DNA of 64,000 nucleotides, taken from Neoechinorhynchus agilis (taxonomy: Eukaryota; Animalia; Acanthocephala). Position numbers and translations under genes: made by a program. The notes beneath the pieces are model-generated. The model saw nothing but the letters and a program-made list of their open reading frames with translations. It was not told the DNA's origin and made no database searches. Positions 1-64,000 of the stretch are shown here, one piece after another; position 1 is the stretch's first letter; the number at the start of each line of letters is the position of its first letter. The stretch covers positions 13,866,784 through 13,930,783 of the forward strand of contig CM121341.1 in the NCBI GenBank assembly GCA_051530055.1. Reading direction: 5' to 3'.

Positions 1-2501
1 TGGAGAAAATCGATTTACTGTTTGTATCCAACTTCCTGCCCAATTGCCGACGTTTCGGAAATTTATTCTTTCCATCTTCAGGGTACGAAGGGAACAGCGA
101 AAATGAAAATGCGGATCGCAAATGATCAGTGTGGACATTTTAAAAGGACGGGGGAATACGATGAGCACTGTATTACCAACCTTAAAAATGAAATTGATTA
201 TCAACTGTGACGCAGTAAATCAATTACTCGCCAATACCTCGTACAAATAAAAAGACTCCTATTCACGTTCTCGGACTTTTTAGACCGTGATAGACTTTAA
301 AATCTGACACAATTGTACGTTTTGCATAAGTTATTCGATGAAATACCTTAAGCCCTTTGATGCCACTTTCTGGCAATATAGAAATGATAAATGTTGTTAA
401 ATCAATCTTACATTATTTTTTAATACTGAACTGTACCTCCTTTCAGCGTTTTTTGAGTAACTTATATTAAAAGTACAGTGATCATTATTAAAAAGGAAGG
501 ATATTTTGAATTATAAGTGCATTAGTACTTCAGTTGTAACTCCTCACCGTCTTCAAAGCTTTAAATTAAATGTTCGTAGCACTCAAAAGTTTTATTTTTA
601 GGTTGAACTACAAAAGGATACCGAACGAAACGCAATTTAAGATTCGCGAGATTTTTGCGCTTTCATTCGATGAACAATCCTGAATTCTGTGTACGTTTTG
701 ATTGTGTTTCGGATGTTCGGCATTGCTAATAAAAATGATTAAGTAGAGGAAATGGCTCAGTTTTTGCCACAATCTTAAGGGGAATATTTGACGACAAACT
801 TCAAGAATATTCGTCTTTTTTGTAACCAATGAACCAATATCAAAGCACCATTTTTCTTCAAGAAAAGTCCAGTTTGGTTCATTAGAAAATGGTTGCTGGT
901 ACAAAATCGGATATAATGTTGACTCTTAATAGTTCGATTATTCATCAGTGGTAATTGAAAAGGTGAATAAATTCAAGTTTTGTCCCAAACTGGTGTTCCT
1001 ATAAAATCACTTTTTTCTGAGAAGAGTAATTCAAGAACAAATATCGCACATTTAGCAAAAACGATTCTCCAATCTTCAATGCGGACGTTTTCCCTTTATT
1101 GACCAATAACCATAATTTCCATTGCTAAGATTCTTCGACCCGGTTTTCATCGCCCCGTTATTCCAATATTCTTCATTTAATCAATTGGTATTGATTTTAT
1201 CGATAAGACACGATTCACGTGGTTTATGGCAAATATATCACTTAGAAAAAGATCGCGAATGATTAGATGTCCATTATAGGTTAAATAACTCAGTCTTCCA
1301 TGAGCTATTTGATCATTTGAACATCAATGTATGTTCATGACGCTCAGAAGCCACCCTGACCTACCTGTTAGACCCGAAAAAGTCCGACGAAATATTTTGT
1401 GCAAGAAATTGATCTCTGTTTCTCATAACCAAACAAAATATATCCATATTATTATTAAAACTCACGCCTCATACAAACAAATACACAAATCAGTTCCTTA
1501 ATTCTTTAGTTTATGCGTTCCAGCATGTCCGGGCCCAAGACAACTGTGAGTTGAGGGACGATCTAACCACTTCTGTACAGTGAAAAACTATAGAAATGGA
1601 GTCGTCGAAATCGCTCGGCGTTCACATATTGAAGCAAATTTAAAAGAAATCATAAAATTTAATACTAAGATTCGCAGTGATCCGAGCACGATAATATAGA
1701 CCGAGCTACGAAGAGTCCTAAATCCTCTAAAATTAAACCGAACCTAAAAACGCTTCACAATTGAAGCTTTGACCACAGAAAAGCGAGCTCAAATAGAAGC
1801 AAAAATCAGAGTTGAAATGAATTACGATTTTCGAAACTCTTGTTTAAACACTTTAATATTTACAGCGCTGCCTTAAATCAAGTGATTTCGTTAACAATAA
1901 AGGTAAATTCGATCTTTACCTTTAATAGACCACAAAAGACTCCAGTGATCGCTAAATCTTCCTGTGGTGTTTGCTCAAGTTTAGACATGTGAAAAATGGA
2001 GATTTAAGCGATCTATTTTAGTTAGAGCTGAGCCGCTGCCTCTTTGATCTTCATCTTCCGTTGTCTTTTGTTTTCATTCAAATTCTGCTTCATTCCATCG
2101 TTAATGCTCAATTTTACAATCAAGTGGAAAATCAATTGAACCATTTAAACGTTCATGATGCAGCGAATTCTTTTTTCCGAAAATGTGATCGATTTTGTTT
2201 TTCAAAGTGATTTGCAATTTAAAGACGATAGAATCTTACGATGATTGTTTTGCTCGCTCACGGCAAAGAACACAACAAGTTTTGAAAAGCTATGAGCAAA
2301 TCGTTCGTCTTATTTTACACTTGATAAATACTTTTGCAATTATTATTTTTGTTTGTTGGACGGTGTGAAATTTTCTAACCTAAATTGGATTAATTATTCG
2401 CAATACCGATCAGTTTTGGGTAGAAAACAATTTCGGATCGTCTTTCGTTTATTTTTCTACGACGCCACGAAAAATAATGTTTTAAATGTTTAATTTGAGG
2501 A

Positions 2502-3422
2502 TTGCGTCTTCGTGCCGGCCATTCTCTAGATCAAAATACGCCATCCAATGATTTAAAGTCCCTTTTTCAGATGAGTGTCACGAACTTGAATTTAAACAAC
2601 ATTAACAAATTCCTCTCAAGAATCACTACGGTTCCTAGTCTCGTTGACAGTAGTACCGCGATGCTCCAATCGATCAAAACATTCGCTGAGGACAAAAATC
2701 CCGACTTTAAAGACGATGTGTCAACGATCACCCTGCGATCTTTCCTTGAGAATATCAGCAAATGGGAGACGGGTGATCATGTATACGAGTCCTTTGAAGA
2801 TCTAAAGGAAGACACAATGGAGGTTCTTATTCGTATTGTTCGAATTTTGCCCTCCTTTAATCGCGTGTGTCGTGACTCAATCGATTTGATTGATGTAGTA
2901 AAAGAGTTTCAACCGGATCGTCCAACAGTCGCCGTCGTTGAAGAGTCCCCGAAGACTGTTACAAAGCAGTTGCATAATAAACGAGGTAGAAAACGGAAAT
3001 CATCCGTGACCAGGGCATCATCTTCGAAGATACCACGAGCGAGCACCAGTGACTCGAATAGACCTTCCAGGGCACAAAAGCATGTTCCGGATCAAGTAGA
3101 GAAGGAATCCCCTGTTCGAGATATCCAAGATCCCACGGACCCGTCTAAGTGTACAAGGAAACCAACAATGCAGGTTGAGAAAGCAGACGATACGGAAAGG
3201 ATAAAGGCGGACAAACCGATCGTTGAAGAAGTGCCAGGAGAAAAGAAGACGAGGAAGAGAAAACAACCACTCAATAGTCAGCAGGAAAAGAAGAGAAAAA
3301 CTCGTACCGATGATGACCGTGCAGTCCAGTACAGAATAGAACCAAGCTCCTTGAATACTCGAAGAAGAAGTGCCCGGATAGCGAAACGGCGCCGTCTATT
3401 GCCCGTCAATGAAGATGCGTGA
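2502..3422 (+). CDS. Uncharacterised protein with helical N-terminus and basic, NLS-rich disordered C-terminus (first ATG at 2571; an upstream exon is possible)
   Basis: 306-codon ORF with natural composition; KRGRKRK, KKTRKRK and RRRSARIAKRRR motifs; tttttcag directly precedes the ATG at 2571 and could be an acceptor. Confidence 0.7.
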   Translation: MRLRAGHSLDQNTPSNDLKSLFQMSVTNLNLNNINKFLSRITTVPSLVDSSTAMLQSIKTFAEDKNPDFKDDVSTITLRSFLENISKWETGDHVYESFEDLKEDTMEVLIRIVRILPSFNRVCRDSIDLIDVVKEFQPDRPTVAVVEESPKTVTKQLHNKRGRKRKSSVTRASSSKIPRASTSDSNRPSRAQKHVPDQVEKESPVRDIQDPTDPSKCTRKPTMQVEKADDTERIKADKPIVEEVPGEKKTRKRKQPLNSQQEKKRKTRTDDDRAVQYRIEPSSLNTRRRSARIAKRRRLLPVNEDA

Positions 3423-3997
3423 AAAGTAGATAACTCTCCCGCTGGACATCCTTATTTTCCCCTAGTAAAAATTGTTTCGCTTAGAATATCAGCATTTTGA
3501 CCAGGATTTTGTCCAATGTCGATGTTACTGCGATCATCGCTTTAAATAAGAAGCTTTGCGAAAGTATAAACGCATTTTTAAGTGTTAGAATATTGAAGAA
3601 AATCTGAGACCGATAATGTTGTCTTGAGGTTCAGTTCGCGTTCAAAATATTGCTACATAACGTCGTTATGTAAAGTATATAATTTAGAAGTGTTATTTAG
3701 GTTGTAAATATATTATCCATAGGTTTTTTGGTCAAAACGAAGAAAAGTAATTTTTTGTTTCGTTTTTTTCGGAAAAGTCCCCCATAGAGGACGAAATATT
3801 AATAACATTAATTTTCTTTAAAAACGCCTGTTTATTTAAGTCGTTACCCCTTTGAAGTGTTTTTTTATTAAAGGCGTTTCGAACCTTACGGTTTAAATAA
3901 CACTTCTAATTACTACTTAAATTTATTCGGAAAGATGATTTTTTACACGACTTAAGTGAGTTTTCTGTTTACTTTGATCGTAGGACCACACTCATCA

Positions 3998-6900
3998 TTA
4001 TTTAATTGAATCTGTTGACACAAACCATTCTACTTCCGGTTTGATCATAACAATCTTATATCCCACAAGGACATCTCCCTTTTGAAACTGAAACCTATCC
4101 TCACTCCCAAAAGCCAAACCACAATCCTGCCCTTTCTGAACACTCGAGACATCATCCTTGAAATGTTTCATACTAGACAACTGTCCCCTATGAACGACTT
4201 CGTTGTCGTTGCGAATAACTTTGTACAAAGCATGTCTTCGTAGTGTTCCATTAAGACAACGGCATCCTGCAACAGACACAGCCCGAGATTTTCCTATATC
4301 CACCTGGTACACTTGCTGAACAACCGCTTCGCCCAATGCTTCTTCGGTTTCAACCGGAGTTACTCGTTCGTTCAACTGGTTTCTTATATCGTTAAAGAGA
4401 TGGTAGATGACTTGGTGAAGACTGACGGGGACGTTCAACGTGGAAGCCAATGCTAGAACATTGGTAGGAGCGCTAACGTTAAATCCATAGATAATCCCTA
4501 AAGAAAAACGGCGCTTAATATATACGCACCGAAACTTAATACCTTTTGCTGCATGAGCTCGCTCAACATCACCCATTGCTATTTCCCCGATCCCAGAATG
4601 AATCACTTCCAAATCAACCATTGTGCTCACGTATGTCTTAAATGAGTCCTCGATCGCTTCAAGACTACCCAATACATCAACTTATTGAATGGATTGACGT
4701 GAGTAGAGAAATTCAAAAAGTCAGAATACCTTTCATCACTATGGGAAGATAAGGTTTTTTTCGCTCCTGAACGATATGAGCGCGACCTGTGATCTTTCGA
4801 AAGACCGTCCCAGTCTCTCGTTTAATCTTCAATTCCTCTCTTCGCCTCTACGATCAAACCTTGCTTTTTGGTTAGCACAATACATACCTGTACTTCTTTA
4901 GATGTTCTTCTCTAACTCGATCAGCCGCCAAACCGTCAGAAATCTCTTTTTCCACAATAACTTTAGACGTTCTAAACGCTATAACCAAATCCATCTTTTT
5001 CTAAAAGTAGCTCAACCAATCAGGAAATGAACTTTGAGAATAGAATATTTCGATTCTTGACGATAAATTTACACGATTTGAAATATGGTTCTGTGAAGTT
5101 CGTGAGTTTTTACTACTCTTGTGAAAATTTTGAAAACAATTTCAAGTAAATAAATTCGATTTTTTTCTCACTTTATCTTCCACTTCGATTATGTCGTCTC
5201 CACTTTTGGGCGCTTTAGACCACCCAACGATCTGTACAGGCTCGCAAAGTTCCGTTTTCACCAATGGTTGCCTATCTTCGTTTAAAATCTGCCGCACGCG
5301 TCCACTAGTCGCTCCAGATACCAAGTAAGCTCCCTTCTTCAAAGTTCCTCGATCAACCAAAGCCGTGCATATCGGACTATTTTGTTGTTTGTAAAAATGT
5401 TTTCGAGTCCATCATACCCAAGTGTTTTATCGATTTTAGATTCAATTACGGTAGCTTCGACTAGACCAGTAGGGTCACCCTTTAATTCAAGAAGATCGGT
5501 CATCGTGAGAATCGCATTTAACAATTGATCCAGATTAATCTTCTGTTATAACCAATTTAACTTTTCAATTTCTCGCTCGAGGCAAATTTGATATCAAACC
5601 TTCAGTGCGGATATCTGTACTCCAATTATATCACCCCCTGATTCTTCTAATTGAACCCCGAATTGAAGTAGCGATTCTATCGTCATTTTCTAAAGAAATA
5701 TTCATACCGATTTCGCTTTGACAACAAAACCACACGAAATCAAACAATAACAATCTCAAAAAATTGCTGTCACTTTCAACAGTAGATTTTTTTAAATAAA
5801 AGAAATCGTTTTTAAATGTTACCGGAATTCAGGCCACTTCTAATGAAATCGAATCGTTCAACTCTAAGAATAAGTTTATGGTGTTGTTTTTCCGCGTGAG
5901 TTTAAGACTGCAGAAGCTCTTGGTCAGCAAAAATGATTCCTGTGAAATGTCCTCAAAGCATACTCATAATCAATGCACAAATAATAATTATAGATCTATT
6001 AAACCCTTTATATTTTTATTCTTCGCAGATATGAGCGATTTCTGCAGTCCCAAAAAACTTTCACAATTAATCAGCATCACAGTGTTTGCGATGGATATAT
6101 ACGATTTGAGGGTATTTGTACTTACAAGGTTGGCATTATTTTTATCGATTTTATTGATGGCCACGATGAATGGAACTTTTTAGTGAAGAGATGAATTAAT
6201 ATCGATTAAAAACTTAACCAAACCATTTGCATTTCTGATGTGCTGAAGTGATTCCACCGTCTGTGGCATAACCCCATCATCCGCAGCTACAACGAGAACA
6301 ACCAGATCAGTAACTTGAACACCACGAGCACGCATTGAACAGAACGCTGCATGCCCTGGTGTGTCAATAAAAACGATCTTCCTTTTAAAATGTTCATTAG
6401 ATTTCAATTCGACTATTTAAAGGCACGGTTTTACAAAAACGATACGTATTCATCTGAGAAATCTCACCGGTAAATGCTCCAATGTGCTGTGTGATTCCGC
6501 CAAACTCTTGATCTACCACGCGACTTTTCCTTAGACTATCCAGCAATGTTGTTTTTCCGTGGTCAACGTGGCCCATTATTGTAACTATCGGAGGCCGACT
6601 GATCAATTGAATCGATTCAGCCAAAGGGGGCGGTCTATAAATTAGATATTAAAAGGTTCATACGCTGGTCACTAAATTTACCTTCGATGAACGTCAACCG
6701 AAACTTTTGCAGTAGAAATGTTTGGTCGCTTAACGAATTGAAATCGGTAACCGCAAAGCGAAGCTATAGAGCCAATCACGGAGGGGTCTTCAATGCCTGA
6801 TCGTAACGTGATTTGTTAGGGCAAACATGATATTCAAGATAATGAGAAATAAATTACAATTTCTATGGCTTCCGAATTGAAAAACGACTATAGGTCAATG

Positions 6901-7555
6901 CTTTATTTGCAGTCAAAATAAACGAAATTTAACGATAACTATTTGAGATTCTAAATGCTCAACGGTACCACAATAGCTCTTAATGGCGGTCGAAACTTAG
7001 CGGTTACCGTATACACTACGAAAAAAACACTTCAACTCAATCGGTTCTATTTACTTGCACTTGTGTCACTGCAAGGATTTACAGAGTAATCGTAATAATG
7101 ATTAGGCTAAGCTTTTTGAAGGAAGAATTGGTTATTGGATCCAGAAAACGATCACCTCGGACTTACAAATTCGAAATATAAATGTCTAAATCAAACTAAC
7201 TTTTGTCGGGATCTTTCATAGTGCGCTCAACATCCAAGTAATCCAAGCACTCATTCAAATGACCTAAACTTTTCTCCGGTTGAAGTAATTCAATCTTTTA
7301 AGGACAGCAAAGTGCGTTACCGATTCCGAATCCGAGCGTTTGGGATAGCTCTTTTAAATTCATATCTCGATACACATTCACGGACGGTTTTTTCTTTTTT
7401 GCAGTGTACACAATTGGGACTACCTGAAAACCTTAGAGGAAATTAAGAAAATTGCAAATAAAAATATAACTTACCTTCCGCTTTTTTAAGCAAATTAAGC
7501 TCGTAAAAATTGGCCGCACGAATCGACGATAATGCCCGTTGAGTTGTGCGAGCAT
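3998..7555 (-). CDS. MTIF2: Mitochondrial translation initiation factor IF-2 (multi-exon)
   Basis: [71 protein letters not shown] and C-terminal LKHFKDDV/GQDCG-type motifs; exons joined by GT-AG introns (e.g. a ~55-nt intron in AFT/VELK); arginine-rich presequence-like start [15 protein letters not shown] at 7555. Confidence 0.95.
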
Positions 7556-8951
7556 CTGAATGCTTATAAATAGAAATAGTAGAAAAGGTCATTCGGTTTA
7601 GTGTGGAGAGCGTTTGTTCTAAAGTGAGTGCTCGTTTTACGAGTTGAAAATTATTTTAGTACAAATCTAAAGATAGTTATTGTTCCGAATAGGGAAATAT
7701 GGTTTTATTATCGATTTTGAATTTACCCTCCATTTACTTGAGCTTCATTAACAGCGGGGGGCATACGCCTCACAGTGTGCCGTGCGTCGGAAAGTGAATT
7801 TTAAAACTATGATCGATATTTAAGTGATTTCTAAATTTAAAGAGTTCATTGATAGGACCAAAAGTCAGCCTAATGAAGTATTCTGTTGGGAAATAATTGT
7901 CTCTAAACGAGGATACTTTTATTTCAGTGCAAATATAAAAAAAGGATGTGCCACTTATCGCAGAATACGATCTTTCAACACAATCACTAAGCTATTGATT
8001 TTACCTCCATTGATACAAATCCGTAGGCGAGCCATTAATTTAAAGCATGTAAGGCAATTTAATTTGTTGACTTCATCTAGTAAAATGGATATGACTTCTA
8101 ACGTCGATAATCGCACTAATGAATTTTAATAGTCATATCCTACAATACGATTTTGGTCCGATCAAAACTTTCTTCGTGAAGAGTCAGATTTTTAGGAATT
8201 GGTTTTAATACTGTGTTTTCTGATTTGCAATTCTCAAATGAGTCTTCATTCGGCGGCCTTGCGTTCGAATACAAACCTAAAAATCAACAATTTCGTGATT
8301 GAACGTCGACATTGTTTTCTAATTATGTGATTTAGTCGAAAGAAGATTTAATCGTTTCGCATAATTTCCATACTTCTAGAACGTTCAATGAGATCCTTTT
8401 AAATAAAAAAATTATATTCGGTTTTTATAGGTCGGAATTCGTTTAATATTATTCCCACAAAAGCCGTTAAATACAAGGGAAAGGATTAATGTTTTCCTGG
8501 TACTAAATTGCTTTTAGCCGCAATTTTAAACGTTGTTCGCAAATAAATTTAACGAATAATCTTTTCAATATTTCGTTGTCCAAGAAAACAATACACCGCT
8601 TAGTATATAAAAGGTTCCAGCATATTTATTGTATTCTTGAGCGACCGATTTCCAACCCTACACGTCACCGAAAAGTCAATATCGGCAAATTAATCGTGAT
8701 TAATACTTGTCAACGAAATAATTGAACAAATGAACAAAATGAGAGATGAGATGCGCTGATCATAATTTCCAGCATAAAAAATAATTTCAACCCGGAGGAC
8801 AACTACCTAACCCGGAGGATCTTCCCTTGATTAAAATTATAAAGACATTTACAATTATCGTCATCATAACCAACCCTGGAAGAATTCACACACTCGGTAT
8901 GGGATTTTAGATACTCGGTATCGAAATTGACAAAATCAAGCGGTAGACTTA

Positions 8952-9414
8952 ATGGCATCTGAATCGTAAGAAATTTGATTCCAGGCTCTCTTTTTCTAAT
9001 GTAAATTTTACATTGTTAAAAAGGCTCATTTCCAAACCGAAATCCGAAATGACAGCCGAGGAATTGGCTAAAAGAGAAGAGGAAGAGTTCAGTACAGGAC
9101 CTCTTTCCCTCCTCATGAACGCTGTCCGGACAAACTGTCAAGTATTGATAAACTGTAGAAACAATCGAAAACTGTTGGCTAGAGTTAAAGCATTCGATCG
9201 GCATTGTAACATGGTTCTCGAGAATGTAAGAGAACTTTGGATTGAGCATCCGAAATCAAAGAAAGGAGGGGATAAAGTTAAACCAATAAATCGTGAGAGG
9301 CATATTGGAAAGATGTTCCTAAGAGGAGATTCCGTCATTGTAGTGCTTAAGAACAATCCTGAGCTACATGAAAGCCATGGGCAAGCTCCAGATACTGAGC
9401 AAATGGAGATATAA
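8952..9414 (+). CDS. SNRPD2: Small nuclear ribonucleoprotein Sm D2
   Basis: [23 protein letters not shown] and [26 protein letters not shown]...[13 protein letters not shown]; exon 1 8952-8965 (MASES), GT-AG intron 8966-9023. Confidence 0.97.
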
Positions 9415-9879
9415 ACCATTTTTCTGGAATGAAATGGAGGACGGGTATTTTATGTCGAGAATTGAAAAGATTAACGGATCCACTACCTGTAAACTATCAT
9501 TACAGATCCTTAAATATTTAGAAGTCGAATATGCTTTTATATGAGGATCATCATTTCAAAGTATCCATTTTTTGCTTAAAGATGTCTTTTTTCGAAGCTA
9601 ACGAGTTTCATTGTTGTGCCTTCCCCGCCCATAATCCCTCTCAGCTCTGAATTCGACCCATTGTATCTTTCCCTCCTCTCTCAAGGATATAAATCGTGAC
9701 ATTTTTTTCTGGCATACCGGAAGCCCCTGCCATTACAGATCCCGTCGCCGCTGATGCACATAACCGCCACCTTTTCCCCGACATTCACTAAACAACTCCA
9801 TCCAAAAATTACTTTAACCTGTGCCTCTTTCCAAATCAAGTAAATAATAATCGCTGTACCCCTATTGCCAATCACTCAT

Positions 9880-11090
9880 CCCAACTCAAATTTTCGATTC
9901 GCTCCCGGACTTCGCTCTTTGGGATAATCAATCGTTCTTTATCGGCATCCCGTAACGATTCCTCCCTTAATCCCGCAACGAGCAACGCAACCCAAATCTC
10001 CCTCGTTTCCGCCCCCGGTTTTCCGAAATCCAAATTCCCTTCTCCACAGTTTTCAACTCCAATACTCGTAACCTCCTTCCTAAACTAGATGAAATTTCAT
10101 TCATTTCATCTACCTCAAAAGCCGACGTAGTAATCTTAATAGAAACGTGGCTTGTCCCCTTCAACAATGATTCAGCCATCCTTCTCGGGTACTCTTCCCT
10201 CCATACATACCGCGATGACCGTCCAAGATGGGTTTCTCAATTTACGTGCTTCAATCGCTACCTTACTCTTTCTCTTTCACAGGCTCTCTTTTCAAACCCC
10301 CGATTTATAATTCATCGCAGTCCATTTCATAGCTCCTCTGAAAAACGGCCTTAGAGAATTCACCTTTGCTGGCGTCTATTGCCCTCCTGCCTCTCGCTCT
10401 GAGTTCTATTTGCGCCAACTTGATTCTATGATGGAGCTCATAAATCCACAAACTCGCTACATTTCTTAATCGCAGGGGACTTCAATAATCTATTTCCTCT
10501 TCTACCCTTCTCCGATTTCCGTGAACTTATTGACTCCCCAACTCGTCTTGACGCTCAGCTTGACAAAGTGTTCACAAATATCGGCGCCTACTCATCCGCC
10601 TATAAACCCCCCCCGCGAACTCTGGCCATTCCTCTGCCCTTATCACTCCTTCCACCCCACCTCAACATATGAAATCTCCCCGTTTACCCGTCTGGGATAA
10701 ACGTGATCATCACATCCACAATTTTATAAAATTATTCAACTCCAACATCCGCACATCCCACTCTGACAACATAAATGACCCTTCCTTTGCCATGCCCTCC
10801 TTAACCTCAATCATAGAGAAATCCCTAACCCCGACAATTCCCGCGCCAACCTCACAAACTCCTTGCAAACTATAACCACCAATTCTCACTCGAACGGACA
10901 TTCTCACGAAAATGGATTCTCCCGACCGGATATTCCCACTCGAACGGACGTACCCCGACCGAATCCGTAATATACTCAATAATCAACAATCGCATTCTTT
11001 GAGCAATTCTGAACTCCAGTGTTTATGAGGACCCAAAGGTACATGGGTCCAATTCTCGTTAAGTAACGAAAATAAACGTGTTATAGTAGC
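9880..11090 (+). mobile_element. Decayed CR1/L2-like LINE: APE endonuclease joined to the ORF2 C-terminus and 3' end, RT missing
   Basis: Frameshifted motifs NTRNLLPKLDEI, IETWL, GVYCPP, LIAGDFN, LDKVFTNI; 10850-11080 resembles 23690-23870 and the end of the RT copy near 44200-44300. Confidence 0.8.
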
Positions 11091-11099
11091 AACAGAAAG

Positions 11100-11290
11100 A
11101 TTTTATAAACATTCACACCACCGCTCTGGATTACTCAATGGTCGAAATGAAGGATGCTGATTTCCCCTTATATTTTGCAGGAGGAATTCTCCTGCCCTCG
11201 GATCCTCAGTGATTCATTTCAGTCGCTTGGACAATTGATTGATTAGGTCATGTGCCGCGGTATCTTCGACAATTTACCTCCTTTTTCCAA
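11100..11290 (-). mobile_element. CRE-clade non-LTR retrotransposon 3' fragment
   Basis: LINQLSKRLK*ITEDPRAGEFLLQNIRGN; nucleotide similarity to 52345-52515. Confidence 0.7.
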
Positions 11291-11369
11291 CACTGGTTAA
11301 ACTTTTATTACATTAACGGCATCGATTAAAGTAGTCCAAATTGACAGATATCGCAAGATACTTAACCAT

Positions 11370-13145
11370 TTAGAGAAAATCCTTCGATATCATAGAGTTG
11401 CAGATGTGATGATTATAATCCCACGGATATTCGCGAAGAAACCTCGTCATTAATTGTTTTAAGGTTTTATGTACATGTTTTATTCGGGAATATGATCACC
11501 GTTTGTTTGAAGATTGAACTGTTCATTTTTGTTATGGCGGAAAATTGAATTCGGCACAATATTGGGCCTTTGCGAATAAAATGCATTCAATTTTCCGCCA
11601 TAACAAAACATCATGATCACCACAATTCCAACTCGAAGATTTATTATACACAAACAACATCTTCGTTACACCTACACTCATTCGGTAATATCCATAGCAA
11701 ATGGAATTCCGCGTCCAAGGCATTCGATAAGCTCCATAAAAACTATTGGCATATCTTCGCCGAGGCTATCGATCAGCACTTGCGAAAAGGCATCACTGAA
11801 CTGATCATTATCTTTATAGGCCGCAATGACGTCTTTTGCTCGAAACCCACTCACGAATTGGTGCAATGATTTCATTTGCTCAGAACGAGTGCAGCAATCG
11901 CAAAGTCCCTTGTTTCTACGCTTCTTTGCAGCAATGGTTTCGTTGCTATTGTCCTCTTTTTTTATGAGACTGAAAAGCTTAGAAAACCAAAACAGCAATG
12001 GGGATGGGTCAAGTAGTTGAACGTGACCGTTCTCGATTGCTCGGAGCCTTGATTTTAGTTCTTTCATCAATATCGCCTTGTACATCCGAAAAGCGTTCTT
12101 GGTGCAAGAAAAGCTTGTCTCGATTTGTTCGGCTGAATTGCTAGGCAGAATTGTTTGTGGAAGCCATATACTGTCGCTTAGCACAAAGTAGGATAGATCG
12201 CTTAATGTAATCGAAGGGTTGCCTTCAACGATTTTTAGGTCAATTATCTTGTGTGATTGATTAAAACCAAATTTTCCAATTCCCTGAGCTAAGTACGATT
12301 TGACTATACTAAATCGATATAAAGAGAAGGTGTCAATCAAGTATAATGTTCTTTTCTTAATAACACAAATACTATCGATAATTGATCATAATCGATATTC
12401 TATTGCGCTTTCTTGAAAACTTTATTGGTCTGATAATGACGTTTAGGTCTCATGTTAAGATCGATTCCCGAGCGATTGAATAAAAAGACGATATAACTAA
12501 TTAGTTAGCTACGAGTTTTACCTAAAGCAAGCTATAAAGATTTTAAGCAGTCAGATTGGGATTCGGAATAGTTGGTATTGGCAAAGACACTCCATGAACT
12601 TCATAAACCATGCGCTTCTTGTCTTCACTTAACTTCAAAATGTTCATCTTCTGACTAGATCCTCGTTCAATAAACATAAGAAAATCCTTGTCGGCCTTTA
12701 AATAACTGCAACTCTTAGGTAAAGCAATGGGTTCTTGTTCAAGGATTACGCCAGATTTCGTGCTGAGACAGATAAGGAATTGTAATTTAGAGTAACCTTT
12801 TAGACCCATGGTAACAGCAGTTATAGCGTTGGATGCCGTAACTCTTTTTGCCCTTCCAGGGAATACTTGCTTCCACAATTCATGGATCATGTTCGTTTTA
12901 ACATTTATGTGTATACAGTGAACGGCAGAATAGTGCTGGTCGTCTCGCGAGTGCTCACTTAAACAGATATAGCGAGACTCGTTATCATTGACGATATCGA
13001 CTAATTGAGCAATATTACATCGATGCCGAGTGTACCCGCTGACAAATTCGAGCCAATCATCATAATTACTACATCCTGATATAATCATCAAAGATTTGTC
13101 ATTGGAAAAAATAGACGTGTCCATTCGATGGCCGCAGTCAATCAA
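11370..13145 (-). CDS. Uncharacterised multi-exon protein (beta-rich N-terminal half, helical C-terminal half)
   Basis: Two long co-directional ORFs (200 and 220 aa) that can be joined in frame; the 3' end (11678 or 11370) and the start are uncertain. Confidence 0.65.
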
Positions 13146-13277
13146 GAAATCTTCAAAATCGAAGCGTAATCAGCGAAGCCATGCAAAAGAACAGAAATCT
13201 TTTCTTGAGCGTCAAATAACACAATACTAAATACTTGCCGAGAAATCACGTAAAACTTTTTAACTAAAAATATTTTC

Positions 13278-13536
13278 TTTCCTTTCCTTAGTTTTGGCAC
13301 CCAGGGGGATTTAAATTCAATAATGACTTATTTCGAGGTATTTCACTTGTCGGATAATTCTGACATTTCCCCCCCCCAAGGTCTGTCATTTTAAATTGTT
13401 TGGATATATGAGAGAAGTTAAGTTTTTTTTCGCAGTGAGAAGACAAACCTCGAGGAAATGTCGGAATTATCCAACGAAATATCGGAAATAAATCAGTGAA
13501 CTTAATTTTGGGGTGTTAAAACTACTGAAAGGAAGT
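13278..13536. mobile_element. MITE-like element, family B (long TIRs of roughly 85 bp)
   Basis: Left arm ...cggataattctgacatttcc is the reverse complement of right arm ggaaatgtcggaattatcc...; a related copy lies at 58566-58795. Confidence 0.8.
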
Positions 13537-14301
13537 ATCTTTTTCCTCGAAGATAATAATCCAAGATTTTCGTGCCCGAAAGAGCCGATCTTAAGTAGCG
13601 ATTACATCAGATTTGCGAATGAGAGATTCCTTTTTTCCATTTCTTGGTGTTCATTTTTGTAACATCGAAATAATGATATTAAATTGACGTCCACCGATAT
13701 TCCTGCGAAATATTACTTGATTTTCCAGCCGCATTATTGAACAAATTTTTGCGAAAATTGACATTTTTGCCTTTGACTGTTGTAATGAGAGAAAGAAAAT
13801 CTTTATTTTTTAGCTTTCACGATCTTACACGGCTTAAGCTAAGGAATTTTTGTTCAAGCGCGAATAAAACACTTTAAAGATTTATGAGGAATTAAGACGA
13901 GACCAACGAAATATTGGGAATTAATAAATCAATATCTATTCTTTTTTATCACCAAAGAATACAGAGAAGCAGTTTTATATCTCCAACGAATATTATTTTG
14001 AGTTAAACCAAAGCGGAATCCATAGTCCAAAACTCCGATTCTGAATGCAAGGGGAACAACGTCATGATCATGTTTTGCAGTTCTTTCGTTCGATGTAAGG
14101 ACATGTCGCCGAGAGGACTGAAGAATTGATTGGCAGTTTTAACAATTCTTGTAGTCGCATTCGTTGTCGTAGTTTGTGATTTAGTTTTTTGATGATCGGT
14201 TGGTTCGCCAACGAAAAGTTTGTGTTTTTTAATGCTACTACTTTATGATTGATTTGATGTTGCTTTTGTACTCTCACCGCCCATTACGAATTTTTAGATA
14301 A

Positions 14302-17300
14302 ATGACGGCTACGCTTTCCATTGAGCTACTTCAAGAACTGCATAAATGTCTTAACTCAACGAAACGAAAGGTTCTTGAGGAATCCTACGAAGAAATCCGT
14401 CGAGCGGAAAAAGTGCGGGTGCTCGTGGACGTTTGTTGTGTACCCGATGGCACTGAAGAGCCTTCGTTGCAAATAAACTATCAATTACGAAGTTTCTGTG
14501 CTGTTTTGCTTCGTAAGGAATTGACCGATTTTCTAGTAGACGATCCGGAAAGCTATGTTAATCACCTGAGTCGCTTTTTTGCTTACTTTAGGACTCACTT
14601 AGACGAGATGAACGCTTACCGAGAATTCGGACGATCGATGAGTCAGGTTTTTGCGGCGACATTTCTGTTTAAGGATGATCACATTGACGATTTGCTTAAA
14701 TTGATGACCCAGTTTTTAATTGAGTGCCTTGAAGACATTAGAAATCCACAAATAGTTTTGATTGGTTTAGACATTTTTGAATGGAACAGTGGTGCTTTTG
14801 ATGAGTATTTGTCCGAACTGATTGAGCGCTTGGACGCAGCGCTGGCGAATATTCTGAAAAATCATGGAACTGAGCTGGGTGTTCATTGTGCTCGTGTGAT
14901 TGTTTCATTTGTAAAGTACTATGAAGGAAAAATGGAATATATTGGTCAAGTAACTCAGACAGCTATCCCTACCTATATTGAAAAAATCTCATTGAACATT
15001 ATGAACGAAGCGATGACGAGAACGCTTCTTGATCTTGTTGAAGATGAATTCGAGATTGTCAAAGGGTTCGTTGGTCAGATTGGAGAAATCGCGATTGTTG
15101 GAATTCAAAGTGGAAGTATAACAGACGAAGTGCATTGTATTTTGATTGAAGTTCTCGCTGATCTCGCAACAGGTTGGCCAAATGAATTCAATGAGAGTTT
15201 CTCCAGTTTTATTCCAACTATTCTGGCCGACTTACTGAATGTAATTACGCGATCGACATCACAATTCCAATTGGACGAATGGGAGGAGATTGATGATCCG
15301 AACGATGAAGTCGATCCAAATTCAATTTTTGTGACTGCCGAGACTGCTTTGGACCGAATATCTACTAGCATCGGTGGAGATATTATTTGGCCTGTGATCA
15401 ATAGACTTGTCTGGCCTGCGTTAACCGAAATTAATGGTAAAAGCGAACCATTAGACGATTGGACCAAAAAGTACGCGTCCTTATTGGCCATCGGCGTGGT
15501 TGGTGAAGGATGTCTTAATTTAATGGAAGGGAGTCTGAAGGAAATTCTTATTCACATTATCCGAAGTGCCGAATCTCACAGCGAACCGCGAGTTCGGTAC
15601 GCGTTGTGCAACACCGTTGGTCAAATGTGTGAGGACTTTTCTCCCGCTATTCAAATCGATTTTCACGACCTGATTTGTCCTCTCCTGATAAAGTACATTT
15701 GCGATCCTAGCAGTCTGAGGGTACGAACTCATGCCGTTTGTGCTCTTGGAAACTTCGTACAATCCTGCCCCAAGTATATTTTGGGATTATATATTCACGA
15801 GATGGCATCTACACTCTTAGCCGCTGTTCAATTAATGGATCTATCAGGCGCTTTTGGGGAGCAATGTTTTTATTCAGTATATTTGTTTACTCGTGAATAA
15901 CTGCAAACAAAGCATACCAAACCAACGAGCGTCTTTACTATTAATATGGGAATTAACTTTGAAATGTAAGACAAATGAATCGCTATCTGATTATCAGAAC
16001 TTATGAGAAAGTCCTTATCCATGCCATAGTTTTTAAAGCGTGCTTTTAGAAGATTGTACTATTTATACGTTATTGTTTCAGAGCATATTAAACCAAATGA
16101 ACTTTAGGTTTAATTCCGGATCCCTCAAGGCATTAAATAATGCGGGTTTCGTCTACTTCCCAGATAACTAAGAATTTTAAACGAAGTCTTTTCTCGTTTA
16201 TTCCCTGCCATTGGAATAACTCAAATGTAGCCACATTTTAATTGATTAATTTTCTCCTAACAATCAAAAGCACTGATCGATTCGATAGGTTTCGAGATGC
16301 TCAAAACAAGTGATCGGCGTTTACTTCTCGATAATTCCTTGAGCACAATGTCAAGATTAACCGAGCAGTCTAGCAATTTAATGGCTAGCTCCTACTCCGT
16401 CTTCATTCAGACGTTCCATCAGATTCTGAATGAAATAAACAGAGAATTGAATTCAGCCGTAGATTCGGACACTGATAGGATTGATGGCTTAAAGATGATT
16501 CGAGGTCGCGTTTTGGAGTGTATTACTCTTCTTGGTTTGGCTGTCGGTAAAGAGACGTTTATGCGAGACAACACCGAGGTAATCAATTTTCTTCTTAATG
16601 AGGAATCGAATGTGAAAGAAGATACTAGCAACGTTGAAGTTAATTTTCTGATCAATTGTTGGTCAAGATTATGCTCACTTCTAGGTTCTGATTTTTCTAA
16701 ATTTATACCTAAGCTATTGCCGATTGCTATTTCGATCGCGTCATTTAAAACCAAGGTAAATCTAATGGATGATCGTGAAGCTAAAGAATTTTTGGAAAAA
16801 GGCAATGATGTGACTTCAGGATGGTATTGTTTGTCTCTTGGTAAACAACAAAATCTTGCTCTCTCCACGGCTGGAATTGAGCTGAAACATCATGCGGTTA
16901 CTCTTATATGCACCTACTGTATGGAACTCGGATTCGAATTTGAACCATATGTTGAGCAAGTTAGAACGATCATGATTGATGCACTTAGGAAAGCGGACGT
17001 TACTGATCGGCTGTCAGTTCTAGACACCACTTAGGAAAAGGTGTTGCGATTCTTGGTACAAATCATAGCTAGAAAATCATCAGGAGTGATAAAATTTGAA
17101 TTGCGGTGATTATAATCCCCGGGTAAAAGACATTTCATATCAATAACATCACCACAATTCAAACTTGATGCATATGTTTAGAATTTCAAATCGCTAGTTG
17201 CAAGAGCAGTAGTACAAAAATGGACATTTCCTTAGGGTTAAAAAACACCCGAGTTTGGAATTCCGGTTTCGTGTAGATGTTTCTCATGAAATAATGCCAT

Positions 17301-18617
17301 AATCGGGGTTAGGTATCTTTTATTGAAAAATACGCGGTGCTCCTTTTTTGTAGAACACCGTTTTGTACACCTTTTGGCCACTCAATGAACTTTAGTTTCT
17401 CTTCACCCGACTAACTTACGTTCGCTTGCAGTAAAAAAACAGTATTCACCTCCATTAAAACGGCGGCAGCGGAATGTCTGCCTCATTTGCTTTCATGTGT
17501 TAGAAACCGTGAAAGTCTTTGCGAATTGACGAATGAATTCATCCAAGAACTGTGCCAAGCATGTTTTAACGAAAGTGAATACGACGTAAGGTCTGAACTT
17601 ATAGGTTCAATGAGTGAATGCACAGACAAATTTTTTTTCCGTGCCGAGAATGAATTCAACAATCTTAGAGAATGCGCTCTCAAATTGGAAGTTTATGACT
17701 TACTTTTGTCGACACTCGTTTCCAAACTTGACGGATACGTAAATTGTGGAGACAGAGGAGAACCGCGATCGGTTGAGCTTATTAAGATTTCAGATTGTGT
17801 TCATGTTCTGTTCAGATATCTTAAAAACGATTTTCTTGGCAGATTTAAACAAGACTTTTTACCCATTTACCTGAGTCTTCTTACATCAAATCAACCTTCA
17901 TATAACCGACAATGGTCATTGTGTTGTTATGGCGACGTCATATCTTATTGTGGACTTGGGGCTGCATTGGATATAGCTCCTAATATCGTACCGTACATCG
18001 CTCCGATGATTCAGGACGAACATCCGAACTCGAGACAAGCCTCATCGTATATCATTGGCCTTCTTGCACTTGACGTTGCTCCTCACAACGAAGAGATCAA
18101 GCGATTTGTTCAGTCATGTATCCCAGCTCTCCAGTCCGCTGCGACTGGACCTCAACGGCACTCAGCAATGAACCTAATGGCTACCGAAAACGCTGTGAGC
18201 GCGATTGGCAAAATCTTACTCGCTGATTTGGCTCCTAATAGAAGCTCACTGCTATCAGAATGGATACAATATCTACCAATTTGGGCTGATAGTGAGGAAT
18301 GTGAACATGTCTACTCGTTTTTATGCGAACTTATCGACCGGAGAGACCCGGTTGCTATGGGTGGACAAGATGAACCCAATCTACCGTATTTAATCCGTCT
18401 TATAGCCGAATGTCTTCTTCGTGAAGGTATTGACAGAAAAGAGAATACCATTAAGAAGGTAGCCCGTCTATTCGAAAAACTTTCTAGGGGAGAACAAGCT
18501 CAATGGAATTCTTGTCTTGCTGTGTTGAACGACCGTCATAAAACAGCTATAGACCAAGCCGTCGTTGATGCATCGCTGGTGGCCAACAAAGATCAATGGG
18601 AACATCAGAGAAAATAA
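14302..18617 (+). CDS. IPO5: Importin-5 / karyopherin beta-3 (HEAT repeats), interrupted by two TIR-bounded inserts
   Basis: AETALDRI, EPRVRYALCNTVGQMCEDF, RVRTHAVCALGNF, RGRVLECITLLGLAVGKETF, TAAAECLP, RQASSYIIG, ATENAVSAIGKI, LPIWADSEE motifs across three ORF blocks. Confidence 0.93.
15833..16287. other. TA-flanked, inverted-repeat-bounded insert 1 in the IPO5 coding sequence (453 nt removed)
   Basis: Left TAATGGATCTATCAGGCGCTTTTG vs reverse complement of right TATCGAATCGATCAGTGCTTTTG (18/24 by hand); excision leaving one TA gives CAA TTA GGT TTC GAG ATG in frame. Confidence 0.8.
16986..17433. other. TA-flanked, inverted-repeat-bounded insert 2 in the IPO5 coding sequence (446 nt removed)
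   Basis: Left TAGGAAAGCGGACGTTACTGATCGGCTG vs reverse complement of right TACTGCAAGCGAACGTAAGTTAGTCGGGTG (21/30 by hand); excision gives CTT AAA AAA ACA GTA TTC and corrects the frameshift. Confidence 0.82.
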
Positions 18618-18819
18618 ATGGCTGCTTCAAACCGTCATCAAAAGTATGAATATTTTTGAGAAATGCATTCAGATTCTTACACTCGAATGGCTATTTTAAT
18701 CGTAATCAATAGCGATTACGCTACGGTGCGTCGTACCCTTGTTTTATTTCATCTTCTTTTCGATAAGGGCGAAAGGAACCAATCATCAACTTGTATTCTT
18801 AAATAATTAATCTGAAAAA

Positions 18820-19460
18820 CTAACCTTTTTACCCGGCATTGTCCGGAGGTTACTTATGGAATTTTTTACACATTTAGGAGCATTGTTCGTGTGCAGAGAA
18901 AAAAGAAGTGAATAGTTTTAAAACTATATGTCATGTATTTCATTTTAAAACTTGAGCAAGGATTGTTCTATCACACAACCAGTTGTGATCAGTATAAGGG
19001 AAAGCGACGGCATTGCAAAAAATGTGAGGAGAGGAAATTTTTCCTGTTTAGGCATGAACAGAGAAAGCACTTTTTGCGTGAACGCTTTAGCATTTGTGTT
19101 TTCCACAAGTTGCACTCTCATATTTGTGCGTAACGTAAGTGTTTTGAACATGTCTTTAAAGCGGTGAAGCGTTCAGTCAAGCATTGATTTCGTGAGCCAT
19201 TGTTAGCTTAAGTATGAATAGAAGCGTTTCCCTGAAGTCACCAGCAAAGAGCACCGTAGATCCTCCCAACAGTTTATAATTGTTCCGCAGGTCTTTCAAC
19301 GTCGTATTAAGCGCCTGAAGAGATTTATCATGTTCCATTGTGCACTCAATCCGTACTTGGTTATATTGCACAAGGGATTGTGTGCTATGTTTATAGGTAA
19401 CTTCAGTGCTGAATGTTAATCCCTGATTAAGCAACGACAAGCTCGATTTCCCCACCTTGT
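18820..19460 (-). mobile_element. Helitron remnant (PIF1-type helicase fragment plus 3' hairpin)
   Basis: ECTMEHDKSLQALNTTLKDLRNN..LGGSTVLFAGDFRETL and LTLRTNMRVQL; terminal ctccggacaatgccggg hairpin followed by TTAG|T at about 18820-18848 on the minus strand. Confidence 0.85.
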
Positions 19461-20615
19461 TCCCACGATACGCTATTCCTTGATCGTTTTTGAGAAGAGG
19501 TTGCGTGTCGATAAAATACGGTCGTGGTTCCTTTACATTATAGTTCTTTTCTCAGAGAATCTTACTTTTGAGGGATTGTGAAAACCCAGTTGTGACAGGT
19601 TTCGTTGTTGAAAATACGGGAAGCAAACGTGATGTTCATACTTGGGTTGTCTCGGAGGGCTCATGCTTTTGCAATATTTGCCTCAGAACGTTGAAGGATT
19701 AGAAGGATTCCATTTTCTCTCTTCGCCGTGGTCACGTGCTATCCTATATTTAAAGTGAGCATGCTTTATATATCAGATTAAAAAAATATTTTCGTCATAA
19801 ATCTACAATATAAATCGACGCTAACTTCTGATTGATATTGCTTATTAGTATGCTGTAGTTTGCCAATATGTCTTTATCTTTTTTACACAGGGACATCTTC
19901 GCCTTATCCAATAAATCAAGTTAAATTCCTAATCGCCACTATTTATATAAACACGTTTTATTTGTGTAAAAAATGCTAGATCCACACACTTGTCAGCATC
20001 TATCTTTGCTAAACGGTGCCTGGATGACGAATGTTGAAGGCAAGGGAGGTGGGACTTGTTTTTGAAGGGGTGTTAATGTTGGATCGGAGGCTTTGTAAAG
20101 AAGATGACAGATTAGGAGTCTTTCTTTGTTCTCAGGTTATTAAGGAAAGATTGAGCTTGGGGGAAGAATTGGGCTTTTGCACAAACCGTCCTATAGAACA
20201 ACTTCCAATAAACGTTTTTTTCTGATCTGCTGTTCCTTTGGTCTATTGTTTTGAGAACAGTTGCTAAAAAATTAGGTACATGTTAGAGTGTTGCAAAATA
20301 TCCCATAAAAATAGTACGCACACCTCTATCGAGAGCGATTTTTCGTGAGTGCTTTTAGATTCTAGCCTTCATCCTATCACGGAACAAAATAAATCAAATG
20401 TATCCGATCATAACCGTCATTGGTTTTCAAAGGCACAGAACGTATTTAAATTTCTGATAAATAACTTCGAAAACAAAAGGGTGAATGGAAATACGTGGAA
20501 TGTATCCAGGTTTTCAACTTTGTATCTTTTCTGCTTCAATAATTTGAATAATGGTCATCGATGATCGGAAATATGGTGAATGCTTCGTAAATCAAACACA
20601 ATACTTCATTGTATT

Positions 20616-22596
20616 TTACAGAATGGGATTTAGTTTTCGAAGAATAACTGGCTTTATCCTCTGGGAAATATCGAATTTGTCCTCGGATAAAATCGGAGCA
20701 TAGTGTAAATCAAGTCCGTTAAAATCGTTACGAACACTGTCTGATATTTGCCTGAACACAGTTCGACAATATACTGGAACTAGGTCATGATCTTCATAAG
20801 GCTAAATCGTTACACGCGAATATTTTAAAGCAAAATCACTTTAAAAATGAAAACGTAATACCATAGGTTTCCAATTGCATCCCATGCTAAATGCAAAAAG
20901 CTTGTATTCCTCGATCATTCCTGCTCAATTTCGATTCTTATTCAATTGAAGAAGCATTTGTGACTTACCAAAGACTGATGCATGCAGGACTTTGGAGAAG
21001 TTAATGGTCGGATGGTGCACATTTTTCCCCAAATCAAACAAAATAAACTCGTAGTCCTTTTGAGAATCCTGCAAAATTCAAAGAGTATTTAAAAAGGCTT
21101 TTGTATCGACGTTAAAACGGGATCAAGATGTAAAGTGAAATTTGTTAAGTTCAGGCTACTAAGTGCCGAATGCGGGTTTTAAATGTAGATTATTTGCAGA
21201 AGTGGAAAATTGGATGTATAACGGAAAATTTTACGAGTTGACTTCGGCCTTTTTTGTTGTCAAAATTGAGAATTTGGCTTACCAAATTGATGACAAAATA
21301 TATATCGTTCAACAATCGAACAGCCAGTTGCATTGCTTTGTGAACGGCAACGTAATCACCAATAAAGTCATTACTTCCCGTTTGATGCCAGTATCTACTT
21401 ATAGCTTCCAGCACTTCGGCAGGCACAGACGCGGGTCGCTTCGATAGACTCACATGTAAGTGAGTGTGTATTTGACTTGCACCGGATTTCGGCATGATAT
21501 CCCATACAACAGATGGGTACAGCGATTCCTTCGATCTTCGCGATCGTTTCTCTGTCCATCTGACACTTAGTAAAAGTAAATCGATAAACTCATTGACGTT
21601 GAGATCGAACGGGTTGTGTCTTCGAGCTACAATGAGATCGTGGTGTTTTTCATATTTAAAGGCGTTTGCAGCGGTGTACGAGTAGGCCGTTTCGATTCGA
21701 TCAAAGTCACGATCGATTGCCGTAAAGTTCCCGTATCGTCCAGAACAAAAGTCGCACTTAAGCACGCTATTTTTCAGTGTTGCGAGCATACTTTAAGGTA
21801 AACTGTTTTGTTTTATGAAGAACCTCAGATACATACAAACTGTGTTCAGTCTCAGCCCCGAAAATGTTCGGCACAGGTCTTTTGCTTCGAAGAGGACAAT
21901 ATACGCTCTCTTTTTTCGTAAATTTGTTCTTTATTTTTATGATTACCTAAAATCAACATTAAGGATACAGGATGAAATTACAATGTAAACAGATTTAAAC
22001 TGAGCTTATATTACTCGAGATAAGCTTTGTAGACTATTATTGCTGAATTGTGTACTTTTAAAACATGAAGGTTAACGTTGATCGCCATCAAGCGTAAACA
22101 TAGCCTTTTCCGATGTCGTCAAAAGGGTAGATAACATTAATAACTACTTTAAGATTAGAACACTGTCGATTTTTATCATTATCCGAGTAAGATTGTATGA
22201 AAACTTCAAGTCATCGAGTTAATTTACCTGATCATTTTCGATCGCACTTAAGAGTCGGTCATTGTTTATCGAAGCCCCTTAAGTCGGGTTTAAAAAATAT
22301 TTATGATGATTGACATACTAACTCATGCCGTTTGGGATATTCAAATGGATATCATCGACGACCTCTACGTTGAATATCTTAGAGAAGTAAAGCAGTGCAC
22401 GGCATTTATGATACTGCATCCTAACGAATTTGACTGATTCGATGCTAAGATATCCAACTGAACAGTCGTCTAACAATGGACGGTGAATTCTGCCTTTTGA
22501 ATTAGATATCCACACAATAAGTAAAATCATGCTAGTCATTATAAATGCACATGGAATCAGCAGCAGTCGCCTTCTCGAGGTGTATCTAATGGGCAT
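20616..22596 (-). CDS. Type II membrane-anchored GalT/HIT-superfamily protein (about 7 exons)
   Basis: N-terminal hydrophobic segment (LLLIPCAFIMTSMILLIVWI), CDFC, TAANAFKY, WDIMPKSGASQIHTHLH; exons can be joined by canonical GT-AG introns to a stop at 20616. Confidence 0.8.
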
Positions 22597-22666
22597 CGAT
22601 CTAGAATGGTCGTCATGGCAACATGATTGACTGCGGTGAGTCTTTTAACAATGTTTCGTGAGGCAA

Positions 22667-23077
22667 ATGGTAAGAAGAAGACGAAGATCGATACCGTTTC
22701 TCTTTTGCCTGGGGCGTTCGAGACGACCTACAAATATAAGAGTGAGCAAGTTGGCACAAAGCGAAACTGCTGAGTTGGTGCATGAACTAGAGCGAATGGG
22801 TTACGAATGGTCAAGTGAAGGAACAGATAGTTACGTCCCTCGGAAGCGGTATGTTGATAAGCAGTGGGTAAAGGATGCGATCTGTGCGTTCAAATATGAA
22901 ATGCCTTACGATAATACGGTTGCACAAAGGTTCACATTTCTACGTACGATGAACGCTCAATTGGAAACATTGAAACCACAGAAGATATCTGCGAATATGG
23001 AAAGGAGGATGCTTCGAAAAGCGAGAGGAGAAGAAAGTTCACCGGATACCAATGAAGATTTCGAGGACGCGCAGTGA
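22667..23077 (+). CDS. Small uncharacterised protein, head-to-head with the GalT/HIT-like gene
   Basis: Open frame of about 136 codons with basic N-terminus and acidic C-terminus; no recognised family. Confidence 0.55.
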   Translation: MVRRRRRSIPFLFCLGRSRRPTNIRVSKLAQSETAELVHELERMGYEWSSEGTDSYVPRKRYVDKQWVKDAICAFKYEMPYDNTVAQRFTFLRTMNAQLETLKPQKISANMERRMLRKARGEESSPDTNEDFEDAQ

Positions 23078-23559
23078 AAAGGACGTTTGTGCGAACCACT
23101 TTATTCTCCATTGAACTTTTTAAATACATTATCTTTCTACGTGTAATCGAAACTAAACGCAAGTTAACCCTGGTTCTTAGATCCTTTTGAATGTAAATAT
23201 TGGCTTGAAAGTGATGACAATAATGCTCAAAGTCCCCATAACCTCTTAACGCTTGAGCAAGTTTGGAATATTATAAGCGCAAGCAGATTAATTAGATTGG
23301 TCAAAATCGATACCAAAACACTGCTCTGCCTCTACGTTTGTCCTTTCTGATTGATGCCCGTTGGTTTAAATGTGTACGGATATACAAATCGGGGGTTAGC
23401 TCAACTTGCAAAGGATTCGCGTCAACCACTTCAAATATCTGCGATCAGTACTTCCCGTCGACGGCGATTTAAGATGGGAAATCACAAATCGAATCGACGA
23501 AATGGCGTTCTATGTGACCGGAGTATGAAGGATCACTTTGAGTCGATGATGCACCGATC

Positions 23560-23880
23560 AGTAGCCCGAATCGTGGCTCTTTATGGAACCGAATGCTGTC
23601 CTCCCTATACCTCGCATCTCCCTCTAACTCCACTCCTTTTTCCATGCTGCTCAATCTTCTCGGATATCATAACCTGAAATGAACCTAAGGAAAGACCCAA
23701 CTTCACAAACTCTCCTGCAAACAATAACCACAAATTCCCGCAAGAACGGACACCTACAGACCGGACATTTTCACTCGAACGAACATACCAAAAAATCAGA
23801 ATATCTGTGTGTTTATGAGAACCCAAAGGTACATGGGTCTAATTTCTTAAACACGAAAATCAATAAAACATGTTATTATT
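23560..23880 (+). mobile_element. 3' fragment of the CR1/L2-like LINE family
   Basis: Shares cacaaact..tgcaaac..taaccac, cactcgaacg and gtttatgag.acccaaaggtacatgggtc with 10850-11060. Confidence 0.7.
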
Positions 23881-23904
23881 ATAATCTCAAAGCGTGAAAA
23901 ACAA

Positions 23905-24200
23905 CGTTTCGCCGCCATGGAGACGAAAATGTGAGAAGGATAAGTAGAATCACCTTGTTCGACTGCATAAGGAGCGACGATATACGGAACAGATATGGTG
24001 TAGCCTTGATCAGGGACAAAATTCGCGAGACGCACTTAAGGTGGCATTTCTACGCCTTACGAGCGAGCTGTCCTTGATGAAGAAAGGTCGAGGGAGCGAA
24101 ACATGCAGACCTTCGGGTCTCGAGGTTGCGCTCAGACCTCGACCACGAAGCGTTGAGGAAGAGATAAGCAAAAGCTAACCTCCGCCTCTATATGCGATAA
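23905..24200 (+). mobile_element. RTE-clade LINE C-terminal fragment
   Basis: METKM..RISRITLFDCIRSDDIRNRYGVALIRDKIRETHLRW matches the RTE tail pattern EM+MLR..RIRNE.IR...GV..I.DK+RE.RLRW. Confidence 0.8.
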
Positions 24201-24361
24201 AGATTGAAGAAAATTTGAGAACACTTAAGAGGTGATGATATAGAGGGATTATTCAACAAAGTGGTTCATATCGAAAGATGAGTTGCGAATATCACAGCAA
24301 AAACAATTGAGTTGATAACATAGCTTATTCAATCAATCAAAATATACATTCGTCAACTTTA

Positions 24362-24682
24362 ATGATCTCTCTCGGCTATCTAACCACCCGAATGCAACCC
24401 TCAATAAAAAAGGATGAATGGCGAGAATTAAGGGGTTATAATATTGATATTGTTGGTCATCCTCATTCAGCTCAAAAGAGCGATTGGGTACGTTTTATTA
24501 GTATTCAACGGAAAAAGGTAGTAATGGCTCGGTTCCACATGGCACCAATCCTGAAATCACACAGAAATGACTTACTTCTTATAGATGACTCAGAAGATAT
24601 TTTACTAAGTGTCAATGAGTTCGTTAATCTCATTGAAAATAATTATTTTTCGGTAGGATATCATCCATGGGAACTGCAATGA
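24362..24682 (+). CDS. Possible small orphan protein
   Basis: 106-codon ATG-initiated ORF; no recognised motif. Confidence 0.35.
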   Translation: MISLGYLTTRMQPSIKKDEWRELRGYNIDIVGHPHSAQKSDWVRFISIQRKKVVMARFHMAPILKSHRNDLLLIDDSEDILLSVNEFVNLIENNYFSVGYHPWELQ

Positions 24683-25078
24683 GCGTAATACACGAACGGG
24701 GAACGTTTTAGTTATTGTGATCTTATGATTCATAAATCGAACAACGCCGATACCTTGCCGCATTTCTTTCCGCTCATCCAAGGGATCTCCAAAGCGAACT
24801 CAAAATTATTCAAAAACGTTTGTTCGATTCAGGGGCAGTCTCAGTTTGGGTAAAAAAATCTTTCGGTAATTGGGAGGATTGCACTTTACGAGATTGACCT
24901 CCTTCTTTCAGGGAAATCAGGTTGATTCCCGGCTGACGGAATTCTAACCCCTTCTCGTCTTTCAATAATCTAACTCGATAACCAAGACAAACACTAAAAT
25001 TGATCGTGTTTCTCACTGAAGCAATTCGACGTCTCTTCAATATACACTTGGAAGTACGACGAAATCTCAAACCGCGCA

Positions 25079-25492
25079 TCAGGCTTCACTTTCGATAACG
25101 GGTGGTTCTTTTAGCATTCCTCTGGAATATTTGATATCTTCATCCACTTTATCTTCATCAAGGCTGGTTGAAGTGTCGAGCTTTGGGCTTAAAAGAGACG
25201 GTCTACCTCTTATTTCTTCATCGTATATCTCCTTTACTTTCTTGGTGAACAGCTCGAATGGGATAAAATCGGGATCGACCGATTTAAATGGATCATCATC
25301 CAAATTGCGCCTCTCCCAGTTCCTGCCTTTATTTTCACTCGTTATTCTCATGAAAGCGATTGTTGCGAGACTTGTCATTACTGCTAAACATACGAGTACC
25401 GTCGATCCAATAGCCAATGTAACGATCAGCTGAGAAAGGGCATAGTCGTCACTTTCTGCAAAAAGCAACGGATCATCGAGAGTATTTGACAT
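25079..25492 (-). CDS. Single-pass membrane protein (short N-terminus, charged cytoplasmic tail)
   Basis: 137-aa ORF with one hydrophobic helix, LIVTLAIGSTVLVCLAVMTSLATIAFM. Confidence 0.65.
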   Translation of the reverse strand: MSNTLDDPLLFAESDDYALSQLIVTLAIGSTVLVCLAVMTSLATIAFMRITSENKGRNWERRNLDDDPFKSVDPDFIPFELFTKKVKEIYDEEIRGRPSLLSPKLDTSTSLDEDKVDEDIKYSRGMLKEPPVIESEA

Positions 25493-25951
25493 TCACGCAT
25501 TAATGGATCCTAATACGGGGTTTAGGTTTTCAACGTGTCACCATGGAAACGAATAACCGAGAAATGAGTCATTTCTTATGGTATTGTCTGAAAACTAACG
25601 CATCTTTCGCACATAAGTGTTTCCGATAATGAACACACACAACAGTCACTTTTACGTTTTGTGCTATAGAAAGCTCAAAATTACAAATGATTACTTCCCT
25701 TTAGGTCGAGAAACTAAACATTCGCTCCAACAATTCTCGTACATCCAACGCCAATGAAAAAATAACCAATTTAATGACTAATCACGAACGATTACATTTA
25801 TCATCGAATGTACTAAAAGGTTGAATTTTGTTGAATCTTTGTGGACTCATCGTTTCCTGGTAATTTTCGATATATTCGAAACAGATTGGTGTTTGTTTTA
25901 CTCTATACAAAATGAAGGCTTTTAGACGTTCATTTTGCGCAAAAAATCTTC

Positions 25952-26510
25952 TTACTTTCTAATTTTGCCCATCGTATTCTTTTCCTTGGAAAGTTTCTCC
26001 CGCCTCCTTAATGCACCCTCCAAATTGCTTATTGCTCGTTCCCAAGAATCACTCGAACTGAGATTTAACTCACGATTTCTCATGTTCTCCATAAACCTAA
26101 AAAATTGCCCTTTTCTATTTCAAACTCGTCGTACATTGAACTAACCGAAATTTATAGACGGCTTCAGCATAGGGTCGTCCAAGTCTTTGTTCCCTTCTCA
26201 GTGCTTTCTCCAATTCCCTGCACTTTGGACACAAAGCTTCTAGGCAGCTACATTGCAGGCTGTGCAATTCAAAGCTCATCGTTTTTTGTATGTGAGCTTC
26301 GATATGAGACATAGCGGTTGCCATAGGAACCTAGTACGGTTCTATGCCAAAAATGGGTGTAAAACGTTTTAGCGACCAAAAAATCTTTGAATCGGCTGTA
26401 AGTACTCCGTTTTAATTCGACGTTATATTCTAAAAACCCTCTTTTTCGCATTTGCTGAACAAAATCGTTCACTGGGATATTGAAGGTATCATCGTTTCTG
26501 GTGACTCTAA
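25952..26510 (-). CDS. Uncharacterised multi-exon protein
   Basis: ORF pieces join through short GT-AG introns (DFL/VPMAT...; YKFR/FMENM...) to a TAA at 25952; start unresolved. Confidence 0.5.
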
Positions 26511-26740
26511 CTTCGGTTTTTATCTTTTGCTAATTCAGTTGGATCATTTCGTATTAGAAATCCAAATTATTTTTTCATCTGTGGATTTATAAAACGATTT
26601 GTTAGATCTCTATTTATTTGAAGGGTCGAATATTATATACACATCTCTCAATTCGTGAACGACAATTTATACGTGGGTCAACCATAGTCCAAAAAGGATT
26701 AGTTTATTGCATCAAATTTAAACGGATCATTTTTTTGCAT

Positions 26741-27817
26741 TTACAGAACGGTTTCCTGAAAACGATTAAACATAACAGCAGAAGCGATATCTCGGGTTTT
26801 TGTCGTCTCTGCATTTTCATTTGGGGCGATGAAGTTGGACGGGTAGTAGTGTGGCTGGTAACTTAACAAATTATTGTTACAAAGGGACGGTAAACTCGTG
26901 TAGGAACTGGAGGAATCAACGAATGAAGAATTTCTAGAGTCGCGTTCAATCTCACTTATGTTCAACTCGTTTGGGAATAGACCACATGATTCTCGACTTA
27001 GAATGCTGTCACTTCGTTTTGTCCACTCGGATGAGAAATTCGATCCCGTGTTAACACTCAAAAGCGATCCACTTGTTCTACGATTCGTTGGTGAATATAT
27101 ACGGTTATTTGACGATGAAATCGATGCACCGCCACTATCTTGACGGTATCTATTCTCGATGGAATTCGCGTGTACTAGTCGTAGTTGACTTGGCGGTTTG
27201 CTGCTGCCGTCGCCAAATGATTGAGTGCTTTGTGACATACCATCGCCATAGGATTGGAAATCTGTAAGGTTTGAGCTTCTTACTGGATCCGAGACGTTTC
27301 GCCTTGAAGGCTGAAATGGAGTAAAGGCACTGAATTCACTGCCAATCCTTGGTAATGACACGTAACATGATTTTGATGACTGAAAAGGAATAAGGCGGTA
27401 AGTATTTTCTTTAAAATTTAGCGATAACGATGATGTTGGTGGGATCGATGGTTCAGGTCTTCTTAGGGTTGATTTGTATCTGACACGCCAAGGCGAATGC
27501 AGATCCTTAACGATGCTGGACCGGTGGAAAGTTGTTTTAGAGAAACTGGTAAATCCTCGCGAGCGGTTGCAAGTGGAGGAAGATACAACTGATCTGGTTC
27601 TTTCCTCCACTACGGTAAACGTTGAACGCCGTTGCACAGCAGTACATTTTACCTTAGACGGTGAACGGTCTGAGTAGTGTAAGTAGCCCGTTGTCGACGA
27701 AACTTTAGAAGTTGAAGTTTGATTATTTTGTTGCTTGCTGGGTTTCGGGCTAACGGTCTTTGAAGATTTTTTCGAAGTTTTCCTTCGAGGTCTCATAAAA
27801 CAAAATAAGCAACTCAT
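26741..27817 (-). CDS. Ser/Arg-rich, probably disordered protein; N-terminal MSCLFCF may be lipidated
   Basis: Intronless 358-codon ORF with low-complexity composition. Confidence 0.7.
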   Translation of the reverse strand: MSCLFCFMRPRRKTSKKSSKTVSPKPSKQQNNQTSTSKVSSTTGYLHYSDRSPSKVKCTAVQRRSTFTVVEERTRSVVSSSTCNRSRGFTSFSKTTFHRSSIVKDLHSPWRVRYKSTLRRPEPSIPPTSSLSLNFKENTYRLIPFQSSKSCYVSLPRIGSEFSAFTPFQPSRRNVSDPVRSSNLTDFQSYGDGMSQSTQSFGDGSSKPPSQLRLVHANSIENRYRQDSGGASISSSNNRIYSPTNRRTSGSLLSVNTGSNFSSEWTKRSDSILSRESCGLFPNELNISEIERDSRNSSFVDSSSSYTSLPSLCNNNLLSYQPHYYPSNFIAPNENAETTKTRDIASAVMFNRFQETVL

Positions 27818-28564
27818 ATTATCTAAAAGTTTAGACGCAGGCGTGTTCGTTTATTTATTTCAGATAAAGTTGAAGGACAGATTGCGCGATTTTGTCCGCT
27901 TTGCAATTCCGAAGAAATACTAAAAGACAATTGTAGTCACGTTTGGCAAAAAATATTGCGCTTCAGAGAGTACAAGATGGCTTATGTACTCTAGTTTACA
28001 AATGCTTAATGAATATTTTTTGCAATCTACAACTCCGCGGAGGTTCAGACTCACTTGGACGCGATAAATAAGGGGCGATCGGTAGCAGCAATGCCGCATA
28101 CTTTTTAACCAATCTTGATGGGATTTACAAGAAATAAGTAAAAATTTGGACTTTTAAGAAAGTTGTGTTGATCGCAAGAAACGAGGAAATTTTAGAAACA
28201 TTTCTGTTTCGTGGTGAACAAAATGATTGCGTTCACCGATAAGGTTATTTCTTATTCACTTTATACTGATTATGAAAAGATTAGCAAGATACCGAAGGCG
28301 TACATATTTGATTCTGAATGTCCTGTTTGGTAGTAAGAAGTCAGAAAAAGGACTGTTTAACATACGTGCTATATTGCCTATCTAACATTTTAGCATTGAA
28401 GAATGCACAAGTTGTTTTATTTTTATCGTGATTTTGAAAAGCTGGAACTGTTAGACATTCGGGCAACATATTGCGATAAACTCCGGTTACGAAATTGGAA
28501 TTTTCGAAAGTTGATCACACAGCCCGCCGGGAAAATTATCGGCTTTAAATGATTCAATCACTAC

Positions 28565-28670
28565 CATGACCCAGATCGGTAGGCTGCGTGCCCAACAAAA
28601 AATTATCAGCTGTGTAAGGAATGTTCACTTCAACACTTAGAGAAAATATCTAACTGGCTGGCCAGAAAGT
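28565..28670 (+). repeat. Partial copy of hairpin element family A
   Basis: ccagatcggtaggctgcgtgccca...aattatcagc...ctggctggccag matches the right arm and tail of 42350-42445 and 60865-60945. Confidence 0.7.
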
Positions 28671-31534
28671 AAAAGTGAAATGAAACTTAATAGGAGATTA
28701 TGAGAGCTCAATGACCAAAGCAGCGTTTATCTGAAAGATACCAGTTTAGGAAATCTAAGACAAATGCGCGGTATTCATTTTGTGTCCATCAAAGAAATCA
28801 TATTTTCGTCCCTATTCGATAGATCTCCCATTGCAGAAAACGAACAAAATGGCGATCGAAAAACTGTCGTCCGCAGCCTGATGATATAGTTGCAGAAGTC
28901 TAATCAAATTATGCATGCTCTTCATAGCATGCTTGGGAAATTGGTTGGAACAACAGACGCCATTCGCGCCTAAAAGTGGTTAGTGAATTTCTAGAATCCA
29001 CACGCATACGGAAATTTTTCTAAATTGAAGAGAATCATTACTGAGAAAGAGAGAACCAAGCGTAAATAGGAGATGACAAGTGTGATAAAAATGGGACTTG
29101 GCGTTTGATACGAGAACTGACCCAAGTTATGCAATGGTTGAATCCTCGCTCCTAAAGGGTATAAGACTAGCCAATAGACACGTCTCAAGCACTCTGTGAT
29201 GTCTGGACATAGTGCTCTTCAGGGGCCCATATCAAGCCAAAAAGACTTCTGACGTGACGGGGTCATCGAAACGCAGTGATCGCTGAAATTCTAAGGGTGA
29301 TACCGGATGAACTTCTATAAATAATACTTTTGACAAAAGACTTCGAAATAGTACGTCTATTTTCAATTTGTTATGTGTATTTTTTGTTAAGCACTGGCAA
29401 TTTTAAGATAATGTTTGTGTCTTTGTGATTAAATGCAGCTACTTCACCCATGAACAACTTTTCTCGGTTGGCTCTAACATTATAGAAAAATCAGATTGTA
29501 ACAGACTGCTAACTGAAGCAAATATGGGCTTGCAAAACGGTGAATGTATGTTCAATGAGCTCTAACTGTTACATGAGCCCACGCTTTCTAACTTACAGCT
29601 GCTGCTCGTATTCTCCCGTCATCTCGGGACGACCTCATCAAATGAACTCTATGTAATTTTTACACGAAAGGTCGTCTATTCATTGACACTACACATATAT
29701 AATCAAAATCCAAGATTCGAAGACAAAAGCTATTCATTTGTAGTGATAAAATAAAGGAGGTGACATACTAAACTATCAAGAAAAAGGGTTGGTCTCATGC
29801 CCGTAAACCAAATTTTTATACTGTCCAACAAACATCGTTATAGTAAGATTTGAAACACTTGCCTCATTTGGAATGGACCAACTTTAAGCAATTGTCGATA
29901 TCGAATAATGCATCTACCGCCTCAATATCAGTGTTTTGTTGCTGTTGTTGAAAAACCGCTTGCTAGAAACAAACTTTATAGTCAAAACGAGAATAGACGA
30001 TAGAGTGCAAGGGAAGTTGTATTTATGCCAATGATCTTAAGTACCAATCATACAGAATTTGGTACAACGGACTAGAAAAAAGAGACGGAAATCTAGAATT
30101 CCATCGATGCGCTTCTACGAAAAGTCGCTATATGAATTGATTTGTTGTGTACGGGAAACGCAAGCAATCAGTCAACCTTGACTCCTAGCAGCAGTTTCTT
30201 GTCATAAAATGAATAAATTTAAGGTTGTTGAAATTTTAGGCGGCTTAGCACAAAAGCGACTCAGAGAATAGTCTCGAATTTTAAAATTAATTTAAGAATT
30301 GTACTTCGTAAAAAATTAAATCAGCATGATCCAGACTCTTTCTGATGAGGATTAATGGCAATTCCTGTCTGGAATGCGAGGACGGCTAGTCATTTTGTGT
30401 TTGGATGGGTGCACAAGTTCGTTGCAGAGATCCATCGTTCCAAATTGCACGATTAAATGACTCGCATCCGGAATGCCGTCAATATTTGTACGTTGATTGA
30501 AGAACGACTGTAGCTAAGAATATCCCTAAGATATAAAAGGATCAGTGGCGTGTCGAGCACTCAGCGCACTGCTTGCTTCGACGATGTGCAGCCGAGCATT
30601 CTTGGCAGGTTTGACAGCAGGTGTCTTGTTTTAAGACAAAACTGTGAGGCACTTCTCGCGGACGGCATTGCTACGGACAGGGTCGCCTTGACCGGAAATG
30701 TCTTTGAGACTTCACTCGCGACTCCAACGAATTAACATACAGCGTTTGCCTTTAAATTTTCCTACAAAGACAATATACAAAAGATGTATTTAGACTTTTG
30801 ATTACAAGTACCCACTTATAGATAATAGAAGTCTCGTGTTTGATCTTTTAGGCGATGTGGGGAACTTCTCATGTAAAAGTCTGAGATCAACACTATGAAT
30901 GGACCCTTTTTTCAATGAATTGATTTTTTAAGCGCAAGGGAACGTTTCCTTCGCATTATTGTCCCTTTTGGAGTCGAAACACATGGAATCGTAAATGATC
31001 CGCATTAATTTCAAGTCAAGACATTGGCGGTAGCGAGATAATGCAGTGTTCTGCTATCTATGGACTGGGAAATTGTTTCTCTGGAATTGAGTTTGGAAGA
31101 TGATTTTGTATGGCTCACTTCTTGAAAAGAAAACCTTTTCATTAATTATCGGTACATATTCCATGCAGATCACAAAGTTTTCCGGATCTGTCTTGGGCTG
31201 CCGGTTGTCTTAGGAGCTTCATTAGTCAATCAACAATTACCAAAATGAATTAACTTCCCCATATCTGCAATTACTATCGATGAACTTGGCCGTGAATAAA
31301 TACGAAATTAATACGAAGTTCAGAGGTAAATAAAACTCAAAATCAACTTGAGCTTCATCTTCAATGGCAAAATATCAACAAACAATCGCTCAATTTATAG
31401 GTATTACACATTTACTCAATAATCAATATTTTCCTTTCTGTTGACGGTCGAAATGACGTCGTTCAAAAATGCTCTAGAAAAACCGAGTGATTAGATAAAA
31501 GGTTGTAGAGAAGTGACTAAATCCGAACCGAAAA

Positions 31535-31888
31535 ATGAAAACCTTTCTCGTCTTTCTTGCTCTTTTCTCCGTGGTGGTTGCTGTCGTCCAGAAACGAGGA
31601 GCTTACGAGGCAGCTTCTCCCTCAGAACTCGCAACTTACGTCCGTGGGGTGGCGTGGGCAATGACCTCGAGAACTTGTGGAGTAGATATTGCCAATCTTC
31701 CACCGACACTTAAGAACGGACAAACTCTTCTTATTCAGTTCAAAGTGACCAGTCCAGTCATCGAAGACATGATCTATGAAATAGAAGTAGACGTGGAACC
31801 AGCGAGATTTGTTCTCCTAAGTCTGAATTACCTAAATCCACAGCTTTACAAAGTCGTGGATGCGTCTTGTGCTAAAGGATCACAATGA
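31535..31888 (+). CDS. Small secreted protein, possibly a divergent cystatin-like fold
   Basis: Signal peptide MKTFLVFLALFSVVVA, two Cys, helix followed by beta-strand pattern; no QxVxG motif, so the fold call is weak. Confidence 0.7.
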   Translation: MKTFLVFLALFSVVVAVVQKRGAYEAASPSELATYVRGVAWAMTSRTCGVDIANLPPTLKNGQTLLIQFKVTSPVIEDMIYEIEVDVEPARFVLLSLNYLNPQLYKVVDASCAKGSQ

Positions 31889-32106
31889 ACCACATAATGT
31901 GAAAGTGACTAGTTTGAAGATGTCTGAGATTAGTACTTATCGCTTCTTAAACATTAAAATTTATTAATTCATTTATACTCAATGAGATCACAGTTGCGAG
32001 GCCCAATTAAAGCACTTAGTGTTTTCCTTTTAAAAATTAGGTGCAGCATAATGATATTTTTGACATAAAGAAAACATCGCATAAAGACCAATCGTTTATT
32101 TATTAC

Positions 32107-32997
32107 TCAACTTAATGTCACGACCTGTGAATCCGACTTCTTTACTCGGTTAAATTTTTCACCGTTTGTCAAATAACGCGTCCAGTAACGCGGAGCAAGT
32201 TGCAAGAAGTTTTCATGTAAATTAATGTCAACCCATTGACTCTCATTATGAGCTTGATTTGCTGCGCAATAAAAGAAGAACCGATCGTTATTTGCAATTG
32301 GTGTTATGCCGAAAACATCAGCGAGGATTCCCAGTCGTGCGTCGTATGAATGCGATTTCAGTAAATGATAGTTCAAATAGAATAATTCAGCATAATCGGC
32401 GGACAAGAGAATAGCTCCGCCTCGTACATATGGCAAAAAATTTTGCTTTTTTAATTGATAAAATACAACGTATCCCGTATAAATGGATTTTCTAACATTT
32501 CCGAGGAACTCCTTAAACTCCTTTGGTAACAAAATATGCGTATCGTCGGTTATGAAACACAATGCTTGGATTGTACCCATTGAGCAGTACTGAAGGGCCC
32601 TTTCCGTTTTCTCGGTCATACTTTTTACCTCGTCATTGTGACCACAAAGAAGAAGATCATTATGTTCGTCGATCTCTCGCCAAATAGAAACCATTACATC
32701 CAAACTTTTTGGACGACCGACGATGAACTTTAAGTCCATATGACGATGAAGCATAGACAGCACCGACATGCTCGTCTGTCGAATGAACGATCGATGTATC
32801 GAATTCTTAACCGAAGACCGAATTAATATCTTTAGATTCACTTGTGACCCGTTGATAAAAGATGGTTTAACTATGCCTCGATTGGAGAGAAACAATCTAT
32901 GATTTTTGATATTCACGACGATATTTCCGAGCATTAGAAATAAGATCGTAAGAAGGATTGCTTTGATTCCAACTAAAGCGTATGAGTAACTTTGCAT
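32107..32997 (-). CDS. GT31-family beta-1,3-glycosyltransferase (B3GALT/brainiac-like), intronless
   Basis: N-terminal TM anchor, ILIRSS..N...R..IRQT, FIVG, E...HNDLL, FITDDT, YVRGGAILLS, YDARLGI. Confidence 0.85.
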   Translation of the reverse strand: MQSYSYALVGIKAILLTILFLMLGNIVVNIKNHRLFLSNRGIVKPSFINGSQVNLKILIRSSVKNSIHRSFIRQTSMSVLSMLHRHMDLKFIVGRPKSLDVMVSIWREIDEHNDLLLCGHNDEVKSMTEKTERALQYCSMGTIQALCFITDDTHILLPKEFKEFLGNVRKSIYTGYVVFYQLKKQNFLPYVRGGAILLSADYAELFYLNYHLLKSHSYDARLGILADVFGITPIANNDRFFFYCAANQAHNESQWVDINLHENFLQLAPRYWTRYLTNGEKFNRVKKSDSQVVTLS

Positions 32998-33865
32998 TAA
33001 CTTCAGATAAAATTGAAGCAGGTTTTATCCTTCTACTGATCTGATAACATGGCATATGTTACGGAATCATACGTGATCTTACTATTCTACAAATCTTAAA
33101 CTTCGTAATTTTTAGTCGCAAATATAGGACAAAATCATTGCAGCATTCTGAAGCTTTGCGAGAGAAAATCCTACAATTTCCAATTGTTTCCATTGTGTGT
33201 GTTTTGATCAATCGACTAAACTTCAAACTATTACCCTTCACTCTTAATAAAAAATCCTAAACCTCAGTTTTGTTTATAATCACAAAAATATAATGGACGC
33301 TGACGAAATATAATAATAGAAAATGTTTCCGGAGTTGTTGAGCAATTGAACGCGTTCAAGTTCGAGCTGTTCTCGACTTCTAATAACGATCCAGTTTTGT
33401 TCATTCTTAACATAAGTACAATGGATGTTCAATAACATTGAAGAGTATTAAATGTAATGAGCAATTGAACGTATAGAGTTTTGTAATCGCAGGTGGTTCG
33501 TTGGGTACGTATTATACGTGTAAAAAACAATTGCTTATTGATGAGCAAATTTCGATTTAAATCCCTTATCGGCTCCGATTAAAGCTTAAGCCACATTTCT
33601 ACGTTTAGTGTCTCCATTTCGTTAATTAAAAACCTTGGAAAGAGATATGGGCTTACGGGTTCGAGGACATATATATGAGGATGTTCAAATCGGTCCTAAC
33701 CATGAAAATTAGTTTTAAGCTTTGGTTCTCTTGAGTGTTGCTCGATACAAACGATTGAATTTATTAGAAACAATCGCATGCCTTTTCATTCGCCACTGCT
33801 GTACAATCAGCGGCAAACAATCGTCCCATCAATCAAACAATATTTTCAGCGTGGTGCATTTTTGA

Positions 33866-34192
33866 TTAATCGTCGTCTTCATCATTGATTCCAACCACAT
33901 TAAGGTCTTGTACCATTTTGTGAGCTTCTGTTCTCAACACAGGTCCACATACGACATATAGGAAAGCTACAAAAGCGATTGCGGATAATACTATGATTAG
34001 CAAAAAACTTGTTATGTTTGGCGGATTATAAATGATCATTTGATGGGAATCATTCTTTGTTTCTTCGGTTATTACACGTGCTATTGTGGCATTTCGAGTG
34101 GTGCTCAATTGTGTAGCGTTGATTCCATAAGAAACTGCTTGAGTAATATTCCGGTGAACAATAAATCGCTTCGCAGTATTTACTACAGGCAT
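33866..34192 (-). CDS. Small single-pass membrane glycoprotein
   Basis: 108 aa; five NxS/T sequons before the TM segment FLLIIVLSAIAFVAFLYVVCG; acidic tail. Confidence 0.6.
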   Translation of the reverse strand: MPVVNTAKRFIVHRNITQAVSYGINATQLSTTRNATIARVITEETKNDSHQMIIYNPPNITSFLLIIVLSAIAFVAFLYVVCGPVLRTEAHKMVQDLNVVGINDEDDD

Positions 34193-34444
34193 TTCCGAGT
34201 CTAAAAGGCTTTTTAATGTAAGTGGTTAGTTTGAAAAGGCAGGAAAGAGTAAGATGCTTCTTAAAGTATTCTATTCTCGAAATGTCAACTGCATTTAATT
34301 AAAGCGCCATGCCAATGGTGCTATAGGGAACGATTTGATAAAATTTTCAAGCCGTGGAGTCTTTTTCAAACCGAACTGTAGGAGCTAATTTATTTGGTCT
34401 AATGACTTTCATGCCGTAGATTGAAAATCTGATAGTCGAAAAAC

Positions 34445-34484
34445 GGAAATCTTTTGGAAATCTTTTGGAAATCTTTTGGAAATC
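34445..34484. repeat. Tandem 11-mer GGAAATCTTTT, about 3.6 copies
   Basis: Directly visible. Confidence 0.9.
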
Positions 34485-35893
34485 GTAAAAGTCTTGAGTG
34501 GGTCTGAGACAAAGTGGAAATAGGCACTTTGTGTTATTAGGAAAGAGCCTACGTGACAGTGGTTTTGCCAACTAATTGCTCAAAACAAAGATAATCATGA
34601 ATTTTTAAGACATCCAGAAAATCAGAGCGTTTGAATTTTTCCACCTTACCATGGAATCACAATTTCGTCTGACGATGAATACTGATTATATATGTTTATG
34701 AAACATTAAAGTATCTAAAAAGTATCAATGATCGAGTTACACGCTAAATCGCGTTCACGTCTAACTGATTAATTTTATTTCTCAGAAATACGTATTTAAA
34801 TCCATCAATGGAAATTTTTATGTTCAGCGAAAGGAATCTAATAACGCGACATTGACGACTAATTTTACACTTGTATAATAGTGACGGCATTTTGCTTATT
34901 TTTAGTGGTCGATTATCCACGGTTAAAAGTGTACCCGGCGACTTTTTTAAATAAAAAAGGAAAAATAAGTATATAGATGCAATGTCTTAAAAACGAATCA
35001 CATTTAAAGTTCTTTTCAGAAGTAAATGGATATTTTAGGTGATTTACAGTCGCTATAAGTCGATGAATGAGAGGAAAGATCGGACAAACAATCTACGACG
35101 GCATCTTCAATCTCTTTTCAGTAGGTCGAGCGTGTCACAAATCTCACTTAATGTAGTATCGCGATTATCGTAAACCAACTTTTTAAAAGTCACGTATGTC
35201 ATTTGCAATAGCCTCAAAAGGTACACTTAGTGATCGTGTCTACGAATCCTAGTTATTTGGAAATACAATTTCTATATTTAGATACCACATTGTTAAGACT
35301 AGATAAGGTCATGACATTTAAGATCAATTTATGAGAGTCCTTTAAGTAAGGATCCGAGCGGAAACCTCAAAATCCTTCTTTTATTCATATATTTCATCAT
35401 TCCCTGGTTATGTTAATTAAACAAGACAGGTGGCACACTTGAGCCAATGTTTTCTCAACATCCATGCCACATAAATATGGTGCATGCTTGAGATGATGAA
35501 CCCATTTTATGGCACACCATCATTTCCTTCGCACTTATCATTACTTGTGCTTCGGGCGGCACGAAAACCAAAGAAAATGCAGGTGAGAACCATTGAAAAT
35601 TGAATCCCGGAGCATTCAAGTTCGACATAAGCGATCAATACGAGCAAAAAATATGCCCGGATTGAGCGAACCTTAAGTGATCAATTTTACTGAACATTTA
35701 TTAAGAACAGAAACAAAAGTAATCGAATGCGTTATTTACATTTTCTTGTTAGCTTAGGAAAGTATGTTGTGTGGATAATTTTAGAAAAAGAGAATGCTTG
35801 ACTGGCCGTCAATTTTTTTTATGTTATCTCTCATACGAAGATAAGATAAGCTGACAAGTCGACGAACTAAGAGAGGATTACTCGTCCTGCGTT

Positions 35894-38800
35894 TGATGTA
35901 AATAACCTGGCAAAATCCACGAAAATGCTCTGGAATTCGTCCACTTAGCTAATTTTTATTTGACGGAACATAAAGCACGAATAAGAGGCTCAAAAAGTTT
36001 TGTGAGCATATATAAAGGATGCATCTCATTAACTGTCTTTTTAGCTGGCAATCACACTTGACAATAGTCTCTAAGGCGAAAGTTTCAGTTGTTAACAGAC
36101 TTGGACGTGTAGTGGATGCATGAGGGGAAAACTTTATGCAGCACCAAAAAACTGACAGCTTGTATACTTTCAATTATTAGCAAATTTCGTTTAAATAAGA
36201 TGGATAAACAGACGCATAATATAGTATATTATAATGTCCTGGTAATTCGCAATAATCGAACCGCTTTCTTGGATGACCGATTTGTACGTTCCTCCGATTC
36301 CACTCATTGAGATTTTTCTTAGATTATTATTATTATTCTTGAACGATGTTAGATTTTGCATTATTTTAAGAGCGAACAAAGGCGTAAATACTGAATGGTA
36401 AGGCATATACAAGGCTTTTATTTGTAGTCTTGATTGAAAAAATTGGAAAGACCAACGTGATATTTGCTCATATTATTCGGTAAGTTTTAGTTAAATATCA
36501 TGCAAGAATGTCCCAACATCGGGTTTTACTCCAATTAGTCTATAATGCATTCTTTCAATCATTTTCAGTAGAGTGATTTGTCTTGAAAGGGGACGAGCTT
36601 TTAAAGGTACAAAATGGAAAATCAAATGCTGACTTTTTCACACTGCATTTGTTTGCTGGAACACATTACTTTGTATCATAGAGAATTGTCGTCGGGGTGA
36701 ATTTGATTCGAGTTTGGCGATGTTTTTCCCCCGGATTGTTGTTGGTGTTGATTATTTATTTTAAAATATTTCGTAAGCATCCTTAGCGATTTCCAATCGA
36801 CAGGAGAAGGAAAAACACCGTATGGACTTCGGACAAGCATCAATAATACAGGCTGAGGCTAATTTACGAAGGAGATTGGTAATGGAGGCAATATACATCA
36901 CAGGGAATGTAAGCATGGAGGGTAACAAAGCGAATCATACGCTAGTACTTCCGAAAATTCTTCACAAAATAAAACCAAAACGTTAGATCACCGCAGCTTG
37001 TACGTCGAACCCGCGCATCCACGCCTATAGTCCAGTTTTGACTTTAGCTTAATTTGTAGACATAACTGAAGAGGTAAGCAAAAAACTTACGATATATTTT
37101 AAAATAAATGATTAACATCAACAACAATCCGAGGGAAAAGCATCGCCAATGTCGAAAAATTACTTTGTGTTCGCAAAACTCTTCGTTCGCGGAAAATATA
37201 TGTTGTTGTGTAGATATCCATTTATGAAGTAATTATGATGGTGAACTGAAGGAAAAAAATTATGAATATATTAATCAGAATTTTCGACCAATGCGTTGGT
37301 CTTCTTCAGTGATTGTCAGGAGAGGAAAATACAAGTAAGCTTTGTCAAATGTCTATGGATTTTTTGAATTTATCTTTTCAGACATAAGGAATCGTGAATT
37401 TTATTCGTACTATGGAACGTGAAACTAAGCGGATTTCCATCGCTCATGGTTCATGTTTGATAGATTTTCTCATGAAAATGCTTTGCAGATTTTCTAGAGC
37501 TGAAACAGTTCTTTAAGGAAATTAGAGTGCGTCCCATTTAGCATCATTTAATAAGGTCAGTTTGTTCCATGGTCATGTTAGGAAAAACTTATCATTTTTG
37601 AATTAGTCAAACGGACAAAAATCAGTCTATTAAAAACGGAATGGGGAAATTTTGTTCTTAGTTAAAAACGAACGCTATCAAAGTCATTGTATTTGCGTTT
37701 CATCAAATTTTTACACCATGCTTGATTTGAATCCGAAGCGATCACTGAGAAATAGTTTCCGAGCCGTGTTATTCATGCTGTTGAAAACTATATTTAAAAA
37801 ATCTAATGTTTTCACTTCCAATATCGCTAATAATAAAATCAAAGTTCCCGCAATATGAATTAATGTCTCTCTAAGGATCAAGATATAGCTTTCTCCGTGA
37901 CCCTTATACCACCGTAAGGGATTTACTTATCTTGTGCGTTTTGTCAGCGTCTAGCCATTTTGCAAACACCCACATACAACACTGTATGCACTTGCATAAG
38001 ACGAGTGGGAAAACAAGACTGTAGCGTTTCACATCTCGAAAGGTGATGTAAATAACCTGGCAAAATCCACGAAAATGCTCTGGAATTCGTCCACTTAGCT
38101 AATTTTTATTTGACGGAACATAAAGCACGAATAAGAGGCTCAAAAAGTTTTGTGAGCATATATAAAGGATGCATCTCATTAACTGTCTTTTTAGCTGGCA
38201 ATCACACTTGACAATAGTCTCTAAGGCGAAAGTTTCAGTTGTTAACAGACTTGGACGTGTAGTGGATGCATGAGGGGAAAACTTTATGCAGCACCAAAAA
38301 ACTGACAGCTTGTATACTTTCAATTATTAGCAAATTTCGTTTAAATAAGATGGATAAACAGACGCATAATATAGTATATTATAATGTCCTGGTAATTCGC
38401 AATAATCGAACCGCTTTCTTGGATGACCGATTTGTACGTTCCTCCGATTCCACTCATTGAGATTTTTCTTAGATTATTATTATTATTCTTGAACGATGTT
38501 AGATTTTGCATTATTTTAAGAGCGAACAAAGGCGTAAATACTGAATGGTAAGGCATATACAAGGCTTTTATTTGTAGTCTTGATTGAAAAAATTGGAAAG
38601 ACCAACGTGATATTTGCTCATATTATTCGGTAAGTTTTAGTTAAATATCATGCAAGAATGTCCCAACATCGGGTTTTACTCCAATTAGTCTATAATGCAT
38701 TCTTTCAATCATTTTCAGTAGAGTGATTTGTCTTGAAAGGGGACGAGCTTTTAAAGGTACAAAATGGAAAATCAAATGCTGACTTTTTCACACTGCATTT

Positions 38801-40193
38801 GTTTGCTGGAACACATTACTTTGTATCATAGAGAATTGTCGTCGGGGTGAATTTGATTCGAGTTTGGCGATGTTTTTCCCCCGGATTGTTGTTGGTGTTG
38901 ATTATTTATTTTAAAATATTTCGTAAGCATCCTTAGCGATTTCCAATCGACAGGAGAAGGAAAAACACCGTATGGACTTCGGACAAGCATCAATAATACA
39001 GGCTGAGGCTAATTTACGAAGGAGATTGGTAATGGAGGCAATATACATCACAGGGAATGTAAGCATGGAGGGTAACAAAGCGAATCATACGCTAGTACTT
39101 CCGAAAATTCTTCACAAAATAAAACCAAAACGTTAGATCACCGCAGCTTGTACGTCGAACCCGCGCATCCACGCCTATAGTCCAGTTTTGACTTTAGCTT
39201 AATTTGTAGACATAACTGAAGAGGTAAGCAAAAAACTTACGATATATTTTAAAATAAATGATTAACATCAACAACAATCCGAGGGAAAAGCATCGCCAAT
39301 GTCGAAAAATTACTTTGTGTTCGCAAAACTCTTCGTTCGCGGAAAATATATGTTGTTGTGTAGATATCCATTTATGAAGTAATTATGATGGTGAACTGAA
39401 GGAAAAAAATTATGAATATATTAATCAGAATTTTCGACCAATGCGTTGGTCTTCTTCAGTGATTGTCAGGAGAGGAAAATACAAGTAAGCTTTGTCAAAT
39501 GTCTATGGATTTTTTGAATTTATCTTTTCAGACATAAGGAATCGTGAATTTTATTCGTACTATGGAACGTGAAACTAAGCGGATTTCCATCGCTCATGGT
39601 TCATGTTTGATAGATTTTCTCATGAAAATGCTTTGCAGATTTTCTAGAGCTGAAACAGTTCTTTAAGGAAATTAGAGTGCGTCCCATTTAGCATCATTTA
39701 ATAAGGTCAGTTTGTTCCATGGTCATGTTAGGAAAAACTTATCATTTTTGAATTAGTCAAACGGACAAAAATCAGTCTATTAAAAACGGAATGGGGAAAT
39801 TTTGTTCTTAGTTAAAAACGAACGCTATCAAAGTCATTGTATTTGCGTTTCATCAAATTTTTACACCATGCTTGATTTGAATCCGAAGCGATCACTGAGA
39901 AATAGTTTCCGAGCCGTGTTATTCATGCTGTTGAAAACTATATTTAAAAAATCTAATGTTTTCACTTCCAATATCGCTAATAATAAAATCAAAGTTCCCG
40001 CAATATGAATTAATGTCTCTCTAAGGATCAAGATATAGCTTTCTCCGTGACCCTTATACCACCGTAAGGGATTTACTTATCTTGTGCGTTTTGTCAGCGT
40101 CTAGCCATTTTGCAAACACCCACATACAACACTGTATGCACTTGCATAAGACGAGTGGGAAAACAAGACTGTAGCGTTTCACATCTCGAAAGG
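35894..40193. repeat. Head-to-tail tandem duplication, 2 x 2150 bp (35894-38043 and 38044-40193)
   Basis: Identical text and ORF translations at an offset of exactly 2150; no differences seen by eye. Confidence 0.97.
36790..36930 (+). mobile_element. Penelope-like GIY-YIG endonuclease C-terminal remnant (second copy at 38940-39080)
   Basis: HRMDFGQASIIQAEANLRRRLVMEAIYI pattern. Confidence 0.6.
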
Positions 40194-40207
40194 AAAAAAT
40201 ACTACAA

Positions 40208-40525
40208 ATGGATAAACTTCTTAAGACAGGATTGGGAATGATGTCCAGCAAAAAAAGCAATCATAACGGACCACGAGGTGTCCAAGGAATCGCATACAAA
40301 GCCGCGTTCAACTATTTTGATAAAGACAAAAGTGGTTATATTGAATTTTATGAGCTTATGGGAGCTTTAGATCGTCTCGGATTACATTTTGGAGAATCAG
40401 TTGTGAGACAAGTGTTTAATCTAATCGACAGTAACCATAACGGAAAGATTGATTATTCGGAATTTTGTCGCCTTATTACTCTTTTAAAGGGACAGAATCA
40501 AAACGTTAATCGATCTTACTATTGA
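40208..40525 (+). CDS. Two-EF-hand calcium-binding protein
   Basis: Canonical loops DKDKSGYIEFYE and DSNHNGKIDYSE. Confidence 0.9.
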   Translation: MDKLLKTGLGMMSSKKSNHNGPRGVQGIAYKAAFNYFDKDKSGYIEFYELMGALDRLGLHFGESVVRQVFNLIDSNHNGKIDYSEFCRLITLLKGQNQNVNRSYY

Positions 40526-41399
40526 TCACGATTATTTAAGTCATGAACAATGAAATAAACACTGCGTGTTCAATGATTCTTCATGTAGAAGGATTGCGTG
40601 TGATTTTTTAGTTTAGAACAAAAATCTACTACGTTCATTTACCAAAATACATTCTCCAATATATCGCATTAGGCTAACAACTAAATTATCGTTTCGCGTT
40701 TAATCCTTTATATTTTAAAAATAAATTGAAGAGCTCATTAGTTTCCATGATCTTTAAATATTTGTATCCAATAGAAGCAAATATTATATGAATATATTGA
40801 AAATTTCTGGTTATAAACTATTTCGGACTATACTTTTATAAATTAAAATCAAATAACGAACTCTCGATAGTGAAAGGGATAAGCAATTTTTCACAACTCT
40901 GTGATCGATCGATTCGGGACAAACCTAAATCATAGGTTTCGAAATACGACATCGCATTTAATTCTCGATTGGCATATCAGAAAAAAGTTAACGCTTAAAC
41001 AAAATCAACAGAAATGTTTCTCTTTTCATCGTCCTTCGAGCCCTATCGCAAACAAGCACAATATAAGTTGATCATCAATGCACACATGTCGGCTAGGCAT
41101 TATGTTTTGAACAAATCAGTCACAAGTAATTTAACTTCAACTTCCGGTTTTTTTCTGTAACAACAGCCTCATTTCAACCATCCCGAAAAAAAATAAAGTT
41201 ATCACTGAGTCCCTACATCAACATACCATAAATAGGCTCATTCAATTGTGGCCAGCACAAATTTTCGATTCGCTCCCGGACTTCTGTCTTTGGGATAATC
41301 AATTCTTTAAGATCGAAAACTTGAATCGATTTCTACATTAAATTATCTTCCACCACAAACAAAGTAACTGCGATTTCCCTCATTTCCACCGGCGTTTTT

Positions 41400-42179
41400 T
41401 TAATAGATCAACTCGTACGTTCGTCTTTCAAAAATCGAAAATGTCCTTTGCGAAATGCACTTAGTTAAAAATATTCGATTAGTGGCGTCAAACAGATCGA
41501 GTTGATTTGCAATATATAAACGATTCCTATTAACGACGTGATCGGTTTCTATTACGTCGTTGATGGCCGCGTCCGGATTATAAGCCATTTGATAATTTGT
41601 TCCTTGCGGCACTCGCATTCGTGTAAAATTGATTCCTGTGTTAATCGCAGGAAATTGAGGAATTCTTTGAAAATTATCCGGTTGTTGCGAACTCCAGCTT
41701 TCTCCATCGTAATAGTTTTGAAGGTTATGTACCATTCTCGATTGATTGGTTTGGTTTCCTCGATAATTGAGTCGCTGTGGAAAACGTTCATTAACATAGG
41801 ACCTTTCTGTGTAGTATCCTCCAGGATAAACTTCTATACTATTTGGCACCGATTGATTTATCATTCGGAAATATCCTGGTCGATAGACGTACTCATTAGA
41901 GGTCGATAATGAAGTTCCTTGGAAATTGTTATAGGCATTGTTCTCGGGTTGCGCATGAGGTTGAACCGCAATAAAATCGTAAGGGGTCCACGTCTGCGGA
42001 TACCGTTGCAGTTGGAAAGAATGCTGAGAGTAGACATTCGCTTGGTTGTCTTGTACTGGATAGCGACCTCGCGGCGTCGATGGATCTAACGGAACTTTCT
42101 GTTGACTGCTCATTGGTTGAACAAAACTTCCACCGTACGATGGTATAGGCGTTATGTAGTGAGAATGAACAGACGTCAC
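41400..42179 (-). CDS. Q/N/Y/P-rich low-complexity (prion-like) protein
   Basis: 259-codon ORF with strong Q/N/Y/P bias and few charged residues over the first ~200 aa. Confidence 0.65.
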   Translation of the reverse strand: MTSVHSHYITPIPSYGGSFVQPMSSQQKVPLDPSTPRGRYPVQDNQANVYSQHSFQLQRYPQTWTPYDFIAVQPHAQPENNAYNNFQGTSLSTSNEYVYRPGYFRMINQSVPNSIEVYPGGYYTERSYVNERFPQRLNYRGNQTNQSRMVHNLQNYYDGESWSSQQPDNFQRIPQFPAINTGINFTRMRVPQGTNYQMAYNPDAAINDVIETDHVVNRNRLYIANQLDLFDATNRIFLTKCISQRTFSIFERRTYELIY

Positions 42180-42212
42180 GTGTTCATTAATTACATGACG
42201 TATAATTTTAAT

Positions 42213-42452
42213 AAGTATCTATGTGCGGCCTTTTGCACAGTTGATAATTTTCATTGGGCACGCGTTCCCACCGATCTGGTTCAGGGAAGGGCATAAAATC
42301 ACTTAATACCTTGAAACATACGGTTATGAGTTTGTACATTCCTCCGGAACCAGATCAGTGGGGCTGCGTGCCCAAGGAAAATTATCAGCCGTGCAAAAGA
42401 CAGCACATAGATGCTGAATAAAAAAAGTTACCGGCTGGCCAGTCTTCAAAAA
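42213..42452. mobile_element. Hairpin element family A (about 70-bp inverted arms plus 3' tail)
   Basis: Arm tatctatgtgcggccttttgcacagttgataatttt... pairs with ...aaaattatcagccgtgcaaaagacagcacatagat; flanked by tataa(t/c)tttaat direct repeats. Confidence 0.8.
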
Positions 42453-43920
42453 TATAACTTTAATCTTCGCATAATGGCTTGGCAGGAAAAAGAACCGGTT
42501 TTGATCACCGAGAATCTTGGATTAAGACTTTCAATGGCCAGTTGTTTTGAACTTAAAAAGATGCAAAATAATTGCGTTCCGCATAATCCAGAAAAAGAAA
42601 ATTAATTAGTTCAAATCATTAGGCTAATAAATTTTCAACCGACATCGATTCGCAATGTAGGTGATTATTTAATTGGTGGTGAACGTAATTCAAGTTTGTA
42701 CAAAGGATTCCTCACCCGTCGTTAGCGAACTAACCGTGTTTATCGGCAGATTGCTATCATCTAATTAAATGAAATCGAATCCGCAAAGGAGAGTTAGTCG
42801 ATGATAATGCCCGGCGACTTCTGAATTTTAATTAGCGTAGTTTTTGATCATTCTTCAATAATAGAATATTGATTATCTATTCTTCAATAAGGTCTACCTG
42901 CGCAATGCCGGATAAACTGGGTTGTTAAGAGTAAACGGTAATTAATTTCTGAGTCATGGTATCAAAAGTAATAAGTTGAAAATAAGATTATTGCTCAGCA
43001 AATTAAATTTGTGAACAGGATACGAAATCTAATTCTCATGATTCCATAAGTGAAGCCATTGAAACTAATTCAATGGTTTTCTTTGGCGTCGAGTAAGATT
43101 TTCTGTAACATGGTTTTAAATCTTCATTTAGATTTTAAGCACTGATATTGATTGTAGGCGATGTGTATTCGATAATGAACTAAAGAACAAAGCATTAACG
43201 TCAAAGCAAGAACCATGAAGTGTAGTTGTGTTACGTTTCGTTCATATTGACGAAGATTTAAGCACCTCGTTTATAATGTTATGAAGTTAAAGTATTCTTG
43301 AATAGTTTTTATTCGCACAACAATATGTTTTGGTGATTTATTTATCAATGCAAAATAGAAAGATTATCCAAAATGCCGCATGAATTTCTGATTATTACAG
43401 AAAGACGACAATTTCGCATTGTTGTGGTAAAAGATAATAATCGATAAGATAGATGTCCTTAAGTAAAAATGTATAAAGTTGATTATGCCATGGACATTCG
43501 TTGTAAAATCACGTTTCTGAGGAGAACGTTTTGATTAGTCATCGAATAATGGTCAACATGACCGACCAGACTACGAATATCGGTAAACCAATTTGCGCCG
43601 GGAGTGGATGACGGGTCCGTTCGGGTTTGAAAGTTTGTGGTTCTTGTTTGAAGGGGAGTTTGCTAGGTCGACACCTAAAGAAGAATATAAATCATCAGAC
43701 TATTCGTCATTATCTCGATTTTTTACCCTCTTCATGTATTCATCCCATATTCAACTTTGCTCCCTACGACCGAAAACTTGACTTCTGGGCGGAAACGAGC
43801 TCCCGTGCCCACGGCAAATCATGGATGTGATCACCTTATGTCTCCTTTCGCTAAATCACATTGAAATTGGCAAAGGATATGTTTCTATGTCTTGGTCGCA
43901 ATTTGAGCGGTTCAGATTCT

Positions 43921-44152
43921 TACATCCCCTGCTCGACTTTTTGGCATGAAGCCACACCGAATTCTTACATCAGAGAAGTGATCGAACCATTTAGCCTCTT
44001 ATGCATACGGTAATGAGTTTCTACATCTCTCCGGATTCTCAGATACCTCCAGGAGGCGGGATTTATCAGTGAGTTTCCACCCTTCCGTTGTATTACTCTC
44101 TAATGTAAAAGATCGGTGTGGCTTCATGCCAAAAAACCGAGGAAGGGATGTA
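43921..44152. mobile_element. MITE family C, TA-flanked, TIRs of about 50 bp (Tc1/mariner-like)
   Basis: TAcatcccctgctcgactttttggcatgaagccacaccga vs reverse complement of tcggtgtggcttcatgccaaaaaaccgaggaagggatgTA. Confidence 0.85.
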
Positions 44153-44159
44153 ATAATCT

Positions 44160-45330
44160 CAATCAATAGTGCCGGCTTGCCAGTAACGTTTGAGAAATAA
44201 ATGCGGTTGTTGATTTTGAAGAAGATTGCGGGTTCGGTCGGGTGGGAATATTCGGTCATGGAATGTGGTGGGAAATGGTCTTTTAGCTTGTAGGAGAGTT
44301 TGCGAGGTTGGGTATTTCCTCAGGTTCATTAAGGAGCTTAGATATAGGGGGTGCGAGTTGTAGGAGGATGAAATGAATTTGGATCACGAGTGTTGCGCTC
44401 CTGCGAAAAAGGGGAATAAAATGTGGTGAAAATTGTGGTGGCAGTGTTGAGAGAGTTTTGATATGCATTTTGTTAGCGGGGGGAAATCAACTGTGCAAAT
44501 TTAAGACTCTTCTATGAAAGGTTTCAAGACGACGATTTATGTTGCAAATACGGGGTAACCGTAGTTGGGGGATGGTAAGATACAGCAGAAGTTAAATTTG
44601 TAGAGATCGGGCGAAGGGATTCCTAAATGTCGGATGCGTTTGAGGAGATAAATTTTAGAGGTGTTGAGGTTGAGGGAGAGAGTGATGTGCGAGTCTCATT
44701 TCAAATTTGATTGAAATTGGAGACGTGAATTCTTAGGGAGGTGACTCGTAGGATGTCATTTTTTTTTTATTCTCGAAATTACTTTTCTTTACATTCACCA
44801 CCTCCCACCAAATTCCAGCTTTTGTCCTTCCTCGACCGTCGCCATCACGCTGGCAACATTGCCCCGTTGTACTGCCAGCGAGATATTTTGTCGAAGAAAT
44901 AAGCCTGCTCTTGAGTCTCCGGTTGCCTGATGGATGTAGGGTTGCGCGAGAATGAGGGGATCGCTTCGAAGCTTTTTGAGAAGTTCAGATAGAATTTGTG
45001 ATTGGTGCAGAAATCTTTGACGTGGATGATTTCTTTAAATGTTAAGGAGAGGGAGAGGTTGGATGATGATTGAGTGATGAGGGTGAGATCGTCGGCATAT
45101 AAGAAAAGTTTAGGGTCGGAGAGGTTTGAGGTCGTTTAGGAAAATATTAAAAAGAAGTGGTGACAACACAACACCTTGAGGTACTGCTCTGATGAGGGAT
45201 ACTTTAATCGGGGAGATAGCCCGGCAGTGAATGTATTGTTGGCAATCGTGAAGATAAGAGACCAGGCAGTGGATCTGCCTGCCACGCGTTTGGACCGAAA
45301 TCGGAGCAGGCCTGGAGTAGTAGTAAGTTG
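44160..45330 (-). mobile_element. Decayed CR1/L2-like LINE reverse transcriptase and C-terminus
   Basis: AVPQGVVLSPLLFNIFLNDL, KLFLYADDLTLI, IYLLKRIRHLGIPSPDL, RLETFHRRVL with frameshifts. Confidence 0.9.
44757..44975 (-). mobile_element. 5'-truncated CRE-clade element with poly(A) tail, nested in the LINE
   Basis: ATGDSRAGLFLRQNISLAVQRGNVASVMATV followed by aataaaaaaaaaa; the host LINE reading resumes on both sides. Confidence 0.85.
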
Positions 45331-46048
45331 TCTACGCACAAGTGATACTCACAGTATTGAAATTCATGTATGTGATACATTATCTGGCTTAGGTGTTCAG
45401 TTTATATAAGTAAATTTGAAAATAACATCTTGTTAGCTTACCTCAAAATTTAAACATTAAACTTAAACACGTTTTGATTATTTACCTTGTTGTTAATATT
45501 TCATTTCAAAAACAGTAGCAAATTTTCGTCAATAGGCTCTTAATCTATAGTGTTCAGCTATGCTCAGTAAAATCATTCAGTTATTAACAAGCAGTATTTA
45601 GATTTACCATGCTTTCTCCGCAATGTTTATTATCATCGAACTTCGAGGTATGATAGATTTAGCATTTAAATCGATATATGAAACCGAGTATGGTGTTTCT
45701 TTTTACTGCATGCATTGTGCGAAAAGGGAGTAGAATTACACTAAATGGAAGATCTCACAATGCTTGTTGATCCGGAAATATAGTCCATATTGTTGTACGA
45801 AAGAGGAAATAAAGTGGCGATTGCACGGATTATAATTCTGTTAGATTAGTTATGATACGTTATGCTCCATATTATCCTAATCTTAAAATTTCTGAGACAG
45901 TGTTTCGATTTGAAATTATTTTAAGGCCAGTGTCAATTTAAGGTTATATTTTGCCTTGTTATCTTTTCTATATTAGAGAATTCGTGGCTCGTGTCGATTT
46001 CCCCGAAATGAGCAGAATGAAGTGATTGGGAACATATAAAACTAAAAA

Positions 46049-47933
46049 TCAAGGGCTAATCAATTTATTCTCAATACACTCACGTTCATGCAAGTTCCAA
46101 AGAGCAGTAACAAGCTCACACAGTCCGATTTTGCTAGTATTTTTTGACATGATCCTTAAGAGAAAGATCCCATCGGTTTTCAATGCATCATCAATGAACC
46201 TGCTGATGCTACCACGTTTGATGTCCGAACCGTAGTCGGAGATAATAAGATGTGAGTGAATGAATCGTCTTCTACTCCATGGGAAACATATACACCACAG
46301 CCATATGAGAATAGATACGATGGTTAGGACAAGAACAACACTGTACCAGAACCATATAATGATGAAAATCTTTTCGTTGAACATATTCACGGGTAAAACA
46401 CACTGAACTGTATGTTTATGATTATTGTCAGCTAAATTGCGAACAATAAAGTCACATAGCGTGACCCGGGGAAATCTTTTATGGATGTTCCATTCTTCTC
46501 CATCAATAATGTTTTTTAAGAGATCGTAACCAAGTGTGGCGTAGCTCTCACCAATGACAAATTTTAAGCTGTAAATTAGCCCGGAACAAATAACAACATA
46601 TTGCCAAAACACGGGATTACAGTCTGGCTCCAAGCAACGGAAAAAGGTACAATTATTATATAGAAAGCATACTCAAGAGAAGCGATATTAACAGTTTTAA
46701 CTACAAATAAGCAGCATATCAGGTAGTCCAGAGTGCGTCCTAAAAATGGAACCACTTAAATTCCCGATTGCGTCGTATGTTACATTAATCGCCAGGGACT
46801 ACATTTTTTCATAGATTTTCACCTATATCCCTAGAAGTTGGAAAAATCCCACTAAGTTTATTTTGAGACTAAATCCCGTGCGTTGGTTTAAGCGAATTTC
46901 ATGGATAAATAGGCAGTTACTAGTGAAACCGACGTACTTGTGCTCGGCATTATTCGGGCGAAAAGTAGGTTTAACCTCTGTGTCGGGTCTAAAGCCAGGA
47001 AACGTACCCTTTGATTATTCTGATGATGAGCATAGAGTGCATTGTCGATATAGATGGCAGCGTGATCGATTGCTTCAGTCTTGACATCGAAATCAAGCTC
47101 GTCAAAATTGTCGACGGAGCGAGCAATTAAACTTAAATCAAATCCCTTTCTTTGGAGAAAATTGTGCCATGCTACACTTGGCAAGTAAAATAAGAGTGCC
47201 ATACATGGCAAGATGAATGGTACCCATTGATAGTATGGAACAATGTTTCGACTTTGATGACTTAGAGCATATGTGTATGAAATGATTTCGGAACCGGAAA
47301 CAGTGAAGTCGGTATTTAGGAAAAGAACCACATTAGAATATACAGTTCTCCATTAATTATGGAAAAGAATTACTGTGCTCTTGGATAAAATATTCACGAC
47401 TAAACAGTTTTTTGGAATGAAAGCAGTAGGTAATTTTATAGAACTCGTCTCTTAGCCGGTTGTCATTAAACATTTATGATATTTTAGATCTATTATAAAA
47501 ATGCAAAAAGCAGGATTGTAAATGTTTAGCGCATGCCTGATCGCCATTAATCAGCACTAATAAGGGCGGGTAAAAATGCCAAATTTTTTCAATAAAGCGA
47601 ATCCCGGTATTTCAGACACATATACGATAAATGATCCGTGTACCTGGATGCATCTAAGGAAAGTTCATTACCATTATGTCCACAATGTACAAGATTGTAT
47701 GAATTGGAAACCCAGCAGATATAATTCGCATATTCAACATGAGCTCCCGTGAACTGAGCTGGTGTCCAGCATGCGATTGGATCGCCTACATACTGCTTCG
47801 TACTGATTATCACAGTGAACAGCACAAGCAGTAGGACTGTGTACCGTCGACAGATTTTATCGAATTGGTCATCATCACAATTACACTTAAGCTTTTTGAT
47901 TTTTGTAATTGCATCAAGGAAACCAGCGACCAT
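46049..47933 (-). CDS. Innexin (gap-junction protein), interrupted by TIR-bounded inserts
   Basis: DDDQFDKICRRYT, KQYVGDPIACWTPAQFTGAHVEYANYICW, YYQWVPF, RFPRVTLCDF, TVQCVLPVNMFNEKIFIIIWFW. Confidence 0.96.
46599..46890. other. TA-flanked, inverted-repeat-bounded insert in innexin TM3 (290 nt removed)
   Basis: TATTGCCAAAACACGGGATTACAGTCT vs reverse complement of the other end TAAACCAACGCACGGGATTTAGTCT (20/27); excision turns GCT TAA into GCT TAT GTT (LVTAYLSMKFAYVVICSGL). Confidence 0.85.
47270..47624. other. TA-flanked inverted-repeat element at the first innexin ORF break (353 nt)
   Basis: Ends share TATGTGT(C/A)TGAAAT; excision gives TCG TAT GCT in frame, but a canonical CAG|gtacac...taag intron also works. 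Confidence 0.6.
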
Positions 47934-50099
47934 GCTAAATTTAAAAACGGGGGTTGAAGGTCTCGTAGAAGTTGTAAAATCCTAAGATTCGCGGAAGTGA
48001 AACAAAATGGAGACGCGTTTGCAAGGCGTCCACAAGTTGACATCTTTATCGTCGATGCGTAGATTGATTCAAAGACAAGCAACCAATGAAAGTCAACTAC
48101 TGTGGCAGATCGAAAACAAATTGGAATAAGGGCGAATTCGCTTTTTACACAAATATAGAGTGGAAGCCACAATGAACTTTGCGTACTACCGGAGCACATA
48201 CTTGTATTCCCTTCTGAATTATAACATGATATCCCATAAAATCAGCGCGTTGTCTTCTATTACAATGGTGCTTCATGTAGCATCGTGATAGAGTTTAGAG
48301 GAAAAAGGGAAGATGAGTAGGACTCCGTGGGGACTCGAAAAGGAAAATATCACCAAATAGCGGAAAAATGTTCATCCATCAAGTGCTCATGATAAAATTA
48401 ACGGCGACAACCCAGTCCCGTGGGAACAGCCCAGGAAGTAGCGAAAATAATGAACATCGAATTGCGCTGTCATCAGATGCAGTCTCTCAGCCATGGCTTA
48501 TCATGCAATTTCCCTTATTTCTCGGGCCAACGGATTCTCATCATGCATCAAGACAACTGGTGCCACTGAAATATAACGCAGATATAATTCAAGAGCTTCT
48601 CGACTTGAAGAAAGATTGCTTAGCTTCTTTGAATGCAGTGTTGACAACTTCCATTCTTTAGATTGGAGTGTGCTCATCTGTTTACTCGGAAGGACAACGA
48701 TAGGACACGTATTAAGAACGTCAATATACGGACGCTAACTATTACCGAGAATAATTCGGCTATGACCTAAACATTAATCAAATGGCGTAAACTAGAGTAT
48801 CAGATATCAAAAGCTATTGAGCTCCCGCTTAGACAAAATTCCGAAAGATTGTAGTGGATTGTGATCAATCGGATGAAGTTTCTTATTCATTCTCGTTAAG
48901 AAGTAAAATCAAACGGTCATTCGATCCGTAAATTTGCGTTAACATATTTGCGACAAAACTGTCGAGAATTATTAAGCCCGAATGAATGACTAAGGAATCG
49001 ATGCACATTTTGAAATCTAAGCACAAGTTAAGAAGCACAACGGTTAATGTTTACAGATTATCCATAATACCGATTATTATTTGTCTTTGAACCCAAATGT
49101 CAATGGAAGACTTATAGTTCCTTTGTCTCGGCAATAGAGGATGTTTTTAGATTAGTCCCAACTATTCCCAAAATGTCTTTGGTTGCGCGTGCGGAATCTA
49201 TTCAAGAAAACGCAAATGCCTAGGAAACTATTATTTCTGTCAAACCATCTCGGATCGTTTCCTTCTTAATTAAAAATCTCAAGTAAATCAAATAAATCTA
49301 ATTTGCGAGTTTCAAAGGGTTGATACGGACGAACTAGCTGCTAACAACAACCATACGAAATTGTAAAGACAGGTGGCGATTAGTTGGAAATTAAAGATGA
49401 TTTAACATAGTATTGTTTATAAGCGCTAATTACTTCCAAGCCTAATGTTTCAGCTTAAAGAGTTTAACAAAAAATGTATTCACATTTAAAATGGTGAAGT
49501 GGTTCTTAATTCTCAAGAGAAAAATATACCTGTATCGGTAGACTCGAATAAATTTGAGCTTTTTTATACCATATCGAGCGTTCATTTTATAAGACAACAC
49601 CACCGGGAGTTCCTGATTTGTAGATAAATGAAGAATTCTTTACATTTGACGATACGGCATAAGATGAAATTTCCAGGATTTTAAGTGTCATATGAGTGGT
49701 TTCAAGTTCCCGGGTGTTTATAAAGGAGAGAGCAACATCAAGATAAATTAAATTAATATCATACCATCATAGTATTCTATGGCGCAGACGAAGCGGATAT
49801 AAATAGATTTGTCAAATATTTCAAGAAAAGAGTGAAAGACTATTTGAAACATTTCCATTTGTTTTGAAAGTCATAAGGAAGTAAGATTTGTGGAATGTAT
49901 TATAAAGTTCCAATCTCAATTTTTCTTCAACATTTCTGAATCGAAAATCGGAAATTTCATACCATTTGCAAATGTCGAGTGCTAGCTATTGAGTTAGAGA
50001 ATCTTACACACATACCGGATTTGCTGGTTTTCCATTCTTAAACAATTTTGATAAAATTTTGAAAAACCAAGTATCTTGTCCTTTTCAAGCACTCCCTGC

Positions 50100-51170
50100 A
50101 ATGTTTTCCAAGTTTGTGCGAGTGCACAACCAACTCTAACCAAGTGTTTTTGCTCATGCGGTTAATGCGATATTAAGCGGCCGCAGGAGGATTTTGTGGG
50201 AGCTCGTGAAGGCAGCTTCAATGGCGGGAGGAGGAAATATAGTAATTTGCTCAATGCGAATTAGAGGAGAATTTAATTCCATTTTAATTTAACTTACGTG
50301 TGGTATCGGTATAGCATATTCTCAAAAGACGAAAAGTCGTCGTTGTAGTCACACTTTCGGAACACAGATACTCATTTTGGAAATAGTTAAACTCAGATGA
50401 TGCATTTAAATGAAATGAAACAATGGGAAGAACATTGAGTTTGGGAAAATCCCCGTTAGGCACAAAGTGGGCGCAGAAAGCAATAGACACATTGATCATC
50501 TAAAGCAGTGGTGTACCTTCAGGCTTTTGTATTGGTTTGAAAACGACTTCAGATATGAGTTTGATGTGTCTTCATTTCTATGAGATTTCCCTAATTAGGT
50601 TTTGGGAGTGCCGACGCAATAACCATTGTTTATGCATAGGGTTGAGATAATGATCAATCTGTACATCCGGAACAGTTCCATTGTCTTTATTAATTCAATT
50701 TTTCAAAGTCGGAGAGCCCACTATACAGAACCTTTCGTAAAATGAAATTAGTGAATATCTTAAGTGTTATTAAAAAGACGCAAAATACAACAAATGTGAT
50801 AATATAAAAACTGAACTCACCTATCATTTCCAAGCAGAAGTTCATCATTCTTCAAATCACGAAGTTTCCACGGTCGTTGCTCAACATCAAAGTGTTCGAT
50901 TCGTTCAGCCTCGGCTTGACCATAGGTGTTTCTCGACAAAACTGCCAGCTGCTTTGCTCTTAAGTTCGATACACTGCTAAGTCGCCTAATTTCTGCACCC
51001 CTTTGCCTTCTTTTTAAACGATAGTCTGACCCACGAATGTGGATAATAAAAATTTTATTAAAAATATTCCACTGACTTACACCTCATTTTGCGACTGGAA
51101 TTGAACGATGTGGATAGAGAAATGTTTCTGGAACCTTTATTTTGACTATACTACGAAATTCACAGAATCA
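50100..51170 (-). CDS. Probable multi-exon orphan gene (structure unresolved)
   Basis: Open exon YRLKRRQRGAEIRR...LLLGNDR bounded by a cag acceptor and a gtgagt donor; further donor/acceptor-bounded open segments downstream. Confidence 0.45.
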
Positions 51171-51681
51171 TCGGCCGTGGAGCGATTGCCCTAAAGGCAA
51201 GGCCCTAGCAAACACACGTCCACATATTAATTCAATTTAAAAAGCTAACATTTTTCCAAGCGCATTATTTAGAATGCCAAAGCTGCGGTCTGAGTACCCG
51301 CGCCCGGAGCAGCATTTAAGTAGCGTGAAATTAATAAAAGCTCTTTTAAACAAAAATCAAGGTGCTGTCATCGCTTCGATGGCAGAGTTTTAAGTTCCTT
51401 CCGCCCTTTAGATGCACTCATCTGGGAATGGAGGTGTTAAAAGCCGAAAGAGGCTCACAACTCTTTACGGTTTAAAACTTTTCTTCTTTAAAAAATATAC
51501 TAGTGCAACGAGAAGTTGATTATTCAGATTTTGATTATCAAATATAGCGGATAACCATTATAACCAGACTTTATAAAAGAAAAATACTATTTAAGATGAA
51601 ATGCATAGCGGTTGTGTGAATCGCAAATTTGTTGCTGCGTTTGGAAAATCAGCGAAAAAATGAAATATATTTTTGCACTCA

Positions 51682-53187
51682 TCATTTTGTCCCACTGACG
51701 CCATCAATTTCGCTTTTCTTTGGTGGGGATATCCTTACCTTATCTATAAGTCCGAAATGAGCTGCTTCATCCGGCGACATATACTTGTCTCTTTCCATGA
51801 TAAGCGTTACTTCATCCCAAGTTCTCTTTGAATGTTTAGCATAAAGTTCAATCACTTTTTCCTTTATTCTTTTGATTTCGTCACTTTGGATGATGATATC
51901 CGTTGCTGTTCCCTGTAAATAAAAATGGGTAACAAATTGAATGGTTGAGTGTAACTGATTACCGAGATGTTAGCCGCGGACGGTTGATGGATCATGATTC
52001 GCGAATTTGGAAGAGAAAAACGCTGACCAGGTGATCCGGCGGATAATAGTAACGACGCCATGCTACATGCCTGTCCAACACACCAAGTAACCACGGGCGC
52101 CGAAATGTGTTGCATCGTATCATAAATAGCCAATCCAGCGGGGACTTGACCGCCTAAAAATAAATGTGGCTGGTTATTAGAATATCATTGGTATTGTAGG
52201 TAAAAGAAATTTAAACCCCATAGGATCTGCGAAATGTAGGCTTGTAAATATAAGAGGCATTTTGAAGTCTTTAATGAACAATCTTAGATCCTTAGTAAAT
52301 ATTTGGGTCGAAATCATTATTTCGTTCCCTTTGGCGTCGAGACACTCGGGTCGTTTGGGCGCAGGGACTGGTCAAGCAATTGTCTAAGAGATTGAGACGA
52401 ATCATTGGCGATCCGAGATCAGGAGCATTCCTCCAGCAAAACATAAATCTGGCTGAAACGCTGAATCCGTCCTTTCGACCGTTACACCAAGCGGTGGTGT
52501 GAATGTTGGTAAGATTTGGTCGAGACTAAATGCTATTTTGATTGCTATAAATTAATACATTTTAGTTGGATAGAAATGCTTTCAGAACAAAAAATCCGTA
52601 ATCTTTTCAACACAGACTGATGGTAACTCTTAAAACCTCGGTAAAAAAAGCGGCAAAATACGTCGAATTGCGATAAGATCACGATTTCGTGCCATTCCTG
52701 AGGCATGCGACAAATTGGACCATCGAATGAGGGAAGCGATTACAGGAGTAAGACTTTCCTCAGATAATAAACATGGCCTTCCAGTGAGGAAACGCCACCA
52801 GCATTATGCACCGGTTGCGAGCTAGGTCATGAATGATGCTGGAAGTAAAATAAAATAAACATAATTATCGACTTTTAAAAACGAAATCAACCTGGAGAAT
52901 TTATATAGAGCTGAATGGGCCTATGTGAGTCATCGGATTGTAAGAGGAGAAGTTGAGCAATGACTGAGCCTGCGACATTTTCATCGATCTAAGAAAACGA
53001 TTGTTCTGGGGAGAGCTAATAAAGAGGGACATACCGTGGTCATTAGACAAATTATCCGTTGTTTTAGAAGATGGGAGAATATATCAGTGTAGCCATTGTC
53101 TCGATTGTAAGTTCTAAGAGAAAGGTAGCCCCGTTGAATGACATCGGTTTTGAACCATCCTCGTAGTAGACGGGAAAAGTGCTGCAT
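51682..53187 (-). CDS. CLPP: Mitochondrial Clp protease proteolytic subunit
   Basis: [83 protein letters not shown]; canonical introns. Confidence 0.96.
52290..52520 (+). mobile_element. CRE-clade 3' fragment inside the long CLPP intron
   Basis: [11 protein letters not shown] and [29 protein letters not shown]. Confidence 0.8.
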
Positions 53188-53443
53188 TATGCTTTGTTGT
53201 TCCAGACCAGCAGAGAATCCGATGGATTGTTTCTTTCTTATATGTTTTGTTGCGAAGAGAGAGTTGTAAATGCACGAAGAAACAGCAAAGTTGAGTGATC
53301 GTTCGTTGCAAAAGGTCGTGGATTTATCCTTTAATAATTCGGCTAAATCCACAACATTTTTTCTCCCTGATAAAGACGCGATGCTCTGCGACTTTTGTTT
53401 CAATCTCACGAAATTATTGGCTTAAGCTTTGAATCGTTTTTAG

Positions 53444-54583
53444 ATGGCAAGATATGATATTAGCGTCCTTTGTACTGGAGGACTTACTCCTTGGTTCAAA
53501 CGACTTAGTCGTGCAGACGACGTTCATTCTTATTCCGGTTCTCTTCCTGAAAACATCGTTCATTTGGGCGAGAAGGTCGTCTTCTTGATTTGGCCAACGG
53601 ATCCGTCGCTGTTAAAGTGGACAGAGATTAGTGCTGAAATTCATTTCGGTCCTTTATGGAAAGAGCGGCAGACTCTAGTTCGAGTTGAATCTAGCCTCTC
53701 ATCCGGATGTGGATTCGAGTTCGCAGCAAACCAAATAGGTGACCAATGCTTAGTTTGTCGAGCTACACTTCCAACTGGAGAAATTATAGGATATTCTGTA
53801 ACATTTAGCATCAATGAAGCATTTAAATTGTCGACCAGTACTATTACGGTTCAAGAGCCCAAGCTTTCAATTTTGATTCATTTGAGCATAAAGTGTATTT
53901 GTAATACTGGTGCATTGATCGAACACATACAATTCGAGAACACCCATAATGCTGAAACCAGTCCTGACTTTGTATTAGCTCGTTTAAGCAAAGATCAAAC
54001 ATTTTGCATACTCGCGAAAATAAGCAAACAGCTCGAAGAAGGGGCCATTAAAAGTGATCCGATCAAATTGATGTACAAGCCATATTTGATTTGATCAAAA
54101 ATAGGCAGACTAACTTTCGATTTTCATCCTCTAGAGCAGGAAACGTCTTTCTCAATATCCTCGGATACATATCTTCAGCCAAAGACATCTGCAAATCGAA
54201 TAATTTCCGGTTGGTTAAAGGTACCGAAACTTGCTATCAAATTACCGAAGCCGTCCATCGAACTTACATCGTGGCCTAAAACGCCATGCGCTGTCCTACA
54301 CGCCTATCCCATTCGACTAATAGTTCACTCACATGATTTAAAAATAACCCACATACGATTAGTCTCTAACGATTGTCACGTAATTTGCTATAACGGAAAT
54401 GTTTCCTTTCAAATTAAGGAGTTATATAAGGACATCGCAATCGAGTCATTGTTGATTATTCTTGAGCCTGGTTTTCATAAAGTAGGATCTTTGGAGATTG
54501 ACTACACGGATAAAGACGGCCAAAGTTTAAGACACATTGAGTCTTGTTTGGGATATGTACTCGCCCATCCTTACGATGCTTGA
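53444..54583 (+). CDS. TRAPPC13/Trs65-like protein
   Basis: IVHLGE, QIGDQCLVC, IHLSIKC...IEHIQFE and IGRLTF resemble the recalled TRAPPC13 pattern; one in-frame TGA at 54092 lies in a ~50-nt removable segment. Confidence 0.6.
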
Positions 54584-55730
54584 AAAGTGGTTGCTCGCGA
54601 TGAACAAGTGTTTTAGTATTGTTGCCATGGTTTAGTTTTTAGTCGTTTTGTATCATTCATTTGTTGATTATGCTAAGATTTATTGTATATTCGCGATAAG
54701 GTGAAACTGAAGGTGCTCCAAAATTCCCTAGAGTAGACCAGTCGTTTTAGAAATCGGCAATGATCGCATTTAATTTCTTAAAAACTAAAGTCGTTTTCGT
54801 TTTTGTTGCTCTTTTTTCCATGAACTTTAATCCGTGAATTGGTGTGGACAACGACCTTGCGAAGCAGCCGAATTGATACTCCAATCTTCTATTGACCTTT
54901 AAGATCGAGATGAACCAGAAATTTTGAAAGTTGTAAATTTTAAATACGTCTTAGTTTAGTATTTGCCATTTAGTTAAAAAATCGTTATTAAATTAAAACC
55001 GTGTATATGTTCTAATTCAACAGTTCCTCACTTGTAGATATTAAATCCAGGCTTGCATCAGCATATAAGATTATGGTAAAGACGTTTTCTTTTTTCGTAC
55101 TGTCGACTTAATCCCCAGTAAAATACTACGGCTATCGCAGCGCTGACAACGATGCTAAGCTAAGGTTTCTTAATCTTCTGAAATGATTTATCAATATATG
55201 ATTTTAGGTACTTGAATCTTAGAATTTGATGGATGAAAATCAGGAACGGTCGATATTTTCTTAAAAGAAGTTGAAAACTAACGATATCAATACGGCGAGT
55301 TAGTAATCTCATTGTACACGCCACTTAATGGATAAACGATGCGAATTTAAAACCCGCGCTTTGGAACTAAAGTGTTGAAGGCTGCAAAGAATAGAATCTT
55401 TCTCCAAATTTCCTTTTGGGAACGCATCAATTCAACCTCGGGCAGTTAATGCATTTCGACTCGATCGGCGAAAGTACCCTAAGTATCTTGCGTCTCCTCA
55501 AAAATTGTAATTTTTTAAAATTTTCATCAAAAAACGACTAAGTGAATTTCAGAAAACGTGAAGAAATTTTACTGCTCGTATTCTCCTGTACGCTTGAAGT
55601 AAAAATTACAGATGCAAATTGTTTAATTTTAAAGCAATTGAAAATTTTCTAAAATGATTAGTTTGCTCTTAAGAGCTTTTAGTAAAAGTAAAACGAGACT
55701 TTAATATATTAAGTTGCTAATGCTCGACGG

Positions 55731-56780
55731 TCAATGTCGAACTTCAGTCGTAAGATTTCCCTCGAGTAAACTTACTAGACGTTGGCATTGACGATTGATT
55801 GTTTCGCTTTTCTTTTCCGAATCTGTATCATCTATGAAATGCCTTAGCTGTTCTACATGCCGACTGTGTTCTATAGTCACCACTGGAACATTTATGTATT
55901 GACAAAATAAGTCAAACTCGGACGAAGGTTGGAACACATCTATATGTGTGCCACACTGAGGACATTTGCAGGAAGAGCAATTAACAACACATCCTACTAC
56001 TGGTAGATTTAGTCTTTTGCAAAATTGGAATTGTCGTTTGACGTCGTCCGTTGAAATGCGATGAGCATGAGTGAAGAGCGGGATTTCCGAAAAAACAAGT
56101 TTAGGATAAAGGAATCGACTACTTTTACGTCAGGATGTTTCATATAAAGAATTCTGCTGGTCGTCTTTTGGAAACCCTCGTTCATTTACGAGTATAACAG
56201 CCGTTGGTTTTACAAGACCTGCCAGTGTAATGTGTTCATCACTTGTTCCTGGTGGCGTATCAACGACCATATAGTCCAATTCTCCCCAATCTACATCAGC
56301 GACGAGTTGTTGAAGAAATCCATTTTTACGTGGACCGCGCCATATCAATGCATCCGACGGTTCAATGAAATACTGTGAAGACACAACAGCCAAATTTTCT
56401 TTCACCATGACCGGAGACCAACCTTTGGATGTCTGGTAGACGTCGTTATCAGTCGCATTTAAGAGCTGAGGTATGTTAGGTCCACAAAGATCACCATCGA
56501 TTATCCCAACAGAATGCGATTCATCAGTAGATAGGCCGAGGGCTAAGAGGGTAGCTATAGTGCTTTTGCCAACACCTCCTTTACCGGACATAACCATGAT
56601 TCGATTTTGCCAAGCCGATATCGTATCTTTTATTCTCCTTAACTTCGCCGGATCGTTGTTAGATTGAGCTGATGCGCATTGTTGGCGCGATGGACATCCT
56701 TCACAAGCAGCAGCTTGACCTGGTAATCCAGCACTAGGATCTGAACTTGGACATGCGTTGGGAACATCATCTGTTGACAT
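55731..56780 (-). CDS. NUBP1: Cytosolic Fe-S cluster assembly factor NUBP1/Nbp35
   Basis: N-terminal four-Cys cluster (C..CEGCPSRQQC), MSGKGGVGKST, DGDLCGPNIP, IWRGPRKNG, VDTPPGTSDEH, CKCPQC. Confidence 0.93.
56066..56185. other. In-frame, stop-containing, inverted-repeat-bounded insert in NUBP1 (117 nt, ATG direct repeat)
   Basis: TGAACGAGGGTTTCCAAAAGAC vs reverse complement TGAAGAGCGGGATTTCCGAAAAAAC; removal gives AVILVNAHRISTDDVKRQ, colinear with the recalled AVIITTPQEVSLQDVRKE. Confidence 0.72.
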
Positions 56781-56900
56781 TTGAATAATTTGAGACAAAA
56801 ATGCAAAATCTGAAGACAATCTGAAGGAATTCCGGAGCATATTCGCCATTATGATAACTAAAGGAAACATAATTTAATGCGTTCAAATTAAAACTTCCGT

Positions 56901-59546
56901 CTATTCAAATTGTGTTACAGGTCTCCGTAACTTTGATTTATAGTCAATAAAGAGGGTCTCCATACACACAACCGCCACACATTGTTCTGCTTTCGACTTT
57001 GATGTATGCCAATTGATCGTAGTGTAATTCGAATCCAAAAAGCGTAGCTTAGATTTGAATACTCTTTCAGCCTCTGACTTTTGAATTGTCGAATATTCTG
57101 GTTTTTGCAATCCATGGGCATTAGCATACTCACTAAGAACCGTTTTCGGGTTGCATGTTTTCAAATGCAAACTTCTTTTCATCGATCAACAATAATCGTT
57201 AGTTCAGATGAGCAAGGTATCAAACCTATCGTACACAACGAATAGTTGCACAACTTCAGGTTCTTCAGACATAACTGAGTCTTTATCCCTACTAAAGATT
57301 AAGGCAGACATCCTCGTGTCTATAGGCACATAGTCCGGTGTATTGACATCGTATTTGCGACTAAAGCGTTGTTATACGATTAAGAATTTTTACGTAAATT
57401 ATTTTCGAAATGGCAATAGAGCCTAATGTGTATATTTTCAGGCTTAGAATATCGTTTTTCAATCCAGCTGAACAATGGTTATTCGCTAAGGTTTTTAAAC
57501 CCAAAAGTGGTATAAAAATCCAACAAATAAACAGTCAGAACCGCATAAACCCTTTTTGTTGTTGGGCACAAACTTCCGAAGTAACCATACTACTTAATCT
57601 AGAAAGAAAAAATCTTACCAAATATCCAGAATCGAAATGCCCATTCCAATACCAGCAGCCAGCGTATGTTCATTTTCGAAAGCTTTAAAATGTTTTAAAT
57701 TATAAGCGACATCGCTTGCTCTCAGATTTAAGTTTATAGCGTGGCGTAGAAATCGTTCAATAAGCTTATTTCCGTCGTCAGAAGATCCAAAGACGGCAGG
57801 GTTTTTTCGTGCCGATCTACCGATCATAACACTCAGTCCTTTGTTCTTTTCCATATATTCAACTAATTGTTGATGCCTTTGAACGGTATTTGAAACTCCA
57901 TTGATGGTTAAATTAAAATTTGGAAAGATATTATATAGTTTTTCAAATATTTGTTCATTGCATGGCGTTCTGTAACTTTGTTCAGGTGTGCGACCGTGCA
58001 CCGTAAGTCTACTTACTCCAGCGTTGATCAAACTCCATACAAATTCAATCGTTCGTTCATCCTTTTATAAAAACGATAGAGATTATGAAACAAAACAGGT
58101 AAAAAGACGCACTTTTTCAAATATTCGTATTTTGCACGAAACAGGAATCTTGAGGTTATTTACTTCAATGATGTGATGCTGAAAACGTAGGTCGAATTAT
58201 GAGTTTTTGTGAAATATAGGAGACAAATTCATTGTCAAACCTTACGGTCGCATCACATACGTTCTCTCTGTACAGCAGTTAAGATGGACCAAAGGGACGA
58301 AAGAGAAAAGAAGATCATCAATAGAAAACCTCGGGTATAAACAAATTAGAATTATGATGAGCATACTCTCGGGCATGACATATTTTATTGATTTGAAATA
58401 TACGAACGAGGTAACCTTGCCCTATCAGTCATTTTTTGTACGCTTTTACGGCGAAAAGGCGAGGTTATCTCGTTTATTATTTCAAATAAATAAAATATGT
58501 CATGCCAGGGAGTATGCTCATCGCAATTCTAAGAAAAAGAATTTTTCGCCTAATAAAAGGAGAAATTTTCTCTTGGTAGATTTGCATCCCACGGATTTAA
58601 ATTCACTGAATTATTTCCGATATTTCACGTCGGATAATTATGACATCTCTTCAAGGTTTGCCATAGCCTACATATTAGAAAATTTGTGAAACAATGACAA
58701 ACCTCGAGGAAATGTCAGAATTATCCGATGTAAAATATCGGAAGTAAATCAGTGAATTTAAATCCCATGTGTGGCAAAATTACCAAAAGAAAGTATCTTT
58801 AAGACAAATAGGAGAAATGACAACATCACATCATTCATCGACCAAGTTTTCAACAATCTAAATTCTGAAGTTTACGAAAAAGATTTAAGTATTTATAAGA
58901 GTAAACCTTCACTGCAAGGTCAGGTGTCTTCATTAATGCAGATCCCATACCAGCCTAGAAGATAATTAGAGCTGATTCGTTACGAAGGCGCAGAATTTCA
59001 CCAACATGAGTTGAGAACGGCTTAGGGCATCCCATATTAACATCGATACCAGCAACGTCGTTTTCACTAAAAAAATAAATTACAGAAGGAGACAAAGAGC
59101 AAGTGAACCTACACAATTTTGGCTGCTTTCAGCGCATGATCAGGATCATTGGTTCCCTTTTTAACGACAATCAAAATTCCTTTAAATCATGAGAACTAAC
59201 CAATTGTAAAATAACTCGATCTCGCTCATGCTCACAAGTCTGAAATAATATCTTTCCAGTCTTTGCAATCACAAAATTAACAGTTTTTGTTTCCTCTATA
59301 AAAAACGTATAGATCTCAAATGCATAGGTTTTCTCAATATTAACCATCAAATATCCTCGTACAGCACAGCAACGACTTATCGATTATTTCCTGGTCGAGC
59401 AAGGACGTAAGACAAACATTTATATTTCCACTAACATATGTATAAGCCAGATCAGCCCCATAATCCAAGACGGTCAAACGAAACGGAAGCGTTGAAGCGC
59501 GGACCATTGGTGCTGCAATTTTGGCTTCTCTCTTGTGTACATACAT
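56901..59546 (-). CDS. DUS2: tRNA-dihydrouridine(20) synthase with C-terminal dsRBD
   Basis: AAPMVRASTLPFRL..LDYGAD, GIDVNMGCPK, GMGSALM, IPVSCKIRI, LTVHGRT, VMIGRSARKNP, dsRBD PKTVLSEY...SKSKAEQCVA. Confidence 0.94.
58162..58842. other. GT-flanked, inverted-repeat-bounded insert in DUS2 (679 nt removed)
   Basis: Both ends carry T(G/C)AATGATGTGATG(T/C)TG; excision gives IVENLVNNLKIPVSCKIR, colinear with the recalled ILSTLVKGTRRPVTCKIR. Confidence 0.78.
58566..58795. mobile_element. MITE family B copy nested inside the DUS2 insert
   Basis: Long inverted arms; right arm gacaaacctcgaggaaatgtc.gaattatcc is shared with 13441-13500. Confidence 0.8.
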
Positions 59547-60169
59547 TCGATTTTTAATAAATAGGCGATCTTCAAATACAATTTCGCTTTAGACCGAAAA
59601 AGCGTTCATCGATACCATCCAATTTTGATGGACGATATTTTGTTCATCGATCGTACATGACAAACGGATAGCAACTGCGAACCTGACCACCACTTTACTA
59701 CGAAGACGTTCTCGAAAGAAACCAACAGAAAGCAGCTATGTGTGCCGAATGCGAAAGAAGTTATTAATCCGAAAAAAGTATTAGAAGAAAACCTGAGTTT
59801 TTTCGTTTTATGGCAAAGAAATTGAAATGATTTTATTTTAAATCCGATATTTCAGCACAATATTGTAAAGTTGTTAGTAAAATCATTTCAATTTCTTCGC
59901 CATAAAACAACCAATATCAACATTTCAATCTAAAAAAGTTATTTTTTGATTCTATTCAAAAAGAGGCGATTGCAAAAACTGACCAATAGAAAGTTGTGTG
60001 GTCGGAATCGCAGCGGCCCATTAAAAATTGATGGCTTATCTAACTTACTTTCTATTGGTTGGTATAGCACCTCAGATTTCAGTTGACTAATTTATTATTT
60101 AAAATATCTACACAGTCGTGTGCTTTTACCAAGGTAGAGGACGGATATTAACACTGTTCTTATATTAAG

Positions 60170-60470
60170 CTTGAAGTATGCATCTTGGCCAATGAATATG
60201 GCATCCATTATCAAGCGATCCAATCTGGACTCACTTCTGGCCAAGATGGCAGCCTTATCGATGGTCATTACGTGACCTTGTTGTGTAAATGGTTTAGTAT
60301 AGCGAAATTGGTGTTAGTTGCCTTTTCATAGAGTATGTTTATGTTCTTTGGTTCTTCTTTCCAAGTTGTTTGGCCTACGTGGGATTTACTACATTCGGTG
60401 CAGGGATTTTTTGCTTTTATGGAATTGTGGTGATTCCAGCAAAACTGGCCTTAGCTATCAACAGGAATGA
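60170..60470 (-). mobile_element. Penelope-like GIY-YIG endonuclease remnant
   Basis: PCTECSKSHVGQT and HVMTIDKAAILARSESRLDRLIMDAIFI (frameshifted). Confidence 0.7.
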
Positions 60471-60801
60471 AGTGCGGTCCATAATTATGAAGTGTTGAGA
60501 CAATCCGTGAGAAATGGAACACAGAACCATTTGATATGCGTGCATCAAAGTTCTGTCCCTTTGTTAGTGGCACTAATTTCCTTAAATGCCGTTTACGTAT
60601 CATGAACTCTTCTTCCTTGCAAATCATACAGATGAAGTCAGGTAAGGCACAAGATTGTGCCGAAATTTTGGATTCAATAAAAAATTAATTTTTACGCCAT
60701 AAACAAGCATGAATAGTTCAATTTTCAAACAGATTATAAGTTTGTACATACGTGAGGAGAGGCTTCCTTGCGAAATATTTCCATTCAATTAAATATGTTT
60801 T

Positions 60802-60955
60802 TAAGTGTGGCTTTTTTCACGGCTGATAATTTTGTTTGGGCACACAGCCCTGGTCTGTCCTGAGTCGTGTGCCCAGGGAAAATTATCAGCCGTGAAAAAC
60901 GACCACACTTAAAACACACAGAAGAGAAGTTACCGGCTGGTCCGACTTTAAAAAA
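60802..60955. mobile_element. Hairpin element family A copy with a 17-bp flanking direct repeat
   Basis: Inverted arms of about 50 bp, tail ttaccggctgg, A-run; tcaattaaatatgtttt at 60785-60801 and 60956-60972. Confidence 0.85.
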
Positions 60956-61310
60956 TCAATTAAATATGTTTTAGCCGGGAATTATGTTCACCAGAACTGC
61001 AATTGTTTAATTACGGGATGGGCACACACGACACATCTTAATACCGTGCGGCCAGTATAGTCCAAGTGGAAATACTGAAGGTGATGTATCATTGAGTTTG
61101 AACGACAAACAAATTGTAAATCATTAGTTATCAAATGATAAGTCATTATATTATTGAAACCTCCTGGAATCTTCCTTATTTTTGACATAAATGGATTTAT
61201 TTTCATAGTCGCATACGCATTGATGACTGCCGTTTTCGTGTTTACGTGTTGCTAATATACGCGAGCGATTTTTTAAACTAAGTATTAGCAGCTTTGTGGC
61301 TCAATATTAA

Positions 61311-62807
61311 ATGGTATCTATTGAAACATGATAACTAATTTTATCGATTTTGTTTAGGGCAACCATCTTTTTATCGATAGAAGTTCGAAGGGTCAGAACA
61401 ATGATCGAAAGGTGCGCCGATGGCATTTTTGCTATCTGCTCTGATTCTTTTTTGGTTAAAAGGGGAAAAAATTCGAGAGATTGTCAACTGAAATTGGGAA
61501 AACAAAACGTTCCTATCGCGGTCCCGATTCAGCTACCAAAATTCCCCAGGTCTTACCGCATTCTCGATGTCGCCTAAAATTGCTGAGATATCAGCGTATT
61601 CATGGATTCCTTGAGCTTCAGGAGGAATTTATTCGACGTTACAAAGAATTAGATTTCTACGAAGAAACAAATAATTTCGAGCGACTTATTGTGGAAGAGA
61701 TTCGCGGATCTCCGATGGCGGTCGGTAGACTCGATGAAGTCATTGATGATACGCATGCTATTATCTCCACTTCATTGGGGTATAATCATTACGTGAGCAT
61801 CATGAGTTTCGTTGACAAGGAAAAACTTTTGCCTGGATGTTCAGTCTTACTTAATCACAGGGTATGCTCATCTTGCATATTTAATAAATTTCATTGTGTC
61901 AATAAAGGTTCACTCTGTTGTTGGAGTTTTACCAGAGGGAAGCGATCCCATGGTGAGATCAATGAAGATAAATAAGGCACCTAAAGAAACTTATAATGAT
62001 ATAGGCGGTCTTGATTCTCAAATACAGGAGATAAAGGTACCTATTTTTAAAGTTTCGAATTTCCGATATTTTCTTTAGGAATCGGTTGAGATTCCTCTCA
62101 CCCACCCTGAATACTACGACGATATGGGCATACGTCCACCAAAAGGCGTTGTTTTATACGGTGCACCAGGAACCGGCAAAACCTTATTGGCCAAAGCTGT
62201 AGCCAATCATACGTCAGCAACATTTATACGTGTTGTTGGCTCGGAGTTAATTCAAAAATATCTCGGCGATGGGCCCAAAATGGTTCGAGAACTGTTTCGA
62301 ATAGCAAAGCGATACTCTCCATCCATTGTGTTTATCGATGAAATCGATGCAGTTGGTACTAAACGGTACTCCTCAAATAGTGGCGGCGAGCGGGAAATTC
62401 AACGTACAATGCTCGAACTTCTTAACCAATTAGACGGCTTCGACTCGGATGGTGACGTAAAGGTGATTATGGCTACAAATAGGATTGAGAGTCTGGATCC
62501 TGCTCTCATAAGACCCGGACGAATCGATAGAAAGATAGAATTTCCACTTCCTGACGAAAAAACAAGGAGAATGATCTTTAAAATTCACACAAGTAGAATG
62601 ACGCTAGGTGAAGACGTAGATTTTGATTCGTTCCTTCTAAGCAAAGACGATCTTTCAGGAGCTGACATTAAAGCGATATGCACAGAGGCAGGTATGTTTG
62701 CATTGAGGAAACGCCGGATGAAAGTTCTCATTGATGACTTTACGAAAGCAAAAGAGAGATTACTTTATAGAAGAAAACAAGGTTTTCCGGAAAGTTTGTA
62801 TATGTAA
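61311..62807 (+). CDS. PSMC1: 26S proteasome AAA-ATPase Rpt2 (regulatory subunit 4)
   Basis: ATG-only first exon, [61 protein letters not shown]; four canonical short introns. Confidence 0.98.
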
Positions 62808-63739
62808 TAGTGTACACAAGATAATTTAAATAAATTCATTCGAATAGAAATAACGCGGTTATTAGCAAGTCGTAATTTCACATACGCATGTGTAATGATC
62901 TTCAGTGCAATCTCTTAAAATAATGAATTTTAGTAAAATATCAAGTACTCACTCAATTGCTTAAAATATTTCACTTTTATGAAAATGGCATGATGGTTAT
63001 AGTGTTTCAAAGACTATCCAGTAAAAAGCATAAACAGTGCGAAGAAAACTATATTGTTGGCTAATACGTAAAGATAGTCTAACAAATCTACGTGCTTATA
63101 GAAAGCTACTTGTCCCATTTAGGCAAAATCGCCTTTCCATGGAATATCTAGACGTCTAAAAGCCTCCTTCCACAATGCATTTGCCTTCTTCATTCCCTTT
63201 TCTCCGCCGGTCTGAAGGAAGAATGGAATGTCTAACGAGAAGTAGGAAAATGTTATTGACATAAAGAAAGTTCACTTACATTTAGTTATGTGCTTGATGG
63301 GAATTTTATTTTCCTTAAAATAAAGTATTTGTTGGCATAGAACCTCGATGTGATCTTTGGGCGGTTTAAGAAGCTCAGCAATCTCATCAGACATTTTGCC
63401 ACCAAAAGGAATCACTGCAGGTACGAGCATTATGAAGAGTAATGGAAAGAACATGTTGTCGAATGTATGTGAGATACTGATCGCAATCAATCGTATATAG
63501 TTAGAAAACGGTTAATCTTACACCTTTTTTGGCTGGGTCAAAACGACCTCGTTTTCCGTTACAAAGACAACAAACACGGGATTTCGTACGATGATTAAGT
63601 ACATAAACAAATTTTTATCGACAAAGTCAAGCGCGATGTTTGCAGGAGAAGTGTACCAATAAGTTCGGTATTGTATTGTATGCAACGGTACTTTCCTACG
63701 TTGCACCGTAGGTATAAGCCCGTCAGATAGAAATAGACT

Positions 63740-64000
63740 CCGCAGGGGGCCCGTGAACTGCAGTCGTCTGCGGCGCAAATATTCACTGGGCGGTTGGACT
63801 CCGGCTCTCTTATACAGCGCTTTGTTGGTCACTTTATCTGACCATTGGCCTTGAACGCCGCACGTAAGAGAGATGAATGATTTTGGTCCAACTGCCTCGT
63901 CGCCGTTGGTGACAGTGTCCAGGTCTCTGCATTGTAGTAGAGAATGCTCTCAATTAGAGCCCTGAACAGCTGCGAACGGAGTTCATCTGACAAAGACTCA
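63740..64000 (-). mobile_element. RTE-clade LINE C-terminal fragment (runs off the window end)
   Basis: QLFRALIESILYYNAETWTL and TNKALYKRAGVQPPSEYLRRRRLQF. Confidence 0.85.

Follow-up and report, generated by a model that had tools for sequence, protein, structure and literature searches.

Candidate transposon-derived inserts with paired ends in coding exons of three conserved genes of the acanthocephalan Neoechinorhynchus agilis

In the 46-Mb genome of Neoechinorhynchus agilis, an acanthocephalan (thorny-headed worm), we found three inserts in coding exons of conserved genes, those for innexin, IPO5 and NUBP1, within the 64,000-nt window analysed here. The inserts carry inverted repeats, two of the three have TA duplications, the frame of the empty site is intact, and an adequate GT-AG pair is lacking. 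We tentatively read them as MITE-type insertions that are fixed or nearly so and whose effect is most likely cancelled in the RNA. Because the consensus of an assembly made from ~50 pooled worms carries them, these are majority alleles of essential genes and must somehow be neutralised. A sequence-only reading of the window had proposed five such interruptions, and all are present, roughly at the places and of the sizes it gave; two of them, in DUS2 and at the first of two IPO5 sites, are ordinary GT-AG introns (Table 1). The remaining introns of the window are canonical and mostly 45-60 nt long, with a purine at donor position +5 in all 15 confident donors, and the anomalous inserts number ~3 among at least 20 introns.

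Table 1. Positions of genes, inserts and introns in the window
Feature	Positions	Strand	Length (nt)	Remarks
IPO5 coding region	14302..18617	+		three long ORFs, broken at two insert sites only
First IPO5 interruption, GT-AG intron	15826..16296	+	471	
Second IPO5 insert	16986..17431	+	446	TA both sides, imperfect inverted repeats
Inverted-repeat arms of second IPO5 insert	~16991-17013 and ~17404-17427	+		
Canonical GT-AG intron within second IPO5 insert	17013..17431	+		used by GenBank model ACOME3_003283
Innexin coding region	46049..47933	-		
Innexin exon insert (element + one TA)	46601..46890	-	290	MITE-like, strongest case
Innexin insert, 5' inverted-repeat arm	46866..46886	-		CCAACGCACGGGATTTAGTCT
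Innexin insert, 3' inverted-repeat arm	46604..46625	-		AGACTGTAATCCCGTGTTTTGG
Canonical GT-AG intron of innexin, control	47261..47643	-	383	in GenBank model P0089
NUBP1 coding region	55731..56870	-		
NUBP1 exon insert, homology-optimal	56072..56185	-	114	hairpin ends
NUBP1 insert arms	56163-56183; 56076-56096	-		GAACGAGGGTTTCCAAAAGAC; GTTTTTTCGGAAATCCCGCTC; p = 0.005-0.008
Sole in-frame GT-AG alternative in NUBP1	56119..56175	-	57	
DUS2 GT-AG intron	58179..58906	-	728	AAG/GTTTAC...TTTTCAG/CAT
Nested palindromic elements in DUS2 intron	58346-58532 and 58561-58798	-		account for its hairpins

At each site every in-frame deletion (thousands per site) was ranked by its bit score against a protein-family HMM, with true GT-AG introns scored in the same way as controls. 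For innexin, the deletion bounded by TA (the second TA at 46599-46600) ranks first of 4562 at 420.4 bits, against 401.2 bits for the best GT-AG and 406.8 bits for the GC-AG alternative, and with Pfam Innexin it scores 289.3 bits versus 264-276 for the alternatives. The exon entering the insert still encodes YLSMKFA, which corresponds without gaps to YLSIKLV of the Pomphorhynchus laevis orthologue (P0090), and the deletion product aligns gaplessly with that protein across YLSxKxxY. The first codon of the insert is an in-frame stop, TAA, and the stretch from the conserved YLSMK to this stop contains no GT; all GT-AG options lose the conserved YLxxK segment, and the GC-AG option keeps it but adds 9 foreign residues to transmembrane helix 3. 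The GenBank model (P0089, 364 aa) employs a 407-nt GT-AG intron (46975-46569) that takes out this helix. The terminal inverted repeats of the insert are 21-22 nt long and ~87% matching, not one of 3000 random segments attains their end-anchored score of 23, and the arms pair in both the minimum-energy and the centroid RNA fold (z = -2.67). The control intron of the same gene lies 3.5 bits under the HMM optimum, with a terminal-repeat score of 9, the null level.

It is possible, if somewhat less probable than the reading we favour, that the same transposon insertions are dealt with by the ordinary spliceosome only, which would use cryptic GT-AG or GC-AG sites that lie within the element or close to it, much as Tc1 is cryptically spliced out of C. 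elegans pre-mRNAs. The expected mRNAs would encode IPO5 with 9 additional residues, NUBP1 with 20, and an innexin with transmembrane helix 3 rebuilt or deleted, changes that a fast-evolving parasite might tolerate; the innexin copy may be impaired. Indeed, stop-free in-frame GT-AG or GC-AG alternatives exist at the three sites (GT-AG at all of them); as the earlier reading noted, they leave foreign residues or delete conserved ones. The best GT-AG junction costs 13-19 bits of family score (13.5 at the least), compared with 0.6, 3.5 and 5.8 bits for the control introns, none above 6. Moreover, for three damaging insertions to become fixed within 47 kb, selection would have to be very weak.

At the second IPO5 site, the deletion between TA dinucleotides (the second at 17432-17433) removes an in-frame stop at 17032-17034, ranks fourth of 2453 in-frame deletions (524.8 bits; maximum 525.3) and brings back the six-residue spacing of human IPO5. 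Cryptic splicing would find its signals here within the element: a GTCAGT donor, a branch-point-like ACTAAC ~19 nt upstream of the acceptor, and a TTGCAG acceptor at the element end, all used by the RNA-seq-guided GenBank annotation, in which IPO5 is two genes. Splicing of this intron would keep 27 nt (RKADVTDRL) in the mRNA, at 511.8 bits, 13.5 under the optimum. Also in its favour, the site falls at a break in the human IPO5 alignment, between matched stretches, probably in a loop between helices.

In NUBP1 the homology-optimal deletion of 114 nt ranks first at 324.1 bits, and the border-defined 117-nt version bounded by ATG (56069-56185), which differs by 3 nt, ranks 34th of 5413 at 318.8 bits; the best GT-AG product reaches 308.7 bits. 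The ATG direct repeat of the sequence-only reading bounds the lower-scoring version, 5 bits under the optimum; the 114-nt borders share 1 nt of repeat only, and neither a clear target-site duplication nor TA is found at them. The candidate intron, at 57 nt, has the size typical of introns here, which speaks for cryptic splicing, but position +5 of its donor, GTTTCC, is a pyrimidine, whereas the 15 confident donors all carry a purine there. With this intron spliced, the P-loop NTPase core would be 20 residues longer (Pfam 211.1 bits versus 222.9 for the insert deletion; NCBIfam 198.1 versus 213.8). The GenBank model (P0206) ends at the stop within the insert (56130-56132) and leaves this intron unused, despite the ~110 conserved residues that it would add; the C-terminal third of the gene (55731-56118), an intact ORF with a conserved CxxC motif, is unannotated. 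In neighbouring DUS2 the GenBank annotation overlooks plain GT-AG introns too, and its failures are therefore weak evidence.

When the borders are defined by homology, inverted repeats lie within a few nucleotides of them at all three sites, with p = 0.0025 for innexin, 0.03 for IPO5 (0.005 with fixed borders) and 0.005 for NUBP1 (Fisher combination of these values, with J1, ~1e-5), and three canonical long introns lack terminal inverted repeats, their scores being at the null mean. In a free scan, with borders not fixed by homology, the scores of the second IPO5 insert and of NUBP1 are met in 18-25% of random regions and are not significant. A direct repeat of 2-3 nt, of which TA at innexin and IPO5 stands, is uninformative alone, dozens of in-frame deletions per site having one. 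The border dinucleotides of the three inserts show no common pattern and are not GT-AG.

The free-scan result is what would be expected if nothing special were present, only ordinary introns and lineage-specific protein insertions, with end repeats and TA pairs arising by chance. Two of the five reported cases resolve in exactly this way, most positions offer a short direct repeat, and the proteins are very divergent, IPO5 having 26% identity to its homologues. This account is doubtful nevertheless, given the position of the innexin stop, the lack of a GT after YLSMK, an innexin repeat score unmatched in random segments, repeats that are significant at every site with homology-fixed borders and absent from control introns, and a gap to the best canonical junction that is two to three times that of the controls.

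Of the two ordinary introns, that of DUS2 yields a product that aligns without gaps to human DUS2 (PDB 6ezb) across the junction, and its ends have no terminal inverted repeat (score 5; null mean 7). At the first IPO5 site the TA-bounded 453-nt version (15835-16287) scores 525.9 bits versus 529.6 for the GT-AG intron (maximum 534.2) and was rejected; the GenBank model ends at the stop within the interruption. A TA-flanked inverted repeat is detected here in the free scan (p = 0.014), and a transposon origin of this intron is possible but not needed.

Alternatively, the inserts might simply stay, as disabled alleles, decaying copies or a haplotype with the insertion that the assembler picked, with working copies elsewhere. 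Innexins are a multigene family, with an N. agilis paralogue on another chromosome, and the GenBank models that stop inside the insert in NUBP1 and the first IPO5 interruption would fit such copies. We consider this quite improbable, as the inserts are in the consensus of pooled worms, searches with IPO5 and innexin returned no second N. agilis copy save that innexin paralogue (40% identical), and the best 150 NUBP1 matches include one N. agilis-like protein only. The ORFs flanking the three inserts are intact, and the downstream parts are conserved and free of other frameshifts or stops, in agreement with the sequence-only reading.

Precise, programmed excision from somatic DNA, of the IES kind and bounded by TA, would make the assembly a germline-like version of the genome. 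Two of the three inserts have the anatomy of Paramecium IESs, with a TA at each border, degenerate inverted repeats at the termini, an interrupted coding sequence and, on exact removal, a restored gene with one TA left; the DNA came from whole worms, egg-filled females included, and the somatic nuclei of Neoechinorhynchus are few and giant. Paramecium, a ciliate, removes its IESs from the DNA of the macronucleus with a domesticated PiggyBac transposase. However, the ends here are TAAAC and TAGGA, unlike the TAYAG consensus of Paramecium, and the NUBP1 insert has no TA. To our knowledge, neither DNA elimination in Acanthocephala nor precise intragenic DNA excision in any animal has been reported. 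The accessible part of the assembly description gives a k-mer completeness of 96% and no second set of junctions. Excision at the DNA level is accordingly unlikely, more so than any other explanation considered here.

The reading that we favour is that small non-autonomous DNA transposons of the MITE type entered the coding exons, became fixed or almost fixed, and act as young transposon-derived introns. Once paired, the inverted repeats would place the borders of an insert next to each other, and the insert would be taken out, most likely from RNA, at or beside the element borders rather than at GT-AG. Removal itself, its action on RNA and the exact cut positions are proposals. For NUBP1 and innexin at least this would be non-canonical splicing of the kind found in Fritillaria, Amoebophrya and euglenids; for IPO5 the element-supplied GT...ACTAAC...CAG intron may serve instead, with its 27 nt staying in the mRNA. 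Animals very rarely have non-canonical splicing systems, which counts against such a mechanism, as does a check of 18 candidate spliced products against a protein collection, in which only the GenBank innexin model was matched and no candidate was present. We regard hairpin-assisted non-canonical splicing and cryptic GT-AG splicing with 9-20 extra residues as about equally likely.

The inserts resemble Tc1/mariner-type (Stowaway-like) MITEs in the TA target duplication of innexin and IPO5, in having short terminal inverted repeats and a length of a few hundred nucleotides, and in lacking an ORF. A Tc1-type insertion in an exon can leave RNA imprecisely through nearby GT and AG sites; such an insertion is as a rule a mutant allele rather than the majority allele of an essential gene. 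No further copies of the three inserts were found in ~87 kb of the N. agilis genome, so their membership of a repeat family is unproven.

To call this a new system, as had been proposed, is too strong, since Fritillaria, Amoebophrya and euglenids are known to have MITE-derived non-canonical introns that carry inverted and direct repeats. According to the summary in PMC11282704 of Henriet et al. 2019, the appendicularian Fritillaria borealis likewise has a compact animal genome whose conserved genes are interrupted in a species-specific way; the interruptions end in inverted repeats, have borders other than GT-AG and a likely MITE origin, and occur alongside GT-AG introns. There, transcripts prove the splicing, the commonest ends are AG-AC and AG-AT, and GT-AG is relatively rare; in N. 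agilis splicing of the inserts is proposed from genomic sequence, the inserts are few, and their three border pairs have no dinucleotides in common. In Amoebophrya (Farhat et al. 2021, PMC7789003), introner elements are among the non-canonical introns, inverted repeats of 8-20 nt join the intron ends, direct repeats of 3-5 nt overlap the exon/intron borders, splice dinucleotides are not fixed and standard gene predictors fail, which is the anatomy of the three inserts. This dinoflagellate parasite differs in that more than 60% of its RNA-seq-supported introns are non-canonical and its elements form families (PMC7789003), whereas N. agilis has either a 2-nt direct repeat, TA, or none, and no family appears in 87 kb.

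Introners sensu stricto, known from Micromonas, Aureococcus, dinoflagellates and others, are also DNA-transposon insertions that act as new introns with terminal inverted repeats and target-site duplications at their ends (Gozashti et al. 2022). They have GT-AG or GC-AG borders, with one splice site carried and the other co-opted from the target-site duplication, and many similar copies, and the N. agilis inserts differ in their borders and in having no similar copy in the ~87 kb covered; Gozashti et al. 2022 report introners in two animal groups only, rotifers and acanthocephalans being unmentioned. The nonconventional introns of euglenids, a protist lineage, share non-canonical borders, a terminal stem a few nucleotides inside them and repeats like target-site duplications. 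In euglenids the stem occupies set positions (+4 to +6, -8 to -6) and the excised product is a circle.

At three sites in the window, in an innexin gene, in NUBP1 and at the second of two inserts in IPO5 (IPO5-2), removal of a stretch without GT-AG ends restores the encoded protein better than any canonical intron. For each site, all in-frame, stop-free deletions in a window around the break were built and their products scored by a family HMM made from homologs, with N. agilis left out. The best canonical alternatives fall short of the optimum by 13.5 bits for IPO5-2, 13.6–19 bits for innexin and 15.4 bits for NUBP1; for three true GT-AG introns given the same treatment the shortfall is just 0.6, 3.5 and 5.8 bits, and we therefore regard the three sites as outliers. 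Pfam and NCBIfam scores of the deletions are consistent with the family-HMM results. An ordinary U2-type GT-AG junction that restores the protein equally well is found in DUS2, at the first IPO5 insert (IPO5-1) and at innexin intron 1, and at none of the three anomalous sites. U12-type introns have AT-AC or GT-AG borders and the donor consensus /RTATCCTT; when in-frame AT-AC pairs were enumerated, none lay at the optimum and none carried a U12 donor motif.

Positions and scores of inserts, introns and repeats (window coordinates, except where L006, a second N. agilis locus on chromosome CM121342.1, is named)
Feature	Position	Strand	Description	Score (bits)	Rank
Innexin deletion	46890-46601	-	TA-bounded	420.4	1/4562
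Innexin canonical alternatives			GT-AG; GC-AG; GenBank model	401.2; 406.8; 390.2	
IPO5-2 deletion	16986-17431	+	TA-bounded	524.8 (maximum 525.3)	4/2453
IPO5-2 best canonical	17013-17431	+	annotated GT-AG intron	511.8	
NUBP1 deletion	56185-56072	-	114 nt	324.1	1/5413
NUBP1, sequence-only version		-	117 nt	318.8	34/5413
NUBP1 best canonical		-	57-nt GT-AG intron	308.7	
IPO5-1 intron	15826-16296	+	GT-AG	529.6	
DUS2 intron	58906-58179	-	728 nt, ordinary, AAG/GTTTAC...TTTTCAG/CAT		
Palindromic MITE-like family	58561-58798; 58346-58532		both in DUS2 intron		
Palindromic MITE-like family	13278-13540				
Palindromic MITE-like family	L006 13204-13255		fragment		
Innexin paralog intron	L006 10270-11775		canonical, 1506 nt		
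Tandem duplication	35894-40200		2150 bp		
Identical segments of its copies	35894-36193; 38044-38343				
Inverted-repeat pairs of its copies	36707-37156; 38857-39306		71 nt		
Other long non-coding hairpins	42206-42423; 43911-44162; 59787-59926; 60796-60916; 11527-11608		arms 24-80 nt, complementarity 78-100%		

The sequence-only reading had proposed five anomalous inserts, and the innexin, IPO5-2 and NUBP1 cases stand as HMM outliers with end repeats, whereas those in DUS2 and IPO5-1 are GT-AG introns. Spliced DUS2 aligns with human DUS2 without a gap across the intron and the neighboring junctions. The hairpins noted at this locus belong to a pair of palindromic elements that lie inside the intron, and one of the pair has relatives elsewhere in the window and on another chromosome. 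At IPO5-1, the TA-bounded 453-nt deletion originally suggested scores 525.9 bits against a site maximum of 534.2, and the 4.6-bit gap of the GT-AG intron is on par with the control introns. Fit to the spacing of homologs was dropped as evidence for this insert, local homology being too weak. The IPO5-1 intron may be transposon-derived because it contains TA-flanked inverted repeats (p = 0.014 in a free scan), and its removal requires nothing unusual. The weaker candidates of the same reading (e.g. 11678-13145) have no detectable homologs.

With the insert removed, the innexin aligns gaplessly with its ortholog from Pomphorhynchus laevis through AYLSMKFA/YVVICSG...LKFVIGESY, and the exon therefore really extends as far as the insert, which opens with a stop codon. 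The P. laevis ortholog is uninterrupted at this site in the protein-level comparison. When borders are set by homology only, by taking every deletion that scores no more than 2 bits below the optimum, inverted repeats begin 2–5 nt inside both borders of the three inserts (innexin, p = 0.0025; IPO5-2, p = 0.03; NUBP1, p = 0.005), with ~76–87% arm identity over 21–24 nt; three long canonical introns have repeat scores equal to the null mean. The IPO5-2 and NUBP1 repeats reach significance only with these homology-fixed borders and not in a free scan. TA flanks both sides of the innexin and IPO5-2 inserts, where it is a target duplication of the Tc1/mariner type, and also the borders first proposed for IPO5-1; the NUBP1 insert has no TA flank and no convincing duplication. 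A direct repeat of 2–3 nt, which had been offered as evidence, is worthless in itself because dozens of in-frame deletions per site have one.

The ends of the innexin insert base-pair in both the minimum-energy and the centroid RNA folds (z = −2.67), and those of IPO5-2 and NUBP1 also pair in predicted folds whose overall energies are not unusual. The border registers are TA-AA/AA-AT/AA-TA for innexin and TA-AG/AG-GT/GG-TA for IPO5-2; GT is absent from the 5′ ends of all three inserts, and AG occurs at the 3′ end of IPO5-2 alone. BLAST found no further copies of the three inserts in the 64-kb window and 23 kb of another chromosome, a search of 87 kb, or 0.19% of the genome, that families of fewer than ~1500 copies would escape. 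The palindromic family of the DUS2 intron alone proved repetitive in these comparisons. Rfam returned nothing on the window.

All three inserts are majority alleles in the pool of ~50 worms, two of them lie in essential single-copy genes and the flanking reading frames are intact and conserved, including the unannotated C-terminal CxxC part of NUBP1; the inserts must therefore be neutralized somehow. Dead alleles are unlikely, given that the pooled-worm consensus has the inserts and that the ORFs are intact. Two readings appear about equally likely to us. In one, each insert would be removed from pre-mRNA at the element borders, probably assisted by the terminal hairpin, GT-AG ends being absent. 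In the other, cryptic GT-AG splicing would leave small insertions or deletions behind. In-frame GT-AG pairs are indeed available at all three sites, and that of IPO5-2 is strong (GTCAGT, ACTAAC and, at the element end, TTGCAG) and is the one in the annotated model. In innexin, however, the conserved YLxxK segment would be lost with any GT-AG option, and use of the GC-AG pair would place 9 foreign residues in transmembrane helix 3. The single GT-AG option in NUBP1 has a donor type seen in 0 of 15 donors and would add 20 residues to the NTPase core, and the RNA-seq-guided NUBP1 model instead ends at a stop inside the insert. No annotated product corresponds to the N-terminal ORF of NUBP1 by itself. 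When precise as well as canonical splice variants for NUBP1, innexin and IPO5, 18 candidate products in all, were looked up exactly in a protein collection without N. agilis transcript-derived proteins, the GenBank innexin model was the only match. The earlier proposal of non-GT-AG removal is supported in part, by the three inserts and not by DUS2 or IPO5-1; the mechanism itself is one that we infer.

It is very improbable, in our estimate, that the TA-bounded, hairpin-ended inserts are germline-type sequence precisely cut from the DNA of somatic nuclei in the manner of IESs. Such cutting would amount to an IES-like programmed excision system within animal genes. The somatic nuclei of the worm are giant and polyploid. 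The TA borders are the one point in favor of such excision; as in Paramecium IESs, TA bounds two of the three inserts, yet their ends, TAAAC and TAGGA, depart from the Paramecium end consensus, TAYAG.

By exact protein match, the window lies on chromosome CM121341.1 of GenBank assembly GCA_051530055.1, whose annotated proteins are labeled as those of the acanthocephalan Neoechinorhynchus agilis. The genome paper describes a genome of 46.2 Mb with a coding share of 31.6%, built chiefly from ONT and Illumina reads of a pool of ~50 worms, BRAKER gene models with RNA-seq as input, and a BUSCO completeness for metazoan orthologs that is higher in the transcriptome (54.9%) than in the genome (47.1%) (PMC12690905); its supplement contains nothing on splicing. 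Across the window and L006, GT-AG introns occur in DUS2, ClpP, mtIF2, the innexin paralog and several small genes, and are mostly 45–60 nt long, with a few of 380–1500 nt. Donor conservation beyond GT is weak among the ~15 confident introns, except for a purine at +5 (15 of 15 confident donors) and T at +6 (11 of 15). The long intron of the innexin paralog encloses a separately called 107-aa gene that may be a transposon remnant. The ~1140 codons of IPO5 are interrupted only by IPO5-1 and IPO5-2, and ancestral introns of this gene appear to have been lost in the compact genome.

GenBank (BRAKER) models at 14302-18617, 46049-47933 and 55731-59546 are wrong: IPO5 (14302-18617) is annotated as two separate genes, transmembrane helix 3 is missing from the innexin model, a single 452-aa model joins the DUS2 C-terminus to the NUBP1 N-terminus, the DUS2 N-terminus is annotated as its own 113-aa gene and the NUBP1 C-terminus is absent. 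Because plain GT-AG introns in DUS2 are overlooked as well and DUS2 is fused with NUBP1, annotation failures prove little; we dropped them as strong evidence against canonical splicing, and the generally poor annotation leaves room for cryptic GT-AG splicing.

Even if confirmed, the inserts would not define the new kind of system that had been suggested, since non-GT-AG, hairpin-ended introns have been described in Fritillaria and euglenids (PMC11282704) and non-canonical borders of this type also in Amoebophrya (PMC7789003). The introner elements of Amoebophrya, with 8–20-nt inverted and 3–5-nt direct repeats across non-canonical borders (PMC7789003), are closest in anatomy, and the closest animal match is Fritillaria borealis. 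With introns of the Fritillaria/Amoebophrya type, all three inserts share non-GT-AG borders and inverted repeats near both ends, and in two of the three a short direct repeat also spans the borders. With MITEs of the Tc1/mariner type, the three share terminal inverted repeats near the element ends, and innexin and IPO5-2, but not NUBP1, share the TA duplication. Strict introners, in which the splice sites come from element end and TSD and the element plus one TSD is excised, do not match because the borders are not GT-AG and no family was seen in 87 kb. Among 3325 genomes surveyed for introners, two animal groups only were found to have them, and rotifers and acanthocephalans go unmentioned in the paper (Gozashti et al. 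2022).

Were transcripts to show the exons joined at the element borders, splicing of transposon-derived non-GT-AG introns would be known from a second animal lineage, Acanthocephala, and for the first time from a protostome, which would bear on the origin of new introns, on the limits of spliceosome relaxation and on the split, chimeric or truncated models and low BUSCO values that standard pipelines give in these parasites. Even with splicing confined to cryptic GT-AG sites, the loci would still show transposon insertions turning into introns, through which conserved proteins gain peptide segments. RNA-seq from 74 worms and long genomic reads are already public.

The compact genome has a high density of hairpins, with 37 inverted-repeat pairs in 64 kb. 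Members of the palindromic MITE-like family are ~190–260 nt long. Over at least 300 nt the two copies of the tandem duplication share 100% identity; both carry an inverted-repeat pair and the same two small ORFs. In 2-kb windows, GC skew is most extreme at 10001-12000 (−0.285) and 44001-46000 (+0.263).

What the first reader, a model, noticed from the sequence alone, without database searches (positions are those of the whole stretch)
15833..16287. IPO5 insert 1: TA-to-TA excision restores HEAT-repeat spacing
Removing 453 nt gives AAVQ-L-G-FEMLKTSDRRLLLDN, residue-for-residue colinear with the recalled human IPO5 segment [22 protein letters not shown]. The TIR match (18/24) starts exactly at both TAs. 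The best canonical alternative (C|gtgaat...gatag|GT) would add about 20 residues.
Basis: partly seen in the sequence, partly recalled or inferred. Interest (0 to 1): 0.85.

Follow-up and report, generated by a model that had tools for sequence, protein, structure and literature searches.

The report
Transposon-like insert splitting worm importin gene
A 453-base stretch with the marks of a small "cut-and-paste" transposon sits inside the coding sequence of the importin-5 gene of the parasitic worm Neoechinorhynchus agilis; deleting it exactly restores the protein seen in relatives, but the sequence alone cannot show how, or whether, the worm removes it.

Summary
The window is from Neoechinorhynchus agilis (Acanthocephala), chromosome CM121341.1. 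A diverged importin-5 gene (14302-18617, +) is interrupted at 15833-16287. Deleting 453 nt from TA to TA is in frame and gives AAVQLGFEMLK. The closest relative (P0013) reads AVQVGFEMLK, with 56% identity over 137 residues and no gap. None of 18 homologues has an insertion at this site. The ends form an 18/24 inverted repeat anchored on both TAs, which about 2 in 10,000 random TA pairs reach.

The "excision" reading is not shown. The host is an animal, not a ciliate. All 19 introns I verified are GT-AG. TA-flanked miniature transposons are abundant nearby.

Best reading: a TA-duplicating transposon insertion that now has to be removed like an intron. The likely 3' site is the AG formed by the right TA plus the next G. 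The likely 5' site is a weak internal GT, which would leave 10 or 19 extra residues. Both candidate donors score poorly, and the public annotation splits the gene here. Precise removal, or a broken allele, therefore stay open. Public RNA-seq (PRJNA1223661) would settle it.

This is a new member of a known kind, of moderate interest.

The parts
14302..15832 (+). IPO5-like importin, coding block 1 up to the insertion site (ATG at 14302; ...AAVQ, then the first base of the Leu codon)
   Evidence: ORF and Pfam hits TPR_IPO5, Importin_rep_4 and HEAT_EZ. The public gene model P0003 is this ORF read through to the stop at 15898-15900.
15833..15834 (+). Left TA (one copy of the putative target-site duplication; positions 2-3 of the Leu codon TTA)
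   Evidence: Sequence; in-frame junction.
15833..15856 (+). Left arm of the terminal inverted repeat
   Evidence: 18/24 matches with one 1-nt gap against the right arm, anchored at the TA.
15835..16285 (.). Body of the insert (451 nt). It has no long ORF, no Rfam match, and no other copy in about 95 kb of this genome.
   Evidence: blastn against the window and against L004/L006; Rfam; RNA fold z=0.1.
16265..16287 (+). Right arm of the terminal inverted repeat, ending in the right TA (16286-87)
15866..15871 (+). Candidate cryptic 5' splice site T|GTTTTT (phase 1); would leave 10 extra codons
   Evidence: In-frame product. PWM score 2.7 bits, 70th percentile of all GTs, at the low end of true donors.
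15893..15898 (+).
   Evidence: In-frame product. PWM score -0.27 bits, 25th percentile of all GTs, below 18 of 19 true donors. A similar GTGAAC donor is used in a verified intron.
16287..16288 (+). Candidate 3' splice site AG, made of the A of the right TA plus the first G of the flanking Gly codon
   Evidence: Sequence. PWM score 3.0 bits, 82nd percentile of all AGs, typical of true acceptors.
16288..17012 (+). Coding block 2 (GFEMLKTSDRR...). The public model P0002 starts at the ATG at 16297.
17013..17431 (+). Intron 2, an ordinary GT-AG intron (CT|GTCAGT...TTGCAG|T, 419 nt)
   Evidence: Hand model. It reproduces the public product P0002 exactly.
17432..18617 (+). Coding block 3, through to the stop codon

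Best explanation
A small non-autonomous DNA transposon of the TA-duplicating kind (451 bp plus a duplicated TA, with imperfect terminal inverted repeats) inserted into a previously uninterrupted, well-conserved part of the coding exon of the importin-5 gene of Neoechinorhynchus agilis. The target was ...CAA T|TA|GGT TTC....

The rest of the gene is intact, so the insert is most likely removed from the transcript as a newly born intron. The ordinary spliceosome would use the AG created by the right-hand TA plus the flanking G (16287-88) and a weak GT inside the element (15866 or 15893). That leaves 10 or 19 element-derived codons as a disordered loop and changes the conserved Gly.

Shown: the insertion, the TA pair, the inverted repeat, the restoration of the ancestral frame, and the in-frame GT-AG options. 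Inferred: the transposon origin, that the gene is functional, and which sites are used. My estimates: an insertion relative to the ancestor about 0.9; of transposon origin about 0.65-0.7; removed by GT-AG splicing about 0.45-0.5.
For: Insertion relative to the ancestor:
- The TA model aligns to the closest relative P0013 at 56% identity over 137 residues with no gap, while the canonical model needs one 19-residue gap.
- None of 18 homologues has an insertion at the site.
- Human IPO5 (6xte) shows an 18-residue gap.
- Seison nebaliae genomic DNA is uninterrupted across the site, and Pomphorhynchus has an intron 4 codons away, not at the site.

Transposon marks:
- TA at both ends and an anchored inverted repeat of 18/24, P about 2e-4.
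- This is the best of the 26 in-frame TA pairs.
- TA-flanked miniature-transposon families are abundant in this genome, with one copy pair 800 bp upstream of this gene.

Splicing:
- All 19 verified introns are GT-AG, with lengths 41-57 nt or 104-436 nt.
- The acceptor scores as typical, and a GTGAAC donor is used elsewhere.
- Two in-frame products exist.
- AlphaFold places the 19 extra residues as a low-confidence loop (pLDDT<50 at exactly residues 83-101) between well-folded helices with pLDDT above 90.

Gene otherwise intact:
- 1147 sense codons with a correctly spliced intron 2.
- The assembly consensus comes from a pool of about 50 worms, so the insert is probably the common allele (PMC12690905).

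Known principle: transposon insertions become introns by co-opting splice sites from the element or from the target-site duplication (review PMC11282704).
Against: - Both candidate donors are poor. GTGAAT scores below 18 of 19 true donors and below 75% of all GTs in the window; GTTTTT sits at the low end.
- About 46% of random inserts at this site would offer an in-frame GT, so the canonical option carries no weight of its own.
- The 19 codons look slightly non-coding by codon usage (likelihood ratio 0.33), and CFYSVYLFT is hydrophobic, which is unlike a surface loop.
- The insertion would break one of the best-conserved stretches of the protein and replace a conserved Gly.
- The RNA-seq-guided public annotation did not splice it and split the gene. 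This is weak evidence, because that annotation also errs at canonical introns.
- No second copy of the element was found in about 95 kb, and the ends do not resemble known Tc1/mariner termini (from my own knowledge).
- 'TAG' is the usual intron end here, so the right-hand TA is less diagnostic than it looks.
Confidence: 0.48

Rival explanations
1. Precise TA-to-TA removal. Either the DNA segment is excised in somatic cells and the two TAs are joined, as with ciliate germline-limited elements, or the RNA is cut at non-GT-AG boundaries guided by pairing of the inverted repeats. Either way the protein is exactly colinear with its relatives.
For: Exact restoration of a highly conserved stretch, including the Gly codon GGT kept intact next to the TA. 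Weak canonical donors. The ends can pair: 18/24 as DNA, about 20/24 with G-U pairs as RNA, and the terminal 9 pairs appear in the minimum-energy fold. The RNA-seq-guided annotation found no canonical intron here.
Against: Exact restoration follows from any transposon insertion and says nothing about removal. The host is an animal. From my own knowledge, no animal is known to excise gene-internal segments precisely. All 19 verified introns are GT-AG. The three equivalent boundaries (TA..GA, AA..AT, AT..TA) match no known splice class. The ends do not fit the Paramecium consensus TAYAGYNR (TAATGGAT / TATCGAAT). The whole-insert fold is no more stable than shuffles (z=0.1). No second clear case exists in about 95 kb: the NUBP interruption has no TA/repeat solution, and homology favours the canonical product for the innexin intron.
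Confidence: 0.14
2. A disrupting insertion. The element is not removed, the reading frame stops at 15898-15900, and this copy of the gene is a null or recently dead allele. It would be tolerated because it is polymorphic or because another importin covers its function.
For: Poor donors. The public annotation ends one model at the read-through stop and starts another at ATG 16297. Gene loss is widespread in this lineage, with 40-45% of metazoan BUSCOs missing (PMC12690905). Miniature transposons are active or abundant.
Against: Both halves keep long open frames and conserved motifs, and intron 2 is intact. The inverted repeat is only 75% matched; if the arms were once identical, that implies time enough for a dead gene to decay. 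The assembly is a consensus of about 50 worms, so the insert is probably the common allele, which is unlikely for a null of a normally essential gene (inference).
Confidence: 0.2
3. An ordinary spliceosomal intron of non-transposon origin (396 or 423 nt) next to a lineage-specific loop insertion. The TA pair and the inverted repeat would be coincidence.
For: In-frame GT-AG solutions exist. The size is similar to the verified long introns of 419 and 436 nt. This protein has other lineage-specific insertions not tied to introns, for example 13 residues at NRELNSAVDSDTD. 'TAG' acceptors are common. The unanchored end similarity is unremarkable (P=0.07).
Against: The anchored repeat has P about 2e-4 and is the best of 26 alternatives at exactly the colinear pair. 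The extra residues begin and end exactly at the TA boundaries. The Gly codon survives intact at the boundary. There is no intron at this position in Seison or Pomphorhynchus. The donors are weak.
Confidence: 0.18

Closest known systems
TA-duplicating DNA transposons and their miniature derivatives (Tc1/mariner superfamily; Stowaway-like MITEs)
   Same: TA at both ends, consistent with a 2-bp target-site duplication. Terminal inverted repeats start right after the TA. The element is small (451 bp) and non-coding. Removing the element plus one TA rebuilds the empty site. TA-flanked MITE families occur in the same genome.
   Different: The inverted repeat is weak (18/24 with a gap). No second copy was seen in about 95 kb. 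The termini (ATGGATC.../TCGAATC...) do not resemble typical Tc1/mariner ends (from my own knowledge). No transposase was identified.
Transposon-derived introns: introners, and Tc1 insertions removed from C. elegans pre-mRNAs by cryptic splicing (Rushforth & Anderson 1996, cited from memory; review PMC11282704)
   Same: A transposon sits in a coding exon, flanked by a target-site duplication. The 3' AG can be co-opted from the duplication plus the flank. Removal would keep the gene working, and imprecise removal would leave extra residues.
   Different: Introners are high-copy families that carry good splice sites at or near their ends. Here there is a single copy, the candidate donor lies 33 or 60 nt inside the element, and it scores poorly. 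Splicing has not been shown.
Ciliate internal eliminated sequences (Paramecium TA-bounded IESs)
   Same: A short, single-copy, TA-bounded segment inside a coding sequence, whose TA-to-TA removal restores the reading frame. It has degenerate inverted-repeat ends reminiscent of Tc1/mariner.
   Different: The host is an acanthocephalan animal with no known nuclear dimorphism. The end consensus TAYAGYNR is not met. The genetic code and the introns are those of an ordinary metazoan. There is no evidence of DNA excision.
Non-canonical, inverted-repeat-bearing introns of Fritillaria borealis, euglenids and Amoebophrya (PMC11282704, PMC7789003)
   Same: Species-specific position, inverted-repeat ends that could pair in RNA, duplication-like repeats at the junctions, and boundaries other than GT-AG if removal is precise.
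   Different: In those genomes non-canonical introns are numerous. Here 19 of 19 verified introns are GT-AG and no second convincing case was found.

Membership tests
TA-duplicating DNA transposon / MITE (Tc1/mariner-like) | 2-bp TA target-site duplication flanking the element | tested here: met
   TA at 15833-34 and 16286-87. Removing the body plus one TA restores the homologous protein without a gap. Caveat: the right TA is also part of a common TAG acceptor.
TA-duplicating DNA transposon / MITE (Tc1/mariner-like) | Terminal inverted repeats starting at the element ends | tested here: met
   18/24 with one gap, in register with both TAs; P about 2e-4; best of 26 local alternatives. Weak in absolute terms: the unanchored alignment gives P=0.07.
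TA-duplicating DNA transposon / MITE (Tc1/mariner-like) | Membership of a repeated family (other copies in the genome) | tested here: inconclusive
   No copy in the 64-kb window or in about 30 kb of further N. agilis DNA. The remaining 46 Mb could not be searched.
TA-duplicating DNA transposon / MITE (Tc1/mariner-like) | Empty site in a related genome or allele | tested here: inconclusive
   Protein of the closest relative (P0013) and Seison genomic DNA are uninterrupted at the site, but these are distant species. No allele or sister-species DNA is available.
Transposon-derived spliceosomal intron | Removed from mRNA by the spliceosome at GT-AG (or GC-AG) sites supplied by the element, the duplication or the flank | not testable with these tools
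   In-frame GT...AG options exist. The acceptor is typical and the donors are weak. No transcript data are held. The public annotation did not splice it.
Ciliate-type internal eliminated sequence | Host with separate germline and somatic nuclei and programmed DNA elimination | tested here: not met
   The host is Neoechinorhynchus agilis, an acanthocephalan, with an innexin gene and ordinary metazoan introns.
Ciliate-type internal eliminated sequence | TA boundaries with end consensus TAYAGYNR | tested here: not met
   The ends read TAATGGAT and TATCGAAT. The TA is present, but the rest of the consensus (recalled from my own knowledge) is not.
Ciliate-type internal eliminated sequence | Absence of the segment from somatic DNA | not testable with these tools
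   No read data. The assembly is from whole worms.
Importin-5 / Kap121 (host gene) | IPO5-type HEAT/TPR repeat architecture and full-length similarity to IPO5 orthologues | tested here: met
   Pfam TPR_IPO5, Importin_rep_4/5 and HEAT_EZ. Human IPO5 6xte E=2.5e-50 for a 378-residue segment. 974 homologues at E<=1e-10, the best full-length hit from the acanthocephalan Pomphorhynchus.
U12-type (AT-AC) intron | 5' /ATATCCTT and 3' AC | tested here: not met
   The AT...TA variant of the precise boundaries starts ATGGATCT and ends TA.

The most novel reading that the evidence does not exclude
An animal removes a TA-bounded, inverted-repeat-ended insert from inside a coding sequence precisely, giving the junction CAATTA|GGTTTC. 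It could do so by somatic DNA excision in the manner of ciliate germline elements, or by repeat-guided non-GT-AG RNA processing. If so, part of the apparent gene loss and gene fragmentation in the N. agilis assembly would reflect such unrecognised interruptions.
Probability: 0.12. Interest if true: 0.85.

Novelty: new member of a known kind. Interest (0 to 1): 0.42.

Why it matters
If the insert is spliced, it is a snapshot of intron birth from a DNA transposon in an animal. Most documented cases come from algae, fungi, dinoflagellates and tunicates. Here the 3' splice site would be built from the target-site duplication, and element sequence would be added to a conserved HEAT repeat.

In practice, the public N. 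agilis annotation splits this importin into two proteins at the insert. Other models in the window are also truncated or fused. Counts of "missing" conserved genes in this highly reduced parasite may therefore be inflated.

If removal turns out to be precise, it would be a kind of genome or transcript editing not known in animals.

Tried and rejected
- Ciliate germline origin: rejected, because the organism was identified as an acanthocephalan.
- Ordinary intron with good signals: the donors score poorly.
- The in-frame canonical option as evidence for splicing: rejected, because 46% of random inserts would have one.
- Codon-usage test of the 19 extra codons: too weak to decide (likelihood ratio 0.33; true flanking exons score similarly).
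- The annotation split as evidence against splicing: downgraded after finding that the same annotation mis-splices a canonical Dus intron and truncates or fuses NUBP.
- Other copies of the insert: none found in the window, L004 or L006.
- RNA genes inside the insert: none. Unusual RNA stability: none (z=0.1).
- U12-type or other known non-canonical splice classes: the boundaries do not fit.
- A conserved ancestral intron at the site: Seison has none, and the Pomphorhynchus intron is 4 codons downstream.
- A second example that would show a systematic mechanism: the NUBP interruption has no TA/repeat solution. Innexin intron 1 has a TA-anchored 18/24 repeat, but homology favours its GT-AG product.
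- Transcript-derived proteins of this species: none in the protein collections.
- Genomic locus of the closest relative P0013: not on record.
- Insert 2 of the same gene as a TA-bounded element: rejected; it is a clean GT-AG intron that reproduces the public product.

Full report
**What the window is.** The window carries ordinary metazoan genes: an innexin, Rpt2/PSMC1, mitochondrial IF2, a Dus tRNA-dihydrouridine synthase, a NUBP/Cfd1-like ATPase, a beta-1,3-galactosyltransferase and an LSM protein. The Rpt2 product is identical to [quoted passage not shown] on a 19,375,080-bp contig. The IPO5 ORFs map to assembly GCA_051530055.1, chromosome CM121341.1. The host is therefore an acanthocephalan worm, not a ciliate. 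Its 46.2-Mb genome was assembled from a DNA pool of about 50 worms and annotated with BRAKER plus RNA-seq (PMC12690905).

**The gene.** A diverged importin-5/Kap121 gene lies on the + strand from 14302 to 18617, as three long open blocks. The second interruption (17013-17431) is a clean GT-AG intron, CT|GTCAGT...TTGCAG|T. With it, the downstream part reproduces the public protein P0002 exactly. The public annotation splits the gene at the first interruption. P0003 is block 1 read through to a TAA at 15898-15900, and P0002 starts at the ATG at 16297.

**Checking the observation.**
- TA lies at 15833-34 and at 16286-87. Deleting 453 nt joins the blocks in frame, giving AAVQLGFEMLK.
- The two ends match 18/24 as inverted repeats, with one 1-nt gap, in register with the TAs. 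About 2e-4 of random TA-TA pairs in this window do as well.
- Of the 26 in-frame, stop-free TA-TA deletions possible at this locus, only this pair is colinear with homologues, and it has by far the best repeat (18 against 14 or less).
- An unanchored alignment of the ends is not remarkable (P=0.07). The whole insert folds no better than shuffles.
It adds 19 residues and changes Gly to Arg. A second option, T|GTTTTT at 15866, adds 10 residues and changes Gly to Cys.

**Is it an insertion?** Yes.
- The closest relative that spans the site (P0013, a UniParc entry of unknown species) reads ...LLSAVQVGFEMLKHSH....
- The TA-deleted product aligns to P0013 at 56% identity over 137 residues with no gap. 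The canonical product needs one 19-residue gap exactly at the site.
- None of 18 homologues from other animals has extra residues there.
- Human IPO5 (PDB 6xte) shows an 18-residue gap.
- Seison nebaliae genomic DNA is continuous across the site. Pomphorhynchus laevis has an intron 4 codons downstream, not at the site.
- AlphaFold models the 19 extra residues as a stretch with pLDDT below 50 (residues 83-101) between confidently folded helices.

**What kind of insertion?** Three features together are the signature of a TA-duplicating DNA transposon of miniature size: TA on both sides, inverted repeats that start at the TAs, and exact reconstruction of the empty site CAA T-TA-GGT. Such elements live in this genome. 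Several foldback families recur in the window and at a locus 800 kb away. Aligned copies of one family all begin TA|G(T/A)TTTG and end CAAAA(C/T)|TA, and two copies lie just upstream of this gene.

Three caveats apply. No second copy of this particular element was found in about 95 kb. The repeat is weak. And 'TAG' is the commonest intron end here (10 of 19), so the right-hand TA also belongs to a normal-looking acceptor.

**How is the gene kept working?** This cannot be decided from sequence.

In favour of ordinary splicing:
- All 19 introns I verified by homology or by exact reproduction of annotated products are GT-AG. They are either 41-57 nt or 104-436 nt long.
- The AG formed by the right TA plus the flanking G scores as a typical acceptor (3.0 bits, 82nd percentile).
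- A GTGAAC donor is used in a verified intron of the Rpt2 paralogue.

Against ordinary splicing:
- GTGAAT at 15893 scores -0.27 bits. That is lower than 18 of 19 true donors and lower than three quarters of all GTs in the window. GTTTTT at 15866 scores 2.7 bits, at the low end.
- An in-frame GT would exist in 46% of random inserts at this site, so its presence proves nothing.
- Codon usage of the extra codons leans slightly non-coding. The first ten look coding-like and the last nine do not, which would favour the 15866 donor if either is used.
- The annotation's failure to splice is weak evidence. The same annotation mis-chooses a donor in the Dus gene, truncates NUBP at an internal TGA, and fuses NUBP with Dus.

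**Ranking.** I rank the readings as follows.
- A transposon-derived insert removed by GT-AG splicing with partial exonisation: about 0.48.
- A disrupted or polymorphic allele: about 0.20.
- An ordinary intron with coincidental TA and repeat: about 0.18.
- Precise TA-to-TA removal at the DNA or RNA level: about 0.14.

Exact restoration of the frame is expected from any transposon insertion. It does not itself argue for precise excision.

**Comparison with known systems.** The anatomy matches TA-duplicating MITEs. The likely fate matches transposon-derived introns, in which splice sites are co-opted from the element or from the duplication (PMC11282704). It also recalls the removal of Tc1 from C. 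elegans pre-mRNAs by cryptic splicing (cited from memory). It resembles a Paramecium germline-limited element in form only. The host, the end consensus and the surrounding intron set all fail that family's defining features.

**Verdict.** This is a new member of a known kind, of moderate interest. The public RNA-seq and genomic reads would decide the mechanism at once.

Noticed in passing
window 56076-56189 (- strand), NUBP/Cfd1-like gene 55734-56780: About 38 extra codons, including an in-frame TGA, lie between the conserved blocks PTAVILV and THAHRISTDDV when compared with PDB Cfd1 (6g2g) and 2ph1. The only GT-AG option (GG|GTTTCC...AAAAG|T, 54 nt) still leaves about 21 extra residues in the conserved 'TTPQ' region. 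There is no TA/inverted-repeat solution. The public model stops at the TGA, and the C-terminal exon is in no model.
   Followed up: partly
window 47262-47644 (- strand), innexin intron 1: This GT-AG intron (CAG|GTACAC...CTCTAAG|T) also has a TA-anchored 18/24 inverted repeat (TAs at 47629 and 47263). A TA-TA deletion would be in frame and add RYTDHL, but alignment to INX-6 (5h1q) favours the canonical product. Two of seven long introns carry such repeats. They may be MITE-derived introns, or end-pairing may be a feature of long introns.
   Followed up: partly
window 42206-42423, 60796-60916, 58346-58532, 58593-58765, 43911-44162, 59787-59926, 13307-13505, 28568-28614; L006 14056-15124 and 20226-20508: Several families of foldback, MITE-like elements (arms 49-80 nt, 78-91% complementary) recur in the window and at a locus 800 kb away. 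Copies of one family (58593, 13307, 13442) are TA-flanked. Two of the elements lie in a Dus intron.
   Followed up: partly
window 17094-17166 (- strand), inside IPO5 intron 2: A hairpin with a 19-bp perfect stem (z=-2.8 against shuffles) and a weak Rfam hit to mir-36_2 (21 bits, E=0.26, below the gathering score). The 3' arm contains UCACCGC, close to the mir-35/36 seed as I recall it. It is a possible antisense intronic microRNA.
   Followed up: partly
window 56130-59546 (- strand); L004 4820-8236: The public BRAKER models are unreliable here. Dus is split at 59064 by a mis-chosen donor, although the homology-consistent intron is canonical (GT|GTAGGT...TTTTTAG|T). The Dus 3' part is fused with NUBP into one 452-residue model. 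This may inflate 'missing gene' counts for this species.
   Followed up: partly
window 16990-17012 (+ strand), just upstream of IPO5 intron 2: Eight or nine residues (KADVTDRL) have no counterpart in the closest relative P0012 or in human IPO5. They may be a lineage-specific loop or exonised sequence next to a canonical intron.
   Followed up: partly
window 19177-19455 (- strand): A fragment of a PIF1-like helicase (Pfam PF05970, E=3.6e-6), probably a decayed Helitron-type or PIF1 remnant just downstream of IPO5.
   Followed up: no
window 36328-37106 and 38478-39256: Identical hits 2,150 bp apart in the inverted-repeat scan point to a tandem duplication of at least about 780 bp.
   Followed up: no
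L006 10001-11553 (CM121341.1, about 13.07 Mb): A second Rpt2/PSMC1 gene (P0171) lies on the same chromosome, 77% identical to the window's copy. Both share two intron positions, which suggests an old duplication of a proteasome ATPase.
   Followed up: no

What the first reader, a model, noticed from the sequence alone, without database searches (positions are those of the whole stretch)
16986..17433. IPO5 insert 2: second independent TA/TIR insert in the same essential gene
The 446-nt insert shifts the frame. One-TA excision yields MIDALKKTVFTSIKTAAAE, the same length as the recalled MVPLLKFYFHDGVRVAAAE. Its TIR (21/30) is unrelated to that of insert 1. Two unrelated disabling insertions in an otherwise intact importin are hard to explain as pseudogene decay. 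A good-looking canonical pair (CT|gtcagt...ttgcag|T) also exists and would add 9 residues, which makes this the most discriminating test site.
Basis: partly seen in the sequence, partly recalled or inferred. Interest (0 to 1): 0.85.

Follow-up and report, generated by a model that had tools for sequence, protein, structure and literature searches.

The report
Transposon-like intron inside a worm importin gene
A 446-base insert with inverted-repeat ends splits the importin-5 gene of the thorny-headed worm Neoechinorhynchus agilis; it is most likely a transposon-derived intron, and it belongs to a group of such inserts that break the published gene models.

Summary
The window is Neoechinorhynchus agilis (Acanthocephala). 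Positions 16986-17433 interrupt an otherwise intact importin-5 reading frame. Removing 446 nt restores the length seen in 83 of 86 homologues, including Pomphorhynchus, Seison and a 46%-identical relative. The insert ends carry an imperfect inverted repeat in register with those boundaries (P about 0.0008 per random segment).

It is not an ordinary old intron. No relative has an intron at this site; P. laevis has one six codons downstream. It is also not shown to be DNA-excised. Its 3' end is a textbook splice region (ACTAAC, pyrimidines, CAG). GenBank's RNA-seq-guided model uses GT 17013 to AG 17431, which keeps 27 insert bases as nine extra residues.

Three other long interruptions in the window have the same terminal-repeat architecture: IPO5 insert 1, a NUBP1-like gene and an innexin intron. 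The innexin intron is flanked by GT-AG. At insert 1 and NUBP1 the homology-defined ends are not GT-AG, and the GenBank models stop inside the insert. All seven short introns (42-64 nt) are canonical.

Best reading: a MITE/introner-like intron removed from RNA. The donor is unresolved between 17013 (about 0.45) and the precise junction (about 0.33). RNA-seq junction counts would settle it.

The parts
14302..15833 (+). Importin-5 (IPO5/Kap-beta3-like) coding block 1, up to the homology-defined end. GenBank reads on to the stop at 15898-15900 as a separate 532-aa gene.
15834..16286 (+). Insert 1 (453 nt, TA at both ends). Inverted-repeat arms at 15839-15856 and 16265-16281. No intron is annotated here, and the gene model is split at this point.
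16287..16985 (+). IPO5 coding block 2 (the GenBank model P0001 starts at ATG 16297).
16986..17433 (+). Insert 2 as flagged: 446 nt plus one TA. It is absent at the protein level from 83 of 86 homologues.
16987..17012 (+). Left end of the insert that stays in the mRNA if the annotated donor is used. With T 17432 it encodes the nine extra residues RKADVTDRL.
16991..17013 (+). Left inverted-repeat arm (AAGCGGACGTTACTGATCGGCTG).
17013..17431 (+). Canonical GT-AG intron (419 nt, GTCAGT...CAG, phase 2) used by GenBank protein ACOME3_003283.
17089..17169 (-). Internal 19-22-bp hairpin. It gives a weak mir-36_2 resemblance that is below the family threshold and is probably not a miRNA.
17404..17427 (+). 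Right inverted-repeat arm (CACCCGACTAACTTACGTTCGCTT). It contains the branch-point consensus ACTAAC at 17410-17415.
17428..17431 (+). GCAG, the 3' splice site. It is shared by the canonical intron and by the precise TA...AG excision.
17432..18620 (+). IPO5 coding block 3 up to the stop codon. KKTVFTSIKTAAAEC is orthologous to RCTIFDSVKITAAEC (P0011) and RFYFFDSVRSAAAES (P. laevis).

Best explanation
Insert 2 is a lineage-specific, non-autonomous DNA-transposon-like (MITE/introner-like) insertion into a previously uninterrupted stretch of the N. agilis importin-5 coding sequence. It now works as a spliceosomal intron.

Shown:
- It is an insertion relative to all relatives.
- It has terminal inverted repeats in register with the homology-defined ends.
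- Its right end carries ACTAAC, then 15 nt of mostly pyrimidines, then CAG.
- An in-frame GT (17013) to AG (17431) pair exists and is the deposited gene model.

Inferred:
- The pre-mRNA is spliced at 17012|17432.
- The first 27 nt of the element therefore stay in the mRNA as a 9-residue extension (RKADVTDRL) of a HEAT-repeat turn.
- The terminal stem brings the two ends of this unusually long intron together, in a genome whose ordinary introns are 42-64 nt.

My split for how the insert is handled:
- annotated donor at 17013: about 0.45
- precise junction at 16985|17432: about 0.33
- anything other than RNA-level removal: about 0.1
- an ordinary intron with a coincidental repeat: about 0.1
For: - Identity and gene model: (N. 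agilis CM121341.1; P0001 is 100% identical over 100% of my canonical translation). The annotation was made with BRAKER2 using mRNA-seq (PMC12690905).
- Insertion status. Of 86 homologues, 83 lack exactly nine residues, including P. laevis KAI0983856, Seison KAI3384766 and the 46%-identical P0011.
- Lineage-specific position: no intron here in mite, Seison or tick. P. laevis has a GT-AG intron six codons downstream, in phase 1, and N. agilis lacks that one.
- Terminal repeat: (P about 0.01; 0.0008 with the register requirement).
- Same architecture, with canonical splice sites flanking the arms, in the innexin intron 47252-47643.
- The window is rich in foldback/MITE-like elements, including a 450-bp one present twice.
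- Splice signals compare well with seven confirmed short introns: GTR... at the 5' end, CTAAT/CTAAC branch points, WAG|G at the 3' end.
Against: - The donor GTCAGT has C at +3. All seven other donors seen here have A or G at +3.
- The nine extra residues have no counterpart in any close relative.
- By analogy with the innexin intron, the donor should lie about 5-8 nt upstream of the left arm. That is the precise junction at 16986, where there is no GT.
- At two sister inserts (IPO5 insert 1 and NUBP1) the RNA-seq-guided models stop inside the insert, although weak in-frame GT-AG pairs exist. Canonical junction reads were therefore probably not seen there.
- An in-frame GT-AG solution arises by chance in about 73% of random inserts at this site, so its existence proves little.
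- AUGUSTUS could have predicted this intron without read support.
- No second copy of the element was found in the 64 kb. I could not search the rest of the genome.
Confidence: 0.45

Rival explanations
1. The element is the same, but it is removed precisely. Splicing is non-canonical and hairpin-assisted. It uses the normal branch point and AG at 17431, with a non-GT 5' junction at 16985|16986 (TA...AG). The product has the homologue-length sequence ...MIDALKKTVFTS.... N. agilis would then have a class of long introns bounded by inverted repeats whose ends need not be GT-AG, like Amoebophrya introner elements, Fritillaria introns or Euglena intermediate and nonconventional introns.
For: - The precise junction restores the length seen in 83 of 86 homologues and in both acanthocephalan relatives.
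- The arms sit 5-6 nt inside the homology-defined ends, the same layout as the innexin intron, where GT and AG occupy those positions.
- NUBP1-like gene: the homology-defined intron starts with a good GTAAAT and has CCTAAAC plus a pyrimidine tract, but ends in TC. No AG is in phase with that donor, and the only in-frame GT-AG pair is weak (GTTTCC...AAAAG). That pair would put about 20 residues into the conserved AVIL|TTPQ strand. GenBank's model P0178 instead runs into the in-frame TGA and loses the conserved C-terminal third, including CPxC.
- IPO5 insert 1 and the mtIF2-like gene are also cut off at long inserts. All seven short canonical introns in the window give homologue-length junctions.
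- Transcriptome BUSCO exceeds genome BUSCO (71.0% against 58.4% eukaryota).
Against: - I had no read-level evidence.
- Non-GT donors are very rare in animals outside tunicates.
- BRAKER can fail for other reasons, for example the fusion of NUBP1 with the upstream Dus-like gene in P0178.
- A HEAT-repeat turn can tolerate nine extra residues.
- The mtIF2 long insert lacks a strong terminal duplex.
Confidence: 0.33
2. Programmed DNA excision, like a ciliate IES. The insert is present in germline DNA and is cut out precisely, leaving one TA, from somatic chromosomes, so that somatic transcripts never contain it.
For: - Both IPO5 inserts have TA at both ends. Each is a unique sequence with short, degenerate terminal inverted repeats, and precise removal restores the frame.
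- The assembly came from pooled whole worms, which are rich in germ cells.
- Annotation breaks at these inserts, as would happen if transcripts lacked them.
Against: - The insert ends carry spliceosomal signals: ACTAAC and CAG here, CTAAC...AAAAG in insert 1, GTAAAT in NUBP1, and both GT and AG in innexin. A DNA-excision system has no need for these.
- The NUBP1 insert is not flanked by TA.
- The TA reading here is ambiguous.
- The terminal bases (TAGGA / TACTG) do not fit TAYAG and do not match each other.
- DNA elimination has not been reported in Acanthocephala (my knowledge; nothing was found).
Confidence: 0.06
3. An ordinary, older spliceosomal intron. Its terminal complementarity is coincidental, or it comes from a MITE that landed inside an existing intron. 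The nine residues are then just a lineage-specific loop insertion, or the result of a donor shifting 27 nt downstream.
For: - Canonical signals and the deposited model.
- The N. agilis protein has several other lineage-specific insertions of 5-13 residues.
- P. laevis has an intron only 20 nt away, in a region where tick, mite and Seison have none. This hints at a shared acanthocephalan intron.
- Inverted repeats are abundant in this genome.
Against: - The orthologous codons KKTVFTS / RCTIFDS / RFYFFDS lie downstream of the N. agilis intron but upstream of the P. laevis intron, so the positions are not the same.
- The left arm lies outside the canonical intron.
- Three other long interruptions show in-register arms.
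Confidence: 0.1
4. The insert is not removed. The importin gene is broken or is expressed in pieces, as in the deposited split models, and another paralogue supplies the function.
For: GenBank annotates the locus as separate genes. I could not search the rest of the genome for a second IPO5.
Against: Three long reading frames (532, about 230 and 395 codons) are free of any other stop or frameshift and align along the whole length of importin-5. The same holds for the NUBP1 C-terminal block, which has no start codon of its own.
Confidence: 0.05

Closest known systems
Amoebophrya introner elements (Farhat et al. 2021, PMC7789003)
   Same: Introns carry 8-20-nt inverted repeats at their 5' and 3' ends, plus short direct repeats that overlap the exon/intron boundary. 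They are predicted to form a hairpin that joins the exon ends. They occur in a fast-evolving parasite, and a minority of canonical introns have the same layout.
   Different: Those are in a dinoflagellate, number in the thousands, are grouped into repeated families and have RNA-seq-proven non-canonical junctions. Here there are four examples in 64 kb of an animal genome, each a unique sequence, the direct repeat is only 2-3 nt, and the junctions are unverified.
MITE-derived non-canonical introns of the tunicate Fritillaria borealis and relatives (Henriet et al. 2019, as cited in PMC7789003; PMC13326754)
   Same: It is an animal lineage with a compact genome. The introns come from non-autonomous DNA transposons and the major spliceosome is adapted to non-GT/AG ends.
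   Different: Fritillaria introns mostly follow an AG-A(N) pattern and make up the majority of introns. In this window all seven short introns are GT-AG, and only the long ones with terminal repeats are in question.
Introners of Micromonas and Aureococcus (Huff et al. 2016, as summarised in PMC7789003 and PMC11282704)
   Same: DNA-transposon-like elements with terminal inverted repeats and target-site duplications insert into exons and are spliced at canonical sites carried by, or created with, the element.
   Different: Those form high-copy families of constant length with near-identical copies. I could not show a family here.
Euglena intermediate and nonconventional introns (PMC12501133)
   Same: There is a series from GT-AG through one-sided to fully non-canonical ends, with base pairing between the intron ends as the common feature. 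The window shows the same series by homology: innexin GT-AG, NUBP1 GT-TC, insert 2 TA-AG, insert 1 neither.
   Different: A different kingdom. The euglenid pairing sits at fixed positions and the introns are abundant. Nothing here has been tested at the RNA level.
Paramecium TA-bounded internal eliminated sequences
   Same: Unique-sequence inserts in coding DNA, with TA at both ends and degenerate inverted termini. Precise removal restores the reading frame.
   Different: IESs are removed from DNA by a domesticated transposase, have a TAYAG terminal consensus and need no splice signals. This insert has a perfect branch point and CAG, and no consensus at its termini.
Stowaway / Tc1-mariner-type MITEs
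   Same: Small size, no reading frame, terminal inverted repeats and possibly a TA duplication.
   Different: The outermost 4-5 nt of the two ends do not match, the arms are only about 75% alike and need gaps, and no other copy has been found.

Membership tests
U2-type GT-AG spliceosomal intron | GT at the 5' end and AG at the 3' end, joining the exons in frame with no stop codon | tested here: met
   17013 GT ... AG 17431 is the only GT-AG pair nearby that works. It is identical to GenBank P0001.
U2-type GT-AG spliceosomal intron | Branch-point consensus and pyrimidine tract 10-40 nt upstream of the AG | tested here: met
   ACTAAC at 17410-15, followed by TTACGTTCGCTTGCAG.
U2-type GT-AG spliceosomal intron | Spliced reads across the junction | not testable with these tools
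No transcript-derived protein was in the databases.
TIR DNA-transposon-derived MITE | Terminal inverted repeats at the ends of the insertion | tested here: met
   Arms 16991-17013 and 17404-17427: 21 matches with 2 gaps, P about 0.01, or 0.0008 in register. However, the outermost 5 nt do not match.
TIR DNA-transposon-derived MITE | Target-site duplication flanking the element | tested here: inconclusive
   TA/TA is only 2 nt. An AAA register is an equally valid alternative.
TIR DNA-transposon-derived MITE | Multiple related copies in the genome | tested here: not met
   There is no other copy in the 64-kb window and no similarity to insert 1. The remaining 46 Mb could not be searched.
TIR DNA-transposon-derived MITE | Empty site in related sequences | tested here: met
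   At the protein level the site is uninterrupted in P0011, P. laevis, Seison, tick and mite.
Introner / transposon-derived intron | Lineage-specific intron position in a conserved gene, with inverted repeats at both ends and a direct repeat over the boundary | tested here: met
   The same layout occurs in three other interruptions.
Introner / transposon-derived intron | Many near-identical copies acting as introns in unrelated genes | tested here: not met
   The four examples share no sequence. A genome-wide test was not possible.
Non-canonical (non-GT/AG) intron class | Transcript junctions at non-GT/AG boundaries | not testable with these tools
   Only indirect evidence: homology-defined ends are TA..AG (insert 2), GT..TC (NUBP1) and neither (insert 1), and the GenBank models are cut off at insert 1 and NUBP1.
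Ciliate-type IES / programmed DNA elimination | Insert absent from somatic DNA, leaving a clean junction | not testable with these tools
   I had no access to reads.
Ciliate-type IES / programmed DNA elimination | TA boundaries with a conserved TAYAG-like inverted terminal consensus | tested here: not met
   The ends read TAGGA and TACTG (reverse complement). Insert 1 reads TAATG and TATCG. The NUBP1 insert has no TA at its 3' boundary.
Importin-5 / Kap-beta3 (host gene) | Full-length collinear similarity to IPO5 orthologues | tested here: met
   E 7e-85 to the P. laevis orthologue, and 655 library proteins with E of 1e-10 or better; alignment runs along all three coding blocks.

The most novel reading that the evidence does not exclude
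Neoechinorhynchus agilis has a class of long interruptions in essential genes that are bounded by inverted repeats and removed precisely at boundaries that need not be GT-AG. The removal would be by hairpin-assisted non-canonical splicing or, less likely, by DNA excision. Insert 2 would then be taken out at 16985|17432, giving the homologue-length importin. Part of the 'missing' or fragmented gene content reported for this genome would then be an annotation artefact of these introns.
Probability: 0.35. Interest if true: 0.85.

Novelty: new member of a known kind. Interest (0 to 1): 0.62.

Why it matters
Intron gain from transposons is documented mainly in protists, and among animals in tunicates. 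An acanthocephalan example would show intron gain after massive intron loss in a 46-Mb parasite genome. In this gene, Seison keeps one intron, P. laevis about sixteen, and N. agilis has two at positions neither of them shares.

There is also a practical point. At least three conserved genes in this one window (importin-5, NUBP1, mtIF2) are split or cut short in the deposited annotation exactly at such inserts. Gene counts, BUSCO 'losses' and expression analyses for this species may therefore be biased.

If the junctions prove to be non-canonical, this would be a second, independent animal lineage with relaxed splice-site rules, and one that can be tested directly with existing public RNA-seq.

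Tried and rejected
- Copies of the insert: BLAST of the insert against the window found none.
- Known RNAs in the intron: Rfam gave nothing at gathering threshold. There was only a sub-threshold mir-36_2 hit on the antisense hairpin, whose seed and stem length do not fit a miRNA.
- Structure of the whole intron: the fold is no more stable than shuffled sequence (z = -0.03). Only the terminal stem stands out.
- Rebuilding neighbouring gene models from annotated product lengths: the GT-AG path search timed out at first, then gave a unique answer only for the LSM gene.
- Exact-protein look-ups: no record for window ORFs at 32107, 56130 and 53444, or for P0011.
- Searching with P0011 found no further acanthocephalan relatives and no DNA for it.
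- Tandem duplication as the origin of the intron: unit 1 (LRKADVTDR) against unit 2 (LKKTVFTSI) is only 12/27 at the nucleotide level by my own count. I judged this not convincing.
- Intron sliding from the P. laevis position: rejected, because the orthologous codons lie on opposite sides of the two introns.
- Sense against antisense duplex energies, to separate RNA-level selection from transposon repeats: no asymmetry.
- Existence of an in-frame GT-AG pair as evidence for canonical splicing: uninformative, since 61-73% of random inserts offer one.
- Paper supplements held no splicing-factor or importin information.
- Literature searches found nothing on introners, unusual introns or DNA elimination in Acanthocephala.
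Full report
**What the window is.** A search with the translated reading frames returned a 633-aa GenBank protein, ACOME3_003283 of Neoechinorhynchus agilis (Acanthocephala). It is 100% identical over 100% of my query. The locus is CM121341.1 of assembly GCA_051530055.1. The genome paper describes a 46.2-Mb assembly from pooled whole worms. It was annotated with BRAKER 2.1.5 using mRNA-seq from 74 worms (PMC12690905).

**The gene.** An importin-5 / Kap-beta3 orthologue lies on the + strand in three long open blocks: 14302-15900, 16261-17034 and 17433-18617. GenBank splits it into a 532-aa single-exon gene, which ends at a stop inside 'insert 1', and the 633-aa gene.

**Checking the observation.**
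- TA is at 16986-87 and 17432-33. Deleting 16988-17433 (446 nt, which shifts the frame) gives ...MIDALKKTVFTSIKTAAAE.
- Reading through the insert stops at TAG 17032-34.
- A GT-AG pair (GCT|GTCAGT at 17013, TTGCAG|T at 17431) is in frame and adds RKADVTDRL. This is exactly the deposited model.
- All eight first homologues lack those nine residues.
- An exhaustive HMMER search of the representative library found the real relatives: P. laevis KAI0983856 (33% identity), Seison nebaliae KAI3384766, and a 345-aa UniParc fragment, P0011 (46% identity).
- Over the same span, 83 of 86 homologues have exactly nine fewer residues than the annotated N. agilis protein. P0011 reads ...LRSLRCTIFDSVKITAAEC and P. 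laevis reads ...IPLLRFYFFDSVRSAAAES.
- The '21/30' inverted repeat needs two gaps; ungapped it is 9/30. It is nevertheless in the top 1% of random segments of the window. Both arms start 5-6 nt from the homology-defined ends, and only 0.08% of random segments combine that score with that register.
- Two cautions. The deletion register is ambiguous: TA gives ALKKTVF, while an AAA register gives ALRKTVF, which fits P0011 slightly better. And no second copy of the insert exists in the window.

**Is it an old intron?** No relative has an intron here.
- The mite gene is uninterrupted across the site.
- Seison has a single intron, far downstream.
- The tick has none nearby.
- P. laevis has a 2.7-kb GT-AG intron six codons downstream, in phase 1 within the Ser codon of FFD|S.
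- The orthologous codons (KKTVFTS / RFYFFDS) lie after the N. agilis intron but before the P. laevis one. The two introns are therefore not at the same position, and N. agilis has no intron at the P. laevis site.

The insert is therefore best read as an N. agilis-lineage insertion into continuous coding sequence.

**Signals for removal.** The right arm of the repeat contains a perfect branch-point consensus, ACTAAC (17410-15). Fifteen mostly pyrimidine bases and CAG follow. This 3' splice site serves both the canonical intron and the 'precise' excision written as 16986-17431 (TA...AG). That argues for the spliceosome rather than a DNA-excision system.

The donor is the open question. GTCAGT at 17013 has C at +3, whereas the seven other donors I could define all have A or G there. 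It also lies downstream of the left arm, so the arm would remain in the mRNA.

**Context from the rest of the window.** I defined seven short introns by alignment to conserved proteins:
- LSM: 58 nt
- Rpt2: 44, 51, 46 and 42 nt
- mtIF2: about 64 and 48 nt

All seven are GT-AG. Five give the exact homologue length; the 64-nt mtIF2 intron gives one residue more, and the LSM intron was placed from the annotated product length rather than by alignment.

The long interruptions are different.
- **IPO5 insert 1** (15834-16286, TA at both ends). In-register arms at 15839-56 and 16265-81. Its homology-defined ends are not GT-AG, and no intron is annotated.
- **NUBP1-like gene, minus strand.** A 114-nt insert (56189-56076) contains an in-frame TGA. 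It begins with a good GTAAAT and has CCTAAAC plus a pyrimidine tract and a 17-20-bp terminal stem, but it ends in TC. No AG is in phase with that donor. The only in-frame GT-AG pair is a nested, weak GTTTCC...AAAAG (54 or 57 nt), which would leave about 20 residues inside the conserved AVIL|TTPQ strand. GenBank's model P0178 uses neither. It reads into the TGA and drops the conserved C-terminal third.
- **Innexin intron** (47643-47252, minus strand). It has 28-nt arms that start 8 nt after a canonical CAG|GTACAC and end 4 nt before TCAAAG|T.

Terminal duplex energies of all four long interruptions are in the top 0.3-2.5% of random segments. A fifth long interruption, in mtIF2, has no strong duplex and no single GT-AG solution that I could find by eye. 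The 253-aa GenBank model that covers the mtIF2 region is short enough to suggest that it ends in or before this insert, but I did not retrieve its sequence.

The window also holds many unrelated foldback or MITE-like elements, one of them 450 bp long and present twice.

**Interpretation.** Insert 2 belongs to a class of lineage-specific interruptions, bounded by inverted repeats, in conserved genes. The most economical origin is insertion of small non-autonomous DNA elements. The closest described parallels are the introner elements of Amoebophrya, which have inverted repeats at both intron ends, short direct repeats over the boundaries, and both canonical and non-canonical ends (PMC7789003). 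Other parallels are Fritillaria's MITE-derived introns, Micromonas and Aureococcus introners, and Euglena's intermediate and nonconventional introns.

How insert 2 is removed today cannot be decided without reads.

For the annotated GT-AG intron:
- the signals are complete;
- the deposited model uses it;
- a HEAT-repeat turn can absorb nine residues.

For the precise junction:
- the homologue length;
- the innexin-like geometry, which places the expected donor at 16986;
- the RNA-seq-guided annotation fails at two sister inserts, although weak canonical options exist there. This is what one expects if the real junction reads were non-canonical and were filtered out.

An in-frame GT-AG pair is expected by chance in about 73% of random inserts at this site, so its presence carries little weight.

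My probabilities are:
- about 0.45 canonical donor
- about 0.33 precise non-canonical splicing
- about 0.06 DNA excision
- about 0.10 ordinary intron with a coincidental repeat
- about 0.05 not removed

**Verdict.** The finding is real and was well described. Its cautious interpretation, an independent transposon-like insert that must be taken out, is supported. The TA/IES flavour is not. It is a new member of a known kind (transposon-derived, introner-like introns) in a phylum where none has been reported. There is roughly a one-in-three chance that it marks a non-canonical removal system in an animal. Public RNA-seq and genomic reads can decide this in an afternoon.

Noticed in passing
window 14302-18620: GenBank splits one importin-5 gene into two models: a 532-aa model that reads into insert 1 up to a stop, and a 633-aa model that starts at ATG 16297.
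   Followed up: yes
window 15834-16286: IPO5 insert 1 is 453 nt with TA at both ends and 18-nt inverted arms 5 nt inside each end. Precise removal gives the homologue length. It has CTAAC...AAAAG near its right end but only poor in-frame donors.
   Followed up: partly
window 56076-56189 (minus strand); gene about 55734-56870: A NUBP1-like gene is interrupted by a 114-nt insert that contains an in-frame TGA. The insert has a good 5' GTAAAT, a terminal stem and no in-phase AG. GenBank model ACOME3_003295 (452 aa) is fused to an upstream Dus-like gene and stops at the TGA, which loses the CPxC-containing C-terminus.
   Followed up: partly
window 47252-47643 (minus strand): An innexin intron of 392 nt has 28-nt inverted arms just inside canonical GT and AG. 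This is the same architecture as the IPO5 inserts, but with normal splice sites.
   Followed up: partly
window 4001-7555 (minus strand): A mitochondrial IF2-like gene has two short canonical introns and a long interruption of about 464 nt (5549-6012). That interruption has a canonical-looking CAG at its 3' end, no in-phase GT and no strong terminal duplex. The GenBank model covering this region has only 253 aa.
   Followed up: partly
window 8966-9023; 61314-62078: Ordinary introns are very short (42-64 nt) and canonical. The Rpt2 gene has four of them, the first directly after the ATG.
   Followed up: yes
window 36707-37156 and 38857-39306: Two copies of a 450-bp element with 71-nt terminal inverted repeats lie 2150 bp apart. 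Its size is similar to that of the IPO5 inserts, but the sequence is unrelated.
   Followed up: no
window 42206-42423; 58593-58765; 43911-44162; 58346-58532; 59787-59926; 60796-60916; 11527-11608: There are many unrelated foldback or MITE-like inverted repeats (arms 24-80 nt) in the intergenic parts of the window.
   Followed up: no
window 17087-17170 (minus strand): A 19-bp hairpin inside insert 2 gives a sub-threshold mir-36_2 hit (21 bits against a gathering score of 46). The seed differs and the loop is 37 nt, so it is probably not a miRNA.
   Followed up: yes
window 16982-16992 and 17028-17038: An exact 11-nt direct repeat, CACTTAGGAAA, spans the left junction of insert 2 and recurs 46 nt downstream. 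It is unexplained.
   Followed up: no
L003 about 29230-31906 (P. laevis WNNJ02001979.1): The P. laevis orthologue has about 16 introns over 38 kb, while Seison has one and N. agilis two. The intron nearest to insert 2 is six codons downstream, in phase 1.
   Followed up: yes
protein P0011 (UniParc UPI00079D5144): The closest relative of this importin (46% identity) is a 345-aa fragment of unknown origin with no contig on record. It could be an acanthocephalan sequence deposited under another organism.
   Followed up: partly

Follow-up and report, generated by a model that had tools for sequence, protein, structure and literature searches.

The third transmembrane segment (TM3) of an innexin gene in the acanthocephalan Neoechinorhynchus agilis is split within a conserved tyrosine codon, and the TM3 pattern that is rebuilt when the interruption is taken out from TA to TA is beyond chance. 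The codon was probably split by a short non-autonomous transposon with TIRs that duplicates its TA target, a MITE of the Tc1/mariner style. Most simply read, the TA...TA arrangement is the scar of this insertion rather than evidence that DNA or RNA is excised in a novel way. The gene lies on the minus strand of a 64-kb window of chromosome CM121341.1, which is the whole stretch of DNA that was analysed and to which all positions refer. The genome of N. agilis measures 46.2 Mb, and about 40% of the metazoan core genes are missing from it (PMC12690905). Its assembly is a consensus from about 50 pooled worms and single females, with whole worms as the source and hybrid ONT/Illumina assembly by MaSuRCA as the method (PMC12690905). 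Innexins are unmentioned in the N. agilis papers, and the protein database has no entry for this gene that derives from transcripts.

Joining at the TAs yields a product that matches the Pfam innexin family PF00876 with 289.3 bits (cut-off 25) over profile positions 1–331 of 333. Its best relative of solved structure is C. elegans INX-6 (5h1q, E = 1.7e-40). Exon 1 (47644–47933, minus strand) reads MVAGFLD...LSLDAS, with its last 2 bases forming a partial codon; it was placed by its ORF and ATG, and is an exact match to the NCBI model. Exon 2 (46891–47260, minus strand) encodes the TM2 signature YYQWV and runs through LVTAYLSMKFA up to the GCT (Ala) before the split Tyr codon. Exon 3 (46049–46598, minus strand) takes up the T of TAT and continues with VVICSGLIYSLKFVIG as far as the stop. 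None of the three coding blocks is damaged, and of the 68 near-invariant innexin columns 60 are preserved, which together disfavour an old pseudogene; precise removal of the insert predicts the same.

The split itself is read directly from two open reading frames. The minus-strand ORF at 46888–47331 terminates in SVSLVTAYLSMKFA, followed by TAA at 46890–46888, and the minus-strand ORF at 46049–46633 holds TAT GTT GTT ATT..., translated as YVVICSGLIYSLKFVIG, from 46600. The 5′ TA (46889–46890) provides bases 1 and 2 of the split Tyr codon and, together with the first A of the insert, forms the TAA stop. The 3′ TA (46599–46600) provides bases 1 and 2 of TAT (Tyr221). The span from TA to TA is thus 46599–46890, of which 290 bp can be removed. 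A join at the TAs gives GCT-TAT-GTT in a single open frame of 403 codons. Three equivalent cuts restore the sequence exactly. They begin with TA or AA and finish with AA, AT or TA, and therefore none of them is GT-AG, GC-AG or AT-AC.

The rebuilt motif Y-x3-K-x2-Y was compared with 119 homologues aligned by MAFFT. Y214 is a tyrosine in 112 of them, K218 is shared by 118, and the junction residue Tyr221 by 106; only the TA-joined reading has all three. The Innexin profile score is lower for every other reading, at 275.7 and 274.5 bits for two in-frame GT-AG bypasses of the insert and 264.1 bits for the NCBI model. The initial annotation had called the gene an innexin, with one block ending in LVTAYLSMKFA-TAA and the next carrying TAT-VVICSGLIYSLKFVIG, and had claimed that a TA join rebuilds the innexin TM3 pattern. 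The Pfam score confirms the identity, both blocks are found on the minus strand (TAA at 46888–46890, TAT at 46600), and the rebuilt pattern is upheld by the alignment of homologues and the profile scores.

The interior of the insert (46601–46888, minus strand) comprises 288 nt, is non-coding and has stops in all six frames. Its 5′ TIR arm lies at 46866–46886 on the minus strand (CCAACGCACGGGATTTAGTCT), and its 3′ arm at 46604–46625, read on the plus strand as CCAAAACACGGGATTACAGTCT. The arms match at 18 of 22 positions with one gap (p 0.0004 by shuffles, 0.001 by window sampling). The termini of the insert pair in its predicted minimum-energy structure, which places both TAs just a few nucleotides from where the helix ends; the stability of this fold is modest (z = −2.2). 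A TA stands on both sides of the insert, and the host sequence after removal is GCT-TA-T, where the orthologue of Pomphorhynchus laevis has the codon TAC; a TA duplication, being 2 bp, is weak evidence by itself. These features are shared with Stowaway-like Tc1/mariner MITEs, which are likewise short, non-coding and flanked by TAs, with TIRs and hairpin-forming termini, and they suggest the transposon superfamily of the insert. It departs from such MITEs in that a second copy was not found in the approximately 87 kb searched, and in that its TIR arms start 2–3 nt inside the TAs, with the outermost bases, AA versus TTG, mismatched. The termini also appear unlike the Tc1 end.

The copy search by blastn (word size 7) found no further copies in the 64-kb window, in 23 kb of another N. 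agilis chromosome or in the P. laevis loci; its N. agilis part amounts to about 0.2% of the 46-Mb genome. A six-frame comparison of the insert with the protein database gave no match at E ≤ 10, which is no gauge of copy number, as a clearly multi-copy hairpin family of the window and the second innexin element described below are also without match. Rfam and tRNA scans of the innexin locus and of the whole window gave no match. The hairpin family, the one clearly multi-copy family of this kind in the window, was considered at 58577–58781 and 13289–13524 as support for TA duplication, its copies being flanked by TAs and their ends resembling those of the insert, and was dropped, since the similarity of the copies runs about 15 nt past the presumed target-site TA; it spans 58545–58815 and 13262–13550. 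The ends of this family show a weak resemblance to those of the insert (p 0.013–0.024).

The orthologue in P. laevis covers residues 3–420 in one uninterrupted stretch (positions 5936–7189 of the P. laevis locus), and therefore both interruptions of the N. agilis gene are absent there. BLASTP of the TA-joined protein against P. laevis gives an alignment that is continuous across the junction. It had been suggested that a relative might show the site empty, and the single uninterrupted exon of P. laevis agrees with this. Within N. agilis, just one other innexin is found among the top matches; it is 38% identical and lies on a different chromosome. The intron of the nearest paralogue (P0007) is canonical and 47 nt long, and is located 11 codons upstream of the TM3 site.

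A second TIR element appears to have inserted in the same gene, about 370 bp upstream of the TM3 insert. Intron 1 of the innexin (47261–47643, minus strand) runs over 383 nt from GT at 47643 to AG at 47261 and has no counterpart in the orthologue of P. laevis; with it spliced out, the loop is 26 amino acids long, equal to that of P. laevis. The element within it occupies 47263–47629 (minus strand), with TAs at 47629–47628 and 47264–47263. Its arms, ATATGTGTCTGAAAT at 47623–47609 and ATATGTGTATGAAAT at 47269–47283 on the plus strand, are each set 4 nt inward from the TA and match at 14 of 15 positions (p ~0.0013). This element, too, has termini that pair in its predicted minimum-energy structure. 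TA-to-TA removal keeps the frame and adds RYTDHL. Right after the 3′ TA comes an AG, and a GT lies 14 nt upstream of the element. The element would sit between a pre-existing AG|GT and a pre-existing TAAG|T, which are separated by 18 nt when the sequence is uninterrupted, and could be skipped as an ordinary GT-AG intron at the price of 6 loop residues. Apparently, it does serve as a GT-AG intron.

The TM3 insert has borders without canonical splice sites (TA/AA...AA/AT/TA). The usable GTs are 31–86 nt upstream of it, and the usable AGs 24–28 nt inside its 3′ end or 31 nt downstream. For instance, the cryptic donor CAA|GTACGT (46932–46940, minus strand; intron start 46937), combined with the acceptor GAGCCAG|AC (exon from 46623), gives an in-frame GT-AG intron of 314 nt and the product ...MPST-NCNPVFWQ-YVVICSG.... 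Similarly, the cryptic donor CTA|GTAACT (46915–46923, minus strand; intron start 46920) and the acceptor TTGGAG|CC (exon from 46627) give an in-frame GT-AG intron of 293 nt and the product ...SVSL-PDCNPVFWQ-YVV.... A third route is the intron of the NCBI/BRAKER model ACOME3_003291 (46569–46975, minus strand; GTTAAA...TTTACAG, 407 nt), a model that was reconstructed exactly and in which 39 residues are deleted, including the whole conserved TM3 motif. Every in-frame GT-AG bypass of the insert loses YLSMKFA. A GC-AG rescue from TTC|GCTTAA to TTGGAG|CC preserves both the frame and YLSMKF; it was set aside as unlikely for its poor donor and for placing PDCNPVFWQ in the middle of TM3. The splice reconstruction thus agrees with the initial annotation that the gtacgt and gtaact donors lose YLSMK, and the borders of the exact cuts agree with its claim that TAT is regained only from TA to TA; no canonical splice restores the ancestral TM3. 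Its broader case against ordinary splicing stands in part. Only the TA join restores the frame of the ancestral protein, but this does not extend to excision itself: a Tc1/mariner-type insertion leaves just such a duplicated TA and TIRs, any fresh insertion gives back the host frame when removed exactly, and in-frame GT-AG routes exist.

The other genes of the window that were checked use conventional introns. Rpt2 has two GT-AG introns of about 45 nt each, and ClpP has a GT...AG intron of 735 nt whose junction is flanked by the conserved INSPG|GQV; manual inspection showed that an in-frame GT-AG solution is available for each of Rpt2, ClpP, Dus and importin. Four other long introns of the window (one in ClpP, one in Dus and two in importin) are without inverted repeats (p > 0.6). 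The whole window was scanned for TIR-bearing pairs of TAs between which a TA-to-TA deletion would fuse ORFs 60 or more codons long. Among about 19 matches, the only ones that break an ORF are the two innexin elements. The remaining matches, tried as signs of a general phenomenon, lie within continuous ORFs or are at the level of the threshold and were judged spurious. The TA-bounded exon interruptions in the 64 kb are just the two in the innexin. A near-perfect tandem duplication of 2150 bp is present elsewhere in the window and could be an assembly artefact.

We propose the following origin for the TM3 insert. A MITE would have inserted at the TA of TAT, a Tyr codon within the stretch of the innexin that encodes TM3. 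The insertion would have occurred in the N. agilis lineage, into a formerly intronless gene, and the change is presumably a gain and not a loss. The two TAs would be the target-site duplication, and the TAA stop would consist of the duplicated TA and the first base of the element. Exact removal from TA to TA restores the frame because it undoes the insertion, and a dedicated excision mechanism is unnecessary to account for it.

The two innexin elements can be compared with introners (Gozashti et al. 2022, PMC9860276; PMC11282704). In common with these they have TIRs and target-site duplications, lineage-specific positions in coding sequence and a compact genome of an aquatic host, and the upstream element acts as a GT-AG intron. 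Introners, however, occur as families of many nearly identical copies that bring along or generate their own splice sites (PMC9860276; PMC11282704), whereas the splice sites in the innexin are pre-existing host sequence and the borders of the TM3 insert are without GT and AG.

The mRNA carrying the TM3 insert would be handled only by GT-AG splicing around the element, with YLSMKFA lost. We tentatively place first the possibility that this innexin copy is a null allele or a young pseudogene in a gene-losing parasite genome. Second, cryptic GT-AG splicing might give a protein with an altered TM3. Tc1 insertions of C. elegans offer a parallel in that a TA-targeting element lies in an exon. Rushforth and Anderson reportedly observed in 1996 that function disrupted by Tc1 was partly rescued via cryptic splice sites in or near the element. 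Precise removal of the TM3 insert is improbable. Exact removal of both inserts would be compatible with the unbroken reading frames and with the preservation of YLSMKFA; nevertheless, we regard it as quite improbable that both are cut exactly at their TAs, by excision from somatic DNA or by TIR-assisted RNA splicing, to make a full ancestral TM3.

One such route is a non-conventional intron, in which the insert would be removed precisely from the pre-mRNA at TA|TA with the aid of inverted-repeat pairing; parallels are the non-conventional introns of euglenids and the MITE-derived ones of Fritillaria borealis (PMC11282704). TIR pairing in the predicted RNA fold draws the TAs close to the helix end, and the direct repeat at both junctions and the lineage-specific position are features listed in that review; the borders would also be non-GT-AG if removal is exact. 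But the fold is of the modest stability noted above, the N. agilis introns that were examined, including those of neighbouring genes, use the GT-AG spliceosome, and the sister element in intron 1 has perfectly good GT-AG sites. Moreover, the Fritillaria and euglenid introns are genome-wide classes whose removal at the RNA level has been demonstrated (PMC11282704), whereas the N. agilis insert is a lone instance. A literature report of non-canonical introns in Acanthocephala was not found. We consider this route very unlikely.

Alternatively, a germline insert could be cut precisely at the TAs in somatic or expressing nuclei, restoring TAT, in the manner of ciliate IESs (Paramecium TA-IESs; the MITE-like IESs of Blepharisma, bioRxiv 10.1101/2022.05.02.489906), which likewise have border TAs of which one is left, a transposon ancestry and positions within codons. 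This route would account for the conserved Tyr and YLSMKFA, which are regained solely through TA-to-TA removal, for the intron-1 element, also flanked by TAs and bearing TIRs, whose TA-to-TA removal is likewise frame-restoring, and for the intact coding blocks. However, two fresh TA-duplicating insertions predict identical features. The Paramecium IES end consensus is TAYAGYNR, which the insert ends TAAACCAA and TATTGCCA do not match. Ciliates also have thousands of sites and not one gene, while the host here is an animal without known editing of germline and soma genomes; programmed DNA elimination in Acanthocephala was not found in the literature. In the other window genes examined the introns are conventional GT-AG ones and no exon is interrupted between TAs, and no evidence of IES-like TA-to-TA excision was found in the sequence of the 64-kb window. 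Somatic excision of Tc1 does occur in C. elegans, but it is rare, at approximately 1e-3 to 3e-4 per cell, and imprecise; about 75% of the events leave a 4-bp footprint (PMC12632400), which would frameshift the innexin. Such DNA excision, too, we consider very unlikely.

An ordinary old spliceosomal intron, from GT 46975 to AG 46569 as in the NCBI/BRAKER model, with YLSMKFA as chance intronic sequence, has an in-frame model and the good acceptor TTTACAG in its favour. It would cost the 39 residues with the near-invariant Y214, K218 and Y221 and lower the Innexin profile by 25 bits, the orthologue is intronless here, and the intron of the nearest paralogue is elsewhere and far shorter. This account of the origin is already contradicted, and we give it hardly any credence. 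Equally little is given to an artefact in which hybrid MaSuRCA assembly introduced or misplaced the 290 bp; the pooled ONT/Illumina consensus and the possibly artefactual tandem duplication would allow it, but TIRs of its own, a clean 2-bp duplication and exact restoration of the frame would be unexpected.

Our study describes what appears to be a clear mobile-element insertion splitting a conserved codon, in the genome of a parasite that has been little studied. Two TIR elements interrupt an innexin of N. agilis whose P. laevis counterpart is intronless, and one of them is apparently a GT-AG intron. The intron-1 case would be a natural, small-scale instance of intron gain in an animal genome of 46 Mb, through a transposon that landed between proto-splice sites already in place. 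The innexin of ACOME3_003291 lacks the 39 residues that span TM3, and should therefore be flagged as disrupted or be re-modelled. Precise removal of the insert, if it took place, would give Syndermata their first system of the IES-like or euglenid/Fritillaria-like type. The TM3 insert may also capture an ongoing gene loss; the lineage is known to have lost genes on a massive scale.

The minus-strand innexin is split in TM3, within a Tyr codon. Its upstream open reading frame (46888..47331) closes with STSVSLVTAYLSMKFA and then TAA, the downstream frame (46049..46633) includes TAT-GTT-GTT..., that is YVVICSGLIYSLKFVIG, and the bounding TAs are read from the sequence at 46890-46889 and 46600-46599; the split described in the initial annotation is thus seen in both frames. 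Removal of the 290 bp between the TAs gives GCT-TAT-GTT, and addition of exon 1 (47933-47644, minus strand) yields a single frame of 403 codons. Pfam PF00876 recognises the product as an innexin over its full length (289 bits), and C. elegans INX-6 (5h1q) matches it at E = 1.7e-40. Among 119 aligned homologues, 112 have Tyr at position 214 and 118 have Lys at position 218; at the split residue (221), Tyr occurs in 106 and Phe in 10. The join at the duplicated TA does rebuild the conserved Y...K..Y. Judged from sequence comparison, the TA-joined reading is the genuine ancestral one.

In the closest orthologue, GJ496_011786 of Pomphorhynchus laevis, RYLSIKLVYIMNN stands in place of the N. agilis AYLSMKFAYVVIC, and the BLASTP alignment is unbroken across the junction (49% overall identity). 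Residues 3–420 of the orthologue form one unbroken coding stretch (L003 5936-7189; tblastn, 100% identity) with TAC at the codon of the split Tyr, so that the site is empty in this relative. Since this stretch is uninterrupted, both interruptions of the N. agilis gene are lineage-specific. In P0007 (CM121342.1), the paralogue nearest to it in N. agilis, a GT-AG intron of 47 nt lies 11 codons before the homologous Tyr, and the two positions therefore differ. GJ496_011786 and GJ496_011785 are neighbouring innexins on one P. laevis contig (L001/L003, WNNJ02002079.1); their nearest N. agilis relatives lie on separate chromosomes, CM121341.1 and CM121342.1. Within the 1.5-kb first intron of P0007 and on the same strand lies a 107-aa gene model (L004 11408-11731) with no match in a Pfam search, perhaps a miscall made over repeats.

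The termini of the TM3 insert are inverted repeats (CCAACGCACGGGATT-TAGTCT versus CCAAAACACGGGATTACAGTCT) matching at 18 of 22 positions with one gap, and the arms begin 2–3 nt inside the TAs. With the ends set in advance by the protein alignment, the probability of such repeats is 0.0004 by shuffling and 0.001 by equally spaced window samples. All six frames contain stop codons, a protein search found no relative, and Rfam and tRNA scans found no family and no tRNA. In the predicted RNA fold both arms pair as a closing helix (z = -2.2). The anatomy is, on sequence features, that of a small non-autonomous DNA transposon, and a Stowaway-type MITE insertion is the closest likeness. Target-site duplications of 2-bp TA are characteristic of the Tc1/mariner superfamily, to which the duplication here, of two bases only, would point. 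No second copy was found in ~87 kb of N. agilis DNA. Protein-database matches, used as a copy proxy, were absent for the insert and are uninformative, because a hairpin family with three copies in the same DNA was likewise unmatched.

The second interruption, intron 1 (47261-47643, minus strand, GT at 47643 and AG at 47261), is missing from the single-exon P. laevis orthologue. It holds an element at 47263-47629, flanked by TA at 47629 and at 47264, with inverted repeats matching at 14 of 15 positions, ATATGTGT[C/A]TGAAAT, 4 nt inside each TA. Their probability is ~0.0013 if the intron is delimited by GT and AG alone, and ~0.05 once 46 frame-preserving TA pairs are allowed for. TA-to-TA removal keeps the frame open and adds RYTDHL; GT-AG removal leaves a loop of 26 residues, equal to that of P. 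laevis. Without the element, only 18 nt separate the donor AG|GTACAC from the acceptor TTTAAG|T, both of which are host sequence. A 365-bp insertion between two latent splice sites could thus have produced a workable intron, which makes intron 1 a candidate for an intron gained through transposon insertion. Transposon-derived introns (PMC9860276, PMC11282704) are similar, yet they are multi-copy and carry splice sites, whereas this element has neither trait.

Other repeats occur in the N. agilis DNA analysed. A foldback/MITE-like hairpin family (58545-58815, 13262-13550, L004 ~13196-13260; arms ~70 nt, copies 78–89% alike) was considered as independent support for TA duplications and dropped, since the aligned copies remain similar beyond the TA first read as a target-site duplication. 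Its copy near 58.6 kb sits in a Dus intron. Further palindromic or hairpin elements lie at 42206-42423, 43911-44162, 58346-58532, 59787-59926, 60796-60916 and 11527-11608 (arms 24–80 nt, 78–100% complementary), and foldback-type repeats appear frequent in this compact genome, at ~1 per 6 kb in the window. A 2150-bp head-to-tail duplication (35892-38041 and 38042-40196, 4 mismatches), each half including an element of 450 bp (36707-37156, 38857-39306) whose inverted arms are 71 nt long, is either very recent or an assembly artefact. At 56130-57933 and beyond (L002 1-1804), NCBI annotates one 452-aa product with Dus (tRNA-dihydrouridine synthase) and ParA/NUBP-type ATPase domains; the window apparently shows two adjoining minus-strand genes, NUBP-like at 56130-56870 and Dus exons at 57618-59590, which the annotation may have fused in error.

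Loss of function is the first consequence to weigh. Translation of a read-through transcript would end at the TAA, past TM2 and the cytoplasmic loop, and the protein collection searched contains no product of this gene derived from a transcript. Each of the three coding blocks has an open frame, and the protein keeps 60 of the 68 innexin columns that are near-invariant; P. laevis shares 5 of the 8 departures. The N. agilis-specific three are N224I, Q228L and Y359A, the first two in TM3 at most 7 residues past the junction (window ~46590-46576). Homologues have Asn at 224 in 116 of 119 and Gln at 228 in 118 of 119, P. laevis among them, and the substitutions may reflect relaxed or altered TM3 constraint. 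The alignment shows no sign of general decay and would place the change locally in TM3, a clustering seen post hoc over three sites; a recent insertion, or a working gene with altered TM3, fits this better than an old pseudogene. That the copy is a null allele or young pseudogene is a serious if tentative possibility.

Rescue by cryptic splicing is almost as probable. GT is absent from codon V211 to the stop, so VTAYLSMKFA, which includes the YLSMK named initially, is the minimum that any GT-AG route gives up. Bypass A (donor CAA|GTACGT 46937, acceptor GAGCCAG|AC 46623, minus strand) would give ...MPST-NCNPVFWQ-YVVICSG... and leave ~23 hydrophobic residues for a predicted TM3; bypass B uses CTA|GTAACT 46920 and TTGGAG|CC 46627 on the same strand. 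The top database match, NCBI model ACOME3_003291 (P0001, 364 aa; CM121341.1, 13.90–13.92 Mb, GCA_051530055.1), is rebuilt exactly from the window with two GT-AG introns, and its BRAKER intron here (GAG|GTTAAA 46975 to TTTACAG|C 46568, minus strand) removes 39 residues. Pfam innexin scores fall from 289.3 bits for the TA join to 275.7 for bypass A, 274.5 for bypass B and 264.1 for the NCBI model.

Precise removal, DNA- or RNA-level, is very improbable. Three equivalent cuts restore the frame exactly, starting at TA or AA and finishing at AA, AT or TA, borders that a canonical U2 or U12 intron is unable to use, as had been argued. Removal from RNA can be modelled on the non-canonical introns of euglenids and Fritillaria, which share terminal-repeat pairing and junction repeats with the insert. 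Ciliate internal eliminated sequences have similar TA borders but differ in end consensus, taxon and the single-gene occurrence seen here. In animal soma, classical Tc1 elements seldom excise, and when they do a footprint of 4 bp mostly stays behind (PMC12632400); such a footprint would frameshift the innexin. Elsewhere in the window, Rpt2 has two GT-AG introns of ~45 nt, ClpP one short GT-AG intron plus one GT...AG intron of 735 nt, whose splice sites directly adjoin the conserved INSPG|GQV, and both importin gaps have in-frame GT-AG solutions; the ~650-nt Dus intron merely holds hairpin repeats. The four long introns (ClpP, Dus, importin x2) showed no terminal inverted repeats (p > 0.6), and a window-wide scan for repeat-bearing TA pairs fusing long frames found real interruptions only in the two innexin elements. 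Across the window there is no sign of TA-TA interruption as a general genome property.

TA-to-TA excision as the actual event is unsupported; the most likely account is that two transposons inserted into this gene in the N. agilis lineage, the TM3 insert being one of them. The N. agilis genome (46.2 Mb, 13,655 BRAKER2 genes, assembled from ~50 pooled worms and single females) is missing ~40% of metazoan core genes (PMC12690905). Two insertions within 1.2 kb of coding sequence in such a gene-shedding genome are consistent with a copy being lost, and on the insertion account the public model ACOME3_003291 would be wrong in TM3.
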